Part shown: positions 1 to 64,000 of the stretch, one piece after another
How positions within the stretch are numbered: position 1 is the first letter of the stretch
Layout of the letters: each line of letters begins with the position of its first letter
Assembly: GCA_001768615.1 (NCBI GenBank)
Contig: MELE01000027.1
Coordinates: 52,778 to 116,777, forward strand
DNA: 64,000 nucleotides
Reading direction: 5' to 3'
Origin: Acidobacteria bacterium RIFCSPLOWO2_12_FULL_67_14b
Lineage (GTDB): Bacteria; Acidobacteriota; Vicinamibacteria; Vicinamibacterales; UBA2999
Position numbers and translations under genes: made by a program
Notes under the pieces: model-generated
Told to the model about the DNA's origin: nothing
Databases searched by the model: none
What the model saw: only the letters and a program-made list of their open reading frames with translations

Positions 1-108
1 GCTTCCATGCCTTCCGCCGCTTCGAGCTCCGCCCGCGGGGGGCGAAGCTCGACGGCGATCACACTGGAGGGCTCGCGGCGGAGCCGCGAGAGATAGGAAG
101 CCAAGAAG

Positions 109-897
109 CTATTTTTGCTCTTTGATCTTGTAGCCGGCCGGCGGCGCAAACAGGTCCGCGGCCAGGGTTCCGGTTTCGACCGACTGCACGGTGCTGGTGG
201 AGGTCATGCCGCCCATCTTCGCCATCATGCCGGCCATCGGGCCGTCGCCGCCCATCTTGATGCTCATCTCGGTTTCGTACGGGATGCCGCCGGTTTCGGC
301 GAGCTGCTTGTACATTTCGGCCATCGCCTTCGCCTGGCCGGGCGAGCCCTTGGCGCCGCGCGGGTCGCTGAAGATCCAACCTTTTTCGACCGCGCCCTTG
401 TAGAACGCGATGTACTCCGCGGTGCCGGGCGCGCCCTTGACGACCCACATCGGGCCTTCCAGCATCACCGTCATCTTCATGCCGCCGGCGCCGCCCAGCA
501 TGGCGGGCAGCTCGATCGACATGTCGTAGCCGGTGGCGTTCCTGCCGGCGATCTGCTTGGTCTGGCCGTTGGGCTTGACCGACGCCTTCATGGCCGAGGT
601 GTCGACGCTCTTCGAGATGTTCTCACCGAACGCCTGCATGTCCCACGCGTCGGCTTCCTTCTTCTTCGAGTCGAACGAGAAGAGCCGCTGGCTGTCGACG
701 TCGAAGATCATCGTGCGGGTGGTGTCACCGGTGATGGTCTCGGTCCGCATCTTGTTGCCCTTGATGTAAGTAGTCGTGGCCATGTTGCCGGAAATGCCCA
801 TGCCCTTGCCGGAGCCGATGGCCTTGACGGTCACGTCGGCGAACGACGGGGCCGCGATGGCGAGCGCGAACAACGCGATGAGGACGGAACGCTTCAT
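109..897 (-). CDS. secreted protein of unknown function
   Basis: ORF 109..942. The ATG at 897 gives signal peptide MKRSVLIALFALAIAAPSFA and has AAGGAG 6 nt upstream. The C-terminal half is Gly/Met-rich. Confidence 0.75.
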   Translation of the reverse strand: MKRSVLIALFALAIAAPSFADVTVKAIGSGKGMGISGNMATTTYIKGNKMRTETITGDTTRTMIFDVDSQRLFSFDSKKKEADAWDMQAFGENISKSVDTSAMKASVKPNGQTKQIAGRNATGYDMSIELPAMLGGAGGMKMTVMLEGPMWVVKGAPGTAEYIAFYKGAVEKGWIFSDPRGAKGSPGQAKAMAEMYKQLAETGGIPYETEMSIKMGGDGPMAGMMAKMGGMTSTSTVQSVETGTLAADLFAPPAGYKIKEQK

Positions 898-912
898 GTC
901 ATCTCCTTGGGG

Positions 913-994
913 GGATGATTGGGGACAGGCCCCCATTTTCACACTTCTATCGAAGTTCGGGACTGTGAAAATGGGGGCCTGTCCCCAATCATCC
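913..994. repeat. perfect 31-bp inverted repeat (arms 913..943 and 964..994, 20-nt loop)
   Basis: GGATGATTGGGGACAGGCCCCCATTTTCACA and its exact reverse complement were read directly. It lies between the stop of 994..3429 and the start of 109..897. Confidence 0.9.
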
Positions 995-3429
995 TATTGC
1001 TGACTCGTCGTCGTCCTGGGTTTTGCGGCCTTCGCCCACTCGTTGGCCCAGTTCAACATCTCGGCCACGGTGTGCATCACCGATTCACGGGCGACGTAGC
1101 CGTGCGCCTCGTGCGGCAACGTGACGTAGCGGACCGTCGCCCCGTGGCCCTTCAGCGCGCGATAAAACCGCTCCGACTGGATGGGATAGGTGCCGGCGTT
1201 GTCGTCGGCCTCGCCGTGGATCAGGAGGATCGGCTCCTTGATCTTGTCGGCGTGGTTGAACGGCGACATGCGCGAATAGAGCTGCGGCACCTCCCAGAAC
1301 GTGCGGTCCTCGTTCTGGAAGCCGAACGGCGTGAGCGTCCGGTTGTAGGCGCCGCTCCGCGCCAGGCCCGCCCGGAAGATATCCGAGTGCGCGAGGAGGT
1401 TCGCGGTCATGAACGCGCCGTAACTGTGGCCGCCCGCGACCACGCGATCGCGATCGACGACGCCCATGTCGACGGCCTTGTCGACCGCGGCTTGCGCGCT
1501 GGCGACGAGCTGCTCGACGTAGGTGTCGTTGGCGGTCTCACCCGGACCCACGATCGGCATCTTCGGATCGTCGATCACCGCGTAGCCCTGCGTGAGGAAG
1601 AGCATGTGCAGCGTGCTCCATCCCGGCGTCGTGAAGCGGTACTGCGATCCGGTGACCTGGCCGGCGAGCTTCGCATCCGTGAACTCCTGCGGGTACGCCC
1701 ACAGCAGCGCGGGCAGCCGGCCCTGCGCCGGCGTCCATCCCGGCGGCGTGTAGATGGTGGCGCGCATTTGCACGCCGTCCTTGCGCTGGTAGGTCACCAT
1801 CTCGGCCTTCACGCCCTTCATGGCCGGCGCCGGATCCTTATAGGTGCTGAGCGGACGACGGCTGGCCGATTCGCGGCCGCGCACGTAAAGGTTCGGCGGA
1901 TCGGTCCGGGTCTCGTACCGCGTGATGAACTTCGATCCATCGTCCGAGAGCAGGCCGACCACCGGCTCGTACGATCCTTCTTCGGTCTGGAACAGCCGTT
2001 CCTTGGCCCCGGTCTTGATGTTGACCTTGTCGAGGAAGGGACGGTCACCTTGCGGCGATGAGCCGACACCGGCGAGGTAGACGCTGTCGCCAACCTGCAG
2101 CAAGGCGTCGGTGCTGGACGGACGCGCCTGGCGCATCGGCGTGCCCGGGTTGGCGTACGAATCCTCCGAGCTCCGCTCCGACAGCTTGCGCGGCGCCGCG
2201 CCGGGGGCATCGATCACCCACGTGCGGGTCAGCTTCGTGTCGCGATCGTTCTCGGTCAACCACACCGCGCCGGCGGAGGTCCACGTGACGCTCTGCACGC
2301 GCAGCTCGGTGCGGGTCAACTCAGCGGGGGTCACGGCAAACGGCGCCGTCCACGTCATCACCTTGTCGCGTTGAGGCACCTTGTTCTTCGGGTCGCCGCC
2401 GTCGAGCGCTTCGGTCCACGCCACGGTGGCCGGCTGCGTCGGGTGCCAGCGCCAGAGGCGAGGCCCGGGCAACACGGCCCCGCGTGCCAGGTTGTCGGCC
2501 AGCGGCAGATCCGCGAGCGGCTTCACCAGCGCTCCGCGCCGATCCCAGATCTCAACCGAGCTTGGGAACGACCGGTAGGGGACGAGCCACGAGAAGGGCC
2601 GCTTGACCCGCTCGATGAGCATGTACTGGCCGTCAGGCGACGGCCTGAACTCGCTGTGGATCGCGGGCTTGCCGATCGGCGAGCGCTGGCCGGTGGCGGC
2701 ATCGACCGCCGCCAGCTGGCTCGTGGCGTAGTACTCGAACAGCGCTTCGTCGTGCACGCTCCCGAGCATGTCCTGCACGGTCGCGGCCGGCGCGGCGCGG
2801 CCGCGGTTCTCCTGGATGTTCGGACCGCTCGGCACTTCCGCAGCCGCCGGCGCAGGGCCGCGGCCGGCGTTGATGAACGCGCACAACAGCGACGCGCCCT
2901 CGCCGATCCACGCGCACGGCGTGCCCAGCGACGCATTCAGCTGCGCCGGCGTGATCGCCCTGGCCTGGCCGGTGGCCGTGTCGCCGATCCACAACTCGAT
3001 GCCGTTCTCGCGCGTGTTTGTGAACGCAAGGCGCCGGCCGTCCGGTGAGAATCCAATCCAGCTGATCGCGGGGGTGGCCGGCAGCGTCACTTTCCGCTCG
3101 GCGCCGTCGGCGACGACCTTGAGCGTGAGATTGCGATAGCGGTTGTTCAGGCGATGCGGGCCATTGGTCCGCGGGTTGATGCGCAGGCCGGCAAGCCGAT
3201 GCATCGGCTGCGCCAGCTCGGCGATAGACGGGAACGGCGCGCGTTCGAGCAGCACCACCACGTCCCGCGAAGGACTGAGCTCGGCCGTTGGCGGCGGCGC
3301 CGTGTCGAGAATGTCGACAATCTCCTTCGGCGGCAGCAGATATCCGGATGCCGCAGGCGCGGTGGGCGCCTGCGCGCCGAGCGTGACCGATCCGACGATG
3401 GCGACCAGGGCGAGAACGACTCTGCGCAT
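994..3429 (-). CDS. S9 family serine peptidase (prolyl oligopeptidase-type, N-terminal beta-propeller), secreted
   Basis: 811-aa ORF with signal peptide MRRVVLALVAIVGSVTLGAQA, nucleophile motif GGHSYGAF, and AAGGAG upstream of the ATG. Confidence 0.9.
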   Translation of the reverse strand: MRRVVLALVAIVGSVTLGAQAPTAPAASGYLLPPKEIVDILDTAPPPTAELSPSRDVVVLLERAPFPSIAELAQPMHRLAGLRINPRTNGPHRLNNRYRNLTLKVVADGAERKVTLPATPAISWIGFSPDGRRLAFTNTRENGIELWIGDTATGQARAITPAQLNASLGTPCAWIGEGASLLCAFINAGRGPAPAAAEVPSGPNIQENRGRAAPAATVQDMLGSVHDEALFEYYATSQLAAVDAATGQRSPIGKPAIHSEFRPSPDGQYMLIERVKRPFSWLVPYRSFPSSVEIWDRRGALVKPLADLPLADNLARGAVLPGPRLWRWHPTQPATVAWTEALDGGDPKNKVPQRDKVMTWTAPFAVTPAELTRTELRVQSVTWTSAGAVWLTENDRDTKLTRTWVIDAPGAAPRKLSERSSEDSYANPGTPMRQARPSSTDALLQVGDSVYLAGVGSSPQGDRPFLDKVNIKTGAKERLFQTEEGSYEPVVGLLSDDGSKFITRYETRTDPPNLYVRGRESASRRPLSTYKDPAPAMKGVKAEMVTYQRKDGVQMRATIYTPPGWTPAQGRLPALLWAYPQEFTDAKLAGQVTGSQYRFTTPGWSTLHMLFLTQGYAVIDDPKMPIVGPGETANDTYVEQLVASAQAAVDKAVDMGVVDRDRVVAGGHSYGAFMTANLLAHSDIFRAGLARSGAYNRTLTPFGFQNEDRTFWEVPQLYSRMSPFNHADKIKEPILLIHGEADDNAGTYPIQSERFYRALKGHGATVRYVTLPHEAHGYVARESVMHTVAEMLNWANEWAKAAKPRTTTSQQ

Positions 3430-3510
3430 GACTGCTCCTTGCCCCGCCGAAGCTCTAGCGGAGGCGGGCTCCCACCTCCGCTACTGCGAGGCAGGCTGCG
3501 GATTGTACCA

Positions 3511-3549
3511 GTTCCTCACGAGGGTTCCTCACGGAGGTTCCTCACGAAG
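3511..3549. repeat. three direct 13-nt words GTTCCTCACGRRG
   Basis: gttcctcacgagg / gttcctcacggag / gttcctcacgaag were read directly. The last unit overlaps the stop codon of 3542..4795. The word contains the CACGAAG core of the ACCACGAAG family. Confidence 0.85.
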
Positions 3550-4795
3550 GTTCGGTTGCGGCGAGCCCGGCCGCACGTCCGGTGGCCCATGCCCAGGCGA
3601 AGTTGTGGCCGCCGATGGGACCAAACGCGTCGAGGATCTCGCCGCACAGGTACAGGCCGGGGCAGCGCTTGCTCTCGAGCGTGCGCTGGTTGATGGCGTC
3701 CAGCGCCACACCGCCGCCGGTGACTTCGGCCTTCTTGTAGCCCTCGTCGCCGATAACCGGGAGCTCGTACGACGTCAGCTTGTCGATCAACGCCGTGCGC
3801 TCGGATCGGCGCAGGCTGCTCGTCCGGCGATCGGCCGGCACGCCGGCCTCGGTCATGAGCTGTTCGGCGAGGCGCGCCGGGACGTGCCTGCCGAGCAGCG
3901 ACGCGACGCTCGCGGATGGCGCGTCGAACCGGGCCGTCCACTCGCGAACGCCCAGCGGGGACCACTGGGCGCGAATTGTCCGGCTGGCCGCCTTCGCCGA
4001 GGCTTCGGCGCCCGAGAAGCCGGACGCCACATCAGGGTGCCGTGTCACCACGTGGGAAATGTCGAGCACGCTCGGACCGCTGTAACCGCGATGCGTGAAC
4101 AGGAACCCGCCGGAGGTCTCGACGGCCCGCCTTCCGCTCTTCGCGCGCAGGCGCGCGTTCAGGGAGACGCCGGCGAGCGCGGTGTGTCCAGCGGCCGGAT
4201 TGCCCAGCAACGGCGTGAGCGCCGGGTAGGTTTCGACCATCCGATGGCCGAACGTTTCCGCGATGCGGAGGCCGGTGCCGTCGCTGCCGGTGGCCGGCAC
4301 CGACAAGCCACCCGTGGCGAGGATCACCCGCATGGCGGTGATCTCGCCTGCTGGCGTCCGCAGCGTGAAGCCCGGCGCGGATGCCACGATGCCGGTGACG
4401 AGCGTGTCGAACTGGAGCCGGACGCCGCGGTCGCGCGCAAGGGCGACAAGCCCGTCGCGCACGTCGCGCGCGCGGTTCGATTGCGGAAAGAGCTTGCCGG
4501 ACGCTTCCTCCAGCGCGAGGGGAATGCCGAGGTCGCGCTCGAAAAACGCGCGCTGCTCGTGAAGGGGCCAGGACTTGAGCATGCCGCGCATCAGGTGCGC
4601 CGGCGAATCGGTGACGAAGCGTTCGGGGGCCGGCACGGAGGGGAGCACGTTGCAGCGGCCGCCGCCGCTGATGAGGATCTTGCGGCCGCCGTCAGCCGTG
4701 CGCTCGATCAGGAGGACGTCGGCGCCCTGCGACGCGGCGAAGATGGCCGCGACGAGGCCGGCCGCCCCTGCGCCGACCACGGCCACAGATGTCAC
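3542..4795 (-). CDS. NAD(P)/FAD-dependent oxidoreductase, HI0933/YhiN-like
   Basis: N-terminal VVGAGAAG Rossmann motif and the ISGGGRCN motif typical of the family. GTG start. Confidence 0.85.
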   Translation of the reverse strand: MTSVAVVGAGAAGLVAAIFAASQGADVLLIERTADGGRKILISGGGRCNVLPSVPAPERFVTDSPAHLMRGMLKSWPLHEQRAFFERDLGIPLALEEASGKLFPQSNRARDVRDGLVALARDRGVRLQFDTLVTGIVASAPGFTLRTPAGEITAMRVILATGGLSVPATGSDGTGLRIAETFGHRMVETYPALTPLLGNPAAGHTALAGVSLNARLRAKSGRRAVETSGGFLFTHRGYSGPSVLDISHVVTRHPDVASGFSGAEASAKAASRTIRAQWSPLGVREWTARFDAPSASVASLLGRHVPARLAEQLMTEAGVPADRRTSSLRRSERTALIDKLTSYELPVIGDEGYKKAEVTGGGVALDAINQRTLESKRCPGLYLCGEILDAFGPIGGHNFAWAWATGRAAGLAATEPS

Positions 4796-4814
4796 AGATC
4801 AATCAACGTCAGGG

Positions 4815-6263
4815 TCATCGGAACAATTCGTCGATGGGAACGATGTTGATCGGTCCGAGGTTGAGCTGGCGGACCGGGCCTTCAATCACCCGACGATCGC
4901 CGACGATGACGACCGCCATCCTGTCCGGCTGAATGTACCGCGCGGCGGCCTTCTGCAGATCCGCCGCCGTGACCGCGGTCACCTTCGCCACGAACCCGGA
5001 GAACGTGTCGTCGGGCAGGTTGTAGACGACAAGCTCTTCGAGCTTGCGGGCGAGATCGCCGGTAGTCTCGAACTCGCCGGGGAAGCCAAGGGCGACGTAG
5101 TTCTTCGCCTTGGAGAGCTCGTCGCCGGGCACGGGCGTGAGAATGCCGTCGAGCTCGACGAAGAATTCCCTGAGCGCGTCGGCGGTCTTGTCGGTCTGCA
5201 CGCCGGCCGTCGCCAGGAACGGTCCCGGGGATTGGCGCATGTCGAACCCGGAGCTGGCGCCGTAGCTGTAGCCGTTCTTCTCCCGCAGGTTCTGATTGAG
5301 CCGTGACGTGAACGATCCGCCCAGGATGGTGTTGAGCACCTCGAGCGGAACGTAGTCCGGCGTGGAGCGCGGCACGCCCACCCAGCCGATGCGGATCTGC
5401 GACTGCGCGGCTTCCGGTTTGTCCACCAGGTAGATCTGCCGGCGCGTCAGCTGCGGCGCCGCGGGCACGCCCGCAACGAGCGCCGCCATGCCGTCGGCCT
5501 TCCATCCGCCGAAGGATTTTTCCAGCGCCGGCAGCAGCGAGGCCGGCGTCACGTCGCCGACGACGAGCAGCGTGGCGTTGTCGGGGCGATAGTGTGCGCG
5601 GTAGAACGTGCGCAGGTCGTCAACGGTGAACGACTCGATGGCGGGTGGCAGGCCGTTGGCCGACGTGCCGTACCGGTGCGTCGGCCCGAACACGACCCGC
5701 GGAAAGGCGAGCTGGATGAGGGCGGCGGGGTTGTCGCGCGCCTGGAGCAGGCCCGTGAGCCGTTCCTTCCTCAACCGCTCGAGCTCGCCGGCCGGGAAGG
5801 TGGGCCTCAGCCCGACGTCGGCCATCAGCGGCAGCGCGTCGCCGAGCCGCGATACCGGCACCGACATGCGCACGGCCGAATAATCGAACGAGCTCGTCGT
5901 CGACAGGTTGGCGCCGAGGAATTCGATCGCGTCGGCCAGATCGAGCGCCGACCGCGTGCCCGCGCCCTCGTCCAGCATCGCCGCCGCGAGGCTGCCGACG
6001 CCGTACTTGCCGATCGGATCGGCGGCGCTCCCGGAGCGGATGATGAGGTTGACCTGCGCGAGCGGGACCTCGTGGTGCTCGACGATCCACACGGCGAGCC
6101 CATTCGAGAGCCGGCTCTTCTGGATCGCCGGCATCTTCAACGACGGCGCCGGACCAACGGCCGGCGGCTTCGATCGATCGGGCGCCTGGCCGCTGATGGT
6201 CACGCCGATTGAAGCGCAGACGACGGCGACGACATACAGCCGCAGATTAGTACGCAGATTCAT
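4815..6263 (-). CDS. M16 (pitrilysin) family protein, non-catalytic partner (no HxxEH)
   Basis: Internal ATG at 6263 (MNLRTNLRLYVVAVVCAS..., signal-like) inside the artefactual 966-aa ORF 4815..7715. M16 fold-like sequence that lacks the zinc motif. Confidence 0.8.
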   Translation of the reverse strand: MNLRTNLRLYVVAVVCASIGVTISGQAPDRSKPPAVGPAPSLKMPAIQKSRLSNGLAVWIVEHHEVPLAQVNLIIRSGSAADPIGKYGVGSLAAAMLDEGAGTRSALDLADAIEFLGANLSTTSSFDYSAVRMSVPVSRLGDALPLMADVGLRPTFPAGELERLRKERLTGLLQARDNPAALIQLAFPRVVFGPTHRYGTSANGLPPAIESFTVDDLRTFYRAHYRPDNATLLVVGDVTPASLLPALEKSFGGWKADGMAALVAGVPAAPQLTRRQIYLVDKPEAAQSQIRIGWVGVPRSTPDYVPLEVLNTILGGSFTSRLNQNLREKNGYSYGASSGFDMRQSPGPFLATAGVQTDKTADALREFFVELDGILTPVPGDELSKAKNYVALGFPGEFETTGDLARKLEELVVYNLPDDTFSGFVAKVTAVTAADLQKAAARYIQPDRMAVVIVGDRRVIEGPVRQLNLGPINIVPIDELFR

Positions 6264-6289
6264 GTTTTTCCAAAGCCCCAAGGCCGACG

Positions 6290-7630
6290 TCACTTTGTCC
6301 CCGGTACGACGCTCAGCTCGACGCGGCGATCCTTCGGCAGGTATCTTTCGACGGCCGCCTGCACCTCGGCGGCAGTGACGGCGCGGTAGCGCGCCAGATC
6401 CTTCTCGAAGTAATCGGGCGTGCCGGCGGACTTGAAATACGAGTTGAGCTGATCCGCCTTGCCGCCGAAACCGCCGACGCGCTCCATGCCGCGGTAGAAG
6501 TTGGCCTCGGTCTGGTTGAGGGCGCGCGTCATCTCGCGCGCGTCGGGCAAAGACGCACGGAGCTTGTCGAGCTCTTCGTCGATCACCGCCTGGATCTTGT
6601 CGAGCGTCTGGCCGGGACGGGCGGTGGCCATGATCAGGTAGCTGCTGCCGAGCGCCTGTGATTGCTGGAACGCGTTCACGTCCTGCGCGATCTGCAGGTC
6701 GTAGACGAGGCGGCGATACAGCCGCGAGTTCTTGCCGCCGGTGAGCAGGTTCGAGATCACATCCATGGCCGCGTCGCCGGGCTTCAGCAGGCCGGGCGTG
6801 TGCCACGCGAGATACAGCCTCGGGAGCTGCACGCGGTCGGTGATCGTCTTCTTCTTCACGCCGTCGAGCACGGGCGTCGGCGGCGAGAGCGGCGACACGG
6901 GCTTGCCGCGCGGCACGTCGGCGAACCATTTCTCGACCAGCTTGCGGGTCTGATCGACGTCGATGTCGCCGGCAATCACCAGGCTGGCGTTGTTCGGCAC
7001 GTAGTAGGTCCGGAAGAACCGCGCCACATCCTCGAAGCTCGCAGCGGTGAGGTCTTCCATCGATCCGATCACCGGCCAGCTGTAGGGATGCCCGGGCGGA
7101 TAGAGCAACGACGCCAGCTCCACGAACGCCTGTCCGTAGGGCTGGTTGTCCACGCTCTGCCGCTTCTCGTTCTTGACCACGTCGCGCTGGCCGTCCACTT
7201 TTTCGGGGGCCTTGTCGTCGAGCAGGAAGCCCATGCGATCCGATTCGAGGAACAGGGCCAGCTCGAGCGCGTTGGCGGGCAGGTCGATGTAGTAGTTGGT
7301 ACGGTCGTTGTTTGTCGACCCATTGTTGTTGGCGCCGGCGGCTTCGAGCCACGTGTCGAAGGCGCCCTCGGGCACGTGCGTCGATCCTTCGAACATCACG
7401 TGCTCGAACAGGTGGGCGAACCCGGTGCGGCCCACCCGCTCGTTGGCCGAGCCGACGTGAAACCAGACATTCACCGCCACCACGGGCACGCTCGTGTCGC
7501 GATGCAGGATCACGTTCAGGCCGTTGGGCAGCGTGAACTGGCTGTACGGTACCGAGAGGGCCGGCGCCTGGGCGGCGGCGGTGGTCGCAGTCGCGACGGC
7601 AAGGGCAATGGTCGAGATCCAGCGCGTCAT
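6290..7630 (-). CDS. M16 family zinc peptidase (catalytic subunit)
   Basis: 446-aa ORF with signal peptide and zinc motif HLFEH (HxxEH) followed by MFEGS. Confidence 0.9.
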
Positions 7631-7699
7631 CCGCCAAGTCTAGCGCAGCGCCGCAAGGGCGGCGCGGCGCCTGGACCCTGGGATATACTTTCCGTTTTC

Positions 7700-8188
7700 G
7701 TGACAGACCAACCATTGGTGGCGGTGATCATGGGCTCCACGTCCGACTGGGACACGATGTCTCACGCGGCCGAGGTGCTCGAGCGTTTCGGCGTGCCGTT
7801 CGAGAAGGAAGTCGTCTCGGCGCATCGCACGCCGGTGTGGATGGCCGAGTTCGCCCAGAGCGCGGAAGCGCGCGGCATCCAGGTGATCATCGCCGGCGCC
7901 GGCGGCGCCGCGCACCTGCCGGGCATGGTCGCCTCGCACACCGTGCTCCCGGTCTTCGGCGTTCCCGTCAACAGCGCGTCGTTGCAGGGACTCGATTCCC
8001 TGCTCTCCATCGTCCAGATGCCGGCCGGGGTGCCGGTGGGCACCCTCGCCATCGGCAAGGGCGGCGCCACCAACGCGGCGCTGCTGGCCGTGGCCGTCCT
8101 GGCGACGACGCGGCCCGAGCTTCGTGAGCGGCTTCGCCAGTTTCGCGCCGAGCAGACGGCGAAGGTCCGCCAGGACACCCTTCCGTGA
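7700..8188 (+). CDS. purE: N5-carboxyaminoimidazole ribonucleotide mutase
   Basis: The C-terminal part of ORF 6662..8188 reads [14 protein letters not shown]...[14 protein letters not shown]...GVPV. GTG start at 7700 (alternative ATG at 7730). Confidence 0.9.
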
Positions 8189-9318
8189 ACCGCCCCGTGT
8201 TGCCCGGCGCCACCATTGGCGTGCTTGGCAGCGGACAGCTGGGTCGCATGCTCGCGCTCGAGGCCAAGCGCATGGGCTACCGCGTCCATACGCTCTCGCC
8301 CGGCGTCGATACGCCCACCGGACAGGTGGCGGACCTCGAGGTCAGCGCCGAGTACGACGATCTCGAGGCCATCCGCGCGTTCGCGCGCGGGGTCGACGTG
8401 GTCACCTTCGAATTCGAGAACGTGCTGATCGACGCGGCGGACGCCGCGGCCGAGATCGTGCCGGTGCGTCCCAGCGGATCGGCCCTGCACATCACACAGC
8501 AGCGCGCGCGCGAGAAGGCCTTCCTGGCCGATCGCGGCTATCCGGTGGCGCCGTTTGCCAAGGCGCAGTCGCTCGACGAGCTCGCGGTCGGCCTCGGCGC
8601 CGTCGGCCTTCCCGCCATCGTCAAGACCTCGGTGTTCGGCTACGACGGCAAGGGCCAGCACCGCATCAACAGCATCGAAGAGGGGGAGCGCGTCTGGGGG
8701 CTCATCGGCCACCAGGAGGCGATCATCGAGCGGCTGGTCGAATTCACCATGGAGATCTCGGTTGTGGCCGCGCGCGGGCTCGACGGCGAGTTCGCGCACT
8801 ACGGCGTGATTGAAAACGTCCATCACAATCACATCCTGGATCTGTCGGTGTGTCCGGCGCGGCTGCCGGCGGGCATTGGCCATGAGGCCGTGCACCTGAC
8901 GCACCGCGTGCTCGAGGACCTCGGCTACGTCGGCGTGTTGTGCGTGGAGTTCTTCGTGACGGGCGACGGCCGGCTGCTGATCAACGAGATTGCCCCGCGC
9001 CCCCATAACTCGGGGCACTTCACGATCGACGCGTGCGTGACGTCGCAATTCGAGCAGCAGGTGCGCGCGGTGTGCGGGCTCTCGCTCGGCGACCCGGCGC
9101 AGATCAGGCCCGCCGCGATGGTGAACCTGCTGGGCGATCTGTGGATCAACGGGGAGCCGGACTGGGCGGCGGCGATGGCGGTGCCGGACGTGAAGCTGCA
9201 CTTGTACGGCAAGGGCGACCCGCTCGTGGGCCGCAAGATGGGCCACCTGACGGCGCTGGGCGAGTCGGTGGAAGAAGCCGCCGCGAAGGCCCTCGCTGCC
9301 AGGGATGTCCTTTGTTGA
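8185..9318 (+). CDS. purK: N5-carboxyaminoimidazole ribonucleotide synthase (ATP-grasp)
   Basis: 377 aa, 4-nt overlap with purE, with [12 protein letters not shown] and ATP-grasp core motifs. Confidence 0.9.
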
Positions 9319-9320
9319 TC

Positions 9321-9367
9321 AAAGAGACCACGAAGACCACGAATTCGTGATCTTCGTGGTTTCTCTT
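9321..9367. repeat. ACCACGAAG-word hairpin element, copy 1
   Basis: AAAGAGACCACGAAGACCACGAA|TTCGTGATCTTCGTGGTTTCTCTT, centred on GAATTC and preceded by TTGATCAAAGAG. Confidence 0.9.
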
Positions 9368-9378
9368 AGAATCCTCTG

Positions 9379-10848
9379 GTGATCCGCTTCGGTCCGTTCC
9401 AGGTCGACCCGCGGACGTGGACGCTCTCGCGCGACGGGGCGGCCGTGGATCTGTCGCCGCGCCTCGTCGAGATCCTGACCCACATCGTCGAGAGAAACGG
9501 CGAGATCGTCACCAAGGACGAACTGCTGGAGCGGTTCTGGCCCGGCGTGAACATTACCGAGAACACGCTGACGCGCGCGATTGCCGACATCCGCAAGGCG
9601 TTGGCCGACAGCGCCGACAGCCCGAAGTACCTGCAAACGGCCGCGCGCCGCGGCTACAGGTTCGTCGGCGAGCCGCAGTCGCAGCCGGATCCCGGCGTCC
9701 GGATCCCGGCGCCCGATCGGGATGATCCATTTCAAGCGTGGGTGAAAGGGAAGCTGGCGCTCGATTCGCTGGATCTCAAGAAGCTGACCGGCGCGATTGC
9801 CGCCTTCGAGCGCGCCGTGGTGGAGCTGCCGTCGTACGCGCCGGCGCACGCGGGGCTGGCCAATGCTTACCTGTTGCAGTTCGAGAAGACGCGATCGGGC
9901 AGCGTTCCCGATCGCGAGCTCCTCACGCGCGCGATGGCGGCCGCGCGGCAGGCGTGCGCCCTGGACCCGTCGCTCGGTGAAGGGTGGGCGGTGCTCGGCT
10001 ACCTGCTCGGCGCCGCAGGGAAGATGGAAGAGGCGCAAGCGGCCGGCCGCCGCGCCAGCGCGCTCGAGCCCGACAACTGGCGGCATCAATACCGGCTGGC
10101 CTACAGCGCCTGGGGAGAGGAGCGGCTGCGCGCGGTCGACAAGACGCTGACCCTGAAGCCGGGCTTCGCACCGGCGCGCATGCTGTCGGCCATGGTGTTC
10201 ATCGCCCGCGGCGCCCTGGACCGCGCGGAGCGGGAGGCGACGCTCGGCGCCGACGCGCAGCGCCAGCACCGCCACGATCACACGCCGCTGCCCGCGGTCG
10301 GCCTTCACTGGTTGCGCGGCCTCGTGCTCGGCGCGAAGGGCGATCTGCCGGCGGCGCTCGCCAGCTTCGAGGAAGAGATCGCCATGGGCACGAGCGGCCA
10401 CGTGTATGCGCGCGAGTTTGCGGTCAACGCGCGCGTGGCCGCCGGCTTCACCCATCTCACCCTGAACGACACTCCGCCGGCCGCCGCCGCGTTCCGGCAG
10501 GCCCTCGCCGAGGCGCCGGGGCATCCGCGGGCCACGCTCGGCCTGCACGCCGTGGCCGCACGGTCGGGCGACAGGGCCGGCGCGGACGCGACCAAGGCGG
10601 CCCTGGAACACGCGATCGGCGAGCTCAGCCTTGGCGAGCGTCACAGCGAAGCGGCGCTCGTGCAGGCCGGCCGGTGGATCGTTCGCGGCCAGACGGCGGA
10701 GGCGATGGACATCCTCGATCGGCTGCTCACCGACGCACCCCCCGGCCCGGCCGGCTGGATTGTGCCGGTGGACCCGATGCTCGCCGCCCTGCGCTTCGCC
10801 CCCGGGCGGGCGACGCTGCTGGCCCGGCTCGCGGCACGGGCTTCATAG
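9379..10848 (+). CDS. winged-helix (OmpR/PhoB-type, trans_reg_C) DNA-binding protein with C-terminal TPR-like region
   Basis: N-terminus FGPFQVDPRTWTLSRDG..VDLSPRLVEILTHIV...ENTLTRAIADIRKAL is typical of CadC/OmpR-type DNA-binding domains. GTG start. Confidence 0.8.
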   Translation: MIRFGPFQVDPRTWTLSRDGAAVDLSPRLVEILTHIVERNGEIVTKDELLERFWPGVNITENTLTRAIADIRKALADSADSPKYLQTAARRGYRFVGEPQSQPDPGVRIPAPDRDDPFQAWVKGKLALDSLDLKKLTGAIAAFERAVVELPSYAPAHAGLANAYLLQFEKTRSGSVPDRELLTRAMAAARQACALDPSLGEGWAVLGYLLGAAGKMEEAQAAGRRASALEPDNWRHQYRLAYSAWGEERLRAVDKTLTLKPGFAPARMLSAMVFIARGALDRAEREATLGADAQRQHRHDHTPLPAVGLHWLRGLVLGAKGDLPAALASFEEEIAMGTSGHVYAREFAVNARVAAGFTHLTLNDTPPAAAAFRQALAEAPGHPRATLGLHAVAARSGDRAGADATKAALEHAIGELSLGERHSEAALVQAGRWIVRGQTAEAMDILDRLLTDAPPGPAGWIVPVDPMLAALRFAPGRATLLARLAARAS

Positions 10849-10856
10849 AACTGCAT

Positions 10857-10912
10857 CCCAGCTTCCAGCTTCCAGCACCAAAGCACCAAAGCACCCCAGC
10901 ACCAAAGCACTC
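10857..10912. repeat. direct word array (CAGCTTC x2, AGCACCAA/AGCACCCC x4)
   Basis: Read directly. The reverse complement GGTGCTTTGGTGC resembles the GGTGCTTGGGTGC words at 48750. Confidence 0.85.
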
Positions 10913-10980
10913 ACAGTTTCTCACCCCATCCTCAGGACATCCCCACCCGCGCAGAACGACGATGACCGTGGAGGCTGGTC

Positions 10981-11844
10981 ATGGTTGGCTTACTGATCAC
11001 GTCGCTCGTCGTCGCGCTCTCATCCTCTCCATCTCCGCAACAAGGTCCGCCGCCGACGGTGGCGATCGCCGTGGCGCCCGCGGGAGACACGCAGGAACTG
11101 ACGCTGAAGGACGGCACGCGCGCGATTGGCCGCGTCGAAACCATCGAGGCCGGTCGCTTCACGTTCCGCACGACATCCGGCGCGGTGATGAGTGTGGAAA
11201 CCGACAAGGTGCAGTCGCTGGGCACGGTCTCGGGCCGTGTCGTGGCCGGGGACTTCTGGCCCGACGACTCCAATCCCACCCGGCTGTTCTTCGCGCCGAC
11301 GGGACGCGCGTTGAAGCGGGGCGAGTCGTACCTCGGCGTCTACGAGATCATGCTGCCGTTTGTCCAATACGGCATCACCGATCGCATTTCGGTTGGCGCC
11401 GGCACGCCGCTCATCTTCGGCAGCGGCGGCGACACGCCGTTCTGGGTCACGCCGAAGGTGCAGGTGCTCAAGGCGAAATCCACGGAGGCCGCGCTCGGCG
11501 TCATACACTTTATCAACGTCGGCGACGCCAATCTCGGGATCGCGTACGGCGTGGTCACGCAAGGGAGCGCCGACTCCGCGATCACGGTCGGCGCGGGCTA
11601 CGCCTACGTGCGTGATGAAGGCTCGGACGATGGTTCGGCGGTCGTGATGTTCGGCGGCGAGCACCGGGTGTCGCGGCGCCTGAAGCTCGTCACCGAGAAC
11701 TACGCGTTCGATGGCGGCGGCATCCTCAGCGGCGGCGTCCGGTTCCTCGGCGAGCGGCTCTCGGTTGATCTGGGACTGGCGTCGCCCCTCGGTGTTGACG
11801 TCTTCGTGGCGTTCCCGGTGATCAACTTCGTGTGGAAGTTCTGA
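10981..11844 (+). CDS. hypothetical protein, possibly an outer-membrane beta-barrel
   Basis: 287-aa ORF with a hydrophobic N-terminus, alternating beta-like segments and an aromatic C-terminus ...INFVWKF. Confidence 0.6.
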   Translation: MVGLLITSLVVALSSSPSPQQGPPPTVAIAVAPAGDTQELTLKDGTRAIGRVETIEAGRFTFRTTSGAVMSVETDKVQSLGTVSGRVVAGDFWPDDSNPTRLFFAPTGRALKRGESYLGVYEIMLPFVQYGITDRISVGAGTPLIFGSGGDTPFWVTPKVQVLKAKSTEAALGVIHFINVGDANLGIAYGVVTQGSADSAITVGAGYAYVRDEGSDDGSAVVMFGGEHRVSRRLKLVTENYAFDGGGILSGGVRFLGERLSVDLGLASPLGVDVFVAFPVINFVWKF

Positions 11845-11846
11845 TA

Positions 11847-11922
11847 CAGCCGTCAGCCGTCAGCCTTCGGCCGTCAGCCTTCGAGGGTCAGCTCTGGGCC
11901 GACGGCTGGAGGCTGACGGCAG
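11847..11922. repeat. CGTCAGCC-word hairpin element
   Basis: CGTCAGCC-type words x4 are followed by GCCGACGGCTGGAGGCTGACGG (reverse-complement words). It lies between convergent genes. Confidence 0.85.
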
Positions 11923-11957
11923 TGGCGCGATTCTCGGCAACTCAACTGAATTGTGGG

Positions 11958-14438
11958 CTAGCGTGGTGTGAGGGTCAGGGTTGACTCGGTGGGCCCGGGC
12001 AAGAACGGCGACGGCTCGCCGTTGAGCCACAGGCGGTACTGATCGTTGTAGTGCGGCGACAGGGGATGGCCGCTCTGGCCCGTCGGCACGTGCAGGATCC
12101 CATCCTCCTCGTGGCCCGGCGACACGGCCATGCGCTCCGATGGCCCGGCGCGTGGCGAGTGCGCGCGCGGGGTGTAGACGTCGCCCGGCAGCGGGTCCCC
12201 CGGCATGTTGAGGTAGCGGCCGAAGAACGGGATGCCCGACGCGAGCGGATGCCAGACCTGCGCGCGATTGAACTCGCCCCACGTGCGATCCGATAGCGCC
12301 GGTCCCGACTTGCGCAACTCGGCGATGGCTTCGTCGACCGCAGAGAGGATCAGTTCATCCCACGTCCTGAATTGCGGATCGAGCAGATGCGCGGGCCGCT
12401 CGGTCAGCAGCTGCCAGACCGGGCTCTCGCCGCGGAGCGATCGCGTGTAGTCGAACGACGGATCGATGCGGCGAGCGGGCGAGGTCAGCGTGGTCATCAC
12501 GCGAACCACGAGCGCGGTGCGGAACTGGCGCACCAGGCGATAGGCGACCGACCCCGGCGACGCGCGGCCGGTCCACGTCGTTTCGACGAGGCGGCGGAAT
12601 TCTTCTCGTTGGCGGGACTGAAGTCCCGCCTCTACGGCGCCCGGCTGGCGCAGCGCGTCGAGCACCAGCGTGCGCCAGCGATCGAGAAAGAGCGCGGTGT
12701 CTTCGAGCTGCACGTGCAGCATGTCCTGCGGCGTGGCCTTTACGATCGCCATCAGCCGATCGCGGATCAGGCGGGCGCGGATGCCGTCGGCGTATCCGCC
12801 CTCGCCGATCGTCGCGAGCAGGGCGCCGTCGACGACGGGGGCGTTGGCCGTCCAGATGCGGCCGCCGGCCGGATCGGCGATGCGCGGAAATTCCGCGGCG
12901 GGCAGGTAGCCGTCCCACCGGTGCGTGCCGTCGGCCCACGACGCCGGCGTCAGGCCGTCGTGTCCGACGCGCCGCGGGATGGCGCCGCCGATCGTCCACG
13001 CAATGCGGCCCGTGGTGTCGCCCATCGTGACGTTCTGATTGGGGATGCCGAGGCCGGCGACCGCGATCATCAACTCGTCGACGGTCCGGGCCCGTTCCGG
13101 CCTGGTGATGTCCGACGAGAGCGCGGCGGCGTCGTGCGCGATCCATCGCTGCGCGTACTCGCGGCCCTTCGCATCCTTCCAGACGATGGGGCCCCAGATG
13201 GTCCAGCGGACCTGGATGGTCTTCAAGTCCGCGCCCTTGGCCGCGAGGGTTTCGCGGTAGGTCTCGAACGGCTTCGCGCCGTCCGGCGTCAGGTACTGAG
13301 TCGCGTCGCGGGCGTCGGGATCGATCATCACGAGATCGCTCCAATCGCCGCCGCTGTTGGTGAAGCCCCACGCGACGTGGCCGTTGCTGCCGACGACCAT
13401 GCTCGGCAGGCCAGGGAGCGTCACGCCGTTGATGTGCTCGGTGGCCGCGGGCCCCGCGGGATCGGGAAACGCGAACGACGCGCGATACCAGATGGTCGGC
13501 ACGTTGATGGCCAGGTGCATGTCGTTGGCCACGAGCGCCGTTCCAGACGCCGAGTGCGCGGCATCGACGGCCCAGTTGTTGCTGCCGGCGATCAAATGCT
13601 CATCACGGAAACACTGAAACACCGAAGCAACGAACAAATCCTTTCCCAAAGGCTCGTTGCACGCGGCTTTGAGGAGAGGTTGTTCGGTGTTTCTGTGGTT
13701 CTGTGTTTCTGTGTGATGCATTTTTCGCAAATCGAATACGTCCGGCCCTGGTGTCGGCGGCCTGACGATCGCGGAGCCCACCACCGGCGTGTCCCACTCG
13801 GAGCCGGCCGTTGCCAGGAAGCGGAACATCGGCTCGGGCAGGCTGTCGCGCATGGCGCCCATCGTCTGCTCGAAGAGCCCCTGGCGCCCCTGCAGCGTGT
13901 TGAACATCGCGAGCACGGTGAGGATGGAATCTTCCGGCTTCCACGGCTCGGGCACGGCGCGCAGCACCAGGTACTCGAATGGCGCCGCGCCGAGCGCCGC
14001 GAGGCCGGTGTTGACGCCGGCGGCATAGGCCTCGAGCAGGCGCCGGTACGCCGGCTCGGTCTGTTCGAAGGCGCGATGCGCCACGTTACGGAAGCGATGC
14101 ACGCGCACGGCCTCGTCTGCTGCCAGCGCGCGGGGACCCACAAGACCCGACAACTCGCCGGCGGGCTGCCGCCGTTGCAGATCCATCTGGAAAAAACGGT
14201 CTTGCGCGTGGAGAAATCCCAACGCGCGGGCGACGTCCTCACGGGACTGCCCCGTGATGGTCGGCACACCGAGCGAGTCGCGATCCACTTTGACCGTGGC
14301 CGAAAGGCCAGGGACCCGGGAGGTGCCGTCGACCATCGGCAGGCTGGCGCGCACCTGCGATCGGGCGTAGACGCCGGCCATTACGATGAGGGCGCCGGCC
14401 ACGGCCAGCAGGACGATCACGTATCTCAGGATCCGCAC
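11958..14438 (-). CDS. penicillin acylase family protein (S45 Ntn hydrolase; AHL/penicillin/cephalosporin acylase-like)
   Basis: 826 aa. It carries the beta-subunit N-terminal nucleophile motif GSNNWAVDAAHSASGTALVANDMHL and an N-terminal TM/signal segment. GTG start. Confidence 0.9.
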   Translation of the reverse strand: MRILRYVIVLLAVAGALIVMAGVYARSQVRASLPMVDGTSRVPGLSATVKVDRDSLGVPTITGQSREDVARALGFLHAQDRFFQMDLQRRQPAGELSGLVGPRALAADEAVRVHRFRNVAHRAFEQTEPAYRRLLEAYAAGVNTGLAALGAAPFEYLVLRAVPEPWKPEDSILTVLAMFNTLQGRQGLFEQTMGAMRDSLPEPMFRFLATAGSEWDTPVVGSAIVRPPTPGPDVFDLRKMHHTETQNHRNTEQPLLKAACNEPLGKDLFVASVFQCFRDEHLIAGSNNWAVDAAHSASGTALVANDMHLAINVPTIWYRASFAFPDPAGPAATEHINGVTLPGLPSMVVGSNGHVAWGFTNSGGDWSDLVMIDPDARDATQYLTPDGAKPFETYRETLAAKGADLKTIQVRWTIWGPIVWKDAKGREYAQRWIAHDAAALSSDITRPERARTVDELMIAVAGLGIPNQNVTMGDTTGRIAWTIGGAIPRRVGHDGLTPASWADGTHRWDGYLPAAEFPRIADPAGGRIWTANAPVVDGALLATIGEGGYADGIRARLIRDRLMAIVKATPQDMLHVQLEDTALFLDRWRTLVLDALRQPGAVEAGLQSRQREEFRRLVETTWTGRASPGSVAYRLVRQFRTALVVRVMTTLTSPARRIDPSFDYTRSLRGESPVWQLLTERPAHLLDPQFRTWDELILSAVDEAIAELRKSGPALSDRTWGEFNRAQVWHPLASGIPFFGRYLNMPGDPLPGDVYTPRAHSPRAGPSERMAVSPGHEEDGILHVPTGQSGHPLSPHYNDQYRLWLNGEPSPFLPGPTESTLTLTPR
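13601..13718. repeat. CACAGAAAC-word hairpin element embedded in frame in the acylase CDS
   Basis: CATCACGGAAACACTGAAACACCGAAG...CGGTGTTTCTGTGGTTCTGTGTTTCTGTGTGATG. It is translated as MHHTETQNHRNTEQ...FVASVFQCFRDEH, just upstream of the SNNW processing site. A sibling copy lies at 26055..26163. Confidence 0.85.
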
Positions 14439-14509
14439 AGGAAACCATTATCCACTTTGATCGCAAGCGGCGGATCGCGCGGGTCTGGCCACTGGCGTAA
14501 CGTGTTCGC

Positions 14510-15610
14510 ATGATGCACCATGAAATCGTGCCCTCGACTTCCACTCCTGCGATGAGCGCCCTGGACACGCGCTGGAAGCCCCTGGCGGCGCGGGATGCCA
14601 GCGCCGATGGGACGTTCGTGTACGGCGTGACGTCGACCGGCATTTACTGCCGGCCCAGCTGCCCCAGCCGGCGTCCGCGCGCGGATCGGGTTCGGTTCTT
14701 CGACACCACCACCGATGCGCGCCAGGCCGGGTTCAGGGCGTGCAAGCGCTGCCGGCCCGACACCGTCGGCCTGGCGCAGCCCGGCGTGGAGGCGGTCCGG
14801 CGGGCGTCGGCCTATCTCGCCGTCCACGCGGATCAATCGGTGACGCTCAGCCATCTGGCTCGCGTCGCCGCCATGAGCCCGTACCATCTCCAACGCCGCT
14901 TCAAGGCCATCGTCGGCCTCTCGCCCCGCGAGTATCAGGCGGCGGTCCGTGCCGGACGCCTGCGTTCGAGCCTGCGCGACGGGCGCGAGGTGACCACGGC
15001 GATTTACGAGGCGGGATACGGATCGCCGAGCCGCGTCTACGAGGCGCCCCCCACCGGACGGGGCATGTCACCTTCGAGCTATCGCCGCGGCGGCGCCGGC
15101 ATGCGCATCGGCTATTCGACCATGAGCAGCCCGGTGGGCCAGGTGCTGATCGCCGCCACCGAAAACGGGGTTTGCGCGGTCAAGCTCGGTGAGAGTGCCC
15201 CGGCGCTTGCGCGCGACCTGCGACGCGAGTACCCGGCGGCAGAGATCGTGCCGAACCAGAAACCGCGGAAGGCGTGGGTCACGGCGATTGCCGAACACCT
15301 GCGAGGCGTGACGCCGTCGCTCGATCTGCCCATCGACGTCACGGCCACGGCGTTCCAGTGGAAAGTGTGGCGCGCCCTTCAGCGGATCCCCTATGGCGAC
15401 ACCCGCGCCTACGCGGAGGTTGCCAAGGCGATCGGCAAGCCCAGCGCCGCGCGGGCCGTCGCCCGCGCCTGCGCCACCAACCCGGTCGCCCTGGTCGTCC
15501 CGTGCCACCGGGTGGTCCCGTCCGCCGGGGGGGTGGGCGGCTATCGCTGGGGGGCGGAGCGAAAGAAGCGGATCCTTGCACATGAGCAGCGCCCGGCCAG
15601 GGGGAGGTGA
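14510..15610 (+). CDS. ada: bifunctional Ada: methylphosphotriester-DNA methyltransferase/AraC-type regulator plus O6-methylguanine-DNA methyltransferase
   Basis: N-terminal 4-Cys Ada zinc site (YCRPSCPS...CKRCRP), AraC-type HTH (SPYHLQRRFK), and C-terminal PCHRVV active site. Confidence 0.9.
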   Translation: MMHHEIVPSTSTPAMSALDTRWKPLAARDASADGTFVYGVTSTGIYCRPSCPSRRPRADRVRFFDTTTDARQAGFRACKRCRPDTVGLAQPGVEAVRRASAYLAVHADQSVTLSHLARVAAMSPYHLQRRFKAIVGLSPREYQAAVRAGRLRSSLRDGREVTTAIYEAGYGSPSRVYEAPPTGRGMSPSSYRRGGAGMRIGYSTMSSPVGQVLIAATENGVCAVKLGESAPALARDLRREYPAAEIVPNQKPRKAWVTAIAEHLRGVTPSLDLPIDVTATAFQWKVWRALQRIPYGDTRAYAEVAKAIGKPSAARAVARACATNPVALVVPCHRVVPSAGGVGGYRWGAERKKRILAHEQRPARGR

Positions 15611-15620
15611 CCGGATCTGC

Positions 15621-15693
15621 GCACCGTGGCACCCACCCCTTAGGCACCTTTGGCACACTAGGCACCCTTAGGCACGTTAGTATTTAGCGTGCC
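15621..15693. repeat. GGCACC-word array ending in a small hairpin over the next start codon
   Basis: gtggcaccc / ttaggcacc / tttggcacac / taggcaccc / ttaggcacg, then ttagtatttag, then cgtgcc. The 3' arm contains the GTG start of 15689. Confidence 0.8.
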
Positions 15694-16918
15694 TTCGATT
15701 CGTTACGGCGTCTCCCCCTGGACCGGCGCCGTTCCAGCCAAGAAGCGACCCGAGTTTCCGGCCTACCGCGGCGTGAGCACCGCGCCCGCCGTGATCGTGG
15801 GCGGCGGCATGGCCGGCGCCATGACGGCGTACGCGTGCGCCGCCGCCGGCGTAAAGACGATCCTGCTCGAGGCCGATCGCGTCGGGCTGGGCGGCAGCAG
15901 CCGCGCCGCCGGCCTGCTGTCGAACGAGGCGTGCGAGTCGTACCGGGACCTGGAGGCGCGGGCCGGCCGTCGCGCCGCGCGCGCCCTGTTCGAGCTGTCC
16001 GAGCGCGCGCCGCGCGAGCTGGCGACCACCGTCAAGCGGCTCGGCATCAAGGCGGGTCTCAACCTTCGGGATGCGTTGCGCGTGGTGCCGCCCGGGTCAT
16101 CCGACAAGTCGATCCGCCGCGAGATCGACGATCGACGGGCCGCGGGCCTGAACGGGTCGTGGGTCGTTCCGGCGTCGGTGATGCGCCAGACGGGAATCGC
16201 CTCCGCCGGCGCCATGCGGCTGCACGACTGGGGCTTTGTCGATCCCTATCGCCTGACCCTCGGGTTTCTGGCCGCCGCCACCAAGCGCGGCGTCAAGGTC
16301 TTCGAACGATCGCGCGTCAGGAAGATCACCTTCAACCGCAAGAACACCACGGCCTTTCTCGACGGCGGCGGGGCGATCACGACGTCGAACCTCCTGATCT
16401 GCATCGGCGAGCCGACCGATCTCTTCAAGCCGCTCAAGCGCCACCTGCGGCACGAGCATCGCTACGTGGTGCTGACCGAGCCCCTGCCCGCCGCGGTGCG
16501 CGCGGAAATGGGGCAGCGCGCCACGATCCTCACCGATACCGAGCTGCCGCCACACCGGTTGTGGCTGACGCCGGACCACCGCGCCCTGTTTGCGGGCGCG
16601 GATCAGAAGCGTCCTCCGGATCGGCTGCGGGACAAGACGCTGGTGCAACGAACGGGACAGTTGATGTACGAGCTCTCGCGGCTCTATCCTGCCATTTCGG
16701 GCGCCGCGCCGGCGTTTGGCTGGGACGTGCCGCTGGCGCACCCGGTGGACAGCGTGTTGTATGCCGGCGCACACCGGAACTTCCCCCATCACCAGTTTGC
16801 GTTCGGCACGTCGCACGACCCCGCCCGCGCGTATCTGGCCAGCCGGATCCTGGCGCGCGGCGTCATTGGCAAGGCAGAGAAAGAGGACGAGTTCTTCTCG
16901 TTCGCGCGGAACCTGTAG
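15689..16918 (+). CDS. FAD-dependent oxidoreductase (DAO family)
   Basis: VIVGGGMAGAMTAYACAAAG dinucleotide-binding motif and DAO-like length (409 aa). GTG start. Confidence 0.8.
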   Translation: MPSIRYGVSPWTGAVPAKKRPEFPAYRGVSTAPAVIVGGGMAGAMTAYACAAAGVKTILLEADRVGLGGSSRAAGLLSNEACESYRDLEARAGRRAARALFELSERAPRELATTVKRLGIKAGLNLRDALRVVPPGSSDKSIRREIDDRRAAGLNGSWVVPASVMRQTGIASAGAMRLHDWGFVDPYRLTLGFLAAATKRGVKVFERSRVRKITFNRKNTTAFLDGGGAITTSNLLICIGEPTDLFKPLKRHLRHEHRYVVLTEPLPAAVRAEMGQRATILTDTELPPHRLWLTPDHRALFAGADQKRPPDRLRDKTLVQRTGQLMYELSRLYPAISGAAPAFGWDVPLAHPVDSVLYAGAHRNFPHHQFAFGTSHDPARAYLASRILARGVIGKAEKEDEFFSFARNL

Positions 16919-16943
16919 CAAGGCAGAAGGCAGAAGAAGAGAG
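16918..16943. repeat. GGCAGAAGG purine-word array
   Basis: GCAAGGCAGAAGGCAGAAGAAGAGAG lies immediately upstream of the ATG at 16950, purine strand in sense. Confidence 0.85.
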
Positions 16944-16949
16944 CCCCCT

Positions 16950-17303
16950 ATGGCCGACTCCGGTATTTTTCGCATCAACCCCCTGCAGGGATGGCAACGG
17001 GAAGCCATCCTGAAGGCCGCCGCGCTGCTGCGCGAGAAGTTCGGTAACCCGCCGAGCGACCTGGCCGCGCGGGCGGCGCATGACGGCCTGCTCGAGGTGC
17101 TGGATCCCGCGCGGCGGACGGTTCGGCTCCAGAAGGAGATGTCGGAAGCGACGCGCAAGGCGGCGCTGACCGAACGCGCCGAACGGCGCGCCCGCGAGCG
17201 CCGCGCCGCCGATCGCCGCAAGGCCAACCTGGGACCGCCCGCGGGATGGCCGGAACGGCGAAAGGGCGAGCGCCGGGCCGGCGATCGGCGCAGCCGCAGC
17301 TAG
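16950..17303 (+). CDS. hypothetical small protein with Arg-rich C-terminal tail
   Basis: Internal ATG of ORF 16716..17303. It reads MADSGIFRINPLQGW... and ends with repeated ERR/DRR motifs. No family recognised. Confidence 0.5.
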   Translation: MADSGIFRINPLQGWQREAILKAAALLREKFGNPPSDLAARAAHDGLLEVLDPARRTVRLQKEMSEATRKAALTERAERRARERRAADRRKANLGPPAGWPERRKGERRAGDRRSRS

Positions 17304-17367
17304 GCAGCTATACTGGCTGCCTGAACCGCGCTACCTGAACTACCTGAACTTGGAGGCTCTTTTCCCC

Positions 17368-20235
17368 ATGCTGCGCACCCTGACGGCGTTCGTCCTCAGC
17401 CTTGCGATTGCTTCCTCTGCCGCGGCGCAGTCGACGGCGATCAACGGCACCCTCGAAGGCACCGTGAAAGACGAGCAGGGCGCCCTGCTGCCCGGCGTCA
17501 CGGTGGCCGTGGCCAACATCGACACCGGCGAGCAGCGCATCGTCGTGACCAACGAGAACGGCCTGTACCGCGCGCCGCTGCTGTCGCTCGGCACCTACCG
17601 CGTGTCGGCCGAGCTCCAAGGCTTCAAGAAGTTCGAGCAGACGGGCATCTCGCTGCGCGCGGGCCAGACGGCCGTGATCAACGTCACGCTGAGCGTCGGC
17701 GCGATCGTGGAAACGGTGACGGTGACCGCGGACTCGCCGCTGGTGGACCTGGCCAAGATCGAGCAGGGCCGCACGCTGAGTGAAGCCGAGATCAAGACGC
17801 TGCCGCTGACTTCGCGCAACCCGTACAACTTTGCGCTGCTGCAGCCGGGCGTGGTCGGCTTCGAGACCAACGAGTTCGGCGTGCCCCGCATCACCGCCAA
17901 CGGCGCGCTGCTGCGCGTGAACTACCAGGTCGACGGCAGCAACAACACCCAGAAGGACCGCGCGGGCCTGCGCCAGATGCCGATGTCGGAAGTGATGATC
18001 CGCGAAGTGAAGGTCGTCACCAGCGGCTACGCGCCCGAGTTCGGCCAGACCATGGGCCTGGTCTACAACGCGATCACGCCGTCGGGCACGAACACGTTCA
18101 AAGGGCAGGGCAGCTACCGTATGCAGCGGCAGTCGATGGTGGGCAAACCGTTCTTCGTGTCCGCCTCCGCGGCGAAGCCGCCGACCGACGTCAACCTCTA
18201 CACCTTCGATCTCGGCGGCCCCATCGTCAGGGACAAGACGCATTTCTTCGGCGGCTACGAGCACACCGAGCGCGACCTGTCGGGCCTGAGCGTGATCACG
18301 ATCTCGGCGGCGAACAAGGCGCTGCTCGGCCTGACCGAGCCGGCCTACATGCCGCGCGGCCTCAATACCGAGTTCGCGATCGGCAAGCTGGATCACCAGC
18401 TGAACCAGTCGAACCGCCTGTCGTTCCGCTACATGTTTTTCGACAACTTCATCACCGCCAACGTGGGCGGCGGCATCAGCTCCACGCAGCGCGCCACGGA
18501 CTTCGCGGACCGGCAGCATTCCACCGGCGCGCAGCTGATCTCCACCATCGGCGCGGGCGCGCTCAACGAGCTGCGCGTCCAGTACGCCACCCGGGCCCAG
18601 AGCCGTACGCCCAACGCGCTGGCCGGGACGGGACCGGCCATCAACGTCACCGGAACGGCCAACTTCGGTGGACCCGTTGCGGGCGTGGCGGATTCCGGCT
18701 TCGGCTTTACGCAGAACGTGATGCAGGTCAACAACAACACGACGCTGCTGCGCGGCAACCACGGGTTCAAGGCCGGATTCGACCTGCAGTTCGTGTCGGA
18801 CACGCGCACGGCGGCGCCGGCGCAGCTCTACACGTTCCCCAACGCGGCCGCCTACCTGGCGGCGCGCAATGGCACGAACCGGATGGGCTACACCAGCTTC
18901 ACCCAGTACTTCGGCCTGCCGAATCTCGAGTACGACAGCCGGCAGTACGGGTTCTTCGTGCAGGACGACTGGCGGGTGACGTCGGACTTCAAAGTACTTT
19001 ACGGCATCCGCTACGACCTCTACGGGCCGCCCGACGGCAATCCGAGTGCGCCGGTGGCGACGTCGCGTGAGTTCCCGACCTCGAACAACAACATTGCCCC
19101 CCGCGTCGGCGCGGTGTGGACGCTCGGCGAATCCCGCCGGTCGGTGGTGCGCGTCAACACGGGCATCATGTACGACCAGACGCTCAACGCGGTTTACGAG
19201 CAGGCGTTGCAGAACGACGGCACCAACGCCCGCGCGTCGGCGTCGTTTACGCCCACCCAGGTCGGTGCGCCGGCCTTCCCGGCGGTCCTGAGCACGGGCG
19301 CCGGCGCCCAGCCCAACCTGGCCTGGACGGTCGACGCCGATTTCAAGATCGCGCGCTCGTGGCAGAGCAACCTGCAGTTCGAGCATGCGCTGAGCGACCG
19401 CTACTCGGTCAGCGTCGGGGCGTCGTTCGTGAAGGGCTATAACCTGCCGGTCGTGACCAACATCAACCTGATCAACCCGACGGGCGCGTTGCCGGACGGC
19501 CGGCCGATCTTCGCCACCGCGGTCAACGCCGGCACCCGCGTCGATCCGCGCTACAACGTCATCAACGCCGTGCAGTCGCCCGGCGAATCGACTTACAAGA
19601 ACATGACGCTGCAGCTGACGCGCCGCAGCTCGAAGGGCATCGGCTTCGACTTCGCCTACACGCTGGGCAAGAGCGAGGACAACGCGCCGATCACCGGCGC
19701 GCTCTCGGTACAGGGCGACGCGGGCCGCTCCGACATGACGAATCTCGACCGCGACCTCGGCCCGAACATCCTCGACCAGCGGCACACCTTCGTCGGCAGC
19801 ATCGTCGCCACCCCGCAGTTCGAGCGCGGCGGCGCCGCCGGCGCGATCCTGAACAACAACGTGTTCGGCATCGCCATTCAGCTGGCCAGCGGCATCCCGG
19901 TGAACCTGCGCAGCAACCGCGAGTTGAACAACGACGGCACGGCCAGCGACCGCCCGAACGGCGTGGCCCGCAACTCGCTGCAGCTGCCGTCGCGCAAGAA
20001 CGTCGACTTCCGCTACTCGCGCCGCTTCCGCATCCAGGGCAACATGGCGGCGGAAGTGATCGGCGAGGTCAAGAACATCTTCAACACCGTGCAGGTCAAC
20101 GGCGTCACCGCGACGGTGGCGACCGACACGCAGGGCGTGCCGATCAACGCGCTGCCGACGTCGGGCAAGGACCTCGTGCCGACGGGCGGCTACGAGCAGC
20201 GGCAGTTCCAGCTCGGGTTTAAATTCACTTTCTGA
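17368..20235 (+). CDS. TonB-dependent receptor with N-terminal carboxypeptidase-regulatory-like domain
   Basis: Signal peptide MLRTLTAFVLSLAIASSAAAQ, then GTVKDEQGALLPGVTVAV..TGE.R.VVTNENGLYR (CarboxypepD_reg), with C-terminal beta-barrel end ...QFQLGFKFTF. GGAGG lies 11 nt upstream of the ATG. The ORF track starts at TTG 17350. Confidence 0.85.
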   Translation: MLRTLTAFVLSLAIASSAAAQSTAINGTLEGTVKDEQGALLPGVTVAVANIDTGEQRIVVTNENGLYRAPLLSLGTYRVSAELQGFKKFEQTGISLRAGQTAVINVTLSVGAIVETVTVTADSPLVDLAKIEQGRTLSEAEIKTLPLTSRNPYNFALLQPGVVGFETNEFGVPRITANGALLRVNYQVDGSNNTQKDRAGLRQMPMSEVMIREVKVVTSGYAPEFGQTMGLVYNAITPSGTNTFKGQGSYRMQRQSMVGKPFFVSASAAKPPTDVNLYTFDLGGPIVRDKTHFFGGYEHTERDLSGLSVITISAANKALLGLTEPAYMPRGLNTEFAIGKLDHQLNQSNRLSFRYMFFDNFITANVGGGISSTQRATDFADRQHSTGAQLISTIGAGALNELRVQYATRAQSRTPNALAGTGPAINVTGTANFGGPVAGVADSGFGFTQNVMQVNNNTTLLRGNHGFKAGFDLQFVSDTRTAAPAQLYTFPNAAAYLAARNGTNRMGYTSFTQYFGLPNLEYDSRQYGFFVQDDWRVTSDFKVLYGIRYDLYGPPDGNPSAPVATSREFPTSNNNIAPRVGAVWTLGESRRSVVRVNTGIMYDQTLNAVYEQALQNDGTNARASASFTPTQVGAPAFPAVLSTGAGAQPNLAWTVDADFKIARSWQSNLQFEHALSDRYSVSVGASFVKGYNLPVVTNINLINPTGALPDGRPIFATAVNAGTRVDPRYNVINAVQSPGESTYKNMTLQLTRRSSKGIGFDFAYTLGKSEDNAPITGALSVQGDAGRSDMTNLDRDLGPNILDQRHTFVGSIVATPQFERGGAAGAILNNNVFGIAIQLASGIPVNLRSNRELNNDGTASDRPNGVARNSLQLPSRKNVDFRYSRRFRIQGNMAAEVIGEVKNIFNTVQVNGVTATVATDTQGVPINALPTSGKDLVPTGGYEQRQFQLGFKFTF

Positions 20236-20398
20236 CACATTGACGATTTACGACCGACCGATTTGGCGATTGTTTGGCTATTGCCGACTTGCCCATCGAG
20301 CGATTCGATTGGGCGATCGGCAATGGCCCGATTGATTCGCCAAATCGCCAATCACTCAATCGTCAACAATCGCTGATTCAGTCATTCGACGATCGACA
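20236..20398. repeat. 163-nt CGATT-word imperfect hairpin filling the whole intergenic gap
   Basis: GATTTGGCGA at about 20260 pairs with TCGCCAAATC at about 20338. Nested pairs are TTGCCGA/TCGGCAA and GCCCATCG/CGATTGGGC. The region is relatively AT-rich. Confidence 0.75.
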
Positions 20399-23185
20399 AT
20401 GCGCCATTTCCTGATTTCCTTTGCCGTCCTTGTCGCGCTTGGCACCGGACACTCCTCGGCGCAGCACCAGCTCGTGCCGGTGTCGCAATTGAAGGGCGCG
20501 CCGGCGCTCGAGCTCGCGCTCCGCAAGCTCGACACCGTCGGCAGCTTGATGATGACGACGGCGCATCCGGACGACGAGAACAACGCGATGCTGGCGTACT
20601 TCTCGCACGGCAAGGGGTTCAGGACGACCCTGGTGACGGCGACGCATGGCGAGGGCGGGCAGAACGAGATCGGCCCGGAGCTGTTCGAGGCGCTGGCGGT
20701 GCTGCGCACCGAGGAGCTGCTGGCGGCGCACAAGTTCGACGGCGCGGAGCAGTTCTTCACGCGTGCCATCGACTTCGGCTATTCGTTCAGCATCGAGGAG
20801 ACGCTCGAGAAGTGGGGCCACCAGGAGATCCTGGGCGACTACGTGCGCATGATCCGCACGATCCGTCCGGACGTGATTGTCGGCTTCGTGTTCGACGGTG
20901 ACGGCGGCGGCCAGCACCACCAGGCGTCGACGCGCCTGACCCTCGAGGCGTTCCGCGCCGCGGCGGATCCGGCGAAATTCCCGGAGCAGATCAAAGAGGG
21001 CCTGCGCGCGTGGCAGCCGAAGAAGTTCTACTACACGGCCGGCTTTGGGCCGCCGGCAGGTGCAGCAGGTGCATCGGGTGCATCGGGTGCGCGGACGCTG
21101 CCAGGTGAGGGCGCGCCGACCCTGCTGCAGTTTGGCGGCGGCGACGAGTTCGATCCCGTGCTCGGCCGCACCTACAACGAGCTGGCGGGCGAGGCGCGCA
21201 GCATGCACAAGTGCCAGGGCATGTCGCAGCTGCTGCCGCTGCCGGCGCCGGTGGGCGGCGGCGGCCCCATGGGGCCGGGCGGCATCCGCGCGTATCGCCT
21301 GCGCGACACCGTGCTCGACGGCGGCGTGGCCCGCAGCGAGCGCGAAGTGTTCGACGGCGTCGACACCGGGCTGCGCGCGCTTCTGGCGTATTCGTCCAAC
21401 GCTCCCGCAGAGCTCGGCGCCGCGCTCGATCGCATCGGCGCGAGCGTGAAGGATGCGCGCGCGGCGATGGCGGCCAACGGCGACGCCGCAACGGTGGCGC
21501 CGCTGTCACGCGGATTGAGGCTGGTCCGCGAGCTGCGCGGCGCCCTGTCGTCAATGAGCCTGAGCGAGACCGGCCGATACGAGATCGAGTTCCGCCTCGC
21601 GCAGAAAGAAGCGCAGTTCTCGCAGGCGCTGGTGCTGGCGGCCGACGTGCGGCTCGACGCGGTCGCTCGCGACGGCCTCGCCGTGCCGGGCCAACCCGTG
21701 CAGGTGGACATGATGGCCGCCAACCGCGGCAGAAGTGCGGTCGACGTGGCGATGGTCGCCAACGGATTCGCGGGCGGCCCCGCGCCGGCGTGCGAATCGA
21801 GCAGCGCCGTCGTGCCGGGATCGTCGCGCAGTTGCGGCAAGACGCTGACCATTCCCGCCGACGCCCGCCTGACCGCGGCCCACTTCCGCACGGGCACCGA
21901 GGGCGCGCGCTACGTGTTTGACGCCGACGTGCCGTTCGGATTGCCGTTCAGGCCGACGCCGTACACCGCGACGTTCTCCCTGTCGGTCGGCGGGGTTCCC
22001 TTCACGATCGCGCTCCCGATCCAGGCGCGGTCGGAAGCGGACATTTTCGCGGGCGAGAAGCGGCAGGAGATCCACGTGGTCCCGGCGTTTGCGGTGAAGG
22101 CGACGCCAGAGATCGTGATTGTGTCGACGAACCCTTCGACTCGCGACAGCGGGCCCGTCGGGCCCGCTGCCGCTCGCTCAGGGTTGGCGCCTGACGGCGC
22201 CAAGGACATTCGCGTGACGGTGACCAATCACGCAAAGGGCGCCGCCAACGCGGAGGTCGCCCTCGAGCTGCCGCAAGGCTGGCGCGCCACGCCGCCCACG
22301 CAGGCGGTGAGCTTCTCCCGCGAAGACGAAGCGATGACCGTCAGGTTCGCCCTGCAGGCGCCGGCGCCGGCGGTGCTGGCCGCCGCGGCGATGAAGCCGG
22401 GCGGCAATCAGTTCACCGTGAAGGCCATCGTCAAGAGCGGAGGGCAGAGCTTCGCGCAGGGCTACCAGGTGATCGAGTACCCGCATACGACGCGGCGGCA
22501 CGTGCTCAACGCGCCGATCGTGAACGTGAAGGCGCTGGACGTGACGGTCAAGCCCAACCTGACCGTGGGCTACATCATGGGCGTCGGCGACGAGGTGCCG
22601 ACCGCACTGGAGCAGCTCGGCGTCCGGGTGTCGATGATCACGCCGGACGAACTGGCCTGGGGCGACCTCTCGCGCTACGGCGCCGTCATGACCGGTGTAC
22701 GCGCGTATGAACGGCGAGCCGACCTGCGCGCGTACAACCAGCGGTTGATCGACTACGCGAAGGCCGGCGGCACCGTGATCGTCCAGTACAACAAGTTCGA
22801 GTTCAACGACGCGCAGTACGGGCCGTACCCGGCCAGGGTCGGGCGCGAGCGCGTGACCGACGAGAATGCAGAACTGAAGATCCTCGCGCCGCAGCACCCG
22901 GTGTTCAACACGCCGAACGCCATCGGCCGCGCCGACTGGACCAACTGGGTGCAGGAGCGCGGACTGTATTTCCTCGACAGCGCCGGACGCGACCCGCACT
23001 ACACGGATCTCATCGAGTTCACCGACCCATTCCCCTACAATGCCGGGGTGAAGCGCGGGGCACTGGTCGAAGCGAAGGTCGGGCAAGGCCGCTGGGTCTA
23101 TGTCGGCCTCGGCCTGTGGCGGCAGCTGCCGGCAGGCACGGACGGTGCATTCCGGCTCATGGCGAACCTGTTGAGCCTCCCTTGA
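20399..23185 (+). CDS. PIG-L/LmbE family deacetylase, large multidomain, secreted
   Basis: Signal peptide, then the AHPDDENNAM...THGEGGQNE PIG-L motif. The C-terminal region is amidotransferase-fold-like. Confidence 0.85.
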   Translation: MRHFLISFAVLVALGTGHSSAQHQLVPVSQLKGAPALELALRKLDTVGSLMMTTAHPDDENNAMLAYFSHGKGFRTTLVTATHGEGGQNEIGPELFEALAVLRTEELLAAHKFDGAEQFFTRAIDFGYSFSIEETLEKWGHQEILGDYVRMIRTIRPDVIVGFVFDGDGGGQHHQASTRLTLEAFRAAADPAKFPEQIKEGLRAWQPKKFYYTAGFGPPAGAAGASGASGARTLPGEGAPTLLQFGGGDEFDPVLGRTYNELAGEARSMHKCQGMSQLLPLPAPVGGGGPMGPGGIRAYRLRDTVLDGGVARSEREVFDGVDTGLRALLAYSSNAPAELGAALDRIGASVKDARAAMAANGDAATVAPLSRGLRLVRELRGALSSMSLSETGRYEIEFRLAQKEAQFSQALVLAADVRLDAVARDGLAVPGQPVQVDMMAANRGRSAVDVAMVANGFAGGPAPACESSSAVVPGSSRSCGKTLTIPADARLTAAHFRTGTEGARYVFDADVPFGLPFRPTPYTATFSLSVGGVPFTIALPIQARSEADIFAGEKRQEIHVVPAFAVKATPEIVIVSTNPSTRDSGPVGPAAARSGLAPDGAKDIRVTVTNHAKGAANAEVALELPQGWRATPPTQAVSFSREDEAMTVRFALQAPAPAVLAAAAMKPGGNQFTVKAIVKSGGQSFAQGYQVIEYPHTTRRHVLNAPIVNVKALDVTVKPNLTVGYIMGVGDEVPTALEQLGVRVSMITPDELAWGDLSRYGAVMTGVRAYERRADLRAYNQRLIDYAKAGGTVIVQYNKFEFNDAQYGPYPARVGRERVTDENAELKILAPQHPVFNTPNAIGRADWTNWVQERGLYFLDSAGRDPHYTDLIEFTDPFPYNAGVKRGALVEAKVGQGRWVYVGLGLWRQLPAGTDGAFRLMANLLSLP
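21059..21094. repeat. in-CDS 9-nt word array GGTGCNNNN x4 encoding GAAGASGASGAR
   Basis: ggtgcagca ggtgcatcg ggtgcatcg ggtgcgcgg is in frame. With its flank CCGGCA it matches 60262..60303 at 34 of 42 positions (hand alignment). Confidence 0.85.
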
Positions 23186-23324
23186 GGGCTCGAGGGACCG
23201 AGGGCTTGATGGCGGGCGGAACCGCGAAATTTTGTAAGACCCGGATTAAACTTCGGCGGGCCGGTCAGGTCTAACCAGCTGGCCGGCCGTGATCTCCCAC
23301 CCCACGCGGCGATGACGGATTTGT

Positions 23325-24770
23325 ATGCTCGAACACATTCTTCGGCGCATGGGATTTGGCGCGAGTCCGGCGGAACTCGCCGCGTGGGAGGGCGTTCCCA
23401 TCGACACGGCGATCGACCGCCTCCTGAACTACGAGTCGATGTCGACCGATCACGACGCGAAGATCGGGCAGCCGGAGTACGTGGGGATCACCACGTCCGC
23501 AGGCAATCCCTTCTCGCCAAACACGTCGATCAATGATGCGCGGCAGCGCTGGCTGTTCCGCATGATCCACTCGCAGCGCCCGCTCGAAGAGAAGATGGCG
23601 CTCTTCTGGCACAACCACTTCGCGACGGCCTATTCCAAACTCGCGGGCGCCGTGGGCCAGGAGCGCGCCACGCGGTTGATGGACAACGATCCGTCGAGCC
23701 TCGACGGAAGTCCGGCCGGACAAATCCACGTGCTTCGCCAGCACGCCACCGGCAGCTTTCCAGGCATGCTGCTGGCCATGGCGAAACACCCCGCCATGGT
23801 GTACTGGCTGGACAGCCAACTGAACACGCGGACGCGGCCCCAGGAAAACTTCGGCCGCGAGATCATGGAGTTGTTCAGCCTTGGCATCGGCAACTACACG
23901 GAACAGGACGTGTATGCCGCGGCCCGCGTCTTTACCGGCTTCAATTGGCAGATCGTCGGCGACCGCGCCGACCGGTTGAACGGTTACTACACGTTCCTCT
24001 ATCGGGCGGCCGACCACGACACCAACGCCAAGACCTTCACCTTTGCCATCTACCTGGACGGGGGCAAGACGATACCGGCCCGCGCTGCAGCGACAGGGGA
24101 ACAGGATGCGCTGGACTTGATCCTCGCCCTGGCCCGCCATCCCGCGACCGCACGACGGCTGGCCACCAGGCTCTACAAGTTCTTCGTCAACGAGACGTCC
24201 GAGCCCGACGCGTCCCTGGTCAACGCCATGGCCAACGCGTACCTGGGGAACAACTACAACATCAAGGCGGTGCTCCGCACGTTGTTCCAGTCGTCGCAGT
24301 TTCGCGACCCGGCGAACTTCTTTCAGCGCTATTCGTGGCCGCTCGAGTACACCGTGCGTGCCATCAAGGAGATCGGGTGGACCGGCTTCTCCGCGAACAG
24401 CGCCCTCAACCCGCTGACCAACATGGGCCAGCAGATGTACGAGCCACCCGACGTGAATGGCTGGGAAACCGGTCCCGGCTGGATCTCCACATCGTCGATG
24501 CTGGCGCGAATGAACTTCTCGGCCACGCTCGCGCAGAACCAGCGCTTCAACCTGGCGCGCGACGCGCAGCCGTATCGGCAGTCGCCGGACGGCGTGCTCG
24601 CGTACATGCTGGCGCGCTTCCCGAACATCGGGTTCTCGTCCACCGCCACGGCGGCGATGTCCGACTACCTTCGGTCCACCGCGTGGACCGGCACCGACGC
24701 GCAGTTGCAGCAGAGGGTTCCCGGTCTCGCGCGCCTGATCGTCGGATCAGGTGAGTACCAGTTCAACTGA
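23325..24770 (+). CDS. DUF1800 domain-containing protein
   Basis: The N-terminus HILRRMGFGASPAEL is typical of DUF1800. It is followed by its usual DUF1501 partner. Confidence 0.8.
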   Translation: MLEHILRRMGFGASPAELAAWEGVPIDTAIDRLLNYESMSTDHDAKIGQPEYVGITTSAGNPFSPNTSINDARQRWLFRMIHSQRPLEEKMALFWHNHFATAYSKLAGAVGQERATRLMDNDPSSLDGSPAGQIHVLRQHATGSFPGMLLAMAKHPAMVYWLDSQLNTRTRPQENFGREIMELFSLGIGNYTEQDVYAAARVFTGFNWQIVGDRADRLNGYYTFLYRAADHDTNAKTFTFAIYLDGGKTIPARAAATGEQDALDLILALARHPATARRLATRLYKFFVNETSEPDASLVNAMANAYLGNNYNIKAVLRTLFQSSQFRDPANFFQRYSWPLEYTVRAIKEIGWTGFSANSALNPLTNMGQQMYEPPDVNGWETGPGWISTSSMLARMNFSATLAQNQRFNLARDAQPYRQSPDGVLAYMLARFPNIGFSSTATAAMSDYLRSTAWTGTDAQLQQRVPGLARLIVGSGEYQFN

Positions 24771-24778
24771 AGGACGCC

Positions 24779-26044
24779 ATGTCATTTTCACGACGGCAAT
24801 TCGTCAAAGGCGGCGTCACCGCGTTTACCTTCGGATTCGCCGCGCCGCGGCTGATGTACGACATCGCCTTCGGCCAGGCCCTCGGGGCGCGGAACCTCGT
24901 GGTGGTGTACCTCAGCGGCGGCAACGACTCGCTGAGCACCATCGTTCCGTATCGCGATTCGAACTACGTGAGCCGCCGGCCGACGCTGGCCATTGCGGCC
25001 GCCAACGTCCTGCAGATCGGCTCCGACTCCTCTGGCGTCGAACTGGGCTTGCACCCGCGATTGACCGGCCTCAAGGCGATCTTCGATGCCGGCCGGCTCG
25101 CCGTGATCCAGCGCACCGGCTACGCGAACCAGAGCCGCTCGCACTTCACCGGCTACGACATCTGGGGCACGGCGAGCACGACCAACACGTCGGGCACGGG
25201 CTGGCTTGGCCGCTATCTGGACCTGGTCCCGGCGCCCGTCGATCCGCTGGTGGCGTGGAACACGCAGCGGGAGACGCCGCGCCCGCTCATGGCGCGCACC
25301 GTCGGTGTGCCGGCGATCACCAGTCCGGCCACCTACGCGTTCTCGGGCGCGAACCCGAATAGCCCCGTAGAGTCCGGCTACGAACGCACCGCGCAGACGA
25401 AGATCTCGTCACACATCCCGGTGGACCGCCCGCACCTGGCGTTCGTCAATTCGACGACCCAGGCGGCGCTCGGGACCCTGGATCGGGTGGCGACCGTCGC
25501 CACCTATCGTCCGGCCAACACCTACCCCAACAACGGCTTCGGCCAGGCGCTCACGGCGGTGGCCGGCGCCATGAACAAGCAGATCGGCACCAAGGTGTTC
25601 TGGGTGCAGACCGGCGGCTTCGACACCCATGCGTCGCAAGGCACGAACCAGGGCGCCTACTTCAACCTGATGGCGACGCTCGGTGACGGCCTCAAGGCGT
25701 TCTACGACGACCTGAGCGCGCAGGGCCTGTTGAGCAGCACACTGGTGCTGGTGTATTCGGAATTCGGCCGCCGCATCACCGAGAACGGCAGCCAGGGCAC
25801 CGACCACGGTGCCGGCGCCAACATGATAGTGCTCGGCGGCGGCGTGCGCGGCGGTATCTACGGCACGGCGCCGAACCTCAACACCGATCCCGCCAACCCG
25901 ACGCTCGAAAACAACGCCGGCGATGTGAAGTACGAAACCGACTTCCGCGCCGTCTACGCGAAGATCCTCGATAGCTGGCTGGGTGCGAACTCGGTCACCA
26001 TCCTGGGCGGCGACTATCGCGGGGGCGCGCCGGCGATCCTATAG
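24779..26044 (+). CDS. DUF1501 domain-containing protein (sulfatase-fold, Tat signal)
   Basis: Tat-like SRRQFVKGG N-terminus and TGGFDTHASQ motif. Confidence 0.85.
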   Translation: MSFSRRQFVKGGVTAFTFGFAAPRLMYDIAFGQALGARNLVVVYLSGGNDSLSTIVPYRDSNYVSRRPTLAIAAANVLQIGSDSSGVELGLHPRLTGLKAIFDAGRLAVIQRTGYANQSRSHFTGYDIWGTASTTNTSGTGWLGRYLDLVPAPVDPLVAWNTQRETPRPLMARTVGVPAITSPATYAFSGANPNSPVESGYERTAQTKISSHIPVDRPHLAFVNSTTQAALGTLDRVATVATYRPANTYPNNGFGQALTAVAGAMNKQIGTKVFWVQTGGFDTHASQGTNQGAYFNLMATLGDGLKAFYDDLSAQGLLSSTLVLVYSEFGRRITENGSQGTDHGAGANMIVLGGGVRGGIYGTAPNLNTDPANPTLENNAGDVKYETDFRAVYAKILDSWLGANSVTILGGDYRGGAPAIL

Positions 26045-26054
26045 CCGCCAAATA

Positions 26055-26163
26055 CATCACACGGAAACACAGAAACACAGAAACACTGAAAAGTCTTTTT
26101 TCAATGCCTCTGGCATTTCAAGAAGAGTCTCCGTGCTTCCGTGTTTCTGTGCTTCTGTGTATG
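26055..26163. repeat. CACAGAAAC-word hairpin element, intergenic copy
   Basis: CATCACACGGAAACACAGAAACACAGAAACACTGAAAAG, loop, then TCCGTGCTTCCGTGTTTCTGTGCTTCTGTGTATG. It lies between convergent genes. Confidence 0.9.
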
Positions 26164-26166
26164 TAT

Positions 26167-26826
26167 TTACTTCGCGTACTTGACCAGCGCGTCTCTCCAT
26201 GTGCCCACGGGCTCGGGCGCGCCGCCCAATCGATCAAACACGATCTGTCCCGTTCGATAGGCCGTGCCGTAGAAGCGCTCGTTGGCATCCCGATCCTGTC
26301 GAATCGTCGAGCCGTTCACCGTCACGCCGGCGAAGAGCCCTCTCGAGCGTGAATAGCTGAGGATCTGCGCGCGCATCTGGATGTCGGTCGCGGCGCTCGC
26401 ATCACGGCCGATCGGCCCCGCCGCCACCGACGCGTCGGCGCCGATCTTGAACTGGTTCTTCACCAGTTGCTCGAGCCCCCGCTGGTTGTTCACCACCAGG
26501 ATCAGGTCGATTGCCTGCGCGCCGATCTGCGCGCCGAAGCTGCCGCCCGTGATCGTGAGGAAGGCGGGCGCCGACCACGTGCCGGACTTCCGATCGCGAA
26601 CGCTGATGATGCCGCGCCCGCGCTGGCCGCCGATCACGAAGCCGCCCTTGAGCAGCGAGGGGAAGACGGCGATGGCCTCGGCCTTCTCGAGAATCGCGCC
26701 GGGGATGGCCTTGTCGCCGGCCGCCATCATCTCTTCGATCACGACGGTGGACTCGCTGATGCGTTTGGCTTCGTCGGAGGTTTGTGCGGCGGCGGTGATC
26801 AACAGGGCAACGAATAGTGTTTTCAT
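26167..26826 (-). CDS. SYLF (Ysc84/DUF500) lipid-binding domain protein, secreted
   Basis: The ATG at 26826 has AGGAAGG upstream. Signal peptide MKTLFVALLITAAAQ and SYLF-like core GGFVIGGQRGRG...GGSFGAQIGA. Confidence 0.85.
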   Translation of the reverse strand: MKTLFVALLITAAAQTSDEAKRISESTVVIEEMMAAGDKAIPGAILEKAEAIAVFPSLLKGGFVIGGQRGRGIISVRDRKSGTWSAPAFLTITGGSFGAQIGAQAIDLILVVNNQRGLEQLVKNQFKIGADASVAAGPIGRDASAATDIQMRAQILSYSRSRGLFAGVTVNGSTIRQDRDANERFYGTAYRTGQIVFDRLGGAPEPVGTWRDALVKYAK

Positions 26827-26845
26827 GGTGCCTTCCTGCGAAGGG

Positions 26846-27787
26846 TCAGCCGGGGCCCCCGCCACGCGGACTTTGCGTGGTGGGGTGGTAGACCCCTAGT
26901 ATGTCCTCGAGCGCCGGTTCGAGCGTGCGAAAGCCGAATCGGAACCCCAGCTCTTCCGCGTGCACCGGGAGCACACGCTGCCCCGTCAGCAGGAGCGACG
27001 CCATCTCTCCCAACGCCAGCTTCAACACAAACGCCGGCGCCTGAAACACGGCCGGACGATGAAGCACGCGCCCGAGGACGCGGGTGAACTCATGGTTGGT
27101 CACCGGCTCGGGCGCGGTGACATTGAAGGCCCCCACCGCGCGATCGCTCGCGATCAGCCAGAGCACCATCGACACCCAGTCGCTGACGTGCACCCACGGC
27201 ATGTACTGCCGGCCCGACGCGATCGTCGCTCCGAGCGCCAGCTTGAACGCCGGCAACATGCGCGGCAGCGCACCACCCTTCGCATCGAGCACGAGCCCGG
27301 TGCGGACCATCGCCACGCGGGTGCCAGGCCCTTCCGCAGCCCTCGCCTCCTGTTCCCATTCGACGCACAAACGGGCAAGAAAGTCCGCCCCCGGCTCGGC
27401 GCGTTCGGTAATGGTCTCGTCGCCGCGTGGGCCGTAATAACCGACGCCCGACGCGCTCACGAAGATGCGCGGCGGCGTCTGACACGTCGCCATCGCACGC
27501 ACGAGGGTGCGGGTGGCCAGCAGCCGGCTGTCGCGCAGCGCGGCCTTCCGGGCGGAGCTCCAGCGGCGGTCGGCGATGCCCTCGCCGGCGAGGTTCACGA
27601 CCGCATCCACGCCGTCCAGGTGACCGGCCAGCGAGCCGGTCGATCCATCCGGCTGCCAGGCCACGTCGGTCCGGTGGCCGGGACGAGGCCGCCGGGTGAG
27701 GATGACGAGGCGGTGGCGATCGTGTTCGAGGCGGGCGGCGAGCTTGCGCCCGAGAAAGCCCGACCCGCCCGCAAGGACGATGGTCAT
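26846..27787 (-). CDS. TIGR01777/YfcH-type epimerase family oxidoreductase (SDR fold plus DUF1731)
   Basis: MTIVLAGGSGFLGRKL NAD-binding motif and C-terminal QRVLP...GF.F.F..LE.AL. The alternative GTG start at 27805 is less likely. Confidence 0.85.
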   Translation of the reverse strand: MTIVLAGGSGFLGRKLAARLEHDRHRLVILTRRPRPGHRTDVAWQPDGSTGSLAGHLDGVDAVVNLAGEGIADRRWSSARKAALRDSRLLATRTLVRAMATCQTPPRIFVSASGVGYYGPRGDETITERAEPGADFLARLCVEWEQEARAAEGPGTRVAMVRTGLVLDAKGGALPRMLPAFKLALGATIASGRQYMPWVHVSDWVSMVLWLIASDRAVGAFNVTAPEPVTNHEFTRVLGRVLHRPAVFQAPAFVLKLALGEMASLLLTGQRVLPVHAEELGFRFGFRTLEPALEDILGVYHPTTQSPRGGGPG

Positions 27788-27836
27788 GGTTGAAGTGTCA
27801 GACACTGCGATCTTGACATACGGGCGGGGTTGGTAT

Positions 27837-27854
27837 TAACTAACCAGTTAGTTA
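27837..27854. promoter_or_regulatory. candidate TetR operator palindrome TAACTAAC-CA-GTTAGTTA
   Basis: AT-rich 8+2+8 palindrome 5 nt upstream of the TetR start, with TTGACA at 27813..27818 upstream. A second palindrome, AGTGTC-A-GACACT, lies at 27793..27805. Confidence 0.45.
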
Positions 27855-27858
27855 TGTA

Positions 27859-28482
27859 ATGAAAGCCACCCGCGCCCCCCGCCCCGACACCCGCACGGCC
27901 ATCTTCCAGGCCGCCGCCGGGGCCTTTTCGGCCCACGGCTTCGATGGTGTTGGCGTCGACGCCATTGCCGACGCCGCCGGGGTCAACAAGGCGATGATCT
28001 ACTACCACTTCGCCGACAAGCTCGCCCTCTACCGCGCCGTCGTCGGCGACATGCTCAGCACGCTGGGGCGGGCGGTCAGCGAGATCGCCGCCACCGACCA
28101 GCCGCCCGCCGCCAGGCTCGATCGCTTCATCGAAGTCTTCGTCCGCATGGCCGACTCGCGGCCGTGGTTTCCGACGCTGATGCTCCGCGAAATCTCCGAA
28201 GGCGCGCCGAACCTGGACCTCGAAACGCTGGGCCACATCAAGGCGGTGTTCGTCGGGTTCGGCAGGATCCTCGCGGACGGTGAAGCGGCCGGGGTCTTCA
28301 GGAAGGTCCACCCGATTCTCGCGTACACCTCCATCGTCGGGCCCCTCATCATGAACGCGGCTCGAGAGCGCGTCGCGGCGCGTCCCGGGCGCGCGCACCT
28401 GCCGATGCTGGTCGAGGTATCGCACGACGATCTGATCGCCCACGTTCAATACACTGCCCAACGCATGCTCGAACGCAGATGA
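27859..28482 (+). CDS. TetR/AcrR family transcriptional regulator
   Basis: N-terminal HTH FSAHGFDGVGVDAIADAAGVNKAMIYYHF. Confidence 0.9.
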   Translation: MKATRAPRPDTRTAIFQAAAGAFSAHGFDGVGVDAIADAAGVNKAMIYYHFADKLALYRAVVGDMLSTLGRAVSEIAATDQPPAARLDRFIEVFVRMADSRPWFPTLMLREISEGAPNLDLETLGHIKAVFVGFGRILADGEAAGVFRKVHPILAYTSIVGPLIMNAARERVAARPGRAHLPMLVEVSHDDLIAHVQYTAQRMLERR

Positions 28483-29528
28483 CACCGATCAATACACCAG
28501 GGCCGCAGATGACGCAGATTACACAGATCCTTTTCAGATCCCATGTCGCCCTCTTACTCCTGATCGCGACTGCCTGTTCGCCCGAACCCCCGAGCGATCT
28601 GCTCCGCGTGTCGGGGCACGTCGAGGCCACCGAGGTCCGGCTTGCGCCGGAGATGGGCGGGCGCATCCTGACGCTGGCGGTCAAGGAAGGCGACCGCGTG
28701 CAGCCGGGCCAACTCGTGCTCACGCTCGACACGCGGGATGTGGAGCTCGCGCTGCGGCGGGCCCGGGCGGACCAGGCACAGGCCGAAGCGCAGCTGCGCC
28801 TCGTAATGGCCGCCGCGAGGCCAGAAGACGTGCGCCAGGCTGAGGCGCAAATCAACGCGGCGCGCGCGGAGGTATCGGCCGCGCAATCGGAGCTCGCCGC
28901 CGCCGGGCAGGATCTCGAGCGGTTCGACTCGCTGCTCAAGACCAACTCCGGCTCGCGGAAGCAGCGGGACGATGCGGCGACGAGGCGGGATGTGGCGAAG
29001 GACCGCGTGACGTCGTCGGAGAGCCGGGTGAAGCAAGCAGAAGAAACGCTGGCGCGCCTGCGGTCCGGGGCCCGGCGCGAAGAGGTGGACGCGGCGCGGG
29101 CGCGCGTGGCTTCGATCGCCGCCCAGGTGGCGACCATCGAGAAACAGCTCGGCGACACGAAGTTGATGGCGCCGGTCGGCGGCCTCGTGACCGGCAAGCT
29201 AGTGGAAGCCGGCGAGATGATCGCGCCTCGCGCGCCGGCCGTCGTGATCGTGGATCTCGACCACGCGTGGGCGGACGTGTTCGTGCCGGAGCCGGCGGTG
29301 CCGAGGTTGAAGGTCGGCCAGGCCGCCATGGTGTTCACCGACGCTGGCGGCGCAGGCATTCCCGGGACGATCTCCTACGTGTCGCCCAAAGCCGAGTTCA
29401 CGCCGCGCAACGTGCAGACGGCCGAAGAGCGCTCGAAGCTCGTCTACCGTGTGCGCATCGCCGTCGACAACAAGGACGGCGTGCTGAAACAGGGCATGCC
29501 GGTCGAAGCGGAATTCACACTGCAGTAG
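28479..29528 (+). CDS. HlyD-family periplasmic adaptor (membrane fusion protein), lipoprotein-like
   Basis: 4-nt overlap with the TetR gene. LLLIATAC lipobox, coiled-coil segments and beta-barrel end. The N-terminal codons overlap CAGAT-type words. Confidence 0.85.
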   Translation: MTPINTPGPQMTQITQILFRSHVALLLLIATACSPEPPSDLLRVSGHVEATEVRLAPEMGGRILTLAVKEGDRVQPGQLVLTLDTRDVELALRRARADQAQAEAQLRLVMAAARPEDVRQAEAQINAARAEVSAAQSELAAAGQDLERFDSLLKTNSGSRKQRDDAATRRDVAKDRVTSSESRVKQAEETLARLRSGARREEVDAARARVASIAAQVATIEKQLGDTKLMAPVGGLVTGKLVEAGEMIAPRAPAVVIVDLDHAWADVFVPEPAVPRLKVGQAAMVFTDAGGAGIPGTISYVSPKAEFTPRNVQTAEERSKLVYRVRIAVDNKDGVLKQGMPVEAEFTLQ

Positions 29529-29530
29529 CC

Positions 29531-30481
29531 ATGGAATTGGCGATCGAGTTCACGAACGTCAGGAAGAATTACGGGCCCGTCGAAGCCCTGCGGGACGTGT
29601 CGTTCAGCGTCCAGCGCGGCGAGATGTTCGGGCTGATCGGTCCGGACGGGGCGGGGAAGACCACCGCGATCCGCGCCATGTGCGGCCTCCTCCATGTGGA
29701 TGGCGGGGCGATCCGTGTGCTCGGCAGGGACCCGGTGAAGCAACACCGCGCCATCACCGGATCGGTGGGCTATCTCTCGCAGCGCTTCAGCCTGTACGGC
29801 GACCTCAGCATCGACGAGAATATCGCGTTCTTCGCGGAGATCCACGGCGTGCGCGACTACCGAACTCGGCGCAACGCGTTGCTCGACATGATGCAGCTCA
29901 CGCCCTTTCGCCGGCGGCTGGCCGACCAGTTGTCGGGCGGCATGAAGCAGAAGCTGGCGCTGGCGTGCACGCTGGTCCACGAGCCGCAGGTGATTCTGCT
30001 CGACGAGCCGACCACCGGGGTCGATCCGGTCTCGCGCCGCGAGTTCTGGAAGCTGCTCTCGAAGTTCCTGTCCACCGGGATCACGATCCTGATGTCGACG
30101 CCGTATCTTGACGAAGCCGAACGGTGCGCGCGAATCGTCCTGCTGCACGAAGGCCAGGTGCTGGCGCTCGACGAGCCGGGCCGGCTGCGATCGAGCCTCT
30201 CCGGCACGCTGCTCGAAGTGGTGACGGCGGCGCCGCGGGAGGCGCTGACGCGGCTGCGCGAGCGCGGCGGCCTGGCCAGCGCGCAAGTGTTCGGGGATCG
30301 GCTGCACGTCTGGATGCGCCACGACGACGCGCCGGGGGCCGAGGCCGCGTTCCGGGAGGCGGCCACGCGCGCGCAGGTCGATCCAACCGGCGTCCGCGTG
30401 ATCGTGCCATCGCTCGAAGACGTGTTCATCGCCAAGCTCAACACCGACTCTTCCTCTTCACGCGAGACCACAGCGTCATGA
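29531..30481 (+). CDS. ABC transporter ATP-binding protein (YbhF-like, first NBD)
   Basis: Walker A GPDGAGKTT, signature LSGGMKQK, Walker B ILLDEPT. The ATG at 29531 lies inside ORF 29267..30481. Confidence 0.9.
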   Translation: MELAIEFTNVRKNYGPVEALRDVSFSVQRGEMFGLIGPDGAGKTTAIRAMCGLLHVDGGAIRVLGRDPVKQHRAITGSVGYLSQRFSLYGDLSIDENIAFFAEIHGVRDYRTRRNALLDMMQLTPFRRRLADQLSGGMKQKLALACTLVHEPQVILLDEPTTGVDPVSRREFWKLLSKFLSTGITILMSTPYLDEAERCARIVLLHEGQVLALDEPGRLRSSLSGTLLEVVTAAPREALTRLRERGGLASAQVFGDRLHVWMRHDDAPGAEAAFREAATRAQVDPTGVRVIVPSLEDVFIAKLNTDSSSSRETTAS

Positions 30482-31806
30482 TCCGCATCACATTCACTCT
30501 TGCTCTCGTGTTCGTCTGCCTGGGATGGCCTACGGGTTCGTTTGGGCAGTCTGCTCCGATCCGGCTCACGCTGGCGGACGCCGTCGCGCGCGGCTTCGAG
30601 ACCAGCCACCGCCTGGCCGAAGTCAAAGCGCGCGAACAGGGCGCGCAGGCGGCCGTGCGCGGGGCGCAGGCGGCCGACAAGCCGATGGTGACGGCCACCG
30701 CCGGCTACTCGCGGACGAACCACGTGCCGGAGTTCGCGTTCGTTCAGCCATCGGGCAACCGGCTCGTGGTGTATCCCGACATTCCGGACAACGTGGTCAC
30801 GCGCGTGGCCTTCCAATGGCCGATCTACACGTCGGGCCGCGTTGATGCGATGGAGCGCGCGGCGACGGCGGAGGCGCAGGCGATTGCGGCGGACATCGAC
30901 ACCGCGCGGGCGGACTTGCGGCTGGAGATCGTGCGGGCGTATTGGGCGGTGGCGACGGCGCGCGAGGCGGTGCGGGTCCTCGAAGAGGCGGCGACGCGCG
31001 CCGACGCGCAGCTGGCCGACTCGAAGCGGCGCTTCGAGGTCGGGCTGATTCCACCAAACGAGGTGTCCGCGCTCGAGGCACAGCGGTCGCGCGAGCGCGC
31101 GCAACTGATCGAGGCCGGGAACATCCGGGAATCGACGCTGATCGATCTCCGGCGGTTGACTGGCCTTGATCCCGATACGGTAATCGACATTGCGGACCGA
31201 CTGGACGCAGGATTGGCAAACCCGTCGAACCCGTCGAATCCGATCCAGGAGGCGCTCGACCAGCGGCCTGAACGGAAAGCGCTGACCCTGCGGCTGGGTG
31301 GCCTCGAGGCGCGGCAGCAGGCCGCCATGACCGGCACGAAGCCGACCATCGGCGTCGGCGCCGGGGTCGATTACGCGAACCCCAACCCGCGGGTCTTTCC
31401 GCGCAAGGGGGAGTGGCAGGAGTCGTGGGACGTGTCGGTGAGCGTCAGCTGGGCGTTTTGGGATTCTGGCCGCACGAAGGCGCAGGTGGCGGAAGCGGCG
31501 GCGGCCGTCGCGGCCACGCGCGAGCGGATTGCCGAGTTTGACTCCGTGGTCGCGGCCGATGTGCGGCAGCGGCTGCTCGAGATCGATTCCGGCGCCGCGA
31601 TGATCCAGGCGGCCACCGACGCCGTGCGCAGCGGCGCCGAGGCCCGGCGCGTGGTGGCCGATCGATTCACGGCCGGCGTGGCGACGGCGACCGACGTGCT
31701 CGTGGCTCAAGTGGCGCTGCTCGAAAGCGAGCTGGCGCGCACGCGGGCGCTGGCAAACCTGCGGCTCGCCGAAGCGCGTCTGCACCGCGCCCTTGGGAAA
31801 TCCTGA
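30478..31806 (+). CDS. TolC-family outer membrane efflux protein
   Basis: The ATG overlaps the upstream stop (ATGA). Signal peptide MIRITFTLALVFVCLG and repeated OEP-type helical halves. Confidence 0.85.
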   Translation: MIRITFTLALVFVCLGWPTGSFGQSAPIRLTLADAVARGFETSHRLAEVKAREQGAQAAVRGAQAADKPMVTATAGYSRTNHVPEFAFVQPSGNRLVVYPDIPDNVVTRVAFQWPIYTSGRVDAMERAATAEAQAIAADIDTARADLRLEIVRAYWAVATAREAVRVLEEAATRADAQLADSKRRFEVGLIPPNEVSALEAQRSRERAQLIEAGNIRESTLIDLRRLTGLDPDTVIDIADRLDAGLANPSNPSNPIQEALDQRPERKALTLRLGGLEARQQAAMTGTKPTIGVGAGVDYANPNPRVFPRKGEWQESWDVSVSVSWAFWDSGRTKAQVAEAAAAVAATRERIAEFDSVVAADVRQRLLEIDSGAAMIQAATDAVRSGAEARRVVADRFTAGVATATDVLVAQVALLESELARTRALANLRLAEARLHRALGKS

Positions 31807-31807
31807 G

Positions 31808-32752
31808 ATGACGTCCGGGCCCCTCGCGATCGACGTTCGCGGACTATCGCGCAAGTTCGGCGCGTTTACCGCCGTGGACGACGTGTCGTTTTCGGTCCGG
31901 CAGGGCGAGATCTTCGGCTTCCTGGGTGCCAACGGCGCCGGCAAGTCCACGACCATCCGCATGCTCTGCGGCCTGCTGCGGCCGACGAGTGGCACCGCCA
32001 TCGTCGGCGGCGTCGATGTGCGCCGTGATCCCGAGGGCGTGAAGCGGCGCATCGGCTACATGTCGCAGAAGTTCTCGCTGTACGAGCTGCTCACGGTGGA
32101 CGAGAACATCCGGTTCTTCGGCGGCATCTACGGCCTTTCCGCCGATCGGCTCGAGCAACGCCGCCGGTTCGTGGTGGAGATGGCGGGGCTGCACGGCCGC
32201 GAGCACACGCTCGCCAGCCAGCTTCCCGGCGGCTGGCGCCAGCGGCTGGCGCTCGGGTGCGCGATCCTCCACGAGCCGTCGATCGTATTTCTCGACGAGC
32301 CTACCGGCGGCGTCGATCCGCTCTCGCGCCGGCGATTCTGGGATCTGATCGGCGGGCTCTCGGACCAGGGCGTGACGGTGCTGGTGACCACGCATTACCT
32401 GGACGAGGCGGAGCACTGCCATCGGCTGGCGATCATCCATGCCGGGCGGCTCGCGGCGCTGGGCACCGCCGGCGAGTTGAAGCAGGTCTTCGCGTCACGG
32501 CCCATCATCGAGATCCAGGCCGCGCGTCCGGTTGAGGCGATGCGCGTGCTCGACGCGCTGCCGGAGGTCGAGAAGACCAGCCTGTTCGGGACCTCGGTGC
32601 ATGCCGTGGTCCGCGACGCCGGCACGGCCCCCGAGGCGCTGGCCCGCGCGCTGCGCGCCGCCGGCGTCGACGCCGGTTCGGCGGCGGTGGTGTCGCCGTC
32701 ACTCGAGGATGTGTTTCTCGACGTGGTCGAGCGCATCGGAGCCCCGGCATGA
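31808..32752 (+). CDS. ABC transporter ATP-binding protein (second NBD)
   Basis: Walker A GANGAGKST, signature LPGGWRQR, Walker B VFLDEPT. Confidence 0.9.
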   Translation: MTSGPLAIDVRGLSRKFGAFTAVDDVSFSVRQGEIFGFLGANGAGKSTTIRMLCGLLRPTSGTAIVGGVDVRRDPEGVKRRIGYMSQKFSLYELLTVDENIRFFGGIYGLSADRLEQRRRFVVEMAGLHGREHTLASQLPGGWRQRLALGCAILHEPSIVFLDEPTGGVDPLSRRRFWDLIGGLSDQGVTVLVTTHYLDEAEHCHRLAIIHAGRLAALGTAGELKQVFASRPIIEIQAARPVEAMRVLDALPEVEKTSLFGTSVHAVVRDAGTAPEALARALRAAGVDAGSAAVVSPSLEDVFLDVVERIGAPA

Positions 32753-33879
32753 TCCGCACCGCGCTGGCCGTCGGCTCGAAGGAACTCCGGCAGATCCTCC
32801 GCGATCGGCGGACGCTGCTGATCCTGCTGTTCATCCCGGCCTTGTTCCTGTTGCTCTACGGCTACGCGCTCAACTTCGACATCCGCCACGTGCGGCTGGC
32901 GGTCCAGGATCGCGACCGCAGCGCCACGAGCCGCGAGCTGGTGTCGGCGTTTGTCAACTCCGACTATTTCGAGCTGGTGGGTTACGTCGACTCGGACGCC
33001 GAGATCGCGCGGTTGATTGATCGGCAGGAGGCGCGTGCGGTGGTGTCGATCCCGCCGGGCTTCGAACACGACATCGCGGTGAAGCGCCCGGTCGTGGTCC
33101 AGGTGATCATCGACGGCGACAACGCCAACACCGCGTCCGCGGTCGCCGGGTACGCGCGGCTGCTCATCACCGAGTACGGCTCGGCGAAGATGATCGCGTC
33201 GATCACGGAGCCCGGAGCCCGGAGCCCGGTGGCCACGATCACGATCGAACCGCGGATCTGGTACAACCCGCAACTGCGCAGCACGCTGTTCCTCGTCCCC
33301 GGCCTGATCGCCTACATCTCGATGATCACGGCCGTGGTGTCGACGGCGCTGTCGGTCGTGCGCGAGAAGGAACGCGGCACGATGGAGCAGGTGAGGATGG
33401 CGCCGGTCAACCCGGTGTCGTACATCCTCGGCAAGACGCTGCCGTACCTCGCCATCTCCTTCGTGTCGGCGATCATGATCATCTTCACGGCGATGGTGCT
33501 GTTCGACCTGCCGATGCGGGGGTCGTGGGGTCTACTGTGCATCGTGATTGGCCTGTTCCTGATCGGCGCCCAGGCACAGGGCCTGCTGATTTCGACGGTG
33601 GCGCAGACGCAGCAGGTGGCGTTCCAGATGGCGCTGCTGTCGTCGTTTTTGCCCACGTTCATCCTGTCGGGCTTCATCTTTCCGATCTCGAGCATGCCGG
33701 GCGTGATCCAGGCGATCACGTACCTCGTGCCGGCCCGCTACTTCCTGGTGGCCCTGCGCGCGATCGTGCTGAAGGGCGCGTCGATTGCGGCGTTCTGGGA
33801 GGACATGGTGGCACTGGCGATCTTTGCGACCGTGGCGCTCACGCTGGCGTCGCTCCGACTGAGGCGCGAATGGGCCTGA
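32749..33879 (+). CDS. ABC-2 type transporter permease
   Basis: 376 aa, with an N-terminal TM segment, a large periplasmic loop and a C-terminal 5-TM ABC-2 core. 4-nt overlap with the upstream gene. Confidence 0.85.
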   Translation: MIRTALAVGSKELRQILRDRRTLLILLFIPALFLLLYGYALNFDIRHVRLAVQDRDRSATSRELVSAFVNSDYFELVGYVDSDAEIARLIDRQEARAVVSIPPGFEHDIAVKRPVVVQVIIDGDNANTASAVAGYARLLITEYGSAKMIASITEPGARSPVATITIEPRIWYNPQLRSTLFLVPGLIAYISMITAVVSTALSVVREKERGTMEQVRMAPVNPVSYILGKTLPYLAISFVSAIMIIFTAMVLFDLPMRGSWGLLCIVIGLFLIGAQAQGLLISTVAQTQQVAFQMALLSSFLPTFILSGFIFPISSMPGVIQAITYLVPARYFLVALRAIVLKGASIAAFWEDMVALAIFATVALTLASLRLRREWA

Positions 33880-34994
33880 GGCGCCTCGGGCACCTGATCC
33901 GCAAGGAGCTGCTCGAGCTGCGGCAGGACCCGCGGCTGTTCGGCGTCGTGATCATGGCGCCGATCATCCAGCTGGCGGTGCTCGGCTATGCCGCCACCAC
34001 CGACGTCAAGGACATCCCGATCGTCATTGTCGACGCCGACCGATCGGCCGAGAGCCGCGACCTGATCCATCGCTTCGAGGCGTCGGCGAACTTCAACATC
34101 GTCGGGCTGCTCGGGTCGACCTCCGGGATCGATCCCTACCTGGATCGCGGCGACGCATGGATGGCGCTCAGCATCCCGCCCGACTACGGCCACCAGATTG
34201 CCTCCGCTCGCCAGACCTCGTTGCAGGTGGTGGCGGACGGCACCGACTCCAACTCCACGACCGTCGCCCTCGGCTACGCGCAGGCGCTCGTTGGCGGCTA
34301 CATGCAGGAGCTGGCGGCGGCCCAATCGCCGGGGGCGCCGGCCGGCGGGCTGGTGCAGCCGGAGATCCGCATCTGGTTCAATCCCAGGCTCGAGAGCCGC
34401 GACTTCATGATCCCGGGCATCGTGGCGCTGCTGCTGCTGGTGGTGACCACCAACCTGTCGGCGATGGCGATCGTGCGCGAGAAGGAAGTGGGCACGCTCG
34501 AGCAGCTCAACGTCACGCCGCTGGCGCGATGGGAGCTGATCGCCGGCAAGATGCTGCCCTACGCGATGATCGGGGTCATCGACGTCGTGCTGGTCCTGAT
34601 CGTGTCGATCTACTGGTTCGAGGTCCCCATGCGCGGCAGCATCCCGCTGCTGTTTGCGATGAGCCTCGTCTACCTGATGTCGACCCTCGGCCTCGGCCTG
34701 TTCATCTCGTCGATCTCGCAGACGCAGCAGCAGGCGATGATGACGGCGACGTTCTTCTTCCTGACTCCGATGATCTACCTGTCGGGGTTCATCTTCCCGA
34801 TCGAGAACATGCCGGGCTGGATCCAGCCGCTGACGTTCCTGATTCCGCTGCGCTACTTCCTCGTGATTGTCCGGGGCATCTTCCTGAAGGGCGTGGGGCT
34901 GGAGACCTTCTGGCCGCAGGCGCTCGCGCTGTTCACGTGGGGGGCTGTCGTGCTCACCCTGGCTACGCTAAGATCGTCGAAGCGTTTGGGCTAG
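33870..34994 (+). CDS. ABC-2 type transporter permease (paralogue)
   Basis: ATG at 33870 (MGLRRLGHLIRKELLELRQDPRLF) inside ORF 33525..34994. Same architecture as 32749..33879. Confidence 0.85.
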   Translation: MGLRRLGHLIRKELLELRQDPRLFGVVIMAPIIQLAVLGYAATTDVKDIPIVIVDADRSAESRDLIHRFEASANFNIVGLLGSTSGIDPYLDRGDAWMALSIPPDYGHQIASARQTSLQVVADGTDSNSTTVALGYAQALVGGYMQELAAAQSPGAPAGGLVQPEIRIWFNPRLESRDFMIPGIVALLLLVVTTNLSAMAIVREKEVGTLEQLNVTPLARWELIAGKMLPYAMIGVIDVVLVLIVSIYWFEVPMRGSIPLLFAMSLVYLMSTLGLGLFISSISQTQQQAMMTATFFFLTPMIYLSGFIFPIENMPGWIQPLTFLIPLRYFLVIVRGIFLKGVGLETFWPQALALFTWGAVVLTLATLRSSKRLG

Positions 34995-35007
34995 TGAGGA
35001 ACTCCTT

Positions 35008-36231
35008 TTGCCGCACCGCCTAGCGTACATACTGGTCGTAATGAGCGGCCTGGCCGCGTGTGGCGGGTCATCCCCGACACCCACCGCGCCGACCACAACC
35101 ACGCCGCCTGCCGCCGTGCCACCGGTCCCGACCGGCGCCGCACCCGTGACGCAGATTCCCGGGTGTGCAGGCGCCGGCACCACGCTGTTCGACGCGCTGC
35201 CGGTGGCGCTGGCCGACTTCCTGGCCTTCCGTCCGCTGGGCTTCCTGTCGCCACCGATCCACATGTTCCCGGCGAAGCACTCGGCGTTCGGCATGTCGAT
35301 GCCTGGCACCGTCGCGCCGAAGGTGCCGATTCGCGCCCCGGGCAGGGTCTGGGTGAAAGAGATCTGGGAAGCGACCTTCAGCACCGGCGGCGCGAACTAC
35401 CAGGTCTACGTGTATCCCTGCAACGACGTACGCGTGTACTTCGGTCACCTGGCGACGCTGTCTGAGAAGTTACTGACGGAAATGCAGAAGGTCCCGGCTT
35501 CCTGCAATTCGTTCGCGGACGGCACGGCGCTGGTGACGACGTGCCGCCATCTCGACATGGCCGTTCCGCTGGAATCGAACGAGGCCATGGGCACCGGGCC
35601 CGACACGGCCGGTGTCGACTTCGGGCTCGTCGACTTCCGGCGCTCACCGGCGGCCTTCATCCGGCTGGAACACTACGATCATTTCTATCCGTACTGGGCT
35701 TCGCCGCTCGACTACTTCACGGCCGACGTGAGGACCCAGCTCGCCGCCAGGACCGGCAGCGTGTTCGGGTCGCCGTTGCGCACCGCGAGTCCGATCGGCG
35801 GCAGCCACGCGCAGGACGTTGCCGGCACCGCCCAGGGCAACTGGTTTCCCCCCGGCGTGTACCACGCCAACACCACCGACCTTGGCCCGATGCTGGGCCT
35901 GGCCAGCGACTACGTCGACCCGTCGCAGCCGATCATGGCGATCGGCAGTTCCATCCGCGGGATGGCGATGGGCCTCTATTCTTTCAGCGTCGAATCGCAG
36001 GGCCTGACCAACCGCGCGTTTCGTGCCGTCACGGCCGATGGCAATACCTACTGCTTCGATCGATTCAGGTCTGGGCAGTCGGTGGGCGGCTTGCCGCTTC
36101 GCCAGCCGGCCGGCGTGCTGCTGATGTCGATGCCGGGCGACTCGACGCTGAGGGTCGAGCTGGCGCCAGGAAGCTCGTGCGCGTCGGCGAGCCGGGCATT
36201 CACCGTCGGCGCGTCGACGTTCGAGCGATAA
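35008..36231 (+). CDS. hypothetical lipoprotein
   Basis: TTG start with GAGGA 7 nt upstream. Lipobox MSGLAAC followed by a Pro/Thr-rich linker. No family confidently recognised. Confidence 0.65.
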   Translation: MPHRLAYILVVMSGLAACGGSSPTPTAPTTTTPPAAVPPVPTGAAPVTQIPGCAGAGTTLFDALPVALADFLAFRPLGFLSPPIHMFPAKHSAFGMSMPGTVAPKVPIRAPGRVWVKEIWEATFSTGGANYQVYVYPCNDVRVYFGHLATLSEKLLTEMQKVPASCNSFADGTALVTTCRHLDMAVPLESNEAMGTGPDTAGVDFGLVDFRRSPAAFIRLEHYDHFYPYWASPLDYFTADVRTQLAARTGSVFGSPLRTASPIGGSHAQDVAGTAQGNWFPPGVYHANTTDLGPMLGLASDYVDPSQPIMAIGSSIRGMAMGLYSFSVESQGLTNRAFRAVTADGNTYCFDRFRSGQSVGGLPLRQPAGVLLMSMPGDSTLRVELAPGSSCASASRAFTVGASTFER

Positions 36232-36338
36232 GAGACCACGAAGTTCACGAAGATCATCACGAAGACCGCGAAGCGCCTCTTGCTCAAAATGCCTTCGTGA
36301 TCTTCGTGGTTGCCTTCGTGATCTTCGTGGTTTCTTCT
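36231..36338. repeat. ACCACGAAG-word hairpin element, copy 2
   Basis: AGAGACCACGAAGTTCACGAAGATCATCACGAAGACCGCGAAG, loop, then CCTTCGTGATCTTCGTGGTTGCCTTCGTGATCTTCGTGGTTTCTTCT. It lies between convergent genes and touches both stop codons. Confidence 0.9.
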
Positions 36339-37635
36339 AAGATGCCTGGGCGGCGCGCACGCCCTCTTCCTCATCCACCAGGCTCAACACCCATGCGCCG
36401 GCGACGAAGAACCCGAGGATCGCCAGGATGGCGGCGTGGCTCGATCCCGTGATCGACACGCTGAGCGTGAACACCAGCGGACCGAGCACGGTGGCGAACC
36501 GTTCGGCGACGGCAAAGAACCCGAAGTACTCCGACGTGCGATCGGCGGGCACCATCCGCGAGAACAGCGCGCGGCTGAGCGCCTGCGCGCCGCCCTGGAC
36601 GGTGGCGATCATGGCCGCCAGGATGAAGAAGTGCGTGACCGTGGTCATGAAGTACGCGAGCACGGTGGCGAGCGCGTAGACCGCGATAGCGATGAAGATC
36701 GCGCGCTTGGTGCCGATGCGCACCCCCAGCGAGCCGAAAATGAACGAGAACGGGATCCCGAGGAACTGCACCATCACGAACGCCGCGATCTGCGCGGTCT
36801 GCTCGACGCCGACCTCCGCCCCGTAGACGCCGGCCATCCGGATGATGGTCTGGATACCGTCCTGATAGAGCAGCATGGCCAGGAACAGCAGGAACGCGTT
36901 GCGGTACTTCCGGATTTCCCGGAACGTCGTCGCCAGCCTGGTGAAGGCGGCGATGATGGCGACCCCGGATTCGCCATCGGGCCGCGGATGCCTGGGCGGC
37001 TCGGGGACCACGCGAAACAGCGGCAGCGAGAAGACCGCCCACCAGACGGCCACCGACACGAACGACGCGCGAATCGCCGATACCGTGCTGCCGAAGCCAA
37101 ATGCGTCGGGTTTGAGGATCCACGCGAGATTGATCAGCAGCAGGATGCCGCCGCCGATGTAGCCCATCGCGTAGCCCGCCGACGACACGCGGTCGGTCTC
37201 CCTGGCCTTCGCGACGTGCGGCAGCAGCGAGTCGTAGAAGACGATCGACCCGGACACGCCGACGTTGGCGATGAAGAACAGCACGGACGCGAGCGTGAGG
37301 TCGCCTTCGCCGATGAACACCATCGCCGCGCAGGCCGTGACGCCGATGGCGAGGAACACCGAGAGCAGCCGCTTCTTGGCGCCGCTGTGATCGGCCAGCG
37401 CCCCCAGCACCGGCGCGGAGATGGCGATGGTCGCCATCGAGATGGTGGTGACCAGCCCGAAGCGCGCGGTCGCCTCCGCCGGCGCGAGGCCGGCGGCGGC
37501 GTAGGTCGCATAGAAACTCGGGAAGACGGCGGTGACGACGGTGGTGAAGAAGGCGGAGTTGGCCCAGTCGTACCACGCCCAGGCGCGCTGCTCGGGCGTC
37601 ACGAGGCCCACGCGGGCCATCAGCCGGGCGATCAT
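36337..37635 (-). CDS. MFS transporter (UMF1/Atg22-like)
   Basis: 432 aa, about 12 TM segments, N-terminus EQRAWAWYDWANSAF typical of the UMF1 family. Confidence 0.8.
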   Translation of the reverse strand: MIARLMARVGLVTPEQRAWAWYDWANSAFFTTVVTAVFPSFYATYAAAGLAPAEATARFGLVTTISMATIAISAPVLGALADHSGAKKRLLSVFLAIGVTACAAMVFIGEGDLTLASVLFFIANVGVSGSIVFYDSLLPHVAKARETDRVSSAGYAMGYIGGGILLLINLAWILKPDAFGFGSTVSAIRASFVSVAVWWAVFSLPLFRVVPEPPRHPRPDGESGVAIIAAFTRLATTFREIRKYRNAFLLFLAMLLYQDGIQTIIRMAGVYGAEVGVEQTAQIAAFVMVQFLGIPFSFIFGSLGVRIGTKRAIFIAIAVYALATVLAYFMTTVTHFFILAAMIATVQGGAQALSRALFSRMVPADRTSEYFGFFAVAERFATVLGPLVFTLSVSITGSSHAAILAILGFFVAGAWVLSLVDEEEGVRAAQAS

Positions 37636-37660
37636 GCCGGGACATCATAGACGATGTCCC

Positions 37661-37736
37661 AAAGCAAACCACGAAGGTCACGAAGGCTTTAGATCAACTT
37701 GTCTTCGTGATCTTCGTGGTCTTCGTGGTTGTCTTT
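37661..37736. repeat. ACCACGAAG-word hairpin element, copy 3
   Basis: AAAGCAAACCACGAAGGTCACGAAGG, loop ctttagatcaacttgt, then CTTCGTGATCTTCGTGGTCTTCGTGGTTGTCTTT. Confidence 0.9.
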
Positions 37737-38499
37737 AGCGCCGAATCGACACACTGCCGCTGAACGTCTTCAACCTGAAATCGCCCGCGCCGCCGCCGTT
37801 GAGCGATCCGCGGAAGTTGCGGCGGCTGCTGGTGGTCAGCGTGACCGGCAGGTCGCTGTTGAAGTGGCCGCTGAAACTATTGAAGTCGATTTCCCCTCGC
37901 GCGCTCGCCGGCAGCTGCAGCGTTACGTCGCCGCTGAACGTGTTGACGTCGATGTTGTTGCCGTCGGCCCACTCGGCGGCCTCGATGCGGATGTCGGAAC
38001 TGAACCCATCGATGTCCTGGTTCCCGTTCACGCCGGTCACGGTGACCGGCGCGCTGAACGTCTTGAGGTCCAGCCGCGTGCGGGCGGGGACCTGGATCTC
38101 GAAGTCGGTCTCGACCACGTTGTCGTTGCGGCGCTCGACGATGCGATGGTTGGCGTCGACCTCGATGGTGCTGCCGCTCTGGGTAATCTCGAGCTTGATG
38201 TCGTCGAGCCGGTCCTTTCTGGCGCGGCGGACGGCGTGGATCACGACCTGGTCGCCGGAGCCCCCGGTGATGCGCACGCGGCCCGAGAAGGTCTTCAGCC
38301 GCAGCGTGCCCCCGGGCTGCAGCGTGAGCGTCCGGTCCACGGTTTCCGTGTTGGTCTGGGCCGCCCCTTCGGCTCGGCTCGGTCGCGGTGCGACCGACGC
38401 CTCGCTCAGGGCAGGCAGCGGGGACGCCAGGACAAGGGCGAGTAGCAATGTGTAGGGACAAACCTTCAGGTTTGTCCAAATCGAGCGGGTCATGGTCAC
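37735..38499 (-). CDS. DUF4097-like putative adhesin (beta-helical repeats), secreted
   Basis: Signal peptide, then repeated motifs TFSGRVRI / TFSAPVTV / TFSGDVTL / SFSGHFNS / TFSGSVSI. Confidence 0.75.
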   Translation of the reverse strand: MTMTRSIWTNLKVCPYTLLLALVLASPLPALSEASVAPRPSRAEGAAQTNTETVDRTLTLQPGGTLRLKTFSGRVRITGGSGDQVVIHAVRRARKDRLDDIKLEITQSGSTIEVDANHRIVERRNDNVVETDFEIQVPARTRLDLKTFSAPVTVTGVNGNQDIDGFSSDIRIEAAEWADGNNIDVNTFSGDVTLQLPASARGEIDFNSFSGHFNSDLPVTLTTSSRRNFRGSLNGGGAGDFRLKTFSGSVSIRR

Positions 38500-38539
38500 C
38501 TCGCAGAAAATAGACGAGACCGGGGCCCGGAGGGTTGCC

Positions 38540-38854
38540 GATTGCAGATTTCGCCGATCTCAGATCTCAGATGTGCCTTCAGCCTCTAAGTTATTGATGA
38601 ATAAGGCCCAACAGGATGGCACCAGGGCGGCTTCTTGTCCGGCCATGACTCCAAAGGAACTCAAAGACAGGACCAAGCGCTTCGCCATCGATGTGATTCA
38701 TCGCGAAGATTGGGATCGTGCTGGAAGAAGCAGGCAGATGAGCTGACAGCAATATTCGTTTCATCACTAAAGACCGCCAAGAGGTGATAGTCCGACCAAT
38801 CTGCCATCTACCATCTGAAATCGATCTGCAATCTACCTTCCGAAATCTGCAATC
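38540..38854. repeat. inverted CAGAT-word arms (perfect 14-bp GATTGCAGATTTCG / CGAAATCTGCAATC) enclosing a gene remnant
   Basis: The left arm 38540..38553 and right arm 38841..38854 are exact reverse complements. Additional words (GATCTCAGATCTCAGATG versus CATCTACCATCTGAAATCGATCTGCAATC) flank them. Confidence 0.85.
38645..38787 (+). pseudogene. decayed four-helix-bundle protein gene (TIGR02436 / S23p-IVS / Avd-like) with internal deletions and frameshifts
   Basis: Three frames read MTPKELKDRTKRFAIDVIH, then KIGIVLEEAGR*, then ADELTAIFVSSLKTAKR*. These match, from memory, the N-terminal, EEADE and C-terminal TAKR signatures of the family. Confidence 0.6.
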
Positions 38855-40458
38855 GTCTTCAGCTCCGCGAGATCCTTGTCGGCCGAAGCCCAGCCCTTGA
38901 GGGCGAGGCCGAACTCGCGCTTCGCGGTGGCGGCGTTGCCGTCGTGCTCGGCGACCAGGGCCAGGGCGTAGTGCGTGCCGGCGTAGGCCGGGTCGTGTTC
39001 GAGCAGCAGCTGCGCCATCCGGCCCGCGAAGGTCCAGTCGCCGACGTCGCGCGCGGCGCGCGCCATCGCTTCCAGGCGGAACGTCGACTGGCTCCACGCA
39101 TCCGGCCCCGGCAGCGATCGCCATTTCTGCGCGGCGCGCTCCATGACCTGCCGGCCCTTCTCGCGCTGCGCGGTGCGCAGCAGGAACTCCCCCTGCAGCT
39201 GCTCGAGCGCGATCGCGGCCAGGCCTTGCCCGCCCTGCGCACTGCGCAGCGCTTTCAACGCCGCATTCGACGCGGCCGCCGCGTCACCGGGGCGCTTGGT
39301 GGCGAGCAGCGCAAAGCCGGCTTCGATGTGTCCCGTCGCCTGGACCACGAGGTTCGGATGCGCGACGAGGATCCTGGCCGCCGCGAGCGCTTCTTCGGGC
39401 CGGTTGCGCGCCAGCAGGAACATCGGCCACTCGCGCTTGTTCACCGCCTGCACCAGCAGGTTCGACGACAACGCGAACGACTGCTTCAGCAGCGGCTCCG
39501 CTTTCCGCACCTGTCCGACGTATTGATACGAGGCCGCAAGCAGGTCGAGATTGTGCTGGTGATGCCAGTCGAACTCGGCCGGGATTTTCTCGCTGCTGAA
39601 GTAGGCGCGCTGCAGGCGGTCGGCCGCCTCGAATTCGGCGATGGCGTCGGCGGGGCGGCCCGTCCGCCGCAGCTCGTGTCCGTGCATGTGTCGCGCATGC
39701 GGGATCGCCGGCGCCTGCGCCGCATACGCAGCCGCGTGCGCGAGCGCCTCGGCCATGCGTCCGCCGTTCTCGGCCGCGTGCGCCAGGTAATGCCGCGCCG
39801 CGAAATGGTCCGGCGCCACTTTCAACGCGCGCTCGTAAAACGGGATCGACGCCGCCACCGACCCCTGCCCGCGATCGGCGGGATCCGGCGAGGCCGCCAT
39901 GCCGCGCTTCAACAGCAGCTCGACGTCGGACGGGAATGCCACGAGCGCCGCATCCAGGGCCGCGCGATACGGGGGCAACTTGCTCGCGTCGCCGGGCGCG
40001 TCTTCGGCGGCCATCTGCAGCGCCCGCGCCTCGATGTGCCGCCGCTCATGATCCGACACCTTCGGTGCCATCGCCCGGGCGCGCTCGATCGCCCGCCGCG
40101 CATCCGCGGTCAGGTTCAGCTCGATGTAGGCGTAGCTCAGGCCGACGTCGGCGAGCGCGAGTCCCGGATCGATCCTGAGCGCCTGGTGAAACGATCGCGC
40201 CGCTTCGATCCAGACGAACGAATGCAGGTAGGACAGTCCCTGGTCGAAGAAGGCCTGCGCGTCGGCCGATGCCGTGGTGACCGTGTCGTGCGAGACGCCG
40301 ATGCCCGCGTGCACGGTGACGGGGCGCTCGAGCAGCTCTTGCGGAACGACGGGCAGGGTGTGTTGGGCGTGCTGCGCCCAGACAAGGCAGAAGGCAGAAG
40401 GCACAAGGCAGAAGTACGAGGACAAAAGGAAAAGGCAGAAGGAAGAAGAGCGCTTCAC
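38833..40458 (-). CDS. TPR repeat protein, probably secreted
   Basis: 541-aa ORF with a GTG start, a repeat-encoded signal-like N-terminus MKRSSSFCLFLLSSYFCLVPSAFCLVWA and multiple TPR-like helices. The last residues, TIADFGR, are encoded by the repeat arm. Confidence 0.75.
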   Translation of the reverse strand: MKRSSSFCLFLLSSYFCLVPSAFCLVWAQHAQHTLPVVPQELLERPVTVHAGIGVSHDTVTTASADAQAFFDQGLSYLHSFVWIEAARSFHQALRIDPGLALADVGLSYAYIELNLTADARRAIERARAMAPKVSDHERRHIEARALQMAAEDAPGDASKLPPYRAALDAALVAFPSDVELLLKRGMAASPDPADRGQGSVAASIPFYERALKVAPDHFAARHYLAHAAENGGRMAEALAHAAAYAAQAPAIPHARHMHGHELRRTGRPADAIAEFEAADRLQRAYFSSEKIPAEFDWHHQHNLDLLAASYQYVGQVRKAEPLLKQSFALSSNLLVQAVNKREWPMFLLARNRPEEALAAARILVAHPNLVVQATGHIEAGFALLATKRPGDAAAASNAALKALRSAQGGQGLAAIALEQLQGEFLLRTAQREKGRQVMERAAQKWRSLPGPDAWSQSTFRLEAMARAARDVGDWTFAGRMAQLLLEHDPAYAGTHYALALVAEHDGNAATAKREFGLALKGWASADKDLAELKTIADFGR

Positions 40459-40489
40459 AACGCCATTCTGCCTTCTGCCTTCTGCCTTG
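40383..40489. repeat. GGCAGAAGG-word hairpin: perfect 21-bp inverted repeat (40383..40403 and 40469..40489) with 65-nt loop
   Basis: CAAGGCAGAAGGCAGAAGGCA and its exact reverse complement were read directly. The loop contains more GGCAGAAG words and the GTG start at 40458. Confidence 0.9.
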
Positions 40490-40492
40490 TTC

Positions 40493-43400
40493 TTAGAAGC
40501 TGAGGTGCGCGCCCAGCTTGAAGAACCGGTGCTGCAGGACGTTGGTCGGACGCAGCCAGCTCGCCGAGGCCGCGTTCGAGTAGGTGGTGCTGACCGTGTA
40601 GGGCCAGCTGCTGTTGAACACGTTGTAGAGGTCGAAGTCGACCCGCATCCTCACCTTGCTCATGGTGAACCGCTTGGCGAGACGAACGTCGAGCTGATTC
40701 AGGTTGTGATCGCCATACTCCGTGCCTTCGCTGATCAGTTGGACCGTCCGTGACGCGACACCCGTCCAGGCGCGGCCGATCTGCTGCGTGGCAACGGCGT
40801 TGGTCACTGCCCAGCCCGCCGTGACACTCGGGCCGGCCCCGCCATTTTGCACGCCGCGGGTGAACTGGTAGGTACCCGCCAGTTGAATGTCGAATGGCAG
40901 CGTGTACGAACCGGACAGCTTCGCATCCGGCCGGTACCCGTACTCCCGGTGGCAGCCCTTCGTGCCATCCGCGTAGATCTCGGTGCTGCCCGCCGGCACC
41001 GCATCGTTCCCCGCCGCCAGCACGTTGCAGTTGTCGAACGTGCGCGAGGTGGCCGCGATGCCGCCCCTCAGGAACGCGCCGTTGCGGAAGCGCGACTCGA
41101 GGTTGATGTCGAAGCCCTGATACAGGTTGGTCTCGCCGCCAAAGTCGTCCGAGAACCGGATCAGGCTGTTGGCGGGCTGTCTCAGAGCGAACACGGCAGG
41201 CTTGAGGTCCTGGACGCCGCACACCTGGAAGCCGCCGCCGCCGGGCAGGTCCGGATCGACCGGCGCCGTGATGCAGTACGAGTCGTAGCTGTTGGCGTCG
41301 AAGCGGAGGTCGTCGACGATCGTCTGGTTGCCGAAGGTCCGGCGATAGTAGCCGCCGTTGACCGAGATGCGGTCCGCCAGCTGGTGCTGCATCGCGAAGG
41401 TGACCTCGTTGTTGTAGCCGCGCGCGCCCCAGCCGTGGAGCACCTTCGGATCGTACTGCGTGGTCGGCACGGTGAGGCGTCCGAACGTAGGCGTCGCCGC
41501 CGAATTGGTCAACTCGTTGAACTGGATGTTGCCGGCGCTATCGAGCGGCAGCCCATTGCCGTCCAGGTCTCTCCACGGCCGGGTGTCCAGCGCGGTGAGC
41601 GCGCCGATGGGGTTCACCTGGTTGGCCACCGCAATCTGCTGGCCCGCCACGTAGCGCGCGAAGCTCGCCTTGATGGCGGTGCGGCCGTTGCCGAACACGT
41701 CCATCGCGAAGCCGACGCGAGGCGAGATGTCCTTCCAGTTCTGCACCGTGCCGGCGCACAGGTCGCCCGGATCCCATTGGCCATCGTCGCAGACACCGAA
41801 GGTGGCGCCGCCGCCGTGGCGGCTCGCCAGAATCGAGCTCTCACGCGATTCGCCGATGAACTGGTCGAAGCGCAGGCCCAGGTTCAGCGTGACGCGGCCC
41901 AGCGACCAGCGGTCCTGCACGTAGAGGCCAAGGTCGCGCTTGATGCCGTTGTTGCGGTCGGACGGCAAGCGGAGCGTCACCTGCACCGGCACGCCGTTGT
42001 TGTAGGTGATGGGCTGCATGTCGCCCGTCCACCGCGTCAGGAGTTTCCAGTCGCCGTTGCTGAACGTTGCGCCGGCGCGGAAGCTGTGCGAGCCCGCCAC
42101 GTACGACGCCGCGCCCATGAAGGTGCGGAGCACCGAGTAATGGTCGGCCGGGTTGGGCCAGGCGTTGGCCTGCCGGTTGTTCGAAGCATCGACGACGTTG
42201 TAGACGCGCGCGTTCTGAATGGCGTTGTCGTCCCACACCTTGTCTTCGGAGCCGGTCACGCCCGGCTGATAGAGCTCGGTGTAGTTCTGGTTGTACATGC
42301 CGAAACCGGCTTCCAGCAACAGCCGGTTGGTGTGCGTGCGCGTCCACTTCGTGACGTTGACGAAGCTGGTCGGGGTCACCTGCACGCCGGCCGCCTCGGG
42401 CGGAATCGTCGCCGCGATGCCCCAGTGGTTGCGGTACTTGCGCTGGTTGTCGTGATACACGGAGATCTTGTCGTTGGTGCTCACCTGCCACGAAATGCGT
42501 CCCGCGTTGCTGGTGATGTGCCCGTCATCGATGCCGGGCTTGGTAAAGTCGGGCGCGTAGACGAATTGCGATGGGTTCGAGTCGAAGTAGGCGTCGGCCT
42601 TCGTCTTTTCCGAGCCCCAGTTCCGGAAGGTGTAGTTGAACCACACCTTGTTCCTGATGATGGGACCGCCAATCTGCGGGTTGATGTCCCAGATCTTCTG
42701 GATCACGTCGACGTTGGTGAGCGTGTTGTTCCGGTTGAACGTGGTGCTGCCGCTCAGGTTCGACCGCGTGCACGGCTGGCCGATGCCGGCCGAGCCGCAG
42801 TTGTCGGAGCCGAACGACTCGCCGGCAAAGTTGCCGATCACCATGCCGCGGAACGTGTTGCCGCCGTCCTTGGGCACCATGTTGACGCGCATGCCGCCCT
42901 GGCCCATCTCGGCCGAGTCGGCGCCGGTCACGTAGCTGAACTCCTCGAAGCTCGAGTCGTTCCAGTAGACGCCGCTGTAGGCGCCCTGCGCGCACAGGTT
43001 ATTGAGGCGGATGCCCTCGACGGTCTGCACCGTGTCGCCCGAGCCGCGATACTGGAGCGGCGACTGCTGCAGGTTGCCTGAGCCGCCGACGTCGCGCGAC
43101 AGCGCGCCGCCGCCGCCCACCGCGATGGTGGTGCCCGGGATCATGATGCCGACCGCCTGGATGTTGCGGCCCGTCGGCAGCGCCTCGCGCACTTCCGCCG
43201 TCATCACGACGCGTTGGGTGATGCTCTGCGTGTCGACGATGGGCGATTCGCCGGTGACCGTCAGCGTTTCTTCGAGCGCGCCGACCTTCAGGTCCACGTT
43301 GATGGTGGCCGTGAAGTCCGACGTCAGCTCGATGCCCTGGCGGACTACTGTCTGGAAGCCGGGGAGCGTGAAGGTTACGGTATAGGTTCCGGGCCGAAGC

Positions 43401-43606
43401 GCCAGGATCTCGTACCGGCCGGCTCCGCTCGTCGTGGCCGAGCGGACCTTTTCGATCAGCGCCGGGCTGGCCGCTTCAACCGTGACACCAGGCATCACCG
43501 CGCCGGAGTCGTCCCGGACGACGCCGCTGATGGAGCTGGTTTGCGCCGAGGCAAGTGCCGGCGCGAGGACAATACACGCGAGTACAAGAATCCTGAGCGA
43601 ACGCAT
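40493..43606 (-). CDS. TonB-dependent receptor with carboxypeptidase-regulatory-like domain
   Basis: ATG at 43606 (MRSLRILVLACIVLAPALASAQ) with GAGGGGG upstream. SGVVRDDSGAVMPGVTVEA..GRYEI motif and C-terminal ...FFKLGAHLSF. Confidence 0.85.
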   Translation of the reverse strand: MRSLRILVLACIVLAPALASAQTSSISGVVRDDSGAVMPGVTVEAASPALIEKVRSATTSGAGRYEILALRPGTYTVTFTLPGFQTVVRQGIELTSDFTATINVDLKVGALEETLTVTGESPIVDTQSITQRVVMTAEVREALPTGRNIQAVGIMIPGTTIAVGGGGALSRDVGGSGNLQQSPLQYRGSGDTVQTVEGIRLNNLCAQGAYSGVYWNDSSFEEFSYVTGADSAEMGQGGMRVNMVPKDGGNTFRGMVIGNFAGESFGSDNCGSAGIGQPCTRSNLSGSTTFNRNNTLTNVDVIQKIWDINPQIGGPIIRNKVWFNYTFRNWGSEKTKADAYFDSNPSQFVYAPDFTKPGIDDGHITSNAGRISWQVSTNDKISVYHDNQRKYRNHWGIAATIPPEAAGVQVTPTSFVNVTKWTRTHTNRLLLEAGFGMYNQNYTELYQPGVTGSEDKVWDDNAIQNARVYNVVDASNNRQANAWPNPADHYSVLRTFMGAASYVAGSHSFRAGATFSNGDWKLLTRWTGDMQPITYNNGVPVQVTLRLPSDRNNGIKRDLGLYVQDRWSLGRVTLNLGLRFDQFIGESRESSILASRHGGGATFGVCDDGQWDPGDLCAGTVQNWKDISPRVGFAMDVFGNGRTAIKASFARYVAGQQIAVANQVNPIGALTALDTRPWRDLDGNGLPLDSAGNIQFNELTNSAATPTFGRLTVPTTQYDPKVLHGWGARGYNNEVTFAMQHQLADRISVNGGYYRRTFGNQTIVDDLRFDANSYDSYCITAPVDPDLPGGGGFQVCGVQDLKPAVFALRQPANSLIRFSDDFGGETNLYQGFDINLESRFRNGAFLRGGIAATSRTFDNCNVLAAGNDAVPAGSTEIYADGTKGCHREYGYRPDAKLSGSYTLPFDIQLAGTYQFTRGVQNGGAGPSVTAGWAVTNAVATQQIGRAWTGVASRTVQLISEGTEYGDHNLNQLDVRLAKRFTMSKVRMRVDFDLYNVFNSSWPYTVSTTYSNAASASWLRPTNVLQHRFFKLGAHLSF

Positions 43607-43689
43607 CACTATTCCCCCTCTTTCAAGTTGCATCCAACAAAGCCCACGGCGCGTGGGTGAGCCTCGTATCAACGACCGGACGGACAGGA

Positions 43690-43707
43690 ATTGAACGGTG
43701 GTTCAAT
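43690..43707. promoter_or_regulatory. palindrome ATTGAAC-GGTG-GTTCAAT nested in outer inverted repeat GACAGGAA/TTCCTGTC (43683..43724)
   Basis: Read directly. It lies about 85-100 nt upstream of the receptor start at 43606 and is AT-richer than its surroundings. Confidence 0.4.
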
Positions 43708-43770
43708 AACTCACGTTTCCTGTCGGCATCATTAAGCAGCAGGCCGGTGTGCCTAGTCAATGGACAAGGC

Positions 43771-44148
43771 TTACTTCCTTGTAGCGGTGAAGGTACCGTT
43801 GACCATGCCGCCGATGTCGAGCGTTCCCTTCATCGTGTTCTTCTCGACCGTGCCCTTGTAGCTGACCGGGGCCTGCTGGCCTTGGACGTCAATGGTGAAC
43901 GTGAAGGCCACGTCGCTGCCCTTGACCGTGCCGGTCAGGTCGGCGGCGCCCAACTGGCCGTTGTACTTGCCGGTGAGCATCTCGCCATCCTGCTTGAACG
44001 TGATCGCGGGCGTGCCGCCCCCCTGATCCGTCTGGACCGTGAACGCCCACTCACCAGTAATATTGACCGCCTGCGCGGCAAGCTGTGCAGAGGCGAGCAG
44101 TCCAACCACGAAAACAATGCCGGCGACCGCGTGAATTATCGACCTCAT
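43771..44148 (-). CDS. small secreted protein of unknown function
   Basis: 125 aa, signal peptide ...LLASAQLAAQA, beta-rich. GAGGAGG RBS upstream. Confidence 0.7.
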   Translation of the reverse strand: MRSIIHAVAGIVFVVGLLASAQLAAQAVNITGEWAFTVQTDQGGGTPAITFKQDGEMLTGKYNGQLGAADLTGTVKGSDVAFTFTIDVQGQQAPVSYKGTVEKNTMKGTLDIGGMVNGTFTATRK

Positions 44149-44187
44149 CTCGAAGCCTCCTCAGGGCAACGGATCCTACCCCAAATT

Positions 44188-44262
44188 GGGTGCCTGGGGT
44201 GCGTACGGTGACTAGGGTGCCTACGGGTTGGTGCCGGGTGCGGGTGCCGGTGCCGGTGCCGG
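44188..44262. repeat. GGGTGC/GGTGCCG word array
   Basis: gggtgcctggggtgcgtacggtgactagggtgcctacgggttggtgccgggtgcgggtgccggtgccggtgccggg lies in a divergent intergenic region. Confidence 0.8.
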
Positions 44263-44295
44263 GCGCCATGGTGCTAGGATGGCGGGGTCCTGACC

Positions 44296-45894
44296 ATGAC
44301 GATCCATGTGGCGTCCGGCTTCTTGAGCGCCGAAGCCTTGGCGAAGGCGGTTCGCCGGACCATCCTTGCCCTCGCCCTGACGCTCGCCCCCACGTGGGCC
44401 CTGGCGCAGGCGCTGCCCAACATCAGCACCACGATCGTGCGTTACAACACGCGCAAGGCCACGGTGAAGCCGCAGGGCGAGCTCAAGGCCCAGATTGATG
44501 CGGTCGACCAGGAGATTGCCGAGGCCAACCGGCTCGGCAGGATCGGCGAGGGGCGGCGGCAGATTGCCAGGGGCCTCGCGCTGCTCGACGGCACGCCGTG
44601 GACGGCCGCGCTCGACTTCCAGAATTCGCTGGCGCTGCGCAGCGAGCGCACGCTGATCGACTCCGCCGTGTCGTACACGCTGCGGCTCGAACAGATCTAC
44701 AGCCCGTCGATCGAACTGACGCCGGCGATTAGCGCGAAGGTGTCGCTGCGCAAGCGTCCACCGGCTGGCCCGCCGGGGCCGGGGACGACGCCCGCGCCGG
44801 CGGCGCGCGAGCTGGCGACCTTCGACGGCGTGAGCCGCGACCTGCGGGAGTCGCCGCTGGTGATGGAACTCGACCTGGCGGGCGCGGAAGACGGCGCGCA
44901 CCTCATCGAGACCGAGGTCTTCGACGGCACGACATCGCTTGGCACGACCGCGCTCGGCGTCGTGTTGATGAAAGGCCTCGATGCGAAGCTGCGTGCCCTC
45001 GAGGCTGCGGCGGCCGGGGTGCCCCCGGGCGCGCGCGCCGACGTCCTCTATCCGGGGGACTTCATCAAGAACGTCAATCGCGGCCGCGTCGGCCCAGGCA
45101 CCTTCAACCTCGCCGGCGAAATTGCCGCCGCCGAGGCGGTCGTCGCGACGGCGAAGGGCGGGAAGGACCCGTTCAAGGGCAGGACCGGCGACATGGAGCG
45201 GCACTATCCGCTCGAGGGCGCGGGCGAGATCATGCCGTATCGCGTCTACGTGCCGAAGGCCTACACCGGCGCCACGGCCATGCCGCTGGTGATTGCGCTG
45301 CATGGCCTGGGCGCCAACGAAGACTCGTTTTTCGATGCGTACTCGAAGCTGCCGCCGCAGCTGGCGGAGAAACACGGCTTCCTGCTGGCCGCGCCACTCG
45401 GCTACCGCGTCGACGGGTTCTACGGCTCGACGATCATGGGCGGCGGCGACGCCGCGTCGAAGCGGCGCGCCGAGTACAGCGAGAAGGACGTGCTGGAAGT
45501 CCTCCGGCTGATGAAGGCGCAGTATCGCGTCGACGAGTCGCGCATTTTCCTGATCGGCCACTCGATGGGCGCGATCGGCACGTGGGCGCTCGCCTCGAAG
45601 CATCCGGACATCTGGGCGGCGCTCGTGCCGTTCTCCGGGGTGGGCTCGACGACGCTGGCCGAGCGCATGAAAGGGATTCCGCAGTTCGTGGTGCACGGCG
45701 ACAACGATGCGACCGTCAACGTCAACGGATCGCGATCGATGGTGGCGGCGCTGAAGAAGGCGGGCGCCGATGTGACCTACGTCGAAGTGGCCGGCGGCAG
45801 CCACACCGACGTGGTGGTGCCGAACCTGCCGAAGGCCTTCGAGTTCCTCGCGGCGCAGAAGAAGGTGGCTTCCGCGGTCCCGACCAAGCAGTAG
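44296..45894 (+). CDS. secreted alpha/beta hydrolase (esterase/peptidase S9-like C-terminal domain)
   Basis: C-terminal GHSMGAIGTW nucleophile elbow, VHGDNDATV and GGSH. The N-terminal about 300 aa are of unknown fold. Confidence 0.8.
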   Translation: MTIHVASGFLSAEALAKAVRRTILALALTLAPTWALAQALPNISTTIVRYNTRKATVKPQGELKAQIDAVDQEIAEANRLGRIGEGRRQIARGLALLDGTPWTAALDFQNSLALRSERTLIDSAVSYTLRLEQIYSPSIELTPAISAKVSLRKRPPAGPPGPGTTPAPAARELATFDGVSRDLRESPLVMELDLAGAEDGAHLIETEVFDGTTSLGTTALGVVLMKGLDAKLRALEAAAAGVPPGARADVLYPGDFIKNVNRGRVGPGTFNLAGEIAAAEAVVATAKGGKDPFKGRTGDMERHYPLEGAGEIMPYRVYVPKAYTGATAMPLVIALHGLGANEDSFFDAYSKLPPQLAEKHGFLLAAPLGYRVDGFYGSTIMGGGDAASKRRAEYSEKDVLEVLRLMKAQYRVDESRIFLIGHSMGAIGTWALASKHPDIWAALVPFSGVGSTTLAERMKGIPQFVVHGDNDATVNVNGSRSMVAALKKAGADVTYVEVAGGSHTDVVVPNLPKAFEFLAAQKKVASAVPTKQ

Positions 45895-45897
45895 GCC

Positions 45898-46638
45898 GTG
45901 GGTCGCGCGTCGCTCGAGCAGCTGGCCCAACGCCTCACCAGGGACGCGCGCATCACCGTGCTGACCGGTGCGGGCGTCTCGGCGGCGAGCGGCGTGCCGA
46001 CGTTTCGTGGCGCCGGCGGCTTGTGGAAGCAGTTCGCGCCCGAAACGCTGGCCACGCCCCAGGCCTTCGCGCGCGATCCCGCGCTCGTCTGGGAGTGGTA
46101 CGACTGGCGGCGCCAGACGATCGCGGCGTGCGCGCCGAACGCCGCGCATCGCGTGCTCGCCAACTGGAGCCGCCGCTTCCCCTCGTTTCAACTGATCACG
46201 CAGAACGTCGACGGCCTGCACGAGCGCGCGGGCACCGAGCGTGTCCTGCGCCTGCATGGATCGATTTGGGAAGTGTCCTGCTGGCAGCGATGCGCCGCGG
46301 CCCCCGCGCGCTGGCGCAATGAAGACGCGCCCTTGCAGCGGATCCCTCCCACGTGCCCGCATTGCGGCGGGCTCGTCCGGCCGGGCGTGGTCTGGTTCGG
46401 CGAAGGGCTCGACCCGGACGTCCTGGACGCCGCGCAAGCGGCGTCAGACTGCGACGTGTTTCTGACCGTGGGGACCTCATCGGTGGTCTACCCGGCGGCG
46501 TCGTTTTTCGAGGAGGCCCGCCGGCATGGGGCGTTCACCGTGGAGGTCAATCCGGAGGCGACGCCCGCCTCGGCCATGGCGGATCTGGTGTTTCGCGCAC
46601 CGGCCGAGGTGGTTCTTCCCGAGCTCAAACTCCCCTAA
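45898..46638 (+). CDS. cobB: NAD-dependent protein deacylase, Sir2 family
   Basis: GAGVSAASGVPTFRG, QNVDGLH, and zinc ribbon CWQRC...CPHCGG. 246 aa. GTG start. Confidence 0.9.
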   Translation: MGRASLEQLAQRLTRDARITVLTGAGVSAASGVPTFRGAGGLWKQFAPETLATPQAFARDPALVWEWYDWRRQTIAACAPNAAHRVLANWSRRFPSFQLITQNVDGLHERAGTERVLRLHGSIWEVSCWQRCAAAPARWRNEDAPLQRIPPTCPHCGGLVRPGVVWFGEGLDPDVLDAAQAASDCDVFLTVGTSSVVYPAASFFEEARRHGAFTVEVNPEATPASAMADLVFRAPAEVVLPELKLP

Positions 46639-46647
46639 TATACGTAC

Positions 46648-47820
46648 ATGCGTTGGTTTGCCGGTGTCGGCGTGGCCGGATTGGCCGTGGCGGGAGCCGT
46701 GCTCCTCAGGCCGGCGACCGTCTACACGCATACCCCGATCACGACCAGCATCGTCTTTCAGAAGGAGATCGCGCAGATCTTCCAGCGCAAGTGCTTCCAG
46801 TGCCACACCGAGGGCAACATCTCGATGTCGCTCACCACCTACAAGGACGCGCGGCCGTGGGCGGTGGCGATCAAGGAAGAAATTCTCGAGCGCCGCATGC
46901 CGCCCTGGAGCGCGGTGAACGGCTACGGCCATTTCGCCAACGACATGAGCCTGACCGCGCGCGAGGTCAGCATCATCCTGGCGTGGGCCGATGGCGGCGC
47001 CCCGAGCGGCGTGCTGCTCGCCGACGAAAGCAAGCCGCCCGTGTTCGTGCCGCCGCTCGGCGGCTGGGACCAGGGCACACCCGACGTCCTGTTGACGGTG
47101 GCCTCGGATCAGAAAGTGGAAGCCGCGTCGCCCGATCGGACGGCGCGGTTCGAAGTGGCGACGGGCCTGGCGCAGGCGAAGTGGCTGCGCGCGCTGCAAC
47201 TCAACCCGGGCGATCGCCGCGCGGTCCGCTACGCCGCGATCTATGACGCCGCTTCGGGCCGCTGGCTCGGCACGTGGACGCCCGGTCACCTGAACACCAG
47301 CCTGCCCGACGGGGTCGGCATCCAGTTGCCCGCGAAGGGAAAGCTCGCCGTCGAGATCGGCTACCGCGGAACCGACGAGGCCGTGTCGGGCGAAGCCGAG
47401 CTCGGCCTGTACTTTTCGGAGAAGCGGCCGGCGCAGGTCGCGATGCCGCTCGAGATTGCCGCGGCGCCGGCGATCGTGCCCGCCGGCAGGACGCGCGAGA
47501 GGGTCCGCACTGAAACCGTGTTGAAGGCGCCGACCACCGCGTCGGCGCTGTGGCCCCGCCTCGGCGCGGGCGCCAAGTCGATCGAGGTCACGGCCATCCG
47601 TCCCAACGGCGTGGTCGAACCGTTGTTGTGGCTGAAGAACTACCGGCCTGACTGGCCCTCGTCGTATGTGTTCCGCGAGCCAATCACGCTGCCGGCAGGC
47701 ACGCGCCTGGTCATGACGGCGTACTACGACAACGCCACCGGAACCGCGCTCCAGGCGCGGCCCGCGGTGTCGGTTACCGCATTTCCGCCGTCTCGCCCGC
47801 CCGCAACACTCGCACCGTAA
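46648..47820 (+). CDS. CxxCH haem-binding (PSCyt1-like) domain protein
   Basis: N-terminal TM segment, then FQRKCFQCH...MPPW. The C-terminal beta-rich region ends ...AYYDN. Confidence 0.7.
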   Translation: MRWFAGVGVAGLAVAGAVLLRPATVYTHTPITTSIVFQKEIAQIFQRKCFQCHTEGNISMSLTTYKDARPWAVAIKEEILERRMPPWSAVNGYGHFANDMSLTAREVSIILAWADGGAPSGVLLADESKPPVFVPPLGGWDQGTPDVLLTVASDQKVEAASPDRTARFEVATGLAQAKWLRALQLNPGDRRAVRYAAIYDAASGRWLGTWTPGHLNTSLPDGVGIQLPAKGKLAVEIGYRGTDEAVSGEAELGLYFSEKRPAQVAMPLEIAAAPAIVPAGRTRERVRTETVLKAPTTASALWPRLGAGAKSIEVTAIRPNGVVEPLLWLKNYRPDWPSSYVFREPITLPAGTRLVMTAYYDNATGTALQARPAVSVTAFPPSRPPATLAP

Positions 47821-48733
47821 ACGGCACCGTCGACAGGTGGTTGTTCCTCTGGAACTGCAGCCAGATGCGGTAGTGGCCCGGCTTGGGGAACAGGGCGTGG
47901 AAGACCAGGTCCGGCCCGCCGCCCCCGGTGATCGTCGTGCCCTCGAGCATCTCCTCGGGATGGGCGTGCACGTGCTCCATCATGTCTTCGCTGAGCATCA
48001 TCGCGTGCCCGAATGCGCCGAGGTAGCGCTGCAGGTTGGTCACCGGCTGCTCGGTCTTCTCGTCGGTGAAGCGGATCGGCACGTCGAGATCTTCACCGGC
48101 GACGAGCTTCGCGGGCTCGATTCGCAGATCGATCGTCACGCCGTCGGCATGCTTCACCCACGACCCATCCGGCACGAGGTTCGCCGCGTCGGACGCGATG
48201 TCGCCTTCGTAGCCTGCCGTGACGAGCGGCGTCGTGATCAGCTGCGGGCTGCCGCCAAGCGGCATGAAGTCGCTGAAGAGCACATAGTGGCCCGGCTTGG
48301 GCAACGTGTGCTCGATGGTGAACGAGCCGTCCGCCTCGAACACCGGATGCTCGTGATTGAAGAGCGTCAGGTCGCGGCTGATGATGAAGAGGTGGAACAG
48401 CCGGTCGTGCACGTCGGCAAACCGGTTCACCTTCGCGCCGGTCAACGGATGGGTGACGGTGAACCGGAACTTCGTCGGCTGCCCGGCTTTCACGACGCGC
48501 GGCTCGGCGACGACGCTCAGGCGGTAGTCGGCGGTGGCCATCGGGTCGCCGGGCACGAGCGTCATGCCGCAGATGCTGCAGGTGCCGGGCTCGGCCTTCA
48601 CCTCGTTCGGATGCATCGGGCAGATGTAGCCGCTGGTGGTGGCTGGCTTATTCGGGTCGACGATGGGCCGCGCGGTGCCGGGGATCAGCTCCTGGACCGC
48701 CAGCACGACCGCCAAGGCCAGAACGAGCTTCAT
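47774..48733 (-). CDS. heavy-metal-binding domain (HMBD, CPMHP motif) protein with two His/Met-rich Ig-like modules
   Basis: YICPMHPNEVKAEPGTCSICGMTLVP, then two repeats of the pattern H..F..S.D...F.HEHP...PKPGHY. MMLSEDMMEHVHAHPEEM is also present. Confidence 0.8.
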   Translation of the reverse strand: MKLVLALAVVLAVQELIPGTARPIVDPNKPATTSGYICPMHPNEVKAEPGTCSICGMTLVPGDPMATADYRLSVVAEPRVVKAGQPTKFRFTVTHPLTGAKVNRFADVHDRLFHLFIISRDLTLFNHEHPVFEADGSFTIEHTLPKPGHYVLFSDFMPLGGSPQLITTPLVTAGYEGDIASDAANLVPDGSWVKHADGVTIDLRIEPAKLVAGEDLDVPIRFTDEKTEQPVTNLQRYLGAFGHAMMLSEDMMEHVHAHPEEMLEGTTITGGGGPDLVFHALFPKPGHYRIWLQFQRNNHLSTVPFTVRVLRAGETAEMR

Positions 48734-48749
48734 CTCTCTATTCTATAAG

Positions 48750-48879
48750 GGTGCTTGGGTGCTTGGGTGCGTGGGTGCTTATGTGCGCACCTACGCACCT
48801 ACGCACCTACGCACCTACGCACCTACGCACCTACGCACCTATGCACCCACGCACCCACGCACCCACGCACCCACGCACC
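48750..48879. repeat. about 16 consecutive 8-nt units: GGTGCTTG-type x4, CTACGCAC x6 (perfect), CTATGCAC, CCACGCAC x4
   Basis: Read directly. The left units are the reverse complement of the right units. G3N5 x4 motifs occur on the + strand (48749..48775) and on the - strand (48846..48872). Confidence 0.9.
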
Positions 48880-48887
48880 TTGTTCTT

Positions 48888-49442
48888 TCAGGGCCAGAGC
48901 CAGCCGAAGGTGCCGCCGGTGAGGAGGCCGTAGAGCAGGCCATCGAGCATGCCGCGCATGGTCGTGCCCCAGTTCTTGCCGCCCCAGATCGAGGACTGGG
49001 GCAGGCCCAGCGCGTAGCCGGTGAACGCCACGCAGCCGGCGACCTGGAACACCCTCAGGTACTCGGTGCCGGGGCCGAAGGCCACGCCGGCAATGTAGCC
49101 GGCGACCAGCGAGATCACGATGGAGTAGAGGAACCACTGAACCAGGTTCGTGGCCATGTTGTACTCACCCGGCCTCACGGTCATGAAGACCACCGGCCCG
49201 GCCTTCATCTTCGCCTGGAACTCCGGTGACTTCATCGCGTCCATCGACTGCGCGAGCGGCATGCCGTAATCACCGGGCGCGAGGTTGAACGGCCGCAGCG
49301 CGGCCATCACGCCATCCTCGTTTGGTACCCTCTTGAAGTCATTCTTGTGGAACTTGGTGAACATGTGGATGGCCGAGCTGGCCACAAACACGATCACCGC
49401 GGAGAGGAGAATCGGGAGCCACAACGACAGCACTGGGACCAT
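48888..49442 (-). CDS. hypothetical integral membrane protein
   Basis: 184 aa, about 4 TM segments. GGAGG lies 5 nt upstream of the ATG. It is downstream of the ECF sigma/anti-sigma genes. Confidence 0.7.
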   Translation of the reverse strand: MVPVLSLWLPILLSAVIVFVASSAIHMFTKFHKNDFKRVPNEDGVMAALRPFNLAPGDYGMPLAQSMDAMKSPEFQAKMKAGPVVFMTVRPGEYNMATNLVQWFLYSIVISLVAGYIAGVAFGPGTEYLRVFQVAGCVAFTGYALGLPQSSIWGGKNWGTTMRGMLDGLLYGLLTGGTFGWLWP

Positions 49443-49496
49443 CAGAGCCTCCAGCCGCGCATGCTAGTCGATCGCGAGGCGGCCTGTATAGCCGGC

Positions 49497-49742
49497 CTAC
49501 AGGATCCCGCGCAACCGGAGCGCGTCGTGCACGACGGCGGAGAAGTAGAGCAGGCACAGCCCGCCGATCACGGCCTGTCCGAGGATGAAAGCCGCCGACC
49601 GTATCGCGGCACCGGCGCAATCGGGCCGCCGGCGCGCGAGCCTGGCATGGCAGCGCGCGCGCACTTGCGCCGCACGCGAGTGGTCGGGCGTCATGAGCGG
49701 CAGCGCGCGCAGCGCCGGATCATGGGCTTCGTCGGTGATCAT
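49497..49742 (-). CDS. putative anti-sigma factor (small, single TM)
   Basis: ATGA overlap with the ECF sigma gene. It has a C-terminal hydrophobic segment AAFILGQAVIGGLCLLYFSAVV. Confidence 0.55.
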   Translation of the reverse strand: MITDEAHDPALRALPLMTPDHSRAAQVRARCHARLARRRPDCAGAAIRSAAFILGQAVIGGLCLLYFSAVVHDALRLRGIL

Positions 49743-50335
49743 GTCGTGACCTCTTTCAGCGCCGCCAGGCCCGGCACGCTGTTCTCATCGAGCGTGCGCG
49801 ACAGCAGCGCGCGGGCGCGGCTCAATCGCTGGCGCATGGCTTCGGGCGTGATGCCGCACACGCCGGCGGCTTCCGCCGGCCGCAACCCCTCGACCACCAC
49901 GAGCAGCAGCGCTTCACGATAGGCCACCGGCAAGGCGCCAAGCGCCGCCTCGACGCGCCGCCCGGTCTCGCCGGCCGCGGTCGCTTCGAACGGCGTCGGC
50001 TGCGGCGATCCGGAGGGCCACAAGCCGATCAGATCCGCCGCGTGCGAATCCTCAAGGAGCCGCGATCGGCGGTAGCTGGCGTGGAGGTTGCGGGCCACCG
50101 TGAACAGCCACGGTCCGAGGCGCGTGTCAGGCTGCAGCCGCGACGCCCGGGCGACCAACCGGAGCCAGGTTTCTTCCAGCAGATCCTCGGCGACCTGGCG
50201 CCGCCGCGACAGCCGCGCCAGGAAGTTGAAGAGCCGCGTGTTGAAGCACGCGTACACCTCGTCGAACGCCGTGGCGTCGCCCTCTCGCAGGCGGGCGACG
50301 AGCGCCAGCTCGGACTCGCGGTCCATACCGGTCAT
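49739..50335 (-). CDS. ECF-subfamily RNA polymerase sigma-70 factor
   Basis: Region 2 (FDEVYACFNTRLFNFLARL..AEDLLEETWLR) and region 4 (LPVAYREALLLVVVEGLRPAEAAGVCGITPEAMRQRLSRAR). Confidence 0.9.
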   Translation of the reverse strand: MTGMDRESELALVARLREGDATAFDEVYACFNTRLFNFLARLSRRRQVAEDLLEETWLRLVARASRLQPDTRLGPWLFTVARNLHASYRRSRLLEDSHAADLIGLWPSGSPQPTPFEATAAGETGRRVEAALGALPVAYREALLLVVVEGLRPAEAAGVCGITPEAMRQRLSRARALLSRTLDENSVPGLAALKEVTT

Positions 50336-50415
50336 AACGCTTCCGCCGGCCGATCGTGACAGCCGTCACGCCCGGGCCCGGGGAGCGTTATACCCCGGTG
50401 GAGGCCAGGAACGTC

Positions 50416-50760
50416 ATGCAGATTCTTGAAATGCTCGGCCAGGCCAGCATCGTCGCGCTTCTGAGCATGCTGGTCAGCGTGCTCCCGCTCTTCGCCGGTC
50501 TTGCCTACGCGATACGGCCCAACGAGCAGCGGCTGGCGTTGATGCGGCCGCTCTCGCTCGCGGGGTTGTTTGCCGGGTTGTGCGGCCTGGTGGTCGGCCT
50601 GATCAACGTGCTTCGCATGGCCTGGATCAACGAGCCGCCGTTCAACTATCGGGTCGCCGCGGTGGGCACGGCCGAATCGCTGGTGACGCTGTTTCTCGCC
50701 TTCGGCAGCCTGACGGTGGCGTGGCTCTGCGTCGCCTTCGGGTTCCGGCGGCTGTCGTGA
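50416..50760 (+). CDS. hypothetical membrane protein (3 TM)
   Basis: ATG at 50416 (MQILEMLGQASIVALLSMLV...) inside ORF 50356..50760. It is divergent from the ECF sigma gene. Confidence 0.6.
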   Translation: MQILEMLGQASIVALLSMLVSVLPLFAGLAYAIRPNEQRLALMRPLSLAGLFAGLCGLVVGLINVLRMAWINEPPFNYRVAAVGTAESLVTLFLAFGSLTVAWLCVAFGFRRLS

Positions 50761-50800
50761 CGCGCCGCCTGCCCTGAGCGAGCCGCGGCGAGTCGAAGGG

Positions 50801-51502
50801 TCAGCGATCGAGCGCCAGCGCCCCCGTGTAGATCGCCATGCCCACGACGGCATCGATGCCAAGCGCGTCGAGGGCGTCGATTTCCGCGCGGGTCGTGATG
50901 CCGCCCGCGGCGGTGAGCTTGCGAGCGGTCGCCTTGGCCACGGCCTTGATCGCCGCCATGTCGGTGCCCTGCATCAGGCCCTCCGTGTCCACGTGGGTGT
51001 AGAGGAATTCCGAGCAGTACGGCTCGAGCGCGGCCACGGCCTGTACGGCCGTGAGCGGCAGCATGGTCTTCCAGCCGTGGATCACCACGCGGCCGGCCCT
51101 CGAGTCGACCGCGGCGATGAGGCGGTCGGGGCCCACCAGGTCCGCCAGCGCGCGGGCGAAGTCGTGGTCGATCATCCGGCTGATGTCGCCGCCGTCGGCG
51201 CGCCGGAACAGCCCCGAGCCGGCGATCACCGCCCGGGCGCCGGCGGCGATCAGCTCTTCGGCGCGGCGCACGCTGCGCACGCCGCCGCCGACGCGGCAGG
51301 GGAGCCGGGCGGCGATCTGCCTCACGAGCGCGTCGTTGTTGCCACGCGACATCGCCGCGTCGAGGTCGATGAGCTGCACTTTGGGGAACGTCGAGAACTT
51401 CTCGATCCAGCCGTCGAGATCGTCGGAGGCGATGGCGAGCTTGTCGCCCTGCACGAGTTGCACGACGCGGCCGCCCTGGAGGTCGATGGAGGGGATCAGC
51501 AT
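50801..51502 (-). CDS. hisA: HisA-type ProFAR isomerase (HisA/HisF family)
   Basis: MLIPSIDLQGGRVVQLVQG, GGGVRS and GGITT phosphate-binding motifs. Last gene of the his operon. Confidence 0.75.
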   Translation of the reverse strand: MLIPSIDLQGGRVVQLVQGDKLAIASDDLDGWIEKFSTFPKVQLIDLDAAMSRGNNDALVRQIAARLPCRVGGGVRSVRRAEELIAAGARAVIAGSGLFRRADGGDISRMIDHDFARALADLVGPDRLIAAVDSRAGRVVIHGWKTMLPLTAVQAVAALEPYCSEFLYTHVDTEGLMQGTDMAAIKAVAKATARKLTAAGGITTRAEIDALDALGIDAVVGMAIYTGALALDR

Positions 51503-51512
51503 GGTTTCAGAC

Positions 51513-51535
51513 GGGCTCCGGGCTCCGGGCTCCGA
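51513..51535. repeat. GGGCTCC x3 word array in the hisF-hisA gap
   Basis: gggctccgggctccgggctccga. On the sense (-) strand this reads GGAGCCC x3, that is, three SD-like GGAG motifs. Confidence 0.85.
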
Positions 51536-51538
51536 GCT

Positions 51539-52294
51539 TTACATTCTTACCGGAACGCCCGCGTCATTCAAAAACCGTTTGAGCTCGCTGACGCTCTTCT
51601 CGTTGAAGTGGAAGATCGACGCGGCGAGGGCGGCGTCGGCGTGACCGGTGGTGAACACCTCCGCGAAGTGTTCGAAGGACCCGGCGCCTCCGGAGGCGAT
51701 CACGGGGATGTTCACGGCGTCCGACACGGCAGCGGTCAGTTCGCAATCGAAGCCGGCCTTCGTCCCATCGCGATCGATCGAGGTCAGGAGGATCTCGCCG
51801 GCGCCCCGGCTCGTGGCCTCTCGCGCCCATTCGACGGCGTCGCGCGCGGTTTCGGCCATGCCGCTGCGGCCGTAGACCGCGAAGCGATCGTCTTGGCGCT
51901 TCGCATCAATCGCGACGATCACCGCCTGGCTGCCGTAGCGGCGCGCGAGGCTGGTAATCAAGTCCGGATCGGCGAGCGCCGCGGTATTGAGGCTGACCTT
52001 GTCGGCGCCGGCCTCGATGGCCGCCGCGGCATCCGCTTCGCTGCGAATGCCGCCGCCGACGGCGAGCGGCAGGAAGATCTCGCGGGCCACCGCGGCGATC
52101 GTGTGGGCGCGCGCCTGGCGTGCTTCGACCGTGGCGGTGACATCGAGGATCACGATCTCGTCGATGCCCTCGGCGTTGTAGCGGCGCGCGAGGGCCGCGG
52201 GATCGCCGGCGTCGCGCAGGCCCTCGAAGTTGACGCCCTTGACGACCGTGCCGTCACGGACGTCGAGGCACGCGATGATGCGCTTAGACAACAT
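51539..52294 (-). CDS. hisF: imidazole glycerol phosphate synthase cyclase subunit
   Basis: ATG at 52294 ([23 protein letters not shown]) inside ORF 51539..52447. GGGIRS and ASGGAG motifs. Confidence 0.9.
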
Positions 52295-52883
52295 CGCGCA
52301 GCCAGTTGCCGAGAATGTGAAGCCCGGCGGGCCCGGATTTTTCCGGATGGAACTGGACCGCCGACACGCGGTCACGCTCGACGGCGGCGCTGAAGGGCGC
52401 GCCGTAGTCGCAGACCGCGACCGTGTCGTCGACGACCGGCGCGGCATAGGAGTGCGTGAAGTAGACCTGCGTGCCGTCCGCCACGCCGGCCATCAGCTTG
52501 CTTGGGCGCGGCATGGTGAGGCTGTTCCAGCCGACATGCGGCACTTTCAGCGTGTCGTCGCCCCCGACGCGCTGACAGACGCCGGCGAACACGCCCAACC
52601 CCGCGACGCCCGGCGCCTCGACGCTGCCCTCGAACAACCATTGCAAGCCGACGCAAATGCCGAGCAGCGGCGTGCCGTCGGCGATCGTGGCCGCGATGGC
52701 GGATCGCCAGTCACCGGTCAGCCCGCGCGTGGTGTCGAAGTGACCCACTCCGGGGACGATGATGCCGTGCGCGCGGGCGAGCTCGCCGGGCACCGTCGGC
52801 GTCCAGACCCCGGCGCCCAGCGCCGCCAGCGCCTTTCGCACGGACGTGAGATTGCCCGCGCCGTAGTCGACGAGCGCGATCAC
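52284..52883 (-). CDS. hisH: imidazole glycerol phosphate synthase glutamine amidotransferase subunit
   Basis: [22 protein letters not shown] catalytic Cys, and C-terminal HPEKS. GTG start overlapping the hisB stop. Confidence 0.9.
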
Positions 52884-53467
52884 AACAGGCCCTTGGTGCT
52901 CGGAAGCATGCGGGCCAGGCGCTTGTCCTTCGAGGAGGCCACGCGCAGTGCGCGCGCGAAGGCCTTGAAGCAGGCCTCGATCTTGTGATGGTTCGATCGG
53001 CCGTACATCACCTTCACATGCACGTTGGCGCGCGCGGCCATGGCGAAGCCGTCGAAGAAGTCGTGCACCAGCTCGGCCTGCAGATCGCCGACCACGCGCA
53101 CCGTGACCCTGGTGTCGACGACCGCGTGAGGCCGCCCGCTCAGGTCGATGGCGACGACCGCCAGCGTTTCGTCCATCGGCATCACGAAATAGCCGGCGCG
53201 GTTGATGCCGCGCTTGTTGCCGACGGCGGCGAGCACCGCCTCGCCGAGCGCGATGCCCACGTCTTCCACCGTGTGGTGCTGATCGACGTCGAGGTCGCCG
53301 GCCGCCTTCACCTTGAGATCGAACCCGCCATGCCGGGCCACCAGGTCGAGCATGTGATCGAGAAAGCGGATGCCGGTCGCGTTCTCGTACCGGCCCTTGC
53401 CGTCGAGCGCCAGCGTGACCTTGATCCGGGTCTCAGCGGTCCGCCGGTTGATTACCGCGCGGCGCAT
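52880..53467 (-). CDS. hisB: imidazoleglycerol-phosphate dehydratase
   Basis: ATG at 53467. [24 protein letters not shown] and HHKIEA motifs. Monofunctional length. Confidence 0.9.
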
Positions 53468-54528
53468 AACGCCTCGAGGGTCTCGACCGCCGTGCGCGTG
53501 TGTTCCACGACGCCGGCGGTGAGGCGGAAACAATTCGGGCACGCGGGGTCCTTGGTGCGATCGCGAACGAACACGCCCCTGGCAATCATGCCGTCAATCA
53601 GCGCCCGGGCGCGGCTGCCGCCGTCGATGAGCACGAAATTCGCGGCGCTCTTCCAATAGCGCAGGCCGGCGCGCTCGCAGGCGGCGTAGACGAGCGCCTT
53701 CGATTCGGCCGCCTGCGCGACATACCATGCGCGAAACCCGGTGTCGGCGATCGCCGCGCGCAAGGCCGCCACGGCGACCACATTCAGGTTGAACAGCGGC
53801 ATGCACCGGCGGATCGGCGCCAGCACCGCGGGCGACGCGATCATCACGCCAACCCGCATGCCGGCAAGCCCGAACGCCTTCGAAAACGTCCGGCCAACGA
53901 GCATGTTCGGATACTGCGCGGCTTCCTGAAGGAAGTTCTCACCCTGGAAGTCCTGATACGCCTCGTCGACGAACACGAGCGCATGCGCGGCTTCCCGTGC
54001 CACGCGGTGGATGGCCGCCTTCGGCACCGGCTGGCCCGTCGGGTTGTTCGGGTTGTTCACGTAGACGATGCGGGTGTCGGGTGTCAGCGCGCGGATGACG
54101 GCATCGACCGGATACGAATAGTCAGGAGCGGGCGGCACCGACACGACGCGCGCGCCCATGGCATGCGCGCCGTGCAAGTACGGCTCGAACGCCGGTTGCG
54201 CCACCAGGACCTCGGGCGCGCCCGACATGACGGTGGGCGCCGCCCCCTGCGCCACGAGCGCCTCAGGTGTCCGGTTGGTGAGGTAGCCGACCGACGCGAG
54301 CAGGATGCCTTCGTCGAGCCCGTTGGTGAGCACGATGCGATCGGGGTCGACGCCGAGAAAAGCCGCCGTTTCGAGAATGGCGTCGCGGAAATCCGGATAG
54401 GTGGCGAGACGTGGCCCGTCGAACGCGCGGACCGCCTCGACGACCTTCGGCGAACAGCCGCCGGTGTTCTCGTTGAGGTGAAGCCGAAGGCCGGGGCCGA
54501 GGTCGGGGACGCCTTGGATCGTTATCAT
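53452..54528 (-). CDS. hisC: histidinol-phosphate aminotransferase
   Basis: [10 protein letters not shown]-terminal motif and [17 protein letters not shown]-lysine motif. Confidence 0.9.
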
Positions 54529-55784
54529 CGTTTATGCCTTCTGCCTTCAGCCTTCTGCCTTGCTTCAATCGAGCGCGCGTGCGCTTCGAGGCCCTCGGCG
54601 CGGGCCAGGGTCGTGACGGTCTTCGCGATCCGCCCCAGGCCGGCCTTCGTCAGTCGCTGCACGGACACGAGCTTCACGAAGTCGGCGGCGTTCAGCCCAC
54701 CGCGATGACGGGCCGCGCCCGCCGTCGGCAACACATGGTTCGAGCCGATGGCGTAGTCGCCGGCGACCTGCGCCGTCCAGCCGCCCACGAACACGGCACC
54801 AGCATTCCATACGAGCCGGGCGAGCGCTTCGGTTCCCACCACCAGGTGCTCGGAGGCCGCCTGGTTCGCCAGCGCGATGGCCTCGGCCATGCTCCGGCAA
54901 ACGATCACGCCGCCATGACGCGCGAGCGCCTGGCGGGCGGGACCGGTGCCGGGCATCTGCCGTTCAACTTCCGCGGCCACGCGCTCCGCCAACCGCCTGT
55001 TGGAGGTGATGAAGACCGCCCGCGCGTCGGGATCGTGCTCGGCTTGGGCGATGAGATCCGCGGCGATCCACGCGGCCGGGCCGGTCGCCGAGACAATCAG
55101 GATCTCGGTGGGTCCGGCGTAGAAGTCGATGCCGCAGTCGGCGGATACCAGCGACTTGGCGGCCGCCACCCATCGGTTGCCGGGGCCGACGATCTTGTCG
55201 ACCTGGGGAACGGTGCGCGTGCCATAGGCCAGCGCGGCAACGGCGTGGGCGCCGCCCATGCGAAACAGCCGATCGACGCCGGCCTCGAGGGCGGCGGCGA
55301 ACACCGCCGCATCCGGCCGTGGACAGGCCACGACCACTTCGCGCACGCCGGCCGCCCGTGCCGGTACCGCCGTCATCAGCAAAGACGAGGGCAGGGGGTA
55401 GCGCCCGGCCGGCACGTAGCATCCGACACGGCCGAGGGGAACGACGCGCTGTTCCACCACGATGCCCGGCGCCACCTTCAGCCGCCAGCCCGCGGGCACC
55501 TGCTTGCGGGCGACCTTGCGGATGTGGCCCACCGCGCGCTTGATGGCGGCGCGCACGGCGGGCGGCGCCTGTCGCGCCATCGCCGCCCACTGCCGCCGCG
55601 GCACTTCGATGGCGCCGCCGACGCCATCGAGCTCCTTCACGAAACGGGCGAGCGCCGCGTCGCCGCCGCGCCGGACCCGGGCGACGATCGCGGCCGCCCG
55701 CGCCTCGGTCGCGCGATCGCGGATGCGTGTGGCCGACAGCAGGTCGGCAACGGCGCGGCGATTGGTTGAAGTCACAATCTTCAT
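54525..55784 (-). CDS. hisD: histidinol dehydrogenase
   Basis: 419 aa with HisD motifs ([24 protein letters not shown]). ATGA overlap with hisC. Confidence 0.9.
54534..54563. repeat. GGCAGAAGG/GGCTGAAGG word array inside the 3' end of hisD
   Basis: atgccttctgccttcagccttctgccttgc. The sense strand GCAAGGCAGAAGGCTGAAGGCAGAAGGCAT encodes the hisD tail [10 protein letters not shown] and lies just upstream of the hisC ATG. Confidence 0.85.
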
Positions 55785-55788
55785 AAGC

Positions 55789-55871
55789 GATCAAAGGAAA
55801 CCACGAAGAACACGAAGATCACCACGAAGATCACGAAGTCTATTGATCAAAGAGTTCTTCGTGGTCTCTGT
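55789..55871. repeat. ACCACGAAG-word element, copy 4, inside the his operon (hisG-hisD gap)
   Basis: GATCAAAGGAAACCACGAAGAACACGAAGATCACCACGAAGATCACGAAG, loop tctattgatcaaagag, then TTCTTCGTGGTCTCTGTTT. The arms are unequal (4 words versus 1). Confidence 0.9.
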
Positions 55872-56759
55872 TTACACCACGATCTTGTTCAACGGGTACT
55901 CGACGATGCCCTGGCCACCGGCCAGCTTCAGCCTCGGGATCAGATCCCGTGCCGTCTTCTCCTCGAGAATCGTATTGATCGCGACCCAGTCGGGATCGCT
56001 CAGCGACGACACGGTCGGCCGTTGCAGCGCTGGCAGCAGCGCGAGCAGCGCCTCGAGGTCGGTGCGGCGCGCGTTCAGCATCAGGCCGACCCGCCCTTGC
56101 GCTTCGATCGCGGCCTTGAGCAGCAGCGCGAGGTTCTCGATCTTGGTCTTCTTCCACGCGTCGGCCATCGACGGTTGATTGGCGATCAGCTGGGTGTTCG
56201 ACTCCATGATGGTCTCGAGAATGCGCAACCGATTCGCGCGCAGCGTCGATCCGGTTTCGGTGGCTTCGACGATCGCGTCGGCGAGCACCGGCGGCTTCAC
56301 CTCGGTGGCGCCCCACGAGAACTCGACGTCGACGTCGATCTCCCTGGCCGTGAAGTAGTGTTTCGTCACGCGCACGAGCTCGGTCGCAATACGCTTGCCG
56401 TTCAGGTCCGCCAGGCTCTTGAACGGCGAATCCTCCGGCGCCGCCAGCACCCAGCGCACCTTGCCGAAGCTCTGCTTGGCATAGACCAGGTCGCAGATCC
56501 GGGCGAGCGGCGTCTGTTCCGGGTGGCCGATCTCGTGCTCCGCAATCCAGTCGAGGCCGGTGAGGCCGGCGTCGAGCACGCCGTCGGCGACGTAGCGCGC
56601 CATCTCCTGCGCGCGGATCAGCATGCACTCGATTTCCGGGTCGTCGATCGCGGGGAAGTACGACCGCGGGTCGACGCGCATCTGGTAGCCGGCGCGCTGA
56701 AACAACTGGACCGTCGCGTCCTGCAACGATCCTTTTGGAATTCCGAGCCGCAATTTCAT
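55872..56759 (-). CDS. hisG: ATP phosphoribosyltransferase, long form with C-terminal regulatory domain
   Basis: [13 protein letters not shown]..., 295 aa, with the C-terminal HisG_C-like segment present. Confidence 0.9.
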
Positions 56760-56782
56760 CTGGTTTCCCTTGTTTCGCGGAA

Positions 56783-57118
56783 CTAAAGTTCCGCGCTACC
56801 CGCACTTAGCTTGACTTCTGTGTAGAAGCAGCTGCGCTCGCCGGTGTGACACACATTCCCGTCTCCTTCGCGAGCCACGGCGATCAGCACTGTGTCTTCA
56901 TCGCAGTCGACAAACACCTTGCGCACCGCCAGGCGGTTGCCCGAGGTTTCGCCCTTCATCCAGAGCCGGTTCCGCGTCCGGCTGAAGAAGGTGACAAAGC
57001 CGGTCTGCCGCGTCAGCGCCCAGGCTTCCTCGTTCATGAAGCCCACCATCAACACCTCGTGGGTGGCCTCGTCCTGCACCACCGCCGGAATCAGCCCGTC
57101 CAGCTTCGTAAAATCCAT
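56783..57118 (-). CDS. hisI: phosphoribosyl-AMP cyclohydrolase (monofunctional HisI)
   Basis: IPAVVQD....VLM.GFMN.EA...T......FSR.R..LW.KGE.SGN and C.D.D...........CHTG motifs. 111 aa, so no HisE domain. Confidence 0.9.
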
Positions 57119-57125
57119 ATCAGCT

Positions 57126-57152
57126 CTCAGCCTTCAGCCTTCAGCCGTCGGC
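57126..57152. repeat. GGCTGAAGG word array immediately upstream of hisI
   Basis: The sense strand reads GCCGACGGCTGAAGGCTGAAGGCTGAGAGCTGAT-ATG. Confidence 0.85.
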
Positions 57153-57187
57153 AAAAAACAAAAAGCCCGCCGGTTTCCCAGCGGGCT
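57153..57187 (-). terminator. strong Rho-independent terminator 34 nt upstream of hisI
   Basis: The minus-strand RNA is AGCCCGCUGG-GAAA-CCGGCGGGCU (10 bp including one G-U, GNRA loop), followed by UUUUUGUUUUUU. Confidence 0.8.
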
Positions 57188-57225
57188 GTTGCGTCCTGAC
57201 GAATCTTATTGGGTTCGTCGTCGAC

Positions 57226-57300
57226 TTACGCGCAAGCTCCTGCCGGGCCGTTCAATGAACGGCGATGGTGGCCCCAGTGCGCGTGGTGGACGAACGACAT
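57226..57300 (-). promoter_or_regulatory. candidate His-rich leader peptide ORF MSFVHHAHWGHHRRSLNGPAGACA
   Basis: Hand-translated from the ATG at 57300 to the TAA at 57226. Five His occur within 8 consecutive codons. The stop lies 38 nt before the terminator stem. No clear SD. Confidence 0.35.
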
Positions 57301-57362
57301 GACGCAAGAAGCGTAATGGATCGGCCGGTCAAAAGGCAAATCACCCGCCGACTGACAGCGCG

Positions 57363-59057
57363 CTAGCGATAACCGCGCTGCCGGGCCATCCAGCGGGCCA
57401 CATCGTCGGCCGGTGCGGGGTGGCTGATGTAATAGCCCTGCGCCGCGTCGCAGCCAAGCTCGGTCAGCTGCTGGCACACCTCCGCGGTCTCGACGCCTTC
57501 GGCGACGACCCGCAGCCCGAGATTGTGCGCCACGTCGATGAGGCAGCGGACCAGTGTGTCGTCTTCGCCTTCCGACATCCCGAGCACGAATGACCGATCG
57601 ATCTTCAGCTCGTCGACGGGCAGCCTTCGCAGGTAGCTGAGCGACGAGTAGCCGGTCCCGAAGTCATCGATCACGATGCGCACGCCCATGTCGTGGAGGA
57701 TCTGCAGGCAGCGGGCCGAGCCGTTTGGGTCCGACATGATCATGCTCTCGGTGATCTCGATCGACAGCCGCGACGGTGGCATGCCGTGCTCGACCAGGAT
57801 CTCGTGGATCCGGCGCGGAAACGCCGAATGGTGCAGGTTTCTCGGCGACACGTTCACCGCGATGGTGCACGGCGTCGGCAGAATCGACGGCGGCCACTCC
57901 GACAGCGCGCGCCCGACCACGAACGACGTCAGCGGATTGATCAGCCCGGTGTGTTCCGCCACCCGCATGAAATGCGCCGGCGGCAGCCGGCCTTGTTCCG
58001 GATGCTCCCAGCGGACCAGCGCCTCGACCGCCACGGTCGTGCCCGCGCGCAGGTGCACAATCGGCTGGTAGTCGAGGACGAACTGCTGCGCGTCGATGGC
58101 CTTGCGCAGCGCCGCGGCGAGGCCCACGCGCTCGTAGTCGCGCGGGTCCCGCCCGGCGACGTACACCGAGTAGCCCGCCTTGTCGTTCTTGGCGATGTAC
58201 ATCGCCGCGTCGGCGCGCTGCAGCAGTTTATCGCCATTTGACGCGTGCACCGGGTAGCCGGCAATGCCGATGCTGGCGGTGACCATCACGGCGCGGCCGT
58301 CGGCTTGGAACGGGTGCTCGAGGTCGTGCAGGACCTTGCGCGCCGCCAGCTCCGCGCGGTTGACGTCGGTGGCCGGCATTAGCACGGCAAACTCGTCGCC
58401 GCCGAGGCGCGCGACGGTGTCCGACGCGCGCAGCGTCCCCTTCAGCCGGGACGCCACCTCCTGCAGGACCTGGTCGCCGGCATGATGGCCGAGCGCGTCG
58501 TTGACCTCCTTGAAGCCGTCCAGGTCGAGCACGAGCAGCGCGAGGCTTTTCTCGTCGCGGTGCGCGTGCAGGATCGCCTGCTGCAGGCGGTCGTGCAGCA
58601 GCGCGCGATTGGGCAGGTCGGTCAGCAGGTCGTGATACGCGAGGTAGGCGACGCGCTGGTTGGCCAGGTTGTGCTCGCGGCGAACCGCGGCGTCGCTCAG
58701 CTCGCGCTCGACGGCCGGCGCCAGGCGCGCCAGGTTGCCCTTGACGATGTAGTCCTGCGCGCCGGTCCGCATGGCGGCGACGGCGGTCTCTTCGCCGATC
58801 GTGCCGGACACAAAGATGAACGGCACATCGAGGTCGTGCTCGCGGACGATGGCCAGGGCCTTCGAGCCGCTGAAGCCGGGCATCGTGTAGTCGGCGATCA
58901 CGATGTCCCACTGGGCGTCGACGAGCTCGCGCCGCAGCGCTTCTGCGGTGTCGACGCGCATTGCGAACACGTCGTAGCCTGCAGCCGTCAGTTCCCGGGC
59001 CACAAGTGTCGCGTCGTCTTCGACGTCTTCGACCAGGAGCAAGCGCAGGGGGGTCAT
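57363..59057 (-). CDS. response regulator receiver - GGDEF - EAL protein (c-di-GMP turnover)
   Basis: REC (LLLVEDVEDD...IADYTMPG), GGDEF (RLGGDEFAVL), EAL (VEALVRWEHP). Confidence 0.9.
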   Translation of the reverse strand: MTPLRLLLVEDVEDDATLVARELTAAGYDVFAMRVDTAEALRRELVDAQWDIVIADYTMPGFSGSKALAIVREHDLDVPFIFVSGTIGEETAVAAMRTGAQDYIVKGNLARLAPAVERELSDAAVRREHNLANQRVAYLAYHDLLTDLPNRALLHDRLQQAILHAHRDEKSLALLVLDLDGFKEVNDALGHHAGDQVLQEVASRLKGTLRASDTVARLGGDEFAVLMPATDVNRAELAARKVLHDLEHPFQADGRAVMVTASIGIAGYPVHASNGDKLLQRADAAMYIAKNDKAGYSVYVAGRDPRDYERVGLAAALRKAIDAQQFVLDYQPIVHLRAGTTVAVEALVRWEHPEQGRLPPAHFMRVAEHTGLINPLTSFVVGRALSEWPPSILPTPCTIAVNVSPRNLHHSAFPRRIHEILVEHGMPPSRLSIEITESMIMSDPNGSARCLQILHDMGVRIVIDDFGTGYSSLSYLRRLPVDELKIDRSFVLGMSEGEDDTLVRCLIDVAHNLGLRVVAEGVETAEVCQQLTELGCDAAQGYYISHPAPADDVARWMARQRGYR

Positions 59058-59271
59058 GTAACCACGACCAAACTCTGACTCATGGGCAAGATTCGTACCC
59101 CTGCACAGCGAGTGCTCAACCGATACAAATCGCTGGAGTTAGAGCGTGCAGGCGGCCGAGCTGGAGGAAGCCGCGGTGCTCCGATATGGAACACAGGCCT
59201 CAAAACCGTCTGACTTCTGCGGATCTTGAAACCGGCGGCTATCAGGTGTGCGGCAAACGGCGAAACCGGGT

Positions 59272-60861
59272 TTATTGGATCGGCTTTGCGGGCGGCAGGC
59301 CCTTGCGCGGAAGCTTCTCAGGCGTGTTGGCGGCATACCAGGCAAACACGGCCGCGACGGCGCCCTGCTGGATCACGTCTTCGCGCTGCACGTGATCGAA
59401 CGTGTCCATATTCGAGTGATGCGTCCGCGAGTTGTACTCGAGGCGCTCCTGGATGAACTGGAATCCCGGCAGCCCGGCGTTCTCGAACGATCCGTGGTCG
59501 GTCTGGGTCACGGCCCGCGGGCTCACATTCCTGAACCCGAGGTCCTTCACCGACTGGCCCCACTCTTCGAACAGCTTGATCGCGCCCAGGTTGCCCTGGC
59601 CCCAGACGCCGAGGATGCGCCCGGTGCCGTTGTCGAGATTGAAGTAGGCCTGCACCGACGGGTGCGCCGGTTTGGGCGTGTTGCTCGCGAAGTCGTAGTA
59701 ATGCTGCTGCACGTAGGCGCGCGATCCGAGCAGGCCCTGTTCTTCGGCGGCCCAGAGCGCCAGCCGAATCGTGCGGCGCGGCTTCAGGCCGAGCGCCTGG
59801 ATCGCGCGCACGGCTTCGATCATGGCGCTGCTGCCCGTCGTGTTGTCGGTGGCGCCGGTCGCATACGGATAGGTATCGAAGTGCGCGCCCATGATCACGA
59901 CTTCGCTTGCCAGGTCGGTGCCCGGGATCTCCGCGATGATGTTGAAGGCGTTGCCCGCCGGATCGGTTTCGGGATGGAACTTCGTCTGGATGTTGACCTC
60001 CATCCGGACCGGCTGCCCGCGGTCGATCAGCCGGACAATGCGGTTGTAGTGCTCGACGGCGAGGGTGGCCGAGGGCACCTGCTGCGGCATCTTGGGGTCG
60101 CGGCTGCCGCCGTTGCCGGGAAAAATCGTGCCGCCGTCCGCGCGCTGGGTCTGCCACGACAGGTCGCTGCCGCCCGCGGACAGATCGCCATCGGGCCCGC
60201 GATCGAGCACGGCGGCCGCCCCTTCGGCGGCGAGGAATCGCTGCACCGCGCCGGCGAACGCTTGCGCACCTGACGCACCTGACGCACCTGATGCACCCGC
60301 CGGAATCGGCGTCTTCATGGCCTCGTCCCACTCCGCGTCGCCCATGCGGAGGATGATTCGCCCGTCCAGCATGCGAACCGGACGTGCGGCCTGGAGGATC
60401 ACGATCTTGCCCTGCAGCTGACCCTTGTACTTCGCCAGGTCCGCCTCGCTGGCCGCCCGCACGTGCACGACGTCGGCGAGCACCGGCCCGTTGGTCGGGG
60501 GCGAGTACCACCGAGGCTGGCCGACGAGCGACGCGGTCTGCGGCGTCACCATGTGGACCGAGAAGCGTTCGATCGTCCAGCCCTGGCCGAACGGGAAGCG
60601 CTCGGTGTGGACGTTCTTGAGGCCCCACTCGGTGAACTTCTTCATCGCCCACTCGGCGCCCTGCGTGTAGCCGGGCGTGCCCGTGGCACGCGGCCCGAAG
60701 ACCTCCGACAGCCACCAGTGCGTCTCCATGGCCTGCGACCGCGCGATCGCCTCGGCGCGGATGCGGCCGATGGTGGCCAGGTCGAGGCCGGCCGGCGCCT
60801 GGGCCAGGCCGCTGGAGGAGGCGAGCAGAACGATGGAGAGCAGAGCAGCCGCGCGTGTCAT
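59272..60861 (-). CDS. M28 family aminopeptidase with PA domain, secreted
   Basis: Signal peptide MTRAAALLSIVLLASSSGLAQA and M28 motifs (AHFDTYP, ATDNTTG, WAAEEQGLLGS, DHGSF). Confidence 0.85.
   Translation of the reverse strand: MTRAAALLSIVLLASSSGLAQAPAGLDLATIGRIRAEAIARSQAMETHWWLSEVFGPRATGTPGYTQGAEWAMKKFTEWGLKNVHTERFPFGQGWTIERFSVHMVTPQTASLVGQPRWYSPPTNGPVLADVVHVRAASEADLAKYKGQLQGKIVILQAARPVRMLDGRIILRMGDAEWDEAMKTPIPAGASGASGASGAQAFAGAVQRFLAAEGAAAVLDRGPDGDLSAGGSDLSWQTQRADGGTIFPGNGGSRDPKMPQQVPSATLAVEHYNRIVRLIDRGQPVRMEVNIQTKFHPETDPAGNAFNIIAEIPGTDLASEVVIMGAHFDTYPYATGATDNTTGSSAMIEAVRAIQALGLKPRRTIRLALWAAEEQGLLGSRAYVQQHYYDFASNTPKPAHPSVQAYFNLDNGTGRILGVWGQGNLGAIKLFEEWGQSVKDLGFRNVSPRAVTQTDHGSFENAGLPGFQFIQERLEYNSRTHHSNMDTFDHVQREDVIQQGAVAAVFAWYAANTPEKLPRKGLPPAKPIQ
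60262..60303. repeat. in-CDS 9-nt word array (sense GGTGCATCA GGTGCGTCA GGTGCGTCA GGTGCGCAA) encoding GASGASGASGAQ
   Basis: Read directly. It matches 21053..21094 in an unrelated gene at 34 of 42 positions. Confidence 0.85.
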
Positions 60862-60877
60862 GGACGAGTCCTCAACG

Positions 60878-60965
60878 AAAAGAAACCACGAAGATCACGA
60901 AGCACCTCGAAGAACACGAAGTAATCTCTTCCGAACGCATTCTTCGTGGCCTTCGTGGTTTCGTT
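60878..60965. repeat. ACCACGAAG-word hairpin element, copy 5
   Basis: AAAAGAAACCACGAAGATCACGAAGCACCTCGAAGAACACGAAG, loop, then TCTTCGTGGCCTTCGTGGTTTCGTT. Confidence 0.9.
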
Positions 60966-60968
60966 AGA

Positions 60969-63053
60969 TCACTGTTGCGCCGTGGTGGTCACGCCGGGTG
61001 CGCGCTTGTACTTGTCGAACCAGTAGCGCAGGTACAACTGCGTGCGGATGAAGTTCGACGGCGTCGTCGTCGTGCCGTGCCATTCGTTGTTCATCCGCAG
61101 CATCGCGGTCGGCACCTTGCGCAGCTTCAACGCGCTGTAGAACTGCTCGGTTTGCGGCATCGGCGTCCGCAGGTCCTGCACGCCGGTCATCAGCATGGTC
61201 GGTGTCTTGACGTTGCCGACGTAGCTCAACGGCGAGCGGCGGAAGTGCTCGCTGGGATCCTCCCACGGCAGCTTCGCAAAATTGTTGTACCAGCCCGCGC
61301 TGTCGGTGGTGCCGACGAAGCTCACCCAGTCGATCACGGGGCAGTTGGCCGACGCGGCCGCGAAGCGATCCGTCTTGCCGACGATCCACGCCGTCAGCAC
61401 GCCGCCGCCGCTGCAACCGGTGACGAACATGTTGCGTTCGTCGATAAAGCCCTTCTTCAGCAGCTCGTCGACGCTGCCCATCAGGTCGTCGTAGTCCTTG
61501 CTCGGATAGGCGTTGTTGATCTGGTTGCCGAACGCGCTGCCATAGCCCGTGCTGCCGCGCGGGTTCGAGTAGAGCACGACGTAGCCGTTGGCGGCGTGCT
61601 CCTGCCAGCCGTAGTTGAAGCCGACGCCGTACATGCTGTGCGGCCCGCCGTGGATGTGCAGCTGCATCGGGTACTTCTTCGTGGCATCGAACCCCGGGGG
61701 CGTGATGTACCAACCCTGGATCTTCAGGCCGTCCGCCGACGTGTAGGTGATCTCCTTGACGTCGCCGAGCTTCTTGCCCTTGAGGATGTCGTCGTTGACC
61801 CACGTCAGCTGCTTGATCTGCTGCGGTGAGGCGATGTCGTAGGTCACGATGTCCGGCGGCGCCTGGAACGACGTGGACACGCCGACGGCCTTGCCGGTCT
61901 TGCTGATGCTCGTCGTCGTGAGCATGTGCGTGCCCTTCGTCACCGGCTGAACGGCATCGCCACGCGTGCCGGCCAGCGGCAGCACGTAGAGGTTCTGGAC
62001 GCCGGTGTCCTGCGCGGTGAAGTACAGGCCCGTGCCGTCCGCCTTCCACTGCAGGCCCTGTGGCGAGCGGTCCCAGTCGCCCGAGACCAGGCGCGGATTG
62101 CTGCCGTCGACGTTCATCACGTACACCTTGCTGTCGGTCCAGGTGTTGCGCGAGGCATCCATCCCCGTATAGGCCACGAGCTTGCCGTCGGGCGAGACCT
62201 TCGGTCCGTTGTCGGGACCCTTGCGGCGCGTCAGCTGCGCGATTGCGCCGGTCTCGACGGTGACGGCATAGATTTCCGATTCCCGGAACTCGTAGTCGGC
62301 GTCGGGAATGCGCAGCGAGGTGAAGAGGATCTGCTTGCCGTCGGGCGTGAACTCGACGCCGTTGTGATCCCAGTCGCCACTAGTCAGCTGCCGCGGCGTG
62401 CCGCCGGTGGCGGGCACGACGAACAGATGCCTGAACCCGTCGTCGTTGAAGCCCTGGCGGTCCTGGCGGTAATCGAGCCGTTCGACGATGCGGGGGGATT
62501 CGACCCACTTGGCGCCTTCAGGTCTGTCGGGCATCTTGATCGACCAGACGTTCTTCTTCTCGACCTGCATGGCGAAGGCGAGCGACTGGCCGTCGGGCGA
62601 CCACGTCACGTTGGCGGGCGACTTGTCGATGTGCGTCACCGGCGAGATGGCGCCTTCGGCGTCCATGTAGCGCACGAAGATCTGGGAGCCCTTCGGATCG
62701 CCCTGCGCGGTGTAGGCGATGCGATCGCCCGAGGGCGACCACCGCGCGCTGCTGCCGCGCACGAGGAAGCGGTTCCTGCTGCCGTCGGCGTTCATGATCC
62801 ACAGAGACGACTCACGCTTGTCGTTGACCTTGTCGATCCACCCGCGTGTGTAGATGATCTGCGCCCCGTCGGGCGACAGCTGGGGATCGGACACGGTCTC
62901 GAATTCCCAGTAGAGGTCGAGGGTGAGCCGGTCGTTGGCGACATTATTCTGAGTAACATTATTCTGAGTAACATTATTCTGAGTAATAGTGTTCTGGGCC
63001 GCGAGCACGACGGGCAACGACGCAAGAGCGAACGCGACGAGCAAACGGCGCAT
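60969..63053 (-). CDS. S9 family peptidase with TolB-like beta-propeller, secreted
   Basis: ATG at 63053 (MRRLLVAFALASLPVVLAAQ) with GGGAGG upstream. Nucleophile motif GCSGGG. The ORF-track extension to 63464 overlaps vapC and is rejected. Confidence 0.85.
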   Translation of the reverse strand: MRRLLVAFALASLPVVLAAQNTITQNNVTQNNVTQNNVANDRLTLDLYWEFETVSDPQLSPDGAQIIYTRGWIDKVNDKRESSLWIMNADGSRNRFLVRGSSARWSPSGDRIAYTAQGDPKGSQIFVRYMDAEGAISPVTHIDKSPANVTWSPDGQSLAFAMQVEKKNVWSIKMPDRPEGAKWVESPRIVERLDYRQDRQGFNDDGFRHLFVVPATGGTPRQLTSGDWDHNGVEFTPDGKQILFTSLRIPDADYEFRESEIYAVTVETGAIAQLTRRKGPDNGPKVSPDGKLVAYTGMDASRNTWTDSKVYVMNVDGSNPRLVSGDWDRSPQGLQWKADGTGLYFTAQDTGVQNLYVLPLAGTRGDAVQPVTKGTHMLTTTSISKTGKAVGVSTSFQAPPDIVTYDIASPQQIKQLTWVNDDILKGKKLGDVKEITYTSADGLKIQGWYITPPGFDATKKYPMQLHIHGGPHSMYGVGFNYGWQEHAANGYVVLYSNPRGSTGYGSAFGNQINNAYPSKDYDDLMGSVDELLKKGFIDERNMFVTGCSGGGVLTAWIVGKTDRFAAASANCPVIDWVSFVGTTDSAGWYNNFAKLPWEDPSEHFRRSPLSYVGNVKTPTMLMTGVQDLRTPMPQTEQFYSALKLRKVPTAMLRMNNEWHGTTTTPSNFIRTQLYLRYWFDKYKRAPGVTTTAQQ
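62941..62985. repeat. three perfect tandem copies of the AT-rich 15-mer ACATTATTCTGAGTA inside the S9 peptidase CDS
   Basis: Read directly. It encodes (NVTQN)x3 just after the predicted signal-peptide cleavage site. Only 4 of the 15 bases are G or C, in a GC-rich gene. Confidence 0.9.
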
Positions 63054-63112
63054 AGAGCCTCCCAGGGCGTGCAGCGTTACCGTATGGAAGGTGGATTCTA
63101 ACGCGTTTTCGG

Positions 63113-63517
63113 TCACCAGTAGAGCGAGACGCCGTATTCCTCGAAGACTTCGTCGCCGCTGGCGATCGACACACCCTCCACCTGAGCCTGGGCGATCAGC
63201 ATGCGGTCGAAGGGGTCGCGATGATCGCCGGCCAGCCGTCCGGCATGCTCGGCGTGGCGAATCGTGATCTCGAGCTCCGAGAACCCCTGGCTCGCCACAA
63301 TCCGGCCGACGTCCGCAGCGACAGCTTCGGCACCGGGCAGCTTGCCGAGGCGCCACTTCGTGGTGATTTCCCAAGCCGACGCCGCGCTGACATAGATAGT
63401 GTTGCCGTTCGCGCCGATCTGGCGCCTGACCCGCGCGGGCAGGCGGCGGTCGCCGTCGAGCCACCAGAGAAACGTGTGGGTGTCGAGCAGCAGGCGCACG
63501 TCACCCGTCCCAGCCAT
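63113..63517 (-). CDS. vapC: PIN-domain ribonuclease toxin (VapC-like)
   Basis: RLLLDTHTFLWW..., VSAASAWEI and DPFDRMLIAQA are PIN motifs. The start is either ATG 63517 or GTG 63499. Confidence 0.85.
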   Translation of the reverse strand: MAGTGDVRLLLDTHTFLWWLDGDRRLPARVRRQIGANGNTIYVSAASAWEITTKWRLGKLPGAEAVAADVGRIVASQGFSELEITIRHAEHAGRLAGDHRDPFDRMLIAQAQVEGVSIASGDEVFEEYGVSLYW

Positions 63518-63734
63518 CCAGCTCGGCCGCCGGCAGCGGCTCGAAGAACGCGTCGGTGACGCGGGCCCGGCCGCGCATCGCGCCGAACTTCCGCACCTGA
63601 ACCTCGGCGTCAACGCGGACTAGTCTGGCCACCGGCGTCTTGCGCCGGGCGATGACGATCTCTTCACCCGCTTCGACACGTTCGATCAGCTTGGACAGGT
63701 GCGTCTTTGCCGCGTGTACCGTGAACACTTTCAC
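63501..63734 (-). CDS. Phd/YefM-family type II antitoxin
   Basis: MKVFTVHAAKTHLSKLIERVEAGEEIVIAR. GTG start. It abuts or overlaps the toxin gene. The palindrome CTTAGCTAAG (63743..63752) lies just upstream. Confidence 0.85.
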   Translation of the reverse strand: MKVFTVHAAKTHLSKLIERVEAGEEIVIARRKTPVARLVRVDAEVQVRKFGAMRGRARVTDAFFEPLPAAELDGWDG

Positions 63735-63742
63735 CAGCCAAT

Positions 63743-63752
63743 CTTAGCTAAG
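63743..63752. promoter_or_regulatory. candidate TA operator, perfect 10-bp palindrome CTTAGCTAAG
   Basis: Read directly, 9 nt upstream of the antitoxin GTG, in an AT-rich patch. Confidence 0.35.
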
Positions 63753-63781
63753 TAAACATGACTAGATCAAGGACCGTTAGC

Positions 63782-64000
63782 CTAATCTCTTGTGGTTTTT
63801 TCTGCGTAACGGGCGCGGCGGTCGGTGGACAGGCGCCCGATCATCACCTCGGTGGCTTTGATGATCGCGACCGCCTCGTCGCCGCGCTTCAGCTTCAGCT
63901 CGATGACGGCATCGCGGGTGATCACGGCCGTCAGGATCTGATCGCCGATCCGCAAGCGCACCTGCGAGAGCAGCCCCTCGTTGCGGACCTCTTCCACGAC
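63782..64000 (-). CDS. TOBE (molybdate/Mop-like) domain protein, 5' end outside the window
   Basis: RLRIGDQILTAVITRDAVIELKLKRGDEAVAIIKATEVMI matches the TOBE pattern. The frame is open to the window edge. Confidence 0.65.
   Translation of the reverse strand, partial: VVEEVRNEGLLSQVRLRIGDQILTAVITRDAVIELKLKRGDEAVAIIKATEVMIGRLSTDRRARYAEKTTRD

Follow-up and report, generated by a model that had tools for sequence, protein, structure and literature searches.

The intergenic gaps of the window, the 64,000-nt stretch of acidobacterial DNA analysed here, carry short-word repeats built to a shared plan, in which an array of a 7- to 9-nt word is followed by a loop or a small core hairpin and then by an array of the complementary word. 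The loci do not make up a single family; what unites them is an architecture that several word families use. In kind they resemble repeat classes already described in bacteria; the unexpected part is the recurrence of one family, CACGAAG, across phyla. We give roughly even chances to an explanation that treats the loci as non-coding "tandem-word hairpin" repeats, a class produced by dispersal together with slippage and having a terminator-like role at RNA 3' ends. The closest known counterparts are the STRR hairpins of cyanobacteria and extragenic palindromes of the REP/BOX type.

A gene map based on GC3-guided choice of open reading frames leaves 38 gaps of at least 30 nt, which total 4,493 nt, or 7% of the window. 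Three or more phased exact copies of a 6-mer are present in 9 of these gaps (0.0 in mononucleotide shuffles and 0.16 in length-matched coding segments), and a tandem pair with an inverted copy is present in 13 (0.58 in shuffles and 2.95 in coding segments). The union of these strict tests covers 17/38 gaps, compared with 0 to 0.6 in shuffles. A looser reading, in which TRF and direct inspection add loci at 3511, 16920, 17322, and 23186 as well as the perfect inverted repeat at 913-994, brings the count to about 22/38. An earlier note on this DNA had stated that most gaps hold such arrays, which is roughly right and far above the shuffles; its count of about 27 loci was somewhat generous, although the arrays themselves are real. 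Like STRRs and long SSRs, which have units of 7 nt (5 to 11 nt), the arrays are head-to-tail repeats of a short unit, are intergenic, and exceed chance in copy number. All ten hairpins tested are genuine, with folding energies of -26 to -73 kcal/mol and z scores of -4.2 to -10.6. Folded stems reach 20 to 40 bp, bearing out the long stems (20 to 35 bp) previously read by eye, and enclose loops of 13 to 50 nt. Rfam covariance models gave no match to the elements at gathering score, and at E values up to 1 only spurious miRNA-hairpin matches were returned. CRISPR arrays, in which repeats of 23 to 50 nt are separated by unique spacers of similar length, were ruled out, as the units here are 7 to 15 nt and contiguous.

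The elements are as follows, in window coordinates (unstranded unless a strand is given; L numbers are our handles for comparison loci).

913..994: inverted repeat GGATGATTGGGGACAGGCCCCCATTTTCACA, perfect over 31 nt, loop of 20 nt; 100% complementary; -68 kcal/mol, z -11.3
3511..3553: direct array GTTCCTCACGRRG x3.3, overlapping the stop codon of ORF 3542..4786(-); TRF score 72
9321..9364: CACGAAG hairpin separating purK (8185..9318) from the next plus-strand gene; almost perfectly palindromic, with GAATTC at its centre; -28 kcal/mol, z -6.6
10858..10910: one-armed direct arrays, CCAGCTT x2.7 then AGCACCAA x4.6 (GCACC core); TRF and direct reading
11846..11923: CAGCCGT/CAGCCTT hairpin with convergent genes on either side; -56.8 kcal/mol, z -6.9
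13601..13716: CACNGAAA-word hairpin, in frame within the penicillin-amidase-like ORF 11958..14438(-), within the spacer peptide just before the catalytic SNNW; -65 kcal/mol, z -9.1
15637..15680: one-armed GGCACC(YTTA) array, x4-5; TRF and direct reading
16920..16936: short AAGGCAG x2.4 array of the GGCAGAA family; TRF and family match
17322..17350: CTACCTGAA x2-3, immediately 5' of the outer-membrane-barrel gene 17350..20235
20233..20406: CGATTG-type words in a long, imperfect hairpin; orthologue at L125:17643-17803, paralogue at L125:9860-10143
26059..26160: CACAGAAA-word hairpin between convergent DUF1501 and Ysc84 genes; -52 kcal/mol, z -9.9
28504..28528: weak direct array CGCAGATGA x2.8; TRF
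36230..36336: CACGAAG hairpin of 4+4 words, flush with two convergent stop codons (36231, 36337), with a perfect 21-nt duplication within its 3' arm; -60.7 kcal/mol, z -10.6
37661..37736: CACGAAG hairpin, 2 vs 3 words, between a DUF4097 gene and an MFS transporter gene; folded
38556..38572: GATCTCA x2.4 array; TRF
38797..38854: degenerate CAATCTG-type array, its word also present in L069 and as the rotated unit CTGCAAT in L076; TRF
40382..40490: GGCAGAA-word hairpin around the small core hairpin GCGTTGTGAAGCGC, the core being conserved in L126; folded
44188..44267: GGTGC(C) direct arrays in a divergent gap; GCACC core conserved at this gap in L121, L122, L125, and L128
48749..48880: unequal-arm hairpin, GGGTGCTT x4 vs CGCACCTA/CGCACCCA x11.9; TRF score 155; -73 kcal/mol, z -8.2
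51512..51538: CGGGCTC x3.9, which fills the 36 nt between hisA and hisF; sense-strand reading GGAGCCC x3, upstream of the hisF start
54535..54561: TGCCTTC x3.9, GGCAGAA family, making up the C-terminal tail of hisD directly upstream of hisC
55797..55868: CACGAAG hairpin, 4 vs 1 words, within the his operon between hisG and hisD; folded
57127..57146: TCAGCCT x2.9, directly upstream of the hisI start codon
60879..60965: CACGAAG hairpin, 4 vs 2 words; folded
21056..21090, plus strand: non-member, a 9-nt coding repeat translated as a (Gly-Ala-Ser)n linker
60265..60297, minus strand: non-member, a 9-nt coding repeat translated as (Gly-Ala-Ser)n
62941..62986, minus strand: coding 15-mer x3.1, 100% identical, giving QNNVT repeats after a signal peptide; not a hairpin element

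The main word families align significantly, as recurring sets, in agreement with their earlier grouping. With up to one mismatch, CACGAAGNNCACGAAG has 14 matches in the window where 0.03 are expected, and GGCAGAAGGCAGAA, with up to two, has 11 where 0.33 are expected. All ten ends of the five window CACGAAG hairpins contain an invariant ACCACGAAG with AAAGAA just before it. The non-stem modules reported as common to several copies are these terminal modules and not the loops, which are unrelated among the five. Other proposed members fared less well: CAGAT and GGGCTC are weak as families, the GGTGC arrays at 21059 and 60262 are the (Gly-Ala-Ser)n coding repeats listed above, and the AT-rich 15-mer at 62941 is likewise a coding repeat, one that shows recent slippage. 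A single copy, at 13601-13716, lies in frame inside an ORF. Copies inside an operon were confirmed in the hisG/hisD and hisA/hisF gaps, as were arms with unequal numbers of words (4 vs 12 copies at 48749-48880 and 4 vs 1 at 55797-55868). The proposed placement of the A-rich arm on the 5' side is seen in the CACGAAG, GGCAGAA, and CACAGAAA families but not at 11846, 20233, or 48749. Element 913..994 is not built from words and represents a second, REPIN-like class; related GGGGACAG(G/T)CCCC palindromes were found in L160 and L166/L167.

Comparison of about 90 syntenic loci from related Acidobacteriota shows that orthologous gaps either retain the architecture with a changed word or stand empty. 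Among relatives with 70% to 88% protein identity, the gap upstream of the MFS gene is filled with ACCACGAAG, GGGATCC, CGGGAGT, CAGATCT, CACNGAGGA, GTGAAAR, CAGTTAC, GCTCAGA, or no word at all, and the convergent MFS/ABC2 gap is only 0 to 15 nt long in many relatives. Since orthologous gaps can be empty, the hairpins are dispensable at those sites. Close lineages have elements in common, namely the GGCAGAA hairpin with the same core loop in the window and L126, and the CGATTG hairpin in the window and L125. In L136, L138, and L137, whose MFS genes are 95% to 96% identical, the site holds a 225-nt hairpin, the remnant TATCC|GTGGAT, and nothing, respectively, showing that whole hairpins are lost between short direct repeats. 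The arms have been homogenised one by one, which points to slippage: L168 has CACGGAT x3 in the 5' arm and ATCTGTG x3 in the 3' arm, L122 has CCAGATG x3 and CTGGCTA x3, and window positions 48786-48880 contain blocks of identical units (12 copies vs 4). Paralogous copies with common non-word sequence point to dispersal, as in two CGATTG-type elements at different loci of contig L125 that, as judged by eye in the alignment, are about 80% identical over 50 nt outside the words. The earlier note had offered a propagating REP/MITE-like family or in-situ slippage. Both have left traces, propagation in the L125 paralogues, the common CACGAAG termini, the differing gap fillings, and the cross-phylum spread, and slippage in the arms of L168, L122, and 48786-48880, but neither is enough alone. 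Over 20.7 kb of 99.7% identity (57 substitutions), the window and L120 differ in none of the arrays, and copy-number hypervariability of the contingency-locus type was accordingly rejected.

No RAYT, transposase, or integrase gene was identified in the window, in line with the earlier reading, by a Pfam scan of 40 of the 54 called ORFs and by Pfam annotations of L120 that cover most of the others. RAYT, Y1, and HUH genes were also absent from 20 tested genes flanked by two hairpins, and none was enriched near 119 CACGAAG loci. Direct repeats of 3 to 8 nt at the boundaries of 118 elements are no more frequent than in shuffled pairs, and the MITE label fails on this lack of target-site duplication; terminal inverted repeats are present trivially, because the element is a hairpin. 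The REP/REPIN label fails as well, the arm not being itself a palindrome and neither a GTAG head nor a RAYT being seen in the window or sampled loci. The elements do resemble REPs and REPINs in being extragenic and multi-copy (five CACGAAG hairpins in 64 kb), in forming inverted pairs whose spacer varies, and in lacking target-site duplications.

The CACGAAG hairpin extends far beyond this lineage. It was found in more than 119 genome stretches from more than 10 phyla, with GC contents of 37% to 72%, and in 44 IMG/VR (phage) contigs, and it is at least fivefold commoner than a control word of the same composition. Its layout is TT[AC]ACCACGAAG-(NN-CACGAAG)n-loop-(CTTCGTG-NN)n-CTTCGTGGT[GT]AA. 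Conservation of the terminus TT[AC]ACCACGAAG extends over 118 elements drawn from many phyla, the word itself is exact while the internal spacers are diverse, and the order of the arms is biased 44:1. Among the 119 cross-phylum loci, 59 have tandem, 19 convergent, and 6 divergent gene contexts. Folding energies are symmetric between sense and antisense (29 vs 30), which counts against a role in RNA because an RNA-only constraint might have given asymmetry. Our literature search found no description of the recurrence of CACGAAG with the same ends in more than 10 phyla and phage contigs.

The tandem-word hairpin explanation does not account for an exact 7-mer with fixed termini kept in more than 10 phyla. 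We tentatively entertain, as possible though not probable, a reading in which CACGAAG is a single sequence-specific family kept by an unrecognised, widely conserved trans-acting factor, amounting to a pan-bacterial REP-like system. Its hosts would include Acidobacteriota, Desulfobacterota, Binatia, Methylococcales and other Gamma- and Alphaproteobacteria, Chloroflexota, Verrucomicrobiota, Planctomycetota, and Nitrospirota, along with their phages. Possible candidates for the factor are a domesticated nuclease or recombinase and a protein that binds or processes RNA or DNA, and the other word families of the window would be lineage-specific analogues of CACGAAG.

Mobilisation in trans on the REPIN/RAYT model seems doubtful. 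The families would be non-autonomous elements served by a dedicated single-copy enzyme (an HUH/Y1 nuclease or another recombinase) encoded outside the window, with the words as its recognition or cleavage sites and repeated cleavage and rejoining at word boundaries setting the copy number. This would suit the coexistence of several families in one genome, the exact CACGAAG core with varying spacers, the terminus kept across phyla, the arm-order bias and the excess over the control word, the nesting of other palindromes within hairpin loops, the REP-like genomic positions (operons included), and the lack of target-site duplication, as in HUH-mobilised elements. However, no Y1, HUH, or other transposase emerged from the window or the hairpin-flanked genes, and none was enriched near the 119 loci; the arms are not palindromic and have no GTAG head, loops are unrelated from copy to copy, slippage suffices for the arm-wise homogenisation, and known REP families are specific to a genus or species rather than pan-phylum. 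We regard as unlikely a mutational by-product without function, in which high rates of tandem duplication (slippage) and template-switch inverted duplication create elements de novo in each gap and words recur by mutational or compositional convergence. Separate origin in each gap cannot account for the recurrence, within 64 kb, of one AAAGAAACC terminal module in five CACGAAG hairpins, for paralogues alike in non-word sequence, for the same terminus in more than 10 phyla, or for the 44:1 arm order. The arrays are also stable at 99.7% strain identity, and the combination of a conserved core with a variable spacer implies that the word is constrained. On its side are the many different words over the roughly 90 orthologous loci, the identical-unit blocks and frequent unequal arms, the perfect 9- and 15-nt tandem repeats in coding regions too, and the few true word hairpins that the same-composition control word also yields in IMG/VR; heptamer over-representation has been ascribed to polymerase slippage (PMC4679880, PMC4692102).

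That the words are protein-binding sites, whether operators or centromere-like iterons (compare the heptad arrays of RHH proteins and MetJ boxes) or sites for a nucleoid or RNA-binding factor, with the arrays having regulatory or architectural roles, appears quite improbable. Most hairpin-type copies lie at 3' ends and not at promoters, orthologous sites swap words or stand empty, unlike conserved operators, and elsewhere in the window single words show no enrichment; with dozens of distinct words, dozens of factors would also be required. The 7- to 9-nt periods with conserved core and variable spacer nevertheless resemble binding sites, as do the use of the same word in direct and inverted form, the conservation of the CACGAAG word across phyla, the one-armed GCACC arrays that five lineages keep in one divergent gap behind a conserved CTAGCACC, and the GGAG-containing arrays just upstream of start codons (51512, 57127, 54535). 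The earlier comparison to bidirectional intrinsic terminators fits some loci, but the elements depart from canonical terminators and many orthologous convergent gaps are hairpin-free; extended to all loci, it founders on elements that lie 5' of genes, in the his operon, or in an ORF. An intrinsic terminator has a short GC-rich stem (about 5 to 14 bp), a 3- to 8-nt loop, and a 3' U-tract. A canonical scan of the 20 kb at 26-46 kb found 15 candidates against 10.9 +/- 3.4 expected, which is no enrichment, and returned no word hairpin as such. Window CACGAAG copies end in GGTTTCTTCT-like tails that are T-rich and interrupted, and cross-phylum copies end in GGT[G/T]AA without a T-run, with no U-tract after the stem. 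Unrelated, ordinary (bidirectional) terminators that are repetitive by chance are hardly credible, even though elements sit just after stop codons, the window CACGAAG, GGCAGAA, and CACAGAAA families have A-rich 5' flanks and T-rich 3' tails, and in the GGCAGAA element a T-rich arm comes after a small core hairpin rich in GC. Family statistics contradict chance, with alignment far beyond it, stems of 20 to 40 bp and loops of 13 to 50 nt lie outside terminator criteria, and three families have the T-rich arm first.

In the tandem-word hairpin explanation, the comparisons show elements at gene boundaries that come and go as species diverge, which leaves orthologous gaps with different families or nothing. 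Each arm expands, contracts, and homogenises on its own, with replication slippage as the likely cause, and whole hairpins are deleted between short direct repeats. New copies derive from old ones, as members at different loci are alike beyond the word. Copying would proceed without DDE-type transposition, and a single-strand or hairpin-based pathway or recombination could serve. Once transcribed, the 20- to 40-bp stems may act as terminator-like, insulating, or 3'-end-protecting RNA structures. Most window hairpins come after a stop codon, and such a role would account for this closeness to stop codons and for the avoidance of divergent gaps. For many copies, near-neutrality is probable. As a counterpoint, several one-armed arrays lie 5' of genes or in divergent gaps (10858, 15637, 44188, 51512, and 57127). 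Their placement and the GCACC core conserved across lineages suggest another function, perhaps in the control of promoters, UTRs, or translation.

Operon expression and the stability of mRNA are shaped by short extragenic repeats, REP, BOX, and STRR among them, which are also used as typing markers; to our knowledge, their origin is understood only for REP/RAYT. Here, a repeat class occupies about half of the gene boundaries in an abundant, uncultured soil lineage, and the comparative series catches gain, arm-wise expansion, and loss. If CACGAAG is indeed kept by a conserved factor, it points to a very widespread part of bacterial nucleic-acid biology that is so far unknown, and it would provide a ready sequence probe for finding that factor. 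The elements will also mislead the prediction of terminators and sRNAs and complicate assembly, in Acidobacteriota as in many other environmental phyla.

Among known systems, intrinsic terminators are similar in placing hairpins after stop codons and, for three window families, in the A-rich upstream and T-rich downstream tracts, but the elements differ in stem and loop sizes, in forming sequence families, in their in-operon and in-ORF copies, and in orthologous sites that can be empty. BOX elements of Streptococcus pneumoniae consist of 45- to 59-nt modules in the fixed order A-B(n)-C. They too are modular, dispersed, and intergenic, with a variably repeated internal module and a stable stem-loop as the whole, but BOX modules are not 7- to 9-nt words mirrored in two arms. 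Rickettsia palindromic elements (RPEs) can sit in frame inside protein-coding genes, as the 13601-13716 copy does in the amidase spacer peptide; here this is a single in-ORF case, and there is no sequence relation to RPEs. A REP unit is an imperfect palindrome of 20 to 40 nt that carries a GT[AG]G head and is linked to a RAYT gene, which itself has REPs on its flanks. The REP/REPIN elements of Enterobacteria and Pseudomonas are likewise extragenic, at gene 3' ends and in operons, in many copies, inverted pairs, and several families per genome, with variable spacers and no target-site duplication. They differ in that the arm here is a tandem array of a non-palindromic word with no head motif and no RAYT in the window or sampled loci, and in that REP families are lineage-specific whereas CACGAAG is pan-phylum.

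Heptamer repeats are long SSRs with 7-nt units that are also concentrated in intergenic DNA. GGGAATC arrays in Xanthomonas and Nostoc lie about 28 nt after the upstream ORF, at positions conserved between species but with varying lengths (PMC4692102). TAACTGA arrays in Beggiatoaceae lie directly upstream of start codons, with only one inverted case reported (PMC4679880), and this placement resembles that of the one-armed arrays at 51512, 54535, and 57127. Those genomes have about one word each, in direct orientation, whereas many words are present here and hairpins are the rule for large elements. STRRs are 7-bp repeats that form hairpins between cyanobacterial genes (e.g., hupS-hupL), where effects on transcript stability or translational coupling have been proposed (PMC2670836). 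In heterocystous cyanobacteria they are, like the present elements, tandem non-coding repeats of about 7 bp with several words per genome and a possible inverted arrangement. The elements described here differ in phylum and words and have periods of 7, 8, and 9 nt, often with a conserved core and a variable spacer. We know of no report of a cross-phylum family like CACGAAG among STRRs. A further difference is that comparative data for the present elements show turnover, deletion footprints, and arm-wise homogenisation.

The window has a GC content of 67% and a gene content typical of Acidobacteriota, including CarboxypepD_reg and outer-membrane barrel proteins, S9 and M16 peptidases, DUF1501/DUF1800 proteins and a his operon (Pfam). 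On an approximate, GC3-based gene map, 38 gaps of at least 30 nt make up 7% of the sequence. The earlier note described recurrent arrays of short words in most of these gaps, and the observation is borne out. In 9 of the 38 gaps a 6-mer is repeated in phase three or more times (0.0 in shuffles, 0.16 in coding segments), and 13 have a tandem pair with an inverted copy (0.58 and 2.95, respectively). One or other test was passed by 17 gaps, rising to about 22 when TRF and direct reading are added. The proposed families also hold together: CACGAAGNNCACGAAG occurs 14 times in the window against 0.03 expected and GGCAGAAGGCAGAA 11 times against 0.33, and all ten ends of the five CACGAAG hairpins can be aligned on AAAGAAACCACGAAG. 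Ten hairpins have folding energies of -26 to -73 kcal/mol (z -4.2 to -10.6). Enrichment of single words, as in a genome-wide Chi or DUS signal, was not found in the window, and neither tRNA/tmRNA scans of the window nor Rfam, at the gathering cut-off and at E up to 1, returned a relevant match.

In the large elements, a word array and its complement enclose a loop, in which a small GC core hairpin is sometimes found. These elements adjoin stop codons, and the hisG/hisD and hisA/hisF gaps within the his operon are also occupied. Arrays with one arm only are found 5' of genes or in divergent gaps (10858, 15637, 44188, 51512, 57127), and those with GCACC or GGAG may be a functionally different subset.

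Features of the window
913-994: perfect 31-nt inverted repeat containing GGGGACAGGCCCCC, -68 kcal/mol, not built of words
13601-13716: CACNGAAA hairpin, 116 nt, in frame within ORF 11958..14438 (minus strand), a penicillin-amidase/Ntn-hydrolase-like precursor
36230-36336: CACGAAG hairpin, filling the entire gap between two convergent stop codons
40382-40490: hairpin with the core GCGTTGTGAAGCGC in its loop
48749-48880: hairpin with very unequal arms, 4 copies and 11.9
51512-51538, 54535-54561, 57127-57146: GGAGCCC, GAAGGCA and GAAGGCT, three copies each in minus-strand sense

The long arm at 48749-48880 is made of blocks of identical units, which, with the inequality of the arms, points to a recent tandem duplication confined to that arm. 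The in-frame hairpin at 13601-13716 encodes HHTETQNHRNTEQ...FVASVFQCFRDEH in the spacer peptide of the amidase precursor and stops about 7 residues short of the catalytic Ser in SNNW. Autocatalytic removal of this spacer is expected, as in penicillin G acylase maturation, so the site may tolerate insertion. The three his arrays are repeated Shine-Dalgarno-like motifs directly preceding the hisF, hisC and hisI start codons, and one such array encodes the C-terminal tail of hisD.

Some details of the earlier description need revision. Its rule placing the A-rich arm 5' applies to three families and fails in three others (11846, 20233, 48749), and the non-stem modules that it saw as shared are confined to the termini, the loops differing between copies. 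Its "GGTGC" arrays at 21059 and 60262 and its 15-mer at 62941 are products of slippage in coding sequence and not family members. The former (21056-21090 and 60265-60297) share one 9-nt unit with a CAGGTGC core and encode (Gly-Ala-Ser)n linkers in unrelated PIG-L-domain and M28 peptidase genes. The latter (62941-62986, in ORF 60969..63044 on the minus strand) consists of 3.1 fully identical (100%) copies of ACATTATTCTGAGTA, AT-rich in a genome of 67% GC; it codes for QNNVT repeats that immediately follow the signal peptide of an S9 peptidase and looks like a very recent duplication. The 913-994 element belongs to a second palindrome class and looks REPIN-like because of a small palindrome within each arm; related inverted repeats with a GGGGACAG(G/T)CCCC core occur in distant relatives, upstream (L160) or downstream (L166/L167) of the MFS transporter gene.

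This MFS gene (36337..37635), which is flanked by CACGAAG hairpins, has hundreds of orthologues at 56-99% identity in soil and sediment metagenomes and Acidobacteriota MAGs. We compared 9 syntenic loci of 13-21 kb (L120-L122, L124-L128) and 80 metagenome loci around it. The elements occupying its two flanking gaps are as follows.

Elements in the gaps beside the MFS gene (L-numbers, comparison loci)
Upstream gap: ACCACGAAG, window
Upstream gap: GGGATCC, L121, L129, L132, L126, L128
Upstream gap: CGGGAGT, L122
Upstream gap: CAGATCT, L124, L136-L138, L168
Upstream gap: CACNGAGGA, L125, L133
Upstream gap: GTGAAAR, L155; CAGTTAC, L163; GCTCAGA, L172
Upstream gap: no element, stop codon running into promoter-like GCTATGATG, L149, L153, L158, L159, L161
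Convergent MFS/ABC2 gap: CACGAAG, window and L122; remnant in L128
Convergent MFS/ABC2 gap: GATTTGG, L121
Convergent MFS/ABC2 gap: CACGGAT, L124, L136, L162, L168
Convergent MFS/ABC2 gap: CGATTG element, L149/L150
Convergent MFS/ABC2 gap: 0-15 nt, L129-L132, L137, L144, L146, L153, L158

Some elements are inherited: a GGCAGAA hairpin with an identical core loop is present in the window and L126, and a CGATTG hairpin in the window and L125. Three loci with MFS genes 95-96% identical form a loss series, with a 225-nt hairpin in L136, the remnant TATCC|GTGGAT in L138 and nothing in L137, the result of deletion between direct repeats (ATCC) at the foot of the hairpin. The three 5' words of L168 are all CACGGAT and its three 3' words all ATCTGTG, so that an identical G.T pair appears three times, and the arms of L122 carry CCAGATG and CTGGCTA, three copies each; such arm-specific words imply that each arm turns over independently. 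Two CGATTG elements at separate positions in L125 are about 80% identical, by eye, across a 50-nt non-word stretch. The loops of CACGGAT hairpins in L136 (4290-4520), L162 and L124, not that of L168, hold other palindromes that are long and unrelated (for example, GACGTCAGCATCGAAGTACCGCGGAAATGAGTC...GACTCATTTTCGCGGTACTTCGTGCTGACG), and hairpin loops appear to be insertion hot spots. Together, these comparisons show gain and loss at gene boundaries, slippage arm by arm, deletion between short direct repeats, and family members derived by copying.

Hypermutability, as in contingency loci, is rejected by a near-identical strain, whose scaffold (L120) matches the window at 99.7% over 20.7 kb: the two differ by 57 substitutions, and every array is unchanged. 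Thirty-eight of the 57 sit in two tracts, 36598-36700 and 38418-38519, with 19 in each, suggesting recombination patches rather than clock-like divergence; a 50-nt indel lies at 38366-38415. Beside the conserved block, two transposase genes (DDE_Tnp_1/DDE_5 and IS630-like DDE_3) replace the esterase and PQQ genes in L125 (14-2619), and the ABC2 operon is absent from L125, L126 and L128.

Conserved motifs adjoin some arrays. Direct arrays with a GCACC core begin after a conserved CTAGCACC in five lineages (window 44188-44267; L121 3532-3664; L122 3557-3713; L125 2620-2728; L128 4413-4559), their core constant and their spacers variable. They occupy the divergent gap upstream of a conserved ORF of 124-125 aa without a Pfam match and are followed by a conserved block, TTGTAACCCC(A/G)TGTAAC...GGGTTAGGATG; array and block may form a regulatory region. 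Directly before the MFS start codon lies GCTATGATG(T/G)GCGCG, or its TATCAT/TATTCT variants, found at about 37640-37660 in the window (minus strand), in L121, L126, L128-L131, L136, L148 and others, at identities as low as about 70%. The motif is a candidate -10 promoter element or leader, and the word hairpins are invariably just upstream of it.

The CACGAAG family extends across phyla. When one genome per species was scanned for CACGAAGNNCACGAAG-N10-40-CTTCGTG, at least 119 stretches matched, against about 8 by chance on our own arithmetic. The 80 titles listed include about 22 Acidobacteriota, about 21 Desulfobacterota or "delta", 8 Chloroflexota, 5 Verrucomicrobiota, 5 Methylococcales, 4 Planctomycetota, 4 other Gammaproteobacteria, 3 Binatia and 2 Alphaproteobacteria; Nitrospirota, Schekmanbacteria and Sumerlaeota are also among the matches listed. 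The isolates Desulfobacter vibrioformis (DSM 8776), Herpetosiphon and Bowmanella carry the hairpin, the stretches range from 37% to 72% GC, and some contigs reach 3 Mb. The outermost CACGAAG is preceded by A at -2 (94 of 118), C at -1 (98 of 118) and TT at -5/-4, bases that the search pattern does not require; of 253 internal spacers, only 14 are AC. GGT[G/T]AA at the 3' end mirrors the 5' end, and spacers are complementary between arms in 13 of 24 cases, where 4.8 would be expected. Control patterns were run on IMG/VR, where the pattern matched 44 stretches, the reversed arm order 1, and a control word of the same composition 9, about 2 of them real hairpins. At least four copies, possibly six, lie on a single phage-like contig that also encodes an integrase and a phage metallopeptidase (4 full-pattern hairpins; about 6 word-pair clusters). 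On the phage-like contigs L212/L214 (IMGVR_UViG_3300032046_000115), L215 and L248, the hairpin sits at many gene boundaries, and the same contigs encode integrase, phage metallopeptidase and Laminin_G_3 tail-fibre-like proteins. CGCAAAG arrays recur in 5 of the cross-phylum loci, from which the window words GGCAGAA, CACAGAA and GGCACC are absent.

The earlier note proposed REP/MITE-like propagation or in-situ expansion by slippage or hairpin priming, and raised a resemblance to terminators; overall, this interpretation is partly supported. A MITE identity is rejected, since no target-site duplication was found at CACGAAG elements, and copying probably takes a route that leaves none. No transposase or integrase was detected in the scanned ORFs of the window (40 of 54 by Pfam, most others via L120 annotations). 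Across the 119 loci, all-against-all ORF clustering found no mobility gene adjoining the hairpins, only families such as response regulators and ABC transporters, and no gene recurred as a neighbour; genes with a hairpin on either side encode housekeeping or unknown phage proteins and none is a mobility gene. A BLAST search of PLSDB with one hairpin gave no plasmid match. The elements do not match canonical terminators in the size of stem and loop, and match only in part in the U-tract, and a terminator/promoter scan found no enrichment. Placement next to stop codons, avoidance of divergent gaps (CACGAAG contexts favour 3' ends, 19 convergent vs 6 divergent) and the lack of canonical terminators suggest that the elements may act at the RNA level, as terminator-like or 3'-protective stem-loops. 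At CACGAAG loci folding is not asymmetric between strands, and G.U pairs lack an RNA-specific asymmetry by gene direction (29 vs 30). Judged against consensus sequences from general knowledge, sigma-54 promoters, NtrC and DnaA boxes, parS, dif and attC do not fit in spacing or position. Neither slippage nor generic hairpin function explains why a 7-mer is exactly conserved across phyla, its termini and arm order fixed. The CACGAAG family is a lead for which we found no description in the literature (16-mer strings were unmatched and bare 7-mers gave only primer noise), and a conserved trans-acting factor, if one does underlie it, could make the family categorically more interesting.

Intergenic heptamers in tandem are a recognised, poorly understood class: heptamers are in excess generally, and known cases include TAACTGA in Beggiatoaceae and GGGAATC in Xanthomonas and Nostoc (PMC4679880, PMC4692102). 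In cyanobacteria, the 7-bp STRRs fold into hairpins that lie between genes (PMC2670836). The unit structure and head motif of REP/REPIN elements and their RAYT association were not found for the window elements, for which STRRs are the nearest precedent in architecture and REP/REPINs in genomic behaviour. The arrays are real, and they form a class akin to STRR, long SSR and REP-like repeats.

Follow-up and report, generated by a model that had tools for sequence, protein, structure and literature searches.

How a long hairpin made of repeated 8-nt words can lie in frame in the middle of an intact enzyme gene, a few codons upstream of the predicted catalytic residue, is the question that this locus raises. 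We analyzed the gene, the hairpin and their relatives in other genomes, taking as the window the whole 64,000-nucleotide (64-kb) stretch of DNA to which all unprefixed coordinates refer. The features discussed are listed in Table 1.

Table 1. Positions of the acylase gene, its hairpin element and the second copy of the element family in the window
Feature	Position	Strand	Details and basis
S45 (penicillin-amidase family) Ntn-hydrolase precursor gene	11958..14438	minus	826 aa, GTG start; ORF list
Gly285-Ser286 codons, predicted autoproteolytic scissile bond	13581..13586	minus	Invariance and alignment to solved beta chains
Word-hairpin element, 130 nt, in frame in the acylase	13594..13723	.	Inverted repeat, word statistics, G+C dip, RNA fold, shared termini
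Arm 1	13594..13637	.	Plus-strand reading: AAATGCTCATCAC, then GGAAACAC, TGAAACAC, CGAAGCAA
Loop of about 42 nt that contains a small internal stem	13638..13679	.	RNA fold and copy alignments
Arm 2	13680..13723	.	Three GTGTTTCT/GTGGTTCT-type words, then GTGATGCATTT
Second copy of the element family, 119 nt	26050..26168	.	Word matches, fold, alignment to the acylase copy

The open reading frame of the host gene is uninterrupted across the hairpin segment, and its product matches the Pfam profile PF01804 (E = 1.5e-151), with residues 49-812 corresponding to profile positions 2-666 of 675. Judged by this match, which covers both the alpha and the beta parts, the gene is a bona fide S45 (penicillin-amidase) precursor; its layout consists of an N-terminal hydrophobic signal or anchor, the alpha part, a linker and the beta part. 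The product is 100% identical to a protein of Acidobacteria bacterium RIFCSPLOWO2_12_FULL_67_14b. Relatives in the PDB include D-succinylase (7ea4, E = 4e-49) and the alpha and beta chains of glutaryl-7-ACA acylase. Ser286 aligned with residue 1 of the solved S45 beta chains 4hst_B, 1fm2_B and 35sz_C and of PvdQ (2wyb_B), as well as with Ser170 of the cephalosporin acylase precursor 1keh, and G285, S286, N287, N288 and W289 were invariant in 45 out of 45 aligned orthologues. Ser286 is thus the predicted N-terminal nucleophile of the beta subunit. We also considered whether the acylase might be a pseudogene, and rejected this possibility: the reading frame is unbroken, the catalytic motifs do not vary, and dN/dS is approximately 0.17.

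S45 precursors contain a signal peptide, an alpha part, a spacer and a beta part, and the spacer is removed autocatalytically (PMC11241749). Homology to these enzymes suggests that the spacer of the window acylase would likewise be excised and indicates roughly where its alpha chain may end; a phmmer search against the PDB with residues 150-300 alone yielded no match, so that the alpha C-terminus was not placeable by sequence. An AlphaFold2 model computed from the 45-sequence alignment had a mean pLDDT of 59, with values below 50 in the linker and in many core segments. The model was not used for the linker because this mean was too low and core segments were poor as well.

The element is an imperfect palindrome of 8-nt words of the CACAGAAA type, with arms of 44 nt each that are 77% complementary. 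Its minus-strand translation begins within K239 and ends within L282 (KMHHTETQNHRNTEQPLLKAACNEPLGKDLFVASVFQCFRDEHL); the element-derived stretch M240-H281 is followed by L-I-A-G and then by Ser286. On the mRNA, arm 2 forms the 5' arm and encodes KMHHTETQNHRNTE, and arm 1 forms the 3' arm and encodes ...FVASVFQCFRDEHL. The word GAAACACNGAAACAC, with up to two mismatches allowed, has nine matches in the 64-kb window, all within 13608-13709 or 26064-26155, compared with an expectation of 0.21 over 100 shuffles, none of which reached nine. The G+C content of the segment is 0.50, compared with approximately 0.70 in the remainder of the gene, and the gene-strand RNA folds at -53.3 kcal/mol (z = -5.9), a value equalled by 0 out of 200 shuffles. 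The second copy fills the gap between two convergent ORFs, 24779..26044 (plus) and 26167..26865 (minus), and folds at -54.3 kcal/mol (z = -8.9). Both copies end alike, in AAAT[G/A]CATCAC...GTGATG[C/T]ATTT, and their 5' arms are identical at 36 of 41 aligned positions. Their loops are unrelated, and that of the acylase copy is homologous to the loops of its closest orthologues, L201 and L202. The word statistics and the presence of two copies with common termini establish that the element is a repeat.

These results bear on an earlier note on this DNA. Its description of an 826-aa ORF that stays open through the segment agrees with the ORF list, its assignment of the product to the penicillin-acylase-type Ntn hydrolases with the profile and PDB alignments, and its choice of the SN-motif serine as the likely beta-chain nucleophile with the aligned starts of the solved chains. 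The repeat as such, the resemblance of its ends and words to 26055..26163 and the long hairpin in the mid-gene mRNA were confirmed. The palindrome that had been placed at 13601-13718 (approximately 118 nt) exists and is longer than supposed. The translation quoted for it was correct, and the stated distance of four residues to GSNNWAV holds for the Ser, the Gly being three residues away.

A consensus scan of the element detected no terminator-like site. The gene-strand stem is followed by GAUCGCCGGC and no U-tract, and the element therefore does not have the look of an intrinsic (Rho-independent) terminator. Searching the whole window against Rfam at the gathering score gave 0 matches, and permissive searches gave only microRNA-precursor-like matches far below the threshold.

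We compared the spacers of 120 orthologues. The element lies between the last conserved motif on the alpha side, FDLR (residues 235-238), and the invariant G285-S286-N-N-W, and this interval varies far more than any other part of the protein, ranging from approximately 25 to approximately 68 residues. A homologous word hairpin with the same boundaries and frame (type a) was found in 71 of the 120, which share 68-80% identity; its subtypes retain these boundaries and this frame, ACG GAA being read as T-E on one side and CGT GAT as R-D on the other. Other orthologues contained CCCTGAGCG...GTCGAAGGG palindromes (type b), a REP doublet, which occupies the spacer in L046 and L007 (type c), or tandem CAAGACCT octamers (type d). 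In L046 and L004, single REPs flank a Y1-transposase gene (PF01797, E = 4e-12) located directly upstream of the acylase; the repeat flanking these Y1 genes is of the GGTCCGCCTTTAGGCGGACC type and differs from the window element. We also observed nested insertions in the spacer of L203 and deletion remnants in P0109 and P0013. In distant orthologues (65% identity or less), the spacers are G+C-rich and unstructured, with fold z values near 0. Unrelated repeats, nested insertions and deletions are what a permissive, discarded linker predicts, and the observation that at least four unrelated kinds of repeat have been accepted there shows that the spacer is a permissive site.

Tolerance of an insertion at this site had been proposed in the earlier note, and the several unrelated repeats and highly variable lengths of the orthologue spacers bear this out. 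The thought that these roughly 40 residues might be specific to one lineage has to be given up in view of the 71 orthologues with a homologous hairpin. The note named as a refuting outcome a homologous spacer of equal length and sequence in orthologues from genomes without the repeat family, and something of this was in part observed: the closest three (80% identity, syntenic) have the same spacer length and approximately 74% of the same spacer sequence. As candidates for the ancestral empty site, we considered P0048, P0060, P0110, P0120, L017 and L019 and dropped them, as their spacers resemble half-element remnants (QARVTPQ..NPNA compared with QATETQRLRAISPNA). Such remnants make deletion more likely than an ancestral empty site in these element-free orthologues.

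The shared boundaries and frame in the 71 orthologues date the insertion to an ancestor of the clade. Homology of the element extends across 18 aligned loci, and at the syntenic loci L201 and L202 it is co-linear, loop included, at dS values of 0.68-0.79. The element diverged at p = 0.18-0.21, compared with 0.40-0.44 at four-fold sites, and its differences between orthologues were concentrated at third codon positions. This slower-than-synonymous divergence, together with the third-position excess, implies that the element is old, translated and under some constraint, and the same two features indicate that the peptide or the hairpin could be functional and not merely tolerated. The arms co-vary: 86% of cells were paired, compared with 81% in shuffles, and changes on both sides occurred in 38 cells, compared with 20 in shuffles (each reached in 0 out of 500), with 33-54% of cells paired in slid controls. 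Compensatory changes were found in 11 of 24 stem pairs. The G+C content of the element is still 0.42-0.62 in genomes of approximately 0.68. However, the stem is decaying in L201 and L202 (-49.5 and -47.0 kcal/mol, respectively, compared with -59.1 kcal/mol for the same span of the window gene). Across 0.92 Mb of acylase loci and the window, almost all copies of the word family were in the acylase spacer, the only others being at 26050 in the window and at 3740-3830 in L015. Within the acylase clade, the spacer copy resembles a conserved part of the gene more than a mobile element. Since most close relatives of the gene also have it, the element is an old, tolerated and partly constrained passenger and not a recent accident.

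The family extends well beyond this clade. A scan of 185,579 species genomes identified at least 120 loci, and the matches listed belong to Acidobacteriota, Planctomycetota, Alpha-, Beta-, Gamma- and Zetaproteobacteria, Gemmatimonadota, Verrucomicrobiota, Actinomycetota and others. A family arm consists of a terminal TCAC and three to four 8-nt words, CAC[A/G]GA[A/G]N, and the loop is variable. In 35 of the 120 loci listed, both arms were present within 300 nt and the ends were alike, namely (A)TTCAC-CACAGAGG-CACAGAGA... and ...TCTCTGTG-CCTCTGTG-GTGAA(T). Copies in the same genome share arms and termini and differ in their loops, as in the two copies of L115, and viral contigs of IMG/VR contained more than 120 further word-hairpin stretches. 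A generic word-hairpin detector, which overlooked most known cases under strict settings, served for qualitative purposes only. The arms are nearly devoid of stop codons in all six frames, and in-frame occurrences were found in other proteins: in an Lhr helicase, two linkers between domains each hold a copy, a Pol III alpha-family protein has one copy inside its HhH domain, and MnmG has a word array (SPRRHGGTE) inside its GIDA domain.

The dispersal, the common termini and the presence on viral contigs suggest that the family may be mobile. Among the 120 genome loci listed, no arm pair had the spacing of 0.8-4 kb that an autonomous parent would be expected to show, and over the range of 0.3-4 kb only two pairs were found, at 0.5 and 0.6 kb. 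Clustering of neighboring ORFs in 8-kb neighborhoods of the loci listed, 120 at first and then 240, revealed no common gene that might be a cognate transposase. No direct repeat indicative of a target-site duplication was seen flanking the aligned copies (the window pair and same-genome copies such as the L115 pair), and true empty sites were too diverged to mark the junctions. A blastn search of plasmid and phage collections with the consensus element yielded no match, the query probably being masked by the low-complexity filter. A full-text literature search with DNA and peptide strings of the element found no paper containing them.

We consider it probable that a dispersed hairpin repeat entered the acylase spacer in an ancestor of the clade and has since been inherited, tolerated and weakly constrained. 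The segment is a copy of a dispersed, non-autonomous hairpin repeat and would have entered the alpha/beta linker of an S45 acylase in an ancestor of a Vicinamibacteria-like clade. It would have landed in frame and without a stop codon, leaving the acylase gene intact, and the hairpin now encodes the central stretch of the spacer between the subunits. If the enzyme matures like its homologues penicillin G acylase, cephalosporin acylase and PvdQ, it should cleave itself at Gly285/Ser286 and so free the Ser nucleophile, after which the spacer would be trimmed. The approximately 25 residues by which the spacer exceeds the shortest orthologue spacers would accordingly never be part of the mature enzyme, and removal of the spacer is the presumed reason why the site tolerates this element and several others. 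After its arrival, the element would have been inherited vertically, its palindrome and words being preserved by selection or else by correction between arms and between copies, and weak purifying selection may now act on the encoded peptide because it works as a spacer. Points that weigh against this account are the lack of a cognate transposase and of a recognizable target-site duplication among the loci examined, the near confinement of the word family to the spacer in the acylase loci, and the slow divergence with its third-position excess.

The same observations can be read in other ways. The hairpin might be an adaptive cis-element of the acylase gene with a selected stem, its likeness to dispersed repeats reflecting only its origin; it could make translation pause, giving the alpha part time for folding or export ahead of the beta part, or it could be a site for RNase III or other processing that sets expression. 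Retention in 71 of 120 orthologues, the compensatory changes, a divergence two to three times slower than that of synonymous sites and the low G+C content that has not been erased all agree with such a role, as does the frequent presence of another hairpin-forming repeat (types b and c) where type a is lacking. However, a hairpin is lacking at this position in about one-quarter of the close orthologues and in every distant one (type d or none, fold z near 0), and these keep all catalytic motifs; the stem is decaying in L201 and L202; the element also occurs in unrelated genes and between genes; the third-position differences point to the peptide and not to RNA pairing; and the missing U-tract leaves no look of an intrinsic terminator. 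We therefore regard this reading as unlikely.

Growth in place is quite unlikely as well. Here, slippage of 8-nt words would have enlarged a short palindrome and template switching would have mirrored changes between the arms, so that the word hairpins of this genome would come from a mutational process and not from transposition. The words of both arms do switch jointly between GAA/TTC and GAG/CTC forms, the extra units of L203 are symmetrical in both arms, and neither a transposase nor a target duplication was found; moreover, the window contains many hairpins of other words (CACGAAG, AAGGCAG, GGTGCNT and CAGCCGT), and just 3' of the acylase stop codon both the window and L201 have word hairpins whose words are unrelated. 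However, the two window copies share approximately 13 nt of termini that are not made of words, the recurrence of the same TCAC-CACAGAGG... ends with unrelated loops across unrelated phyla and viral contigs is not what independent growth would lead one to expect, and the element as a whole, with its loop, is much poorer in G+C than the host. To the view that this is an ordinary variable linker whose palindromy and similarity to 26055..26163 are due to chance or low complexity, we give practically no credence: variable length is a known property of S45 spacers, and the D-succinylase linker is of similar length in the alignment, but the word statistics, both folds and the shared termini refute it, and the element is homologous across the aligned loci.

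Rickettsia palindromic elements (RPEs; Ogata et al. 2000, Science 290:347, as summarized in PMC10969869) resemble the window element in that, as far as this summary goes, both are dispersed palindromes of approximately 100-150 bp that lie in frame in unrelated functional genes, at sites compatible with the fold, and are inherited with the gene. An in-frame palindrome in an intact conserved gene was found here in the acylase, in Lhr (two copies), in the Pol III alpha-family protein and, as a word array, in MnmG. By analogy, the window element works like an RPE. However, there is no sequence relationship, the hosts are free-living bacteria of many phyla, the arms consist of tandem 8-nt words, and viral contigs contain members of the family as well. 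Given the organism and the word structure, it is implausible that the element belongs to one of the RPE sequence families of Rickettsia, and the likeness is one of behavior only. The host sites also differ: a pro-peptide that is expected to be removed here, and, in the summary cited, a surface loop of the mature protein for RPEs.

Among bacterial miniature elements, Correia, ERIC, Nezha and BOX (MITEs, reviewed in PMC10969869) offer a further comparison. Like them, the window family is small, with terminal inverted repeats, a variable interior, many copies and no coding capacity, and is mostly intergenic with occasional in-frame fusions; we found 44-nt arms, a length of 130 nt, two copies in 64 kb, at least 120 genome loci and at least 120 viral loci. 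Unlike them, it has yielded no parent insertion sequence with the same ends and no recognizable target-site duplication, and its inverted repeats are internally repetitive octamer arrays. To our knowledge, inverted repeats made of octamer arrays are not known from described bacterial MITEs.

REPs and REPINs, which are mobilized by RAYT (Y1) transposases (Bertels and Rainey 2011, PMC3116915; Di Nocera et al. 2013, PMC3733652), share with the window element the formation of hairpins by extragenic repeats, long vertical persistence and concerted evolution within a genome. However, the window element has a single long octamer-word stem with a TCAC head and not two short inverted palindromes (a REP unit being 20-40 nt), and it lacks the GTAG or CGTC head of REPs. 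A tblastn search with the Y1 transposase of L046 found no counterpart in the window, and no Y1 gene adjoined the other copies examined. Short tandemly repeated repetitive (STRR) sequences are heptamers restricted to (heterocystous) cyanobacteria; Vioque is said to have reported in 1997 that STRR copies lengthen a helix of RNase P RNA. Like the window family, STRRs are arrays of 7-8-nt words, and pairing between arrays can in either case lengthen a dispensable helix in a functional gene product; the word sequences differ. We know of no description of STRRs as discrete hairpin units with conserved termini, or in frame in proteins. The pro-segments of E. coli penicillin G acylase, cephalosporin acylase and PvdQ occupy the same position upstream of beta Ser1 and vary in length, but these described spacers are ordinary coding sequence (PMC11241749), whereas that of the window acylase is mostly a translated repeat element.

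A broader reading, which we offer tentatively and with more doubt than confidence, is that the octamer-word hairpin (TCAC + [CAC(A/G)GA(A/G)N]n ... inverted) might constitute an undescribed, pan-bacterial and phage-carried class of selfish or semi-domesticated DNA without a transposase of its own, its stop-poor arms letting copies survive in genes at linkers and pro-peptides (the acylase spacer, the Lhr linkers, the Pol III alpha HhH domain and MnmG). In the acylase clade, such an element would have been kept since before the divergence to approximately 68% identity, its palindrome actively maintained, and might now serve as a spacer peptide, as an mRNA structure between the subunits, or as both.

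The acylase spacer offers a natural experiment on which sites of a protein can take up foreign sequence. In one clade, at least four different repeat families have accumulated in a segment of an Ntn-hydrolase precursor that is presumably discarded, next to flanking catalytic motifs that are invariant. The locus further draws attention to a repeat family whose arms are unusual and repetitive within themselves. In metagenomes, such elements inflate and distort protein families, gene calls and alignments, and their peptide footprints are HRGTETQR and SLCLCASV.

The earlier note had described a 118-nt hairpin word repeat in the spacer of an S45 acylase, and this observation was confirmed; as to its extent, the inverted repeat proved longer (13594 to 13723). 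The element is built of 8-nt words, reading GGAAACAC, TGAAACAC and CGAAGCAA on the + strand, with the complements GTGTTTCT, GTGGTTCT and GTGTTTCT in the other arm. Allowing up to two mismatches, GAAACACNGAAACAC matched nine times in the window compared with 0.21 expected (0/100 shuffles reached nine), and all matches fell inside the element segment or 26064-26155. The two window copies have in common termini that extend past the words (AAAT[G/A]CATCAC...GTGATG[C/T]ATTT), and their 5' arms are identical at 36 of 41 positions as counted in an alignment, with unrelated loops; word statistics and termini thus bear out the claimed likeness to 26055..26163. The G+C content of the element is 0.50, compared with ~0.70 in its surroundings. 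RNA folding of the gene strand gave a single long stem (-53.3 kcal/mol, z -5.9), in accordance with the long mRNA hairpin previously claimed within the gene, and the intergenic copy gave -54.3 kcal/mol (z -8.9).

The acylase belongs to the penicillin-amidase family (Pfam search: PF01804, E 1.5e-151, residues 49-812), and an identical protein stands on the database record for the MAG Acidobacteria bacterium RIFCSPLOWO2_12_FULL_67_14b. Its reading frame is open through the segment, as claimed, and residues K239-L282 are the translation of the element. In the orthologue alignment, alpha-side conservation ends at F235-D-L-R238, and Gly285-Ser286-Asn-Asn-Trp is invariant in all 45 orthologues aligned. 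In alignments with solved structures, Ser286 corresponds to the first residue of the beta chains of glutaryl-7-ACA acylases, PvdQ and a penicillin-acylase-family protein, and to Ser170 in 1keh, an uncleaved precursor of cephalosporin acylase. S45 precursors have the order signal peptide, alpha, spacer, beta, and spacer removal is autocatalytic (PMC11241749). Together with this architecture, the end of alpha conservation and the alignment of Ser286 place the element in the predicted linker, 4 residues ahead of the predicted nucleophile, which is the position that had been proposed. We infer processing of the window acylase (spacer excision) from homology; the predicted structure (mean pLDDT 59) was too poor to inform on it. 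The divergent arrangement with an Ada-like gene (Ada_Zn_binding, HTH_AraC and methyltransferase DNA-binding domains in orthologue records) is kept in the orthologous loci L202 and L203 and on the contig of the orthologue P0012.

Coordinates of the features in the window and in retrieved loci (L-numbers)
Feature	Location	Strand	Description
S45 acylase ORF	window 11958..14438	-	826 aa, reading frame open through segment
Element inverted-repeat arms	window 13594-13637, 13680-13723		44 nt each, 77% complementary
Second element copy	window 26050-26168		fills gap between convergent ORFs 24779..26044 and 26167..26865
Ada-like gene	window 14510-15610	+	divergent from acylase gene
Spacer repeat, kind (a)	17 loci and window		CACGGAAN / CACAGAGAC word hairpins, fold z -1.6 to -10
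Spacer repeat, kind (b)	L005, L010, L016, L023		CCCTGAGCGAC...GTCGAAGGG palindromes
Spacer repeat, kind (c)	L007, L046		GGAACAATCCGCCTAAAGGCGGATGC...GCATCCGGCTTTAGCCGGATTGTTCC
Spacer repeat, kind (d)	L003, L006		tandem CAAGACCT octamers without inverted partner
Y1 (IS200-like, RAYT-type) transposase gene	L046 207-686; L004 346-792		partly present in L006
Single REPs flanking Y1 gene	L046 70-93, 716-734; L004 275-298, 815-838, 855-880, 918-945		GGTCCGCCTTTAGGCGGACC type
Lhr helicase	L115 3-3977	-	two in-frame copies: DEAD/Helicase_C linker and WH_Lhr/DEAD_assoc linker
Pol III alpha-family protein	L191 3969-7520	+	one in-frame copy, inside HhH domain
MnmG	L094 777-2996	+	single in-frame word array (SPRRHGGTE), inside GIDA domain
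Other word arrays	window 10858-10910; 11847-11930; 15637-15700; 36232-36335; 37670-37728; 40384-40490; 44188-44267; 48749-48880; 55797-55866; 60885-60950
15-nt tandem repeat	window 62941-62986		perfect, ACATTATTCTGAGTA x3.1, unusually A+T-rich for genome
27-nt repeat	window 63001-63058		x2.1, after 15-nt tandem repeat

The linker was the most variable stretch (25 to 68 residues, D236 to G285) among the 120 best acylase relatives, which are 773-843 aa long and 68-80% identical. Most of these carried linker peptides of the HHTEARKHGNTE...FRASVIPCFRD or RATEARKHG...LRASVLPWLVRD type, which are translated CACGGAAN words and their complements. At the DNA level, 80 orthologous loci were retrieved and the linker was extracted from 59; at least four repeat kinds occupy these linkers of close orthologues, kind (a) being the hairpin family of the window element. 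Linkers of orthologues with ≤65% identity were G+C-rich and unstructured (fold z near 0). The kind-(c) repeat is a doublet of the GGTCCGCCTTTAGGCGGACC-type REP, which fills the spacer in L046 and L007; in L046 and L004, the acylase gene has a Y1 transposase gene immediately upstream (PF01797, E 4e-12; tblastn). In the P0005 spacer (L203 10706-10888), two kind-(b) units of the CCCTGAGCG...GTCGAAGGG type are nested at mirror positions within the two arms of a kind-(a) hairpin, forming a composite structure of -102 kcal/mol; this nesting may reflect hairpin-templated copying or stem-targeted insertion. The spacers of P0109 and P0013 resemble remnants left by deletions. Given the several repeat kinds, nested units and remnants, the linker is a sink for repeats, which supports the permissiveness proposed for this site. 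We also observed a CACGGAG word hairpin just ahead of the acylase gene in L015 (3740-3830), whose spacer has another; in L083 (5644-5666), a word array immediately precedes a gene for a distant homologue of the acylase (28% identity).

The check proposed earlier, whether the roughly 40 residues are lineage-specific, came out negative: the peptide signature of kind (a) is present in 71 of the 120 best orthologues. In a tree that excluded the linker, these orthologues were interspersed with those carrying other kinds. The kind-(a) subtypes have both boundaries and the reading frame in common (ACG GAA = T-E; CGT GAT = R-D) and can be aligned across three words per arm, which speaks for one ancestral insertion. 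Of the orthologues with DNA, the closest three (L201, L202 and L203) are syntenic, with an Ada-like gene upstream and a 287-aa gene downstream, and the linkers of L201 and L202 are co-linear with that of the window, gap-free and with the loop included. By these comparisons, the spacer element is old.

We analyzed 24 stem pairs in an alignment of 18 sequences, also with RNAalifold, and found 86% paired compared with 81% in column shuffles (0/500 reached the observed value), whereas slid controls had 33-54% of cells paired. Two-sided changes occupied 38 cells compared with 20 expected (0/500 shuffles). Switches between GAA/TTC and GAG/CTC involve all words and both arms together, and copies in the same genome carry the same word variant (both GAAACAC in the window; both GGAGGCAC in L015). 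The window gene compared with L201 or L202 gave a dS of 0.68-0.79 and a four-fold-site difference of 0.40-0.44; the element diverged by just 0.18-0.21. Its differences by codon position ([5,7,12], [7,5,17] and [8,10,18]) are in excess at the third position, which indicates that the element peptide is translated and under weak constraint. The element is maintained, but its stem is not inviolable; over the same span, its energy was -59.1 kcal/mol for the window gene, and -49.5 and -47.0 kcal/mol for L201 and L202, respectively.

Long ORFs elsewhere also span several word-hairpin copies, and three hosts from unrelated bacteria were confirmed by Pfam (Lhr, a Pol III alpha-family protein and MnmG). 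The HhH domain carrying the copy comprises 128 residues on a 90-position profile, and MnmG has ~70 extra, unexplained residues in its C-terminal helical domain. As read from the word, CAC[A/G]GA[A/G]N allows no stop codon on its own strand, its complement allows one (TGA) only when N = T, and the 8-nt period samples all three frames per 24 nt (peptides HRGTETQR and SLCLCASV). Because the word is so poor in stops, the arms are almost always open, and survival of family copies in frame is likely.

One genome per species was searched for CACRGARN x3, which yielded at least 120 loci; the matches listed belong to Acidobacteriota (including Terriglobales, Vicinamibacteria and Blastocatellia), Planctomycetota, Proteobacteria (four classes), Gemmatimonadota, Verrucomicrobiota, Actinomycetota and more. 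In 35 of the 120 matches listed, both arms fell within 300 nt, and these loci have the same ends ((A)TTCAC-CACAGAGG-CACAGAGA-CACAGAGA ... TCTCTGTG-TCTCTGTG-CCTCTGTG-GTGAA(T)) and unrelated loops of 4-200 nt, some with another palindrome inside. Copies within a genome were alike in arms and termini, not always in loops. Among the 120 genome matches listed, no arm pair was spaced widely enough to hold a transposase, and no host was an orthologous acylase. The same scan of the viral contig collection IMG/VR gave at least 120 further matches, and no gene was common to the neighbourhoods of the 240 loci listed from both sources. The word hairpin was frequent on contigs classed as viral (L204-L323, e.g. 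L254, L244, L216 and L265), of which some carry four or five word arrays and some have them near portal-like genes; such contigs are a possible route of spread between phyla.

Most likely, the element belongs to a dispersed family of non-autonomous hairpin repeats, one copy of which entered the acylase pro-peptide linker in an ancestor of the clade and was then vertically inherited. It is translated in frame and expected to be removed together with the spacer, its palindrome having been maintained during later descent. As a rival, the hairpin may have grown in situ through slippage and template switching. This would fit the words changing in concert, the abundance of other word hairpins in the window, and the hairpins of different words that the window and L201 have at one position 3' of the acylase stop; however, it leaves unexplained the non-word termini, which are identical across copies, phyla and viral contigs. 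Retention and co-variation could also be expected if the hairpin had a function in the acylase gene, as mRNA or as DNA (a pause or processing site); this possibility loses weight because many orthologues lack any hairpin and the same family occurs in unrelated places. A chance origin of the element is excluded.

Among known systems, the dispersed repeat favored here behaves most like the Rickettsia palindromic elements, repeats whose palindromes sit in frame within genes that remain functional (PMC10969869); in-frame palindromic repeats as such are already a known kind. The element is not a REP/REPIN member, having no short-palindrome units, no GTAG or CGTC head and no RAYT gene in the window or beside other copies listed. 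Two features that define a MITE were not seen for it: a parent element among the loci scanned, and a target duplication that could be recognised in the aligned copies. Rfam returned no match to it, and a full-text literature search found no paper containing its DNA or peptide strings. What appears to be undescribed is this family, with its arms of octamer words and its breadth, and its residence in a predicted self-excised pro-peptide.

Other 7-9-nt word arrays are abundant in the window (CAGCCGT, CCTTAGGCA/GGTGCCTAA, CACGAAG, AAGGCAG, GGTGCTTG/CGCACCTA and AGCACCAA), and GGTGCCTAA word hairpins also occur in L002 and L013. By ORF reading, these arrays lie at gene ends, not inside genes. Most of those folded form long hairpins (e.g. 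-69.7, -78.3, -82.9 and -79.3 kcal/mol), whereas 10858-10910, 55797-55866 and 60885-60950 have a weak fold or no inverted partner. The array at 11847-11930 follows the acylase stop directly on its 3' side, in the gap before the convergent downstream gene, and L201 has a word hairpin in the same gap (3615-3690). The words are unrelated (GGTTCAN/GTGAACC in L201 and CAGCCGT/GACGGCTG in the window), so that hairpins turn over at a fixed site.

Follow-up and report, generated by a model that had tools for sequence, protein, structure and literature searches.

A decayed cassette with a four-helix-bundle gene between inverted word arrays in an Acidobacteria genome, and its likeness to 23S rRNA intervening sequences

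In the present analysis a stretch of 64,000 nucleotides from the genome of Acidobacteria bacterium RIFCSPLOWO2_12_FULL_67_14b, the whole of which is designated here as the window, was studied, and the element at positions 38539–38855 is interpreted, with a probability of about 0.8, as a dead copy of a cassette built of arrays of short words, a leader and a gene of ~120 codons from the TIGR02436/PF05635 family, for which a mechanism based on an RNA stem is proposed by likeness to the intervening sequences (IVSs) of rRNA. As judged from its sequence, the gene is a dead pseudogene of this (S23p/Avd) four-helix-bundle family, and the element is an S23p-type intervening-sequence element that lies outside rRNA and has heptamer arrays as its arms. 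Such cassettes of a four-helix-bundle gene between inverted word arrays are widespread across bacterial phyla, where they decay to bare hairpins.

To our knowledge, the TIGR02436/PF05635 family, which is very large, has no known role outside DGRs, and the heptamer arrays of the STRR and GGGAATC types have remained unexplained through decades of cataloguing. The site described here, at which the full life cycle of the cassette can be read, joins the four-helix-bundle family with the heptamer arrays and ties both to the IVSs of 23S rRNA.

The element at 38539–38855 and its gene remnant

The element is bounded by a perfect inverted repeat of 15 bp (CGATTGCAGATTTCG at 38539–38553 and its exact complement at 38841–38855; 100% in the repeat search, 287 nt between the copies), which adds one base on each side to the 14 bp (38540..38553 and 38841..38854) bracketing 287 nt in the first-pass annotation, made from the letters alone. 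Perfect 15-mer inverted repeats with a loop of not more than 600 nt occur at 4 loci in the 64-kb window against a mean of 0.3 in Markov-simulated windows, and the local arm score of 30 exceeds those of all 123 shifted controls, the highest of which reached 26. The further CAGAT-type words that had been indicated on both sides are also present, on the left as GCAGAT and GATCTCAGATCTCAGATG at 38545–38575 and on the right as five ATCTG words at 38797–38855. The left arm is a CAGAT-type word array on the plus strand (38539..38576), composed of CGATTGCAGATTTCG, whose 15 nt are the perfect repeat arm, and then GATCTCAGATCTCAGATGTG, and it can be aligned to its counterparts in the cassettes at the related loci L111, L098, and L117. 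The right arm (38797..38855, plus strand) is an array of ATCTG-type words complementary to the left arm, its last 15 nt (38841–38855) being the perfect repeat arm, and in the predicted RNA fold the two arms pair into a stem of ~30 bp.

The left arm is followed by the cassette leader (38577..38644, plus strand), which was delimited by alignment and includes a conserved box CTAAGTTATTGATGAATAAGG at 38586–38606 and a second box TGGCACCAGGGCGGCT at 38617–38632, the latter recognised by eye only. A PWM scan for the first box gave 14 matches in 486 kb, all of them in CAGAT cassettes or their derivatives. The whole intergenic region 38500–38832 has 51% G+C compared with 67% in the window and is flanked by two minus-strand genes. 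On one side this is the DUF4097 (toastrack) gene (37735..38499), which is divergent from the remnant gene and is found in synteny in loci L086–L123, and on the other side the TPR-repeat gene (38833..40458), the final codons (..LKTIADFGR*) and stop codon of which lie inside the right arm, as had been read earlier for its last 7 codons (TIADFGR). Within ~3 kb to the left and right, the element is surrounded by the genes for MFS/Atg22, DUF4097, TPR, and a TonB-type receptor, and neither reverse transcriptase nor template/variable repeats were found in this neighbourhood. The Rfam search of the window and of four cassette loci revealed no rRNA or other family, and scanning of 38400–38950 revealed no sigma-70 promoter or intrinsic terminator.

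Between the leader and the right arm the gene is preserved in three plus-strand fragments, each in a different frame and with the peptides exactly as quoted in the first-pass annotation. The first fragment (38645..38701) contains the ATG and codons 1–19, MTPKELKDRTKRFAIDVIH, covers positions 3–20 of the clade HMM described below and is followed by a deletion of ~125 nt. The second one (38703..38732) encodes AKIGIVLEEA in the second frame, which is the centre of helix 3 (HMM positions 61–72; the full reading of this frame is (FI)AKIGIVLEEAGR*, 38697–38741), and is followed by a deletion of ~80 nt, while the third one (38734..38787), in the third frame, encodes ADELTAIFVSSLKTAKR* (HMM positions 98–116) and ends with the original stop codon TGA at 38785–38787.

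The family was identified with a clade HMM of 101 intact relatives, none of them from the window, which was run on all 1608 six-frame fragments of the window and gave the three frames the first three ranks, colinear within 140 nt (E 4.4e-5 for positions 98–116, 0.001 for 61–72, and 0.04 for 3–20). This HMM detected no further remnant anywhere in the window. The first fragment is identical in 18 of 19 residues to the protein of L098. A word-seeded search with the stitched fragments found two proteins, P0001 and P0002, the second of which is a PF05635 protein that matches fragment 2 exactly over FIAKIGIVLEEA and also shares ELTAIFVSSL.TAK with the remnant, giving exact stretches of 12 and 10 residues. 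When P0002 was used as a 75-aa query, 7931 relatives were obtained, and among the matches listed all were PF05635 “four helix bundle proteins” of 75–128 aa. The clade HMM and these exact stretches agree with the N-terminal, central, and C-terminal signatures of TIGR02436 that the first reading had indicated.

The intact copies at the same site (L111 and L117) reach 74.6 and 77.2 bits with TIGR02436 (cutoff 24) and 47.3 bits with PF05635 (cutoff 33.8), and their proteins match PDB 2RLD with E 9e-14; PADLOC gave no match for the intact proteins. According to the DNA alignment with L111, L117, and L098, the left arm, the leader, and the ATG with 19 codons survive in the window, and the order against the intact copies is 19 codons, a gap of ~125 nt, 30 nt (AKIGIVLEEA), a gap of ~80 nt, and the final 17 codons with their stop codon ahead of the right arm. 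Both deletions shift the frame, and ~48 of the ~120 codons remain, so that the proposal of an internally deleted, frameshifted remnant is borne out with both deletions mapped. The three fragments, two ORFs and the stitched 49-aa version have no family match in Pfam and NCBIfam, because the pieces are only 10–19 residues long. Thus the silence of general profiles, which had been named in advance as an argument against the assignment, is real, and the homology is demonstrated by the clade HMM and the alignment. A tblastn search of the fragments against the window detected no paralogue.

Decay of the cassette at the TPR-to-DUF4097 site

When the TPR protein was used to scan metagenomes, 80 orthologous loci were obtained, and the gene order TPR, DUF4097, and MFS is kept in ~30 of them. 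Comparison of these loci established that the TPR-DUF4097 space of this lineage has been occupied by the cassette for a long time and that the cassette passes there by internal deletion to arms with leader and then to an arms-only hairpin. In L111 and L117 the cassette is intact, has CAGAT-word arms and, like the window copy, runs antisense to TPR. Partial forms are found in L098, L105, L108, and the window, where L098 and L108 contain a cassette with a deletion different from that of the window. In L088 the gene is gone and the arms and leader are left, and in L086, the closest relative (80% TPR identity), the arms alone form a 70-nt hairpin. In L093 the CAGAT arms enclose a different nested hairpin, and in L087, L118, L094, and L123 the TPR-DUF4097 space is occupied by hairpins of other words. 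The site is empty in L090, L091, L100–L102, L107, and L112–L115, where the TPR protein ends with ..ELAIAAKR* and AACCCT follows the stop codon.

In L108 the original TPR end is kept, GAGCTG occurs twice at a distance of 38 nt, and a copy of TAAACCCT borders the element at either end. Deletion between the two GAGCTG copies of L108 would give exactly the ..ELKTIADFGR* end of the window, and on this comparison the TPR fusion in the window probably arose by a 38-nt deletion between such repeats.

In three loci (L104, L105, and L141) the cassette lies between DUF4097 and MFS. An independent insertion at this “site B” was considered and rejected, as the arrangement is read as inversion of the segment comprising the cassette and DUF4097, and it is therefore not counted as a second insertion site. 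The inverted copy is intact in L141, has a 1-nt frameshift in L105 and is reduced to the arms and the leader box in L104. Another internally deleted remnant, that of P0001 (loci L001–L005), has the same word type and leader box and lies between the PBP1A gene and prfB, being independent of the TPR-DUF4097 copies.

As the intact copies have dN/dS of 0.07–0.16 at saturated synonymous divergence, the protein is under purifying selection as long as it is intact, yet the gene is repeatedly lost.

The first-pass annotation had also raised the possibility that the other short-loop hairpins are deletion derivatives of such units, in which case the word-repeat elements could be MITE-like relics. This is shown for the CAGAT cassette by L086, L088, L104, L098, L105, L108, and the window copy, but it does not extend in the same way to the window's hairpins of other words, in which no gene remnant or leader motif was seen. 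About 12 further gene-less word hairpins are present in the window, with the words CACGAAG (five copies), ACACAGAA, AAGGCAG, GGGTGCTT, and CAGCCGT, and in these the clade HMM detected no gene fragment and the PWM scan no leader box. A leader look-alike, AAGTTGATCTAAAG in the loop of the 37670–37730 hairpin, needs a gap in the alignment and was treated as a chance match. Hairpins whose words drift are present between DUF4097 and MFS in many relatives (the window, L094, L123, and L111), and none of them holds a gene in relatives with the standard gene order. Words of the AAGGCAG/CAGAAGG type are the arms of intact cassettes in Terriglobia; therefore a link to the other hairpins of the window is possible, and these hairpins possibly derive from such cassettes.

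Distribution, placement, and proposed mechanism of the cassettes

A scan of one genome per species with 20 intact proteins as query resulted in 80 loci, which come from Acidobacteriota, Planctomycetota, Verrucomicrobiota, Bacteroidota, Patescibacteria, Chloroflexota, Spirochaetota, Nitrospirota, and others. For the 73 loci in which both flanks were available, from more than 10 phyla, a 200-nt upstream segment was aligned to the reverse-complemented 200-nt segment that spans and follows the stop codon, and 391 controls of the same geometry were obtained by shifting along the same loci. The median complementarity was 40 compared with 16 in the controls; 93% of the 73 loci were above the control 95th percentile (5% of controls) and 66% above the control maximum, which answers in the affirmative the check suggested by the first-pass annotation, namely whether intact genes are systematically flanked by inverted word arrays. 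The arms have a median length of 32 nt and a complementarity of 88%. Among 68 loci the word period is 7 in 38, 8 in 10, and 9 in 2, while periodicity of any kind is seen in 3% of random segments. The right arm overlaps the ORF end in 34% of loci and there encodes the C-terminus of the protein.

The arm words vary by lineage (AGATTGC/AGATTTC, GGAATGC/GGAGTGC, CAGAAGT, ATCGGGTG, ATTGCCAAG), and a GATT core is common to the left arms of 36 of 56 loci across phyla. Sharing of 6-mers between arms rises with protein identity from 0.09 (below 60%) to 0.54 (at least 80%), and in pairs with at least 70% identity and non-homologous outer flanks it is 0.27 compared with a background of 0.085; the words therefore travel with the gene. 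Arms, leader, and gene thus make up a unit that is inherited and diverges as a unit. The same architecture is found on named replicons including plasmids, such as Nostoc punctiforme PCC 73102 pNPUN01 (162595–163050, gene NPUN_RS34315, with arms of GGAAGTC/GGAGGTC heptamers), Gloeocapsa PCC 7428 (NC_019759.1, 12242–12610), Planktothrix agardhii, and Treponema saccharophilum, and several of these copies are located inside defence operons, in the cas2/cas1 gap or in the gap between drmD and the MmeI enzyme. Among 2.9 million viral contigs 5 loci only were detected, and a phage vector was regarded as unlikely.

The cassettes are placed after stop codons and favour one orientation. The upstream neighbour is co-oriented with the four-helix-bundle gene in 56 of 61 loci, or in 37 of 42 independent sites when orthologous sites are collapsed (p = 4e-7), and the downstream neighbour has a weak orientation bias (37/61). 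The aligned core of the left arm starts at a median of 2 nt past the upstream stop codon (interquartile range −8 to +9), within 30 nt in 86% of cases. Neither a terminator nor a promoter of its own could fit in before the arm, and thus the usual cassette is most simply transcribed as a 3′ extension of the host mRNA, probably by read-through from the co-oriented gene directly ahead of it. The window lineage represents a rarer arrangement, antisense to both neighbours, so the read-through model is not directly applicable there; its leader has conserved boxes of its own.

According to the mechanism proposed, the two arrays would pair in the transcript into the stem of ~30 bp, and this stem, by analogy with the rRNA copies, may serve as an RNase III site. 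As the design is the same as in the Coxiella and Leptospira IVSs, the stem of which is cut by RNase III, the arm stem would mark the cassette RNA for excision. Cutting would free this RNA from whichever host transcript carries it and leave the four-helix-bundle mRNA closed by the stem, and such excision could make an insertion beside a host gene tolerable. The full-length cassette encodes no recombinase, and its sole product is the four-helix-bundle protein. When pairing at the RNA level was assessed on the sense strand, G:U-type and A:C-type mismatches numbered 104 and 85, which is not a significant difference (p = 0.19), the repeats blurring the register in this comparison.

The presence/absence polymorphism at an orthologous site and the arms that travel with the gene bring to mind a non-autonomous transposon, in which the arrays would be DNA-level terminal inverted repeats, the gene a passenger, the transposase encoded elsewhere, and the gene-less hairpins MITEs. 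The TAAACCCT on both sides of the L108 element, which is single in the empty sites, could then be an 8-bp target duplication; however, it is the one candidate of this kind, as none is evident in L117, L001, or the window. Moreover, the arm words differ between lineages more widely than a sequence-specific transposase would tolerate, no transposase lies beside any locus examined, and tight placement after stop codons with an orientation bias is atypical of cut-and-paste elements, which makes this origin improbable. It is also rather unlikely that the word hairpins are independent elements of a host or selfish kind, STRR-like or comparable to terminators and mRNA stabilisers, into whose loops four-helix-bundle genes insert, so that the gene-less hairpins would be targets and not relics. 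The ~12 gene-less hairpins with other words in the window, which lack the leader motif and gene remnants, the persistence of gene-less hairpins with drifting words between DUF4097 and MFS in relatives of standard order, the nested hairpins and other small ORFs between arrays (L093 and L117), and the parallel with IVSs, which sit at the tips of rRNA helices, would all suit such targets. The words, however, co-vary with the gene phylogeny across non-homologous sites, the arms-only and arms-with-leader forms share CAGAT words and junctions with the gene-bearing forms (leader remnants being kept in L088 and L104), and the right arm often encodes the protein C-terminus (34% of loci).

Finally, the heptamer arrays could be putative iterated binding sites of a pentameric four-helix-bundle protein, acting in autoregulation or in a propagation complex, with the inverted symmetry being secondary. 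The regular 7-nt spacing, the GATT core common to several phyla, and the conservation of words in the window clade despite saturated synonymous divergence are in line with this, and Avd, a relative of the protein, binds both nucleic acid and the reverse transcriptase of the DGRs (PMC10053308). But the arms outlast the gene (L086 and L104), and the maintained arm complementarity of ~88% is not needed for binding sites alone; as a full account it appears quite unlikely. The persistence of the CAGAT words at saturated synonymous divergence and the span of the GATT core across phyla nevertheless hint at a sequence-specific reading of the arm words in addition to the stem.

The reading of the window element as a dead cassette with an IVS-like stem may be extended, as a tentative joint view that we hold to be rather less than an even chance, to the heptamer hairpins and STRR-like arrays of cyanobacteria, Xanthomonas, Acidobacteriota, and many other phyla. 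One pan-bacterial family of cassettes without a transposase would then have these as its ends or relics, an Avd/S23p-type protein as its sole cargo, and the rRNA IVSs as those copies that landed in rRNA; the cassette would ride host transcripts behind stop codons, be released through RNase III cleavage, and propagate along a hairpin- or RNA-based route with the protein as its own factor. The architecture, the placement 2 nt behind co-oriented stop codons, the purifying selection, and the repeated decay to hairpins together provide a concrete and testable model. They indicate a widespread class of elements that the existing transposon, defence, and RNA-family libraries have missed, and they explain the “four helix bundle protein” genes wedged in operons, including the cas2-cas1 and DISARM loci, as well as arrays that have ended up as coding sequence for the termini of host proteins. 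The generalisation that four-helix-bundle genes are regularly carried between inverted heptamer arrays in different phyla, located at stop codons and decaying to hairpins, appears to be undescribed.

Comparison with known systems

MITEs and REP-type hairpins are likewise short, gene-less, and intergenic, arise by internal deletion of a longer unit, and show presence/absence polymorphism. In contrast to them, the parent unit of the cassette has no transposase or RAYT, and its arms are lineage-specific tandem words; in contrast to MITEs, a single uncertain target duplication was seen (L108, TAAACCCT). Avd of the DGRs belongs to the same superfamily and is a pentamer-forming four-helix bundle, whereas the window gene is free-standing between arrays, without a nearby reverse transcriptase or template/variable repeat.

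The arrays themselves resemble the STRR heptamers, which form hairpins between genes of filamentous cyanobacteria (PMC2670836), and the GGGAATC arrays of Xanthomonas, of which 70–75 convergent pairs are described (PMC4692102). All of them are intergenic tandem units of ~7 nt at many sites per genome, often in convergent hairpin-forming pairs. In the study of Rehm et al. the heptamer arrays were generally not associated with mobile elements (PMC4692102), and the papers on STRR and GGGAATC arrays (PMC2670836, PMC4692102) do not tie them to four-helix-bundle genes, while in the cassettes described here, including those on the named plasmids of Nostoc, Gloeocapsa, and Planktothrix, the arrays form both ends. 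Within the literature covered, to which subscription journals and database comment fields did not belong, no paper was found that links intergenic heptamer arrays with PF05635 genes outside rRNA. The first-pass annotation had been aware of no description of a link between such arrays and a four-helix-bundle gene; this holds outside rRNA as far as was found, but the Coxiella 23S rRNA IVS already combines both (PMC4990558).

The rRNA IVSs with an S23p ORF (Coxiella burnetii, Leptospira, and Brucella; PMC4990558) are accordingly the closest known system, the PF05635 family of the loop gene being common to them and the window. The IVS of Coxiella burnetii 23S rRNA is a “selfish” element of 428 nt with an S23p (PF05635) ORF in its loop, the terminal inverted repeats of which form a 28-bp stem that is cut in the middle by RNase III; 2-3 tandem GACAGAT heptamers, strain-variable in number, lie upstream of the ORF, the 5′ cut is at the first repeat, and in one strain 176 bp of the ORF are deleted (PMC4990558). 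The two systems differ in that the window element lies between protein-coding genes and IVSs in helix 9, 25, or 45 of 23S rRNA, that the window arms are longer arrays than the IVS arms, that the window lineage is antisense to its neighbours, and that RNase III cutting is proven for the rRNA copies only. An IVS is embedded in a host transcript, a likeness to the cassettes in general. With the window cassette it shares an ORF in a loop closed by terminal inverted repeats, tandem words in the 5′ arm, where the GACAGAT of Coxiella contains the CAGAT of the window, a G+C content below that of the host, and the same course of decay, in which the ORF is lost by internal deletion and the RNA element stays.

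A second decayed cassette and the cassette leader

A second decayed copy of the four-helix-bundle cassette is located between a PBP1A gene and prfB (2890-3230 in locus L001; loci L001-L005), where its GATCTCAGATTTCGGATC-type arms take up everything between the two stop codons that bound the intergenic space, and it retains an in-frame ORF of 56 aa (P0001), which is identical across five soil metagenome contigs. The leader of the CAGAT-type cassettes carries two conserved boxes, which are found in the window copy (38586-38632), in the remnant L001, in the loci L088 and L104 that consist of arms and leader, in the partial copies L098, L105, and L108, and in the intact cassettes L111, L117, and L141. 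The first box is TAAGTTrTTGATTC, while the second, 17 nt beyond it, is TGGCAY-N5-sTGCT and is similar to a -24/-12 element of the sigma-54 type or, alternatively, to a small hairpin. In the Terriglobia cassettes the palindrome TGTGAC-N5-6-GTCACA is present instead, within the leader or next to it.

Other cargo and inversion at the word arrays

Two additional small ORFs of 93 aa (hydrophobic) and 115 aa adjoin the intact four-helix-bundle cassette of L117 (1281-2753), and neither was matched in Pfam and NCBIfam searches. Each of them is flanked by CAGAT-word arrays, and thus the word arrays can nest or enclose other cargo. In L104, L105, and L141 the segment comprising the cassette and the DUF4097 gene (about 2600-3400 in L141) is reversed as compared with all other orthologous loci. 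The inverted segment has its endpoints at word arrays, an indication that such arrays mediate inversions.

Word hairpins and other repeats of the window

Hairpins of CACGAAG-type words are found at five places of the window (9323-9364, 36233-36332, 37670-37730, 55797-55868, and 60879-60965), all of them intergenic. The 37670-37730 hairpin has orthologous hairpins in relatives, in which the words have drifted (CACCGAGGA, CACGGAAA) and the complementarity of the arms is kept. The longest word hairpin (48749-48880) sets four copies of GGGTGCTT opposite about 12 copies of CGCACCTA/CGCACCCA with a 95% match. A perfect 31-bp inverted repeat (GGATGATTGGGGACAGGCCCCCATTTTCACA; 913-994, loop of 20 nt) is devoid of tandem words and is therefore an element of a different kind. 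The stretch 62941-63058 begins with a perfect, A+T-rich tandem repeat, (ACATTATTCTGAGTA)x3, after which come 2.1 copies of a 27-nt repeat.

The TonB-type receptor gene and the TPR gene are separated by a hairpin of AAGGCAG words (40364-40515). Its C/T-rich arm encodes the hydrophobic core of the TPR protein signal peptide (..SSFCLFLLSSYFCLVPSAFCLV..); upstream of the TPR gene in the orthologous loci L086-L113 the words differ and the array is still read as a hydrophobic stretch, for example, FCLFLFCLLPFAFCL or LLTSHFSLLTS.

Cassettes inside defence loci

On cyanobacterial replicons the four-helix-bundle cassettes are inserted in defence loci, namely in Anabaena cylindrica pANACY.01 (L174), Planktothrix agardhii p1 (L173), and Gloeocapsa PCC 7428 (L172), where they separate cas2 from cas1, DISARM drmD from an MmeI enzyme, and a DUF1156 gene from a HEPN gene. 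Such placement is a possible reason for the scoring of "23S rRNA IVP" as CRISPR-associated in PMC10910872.
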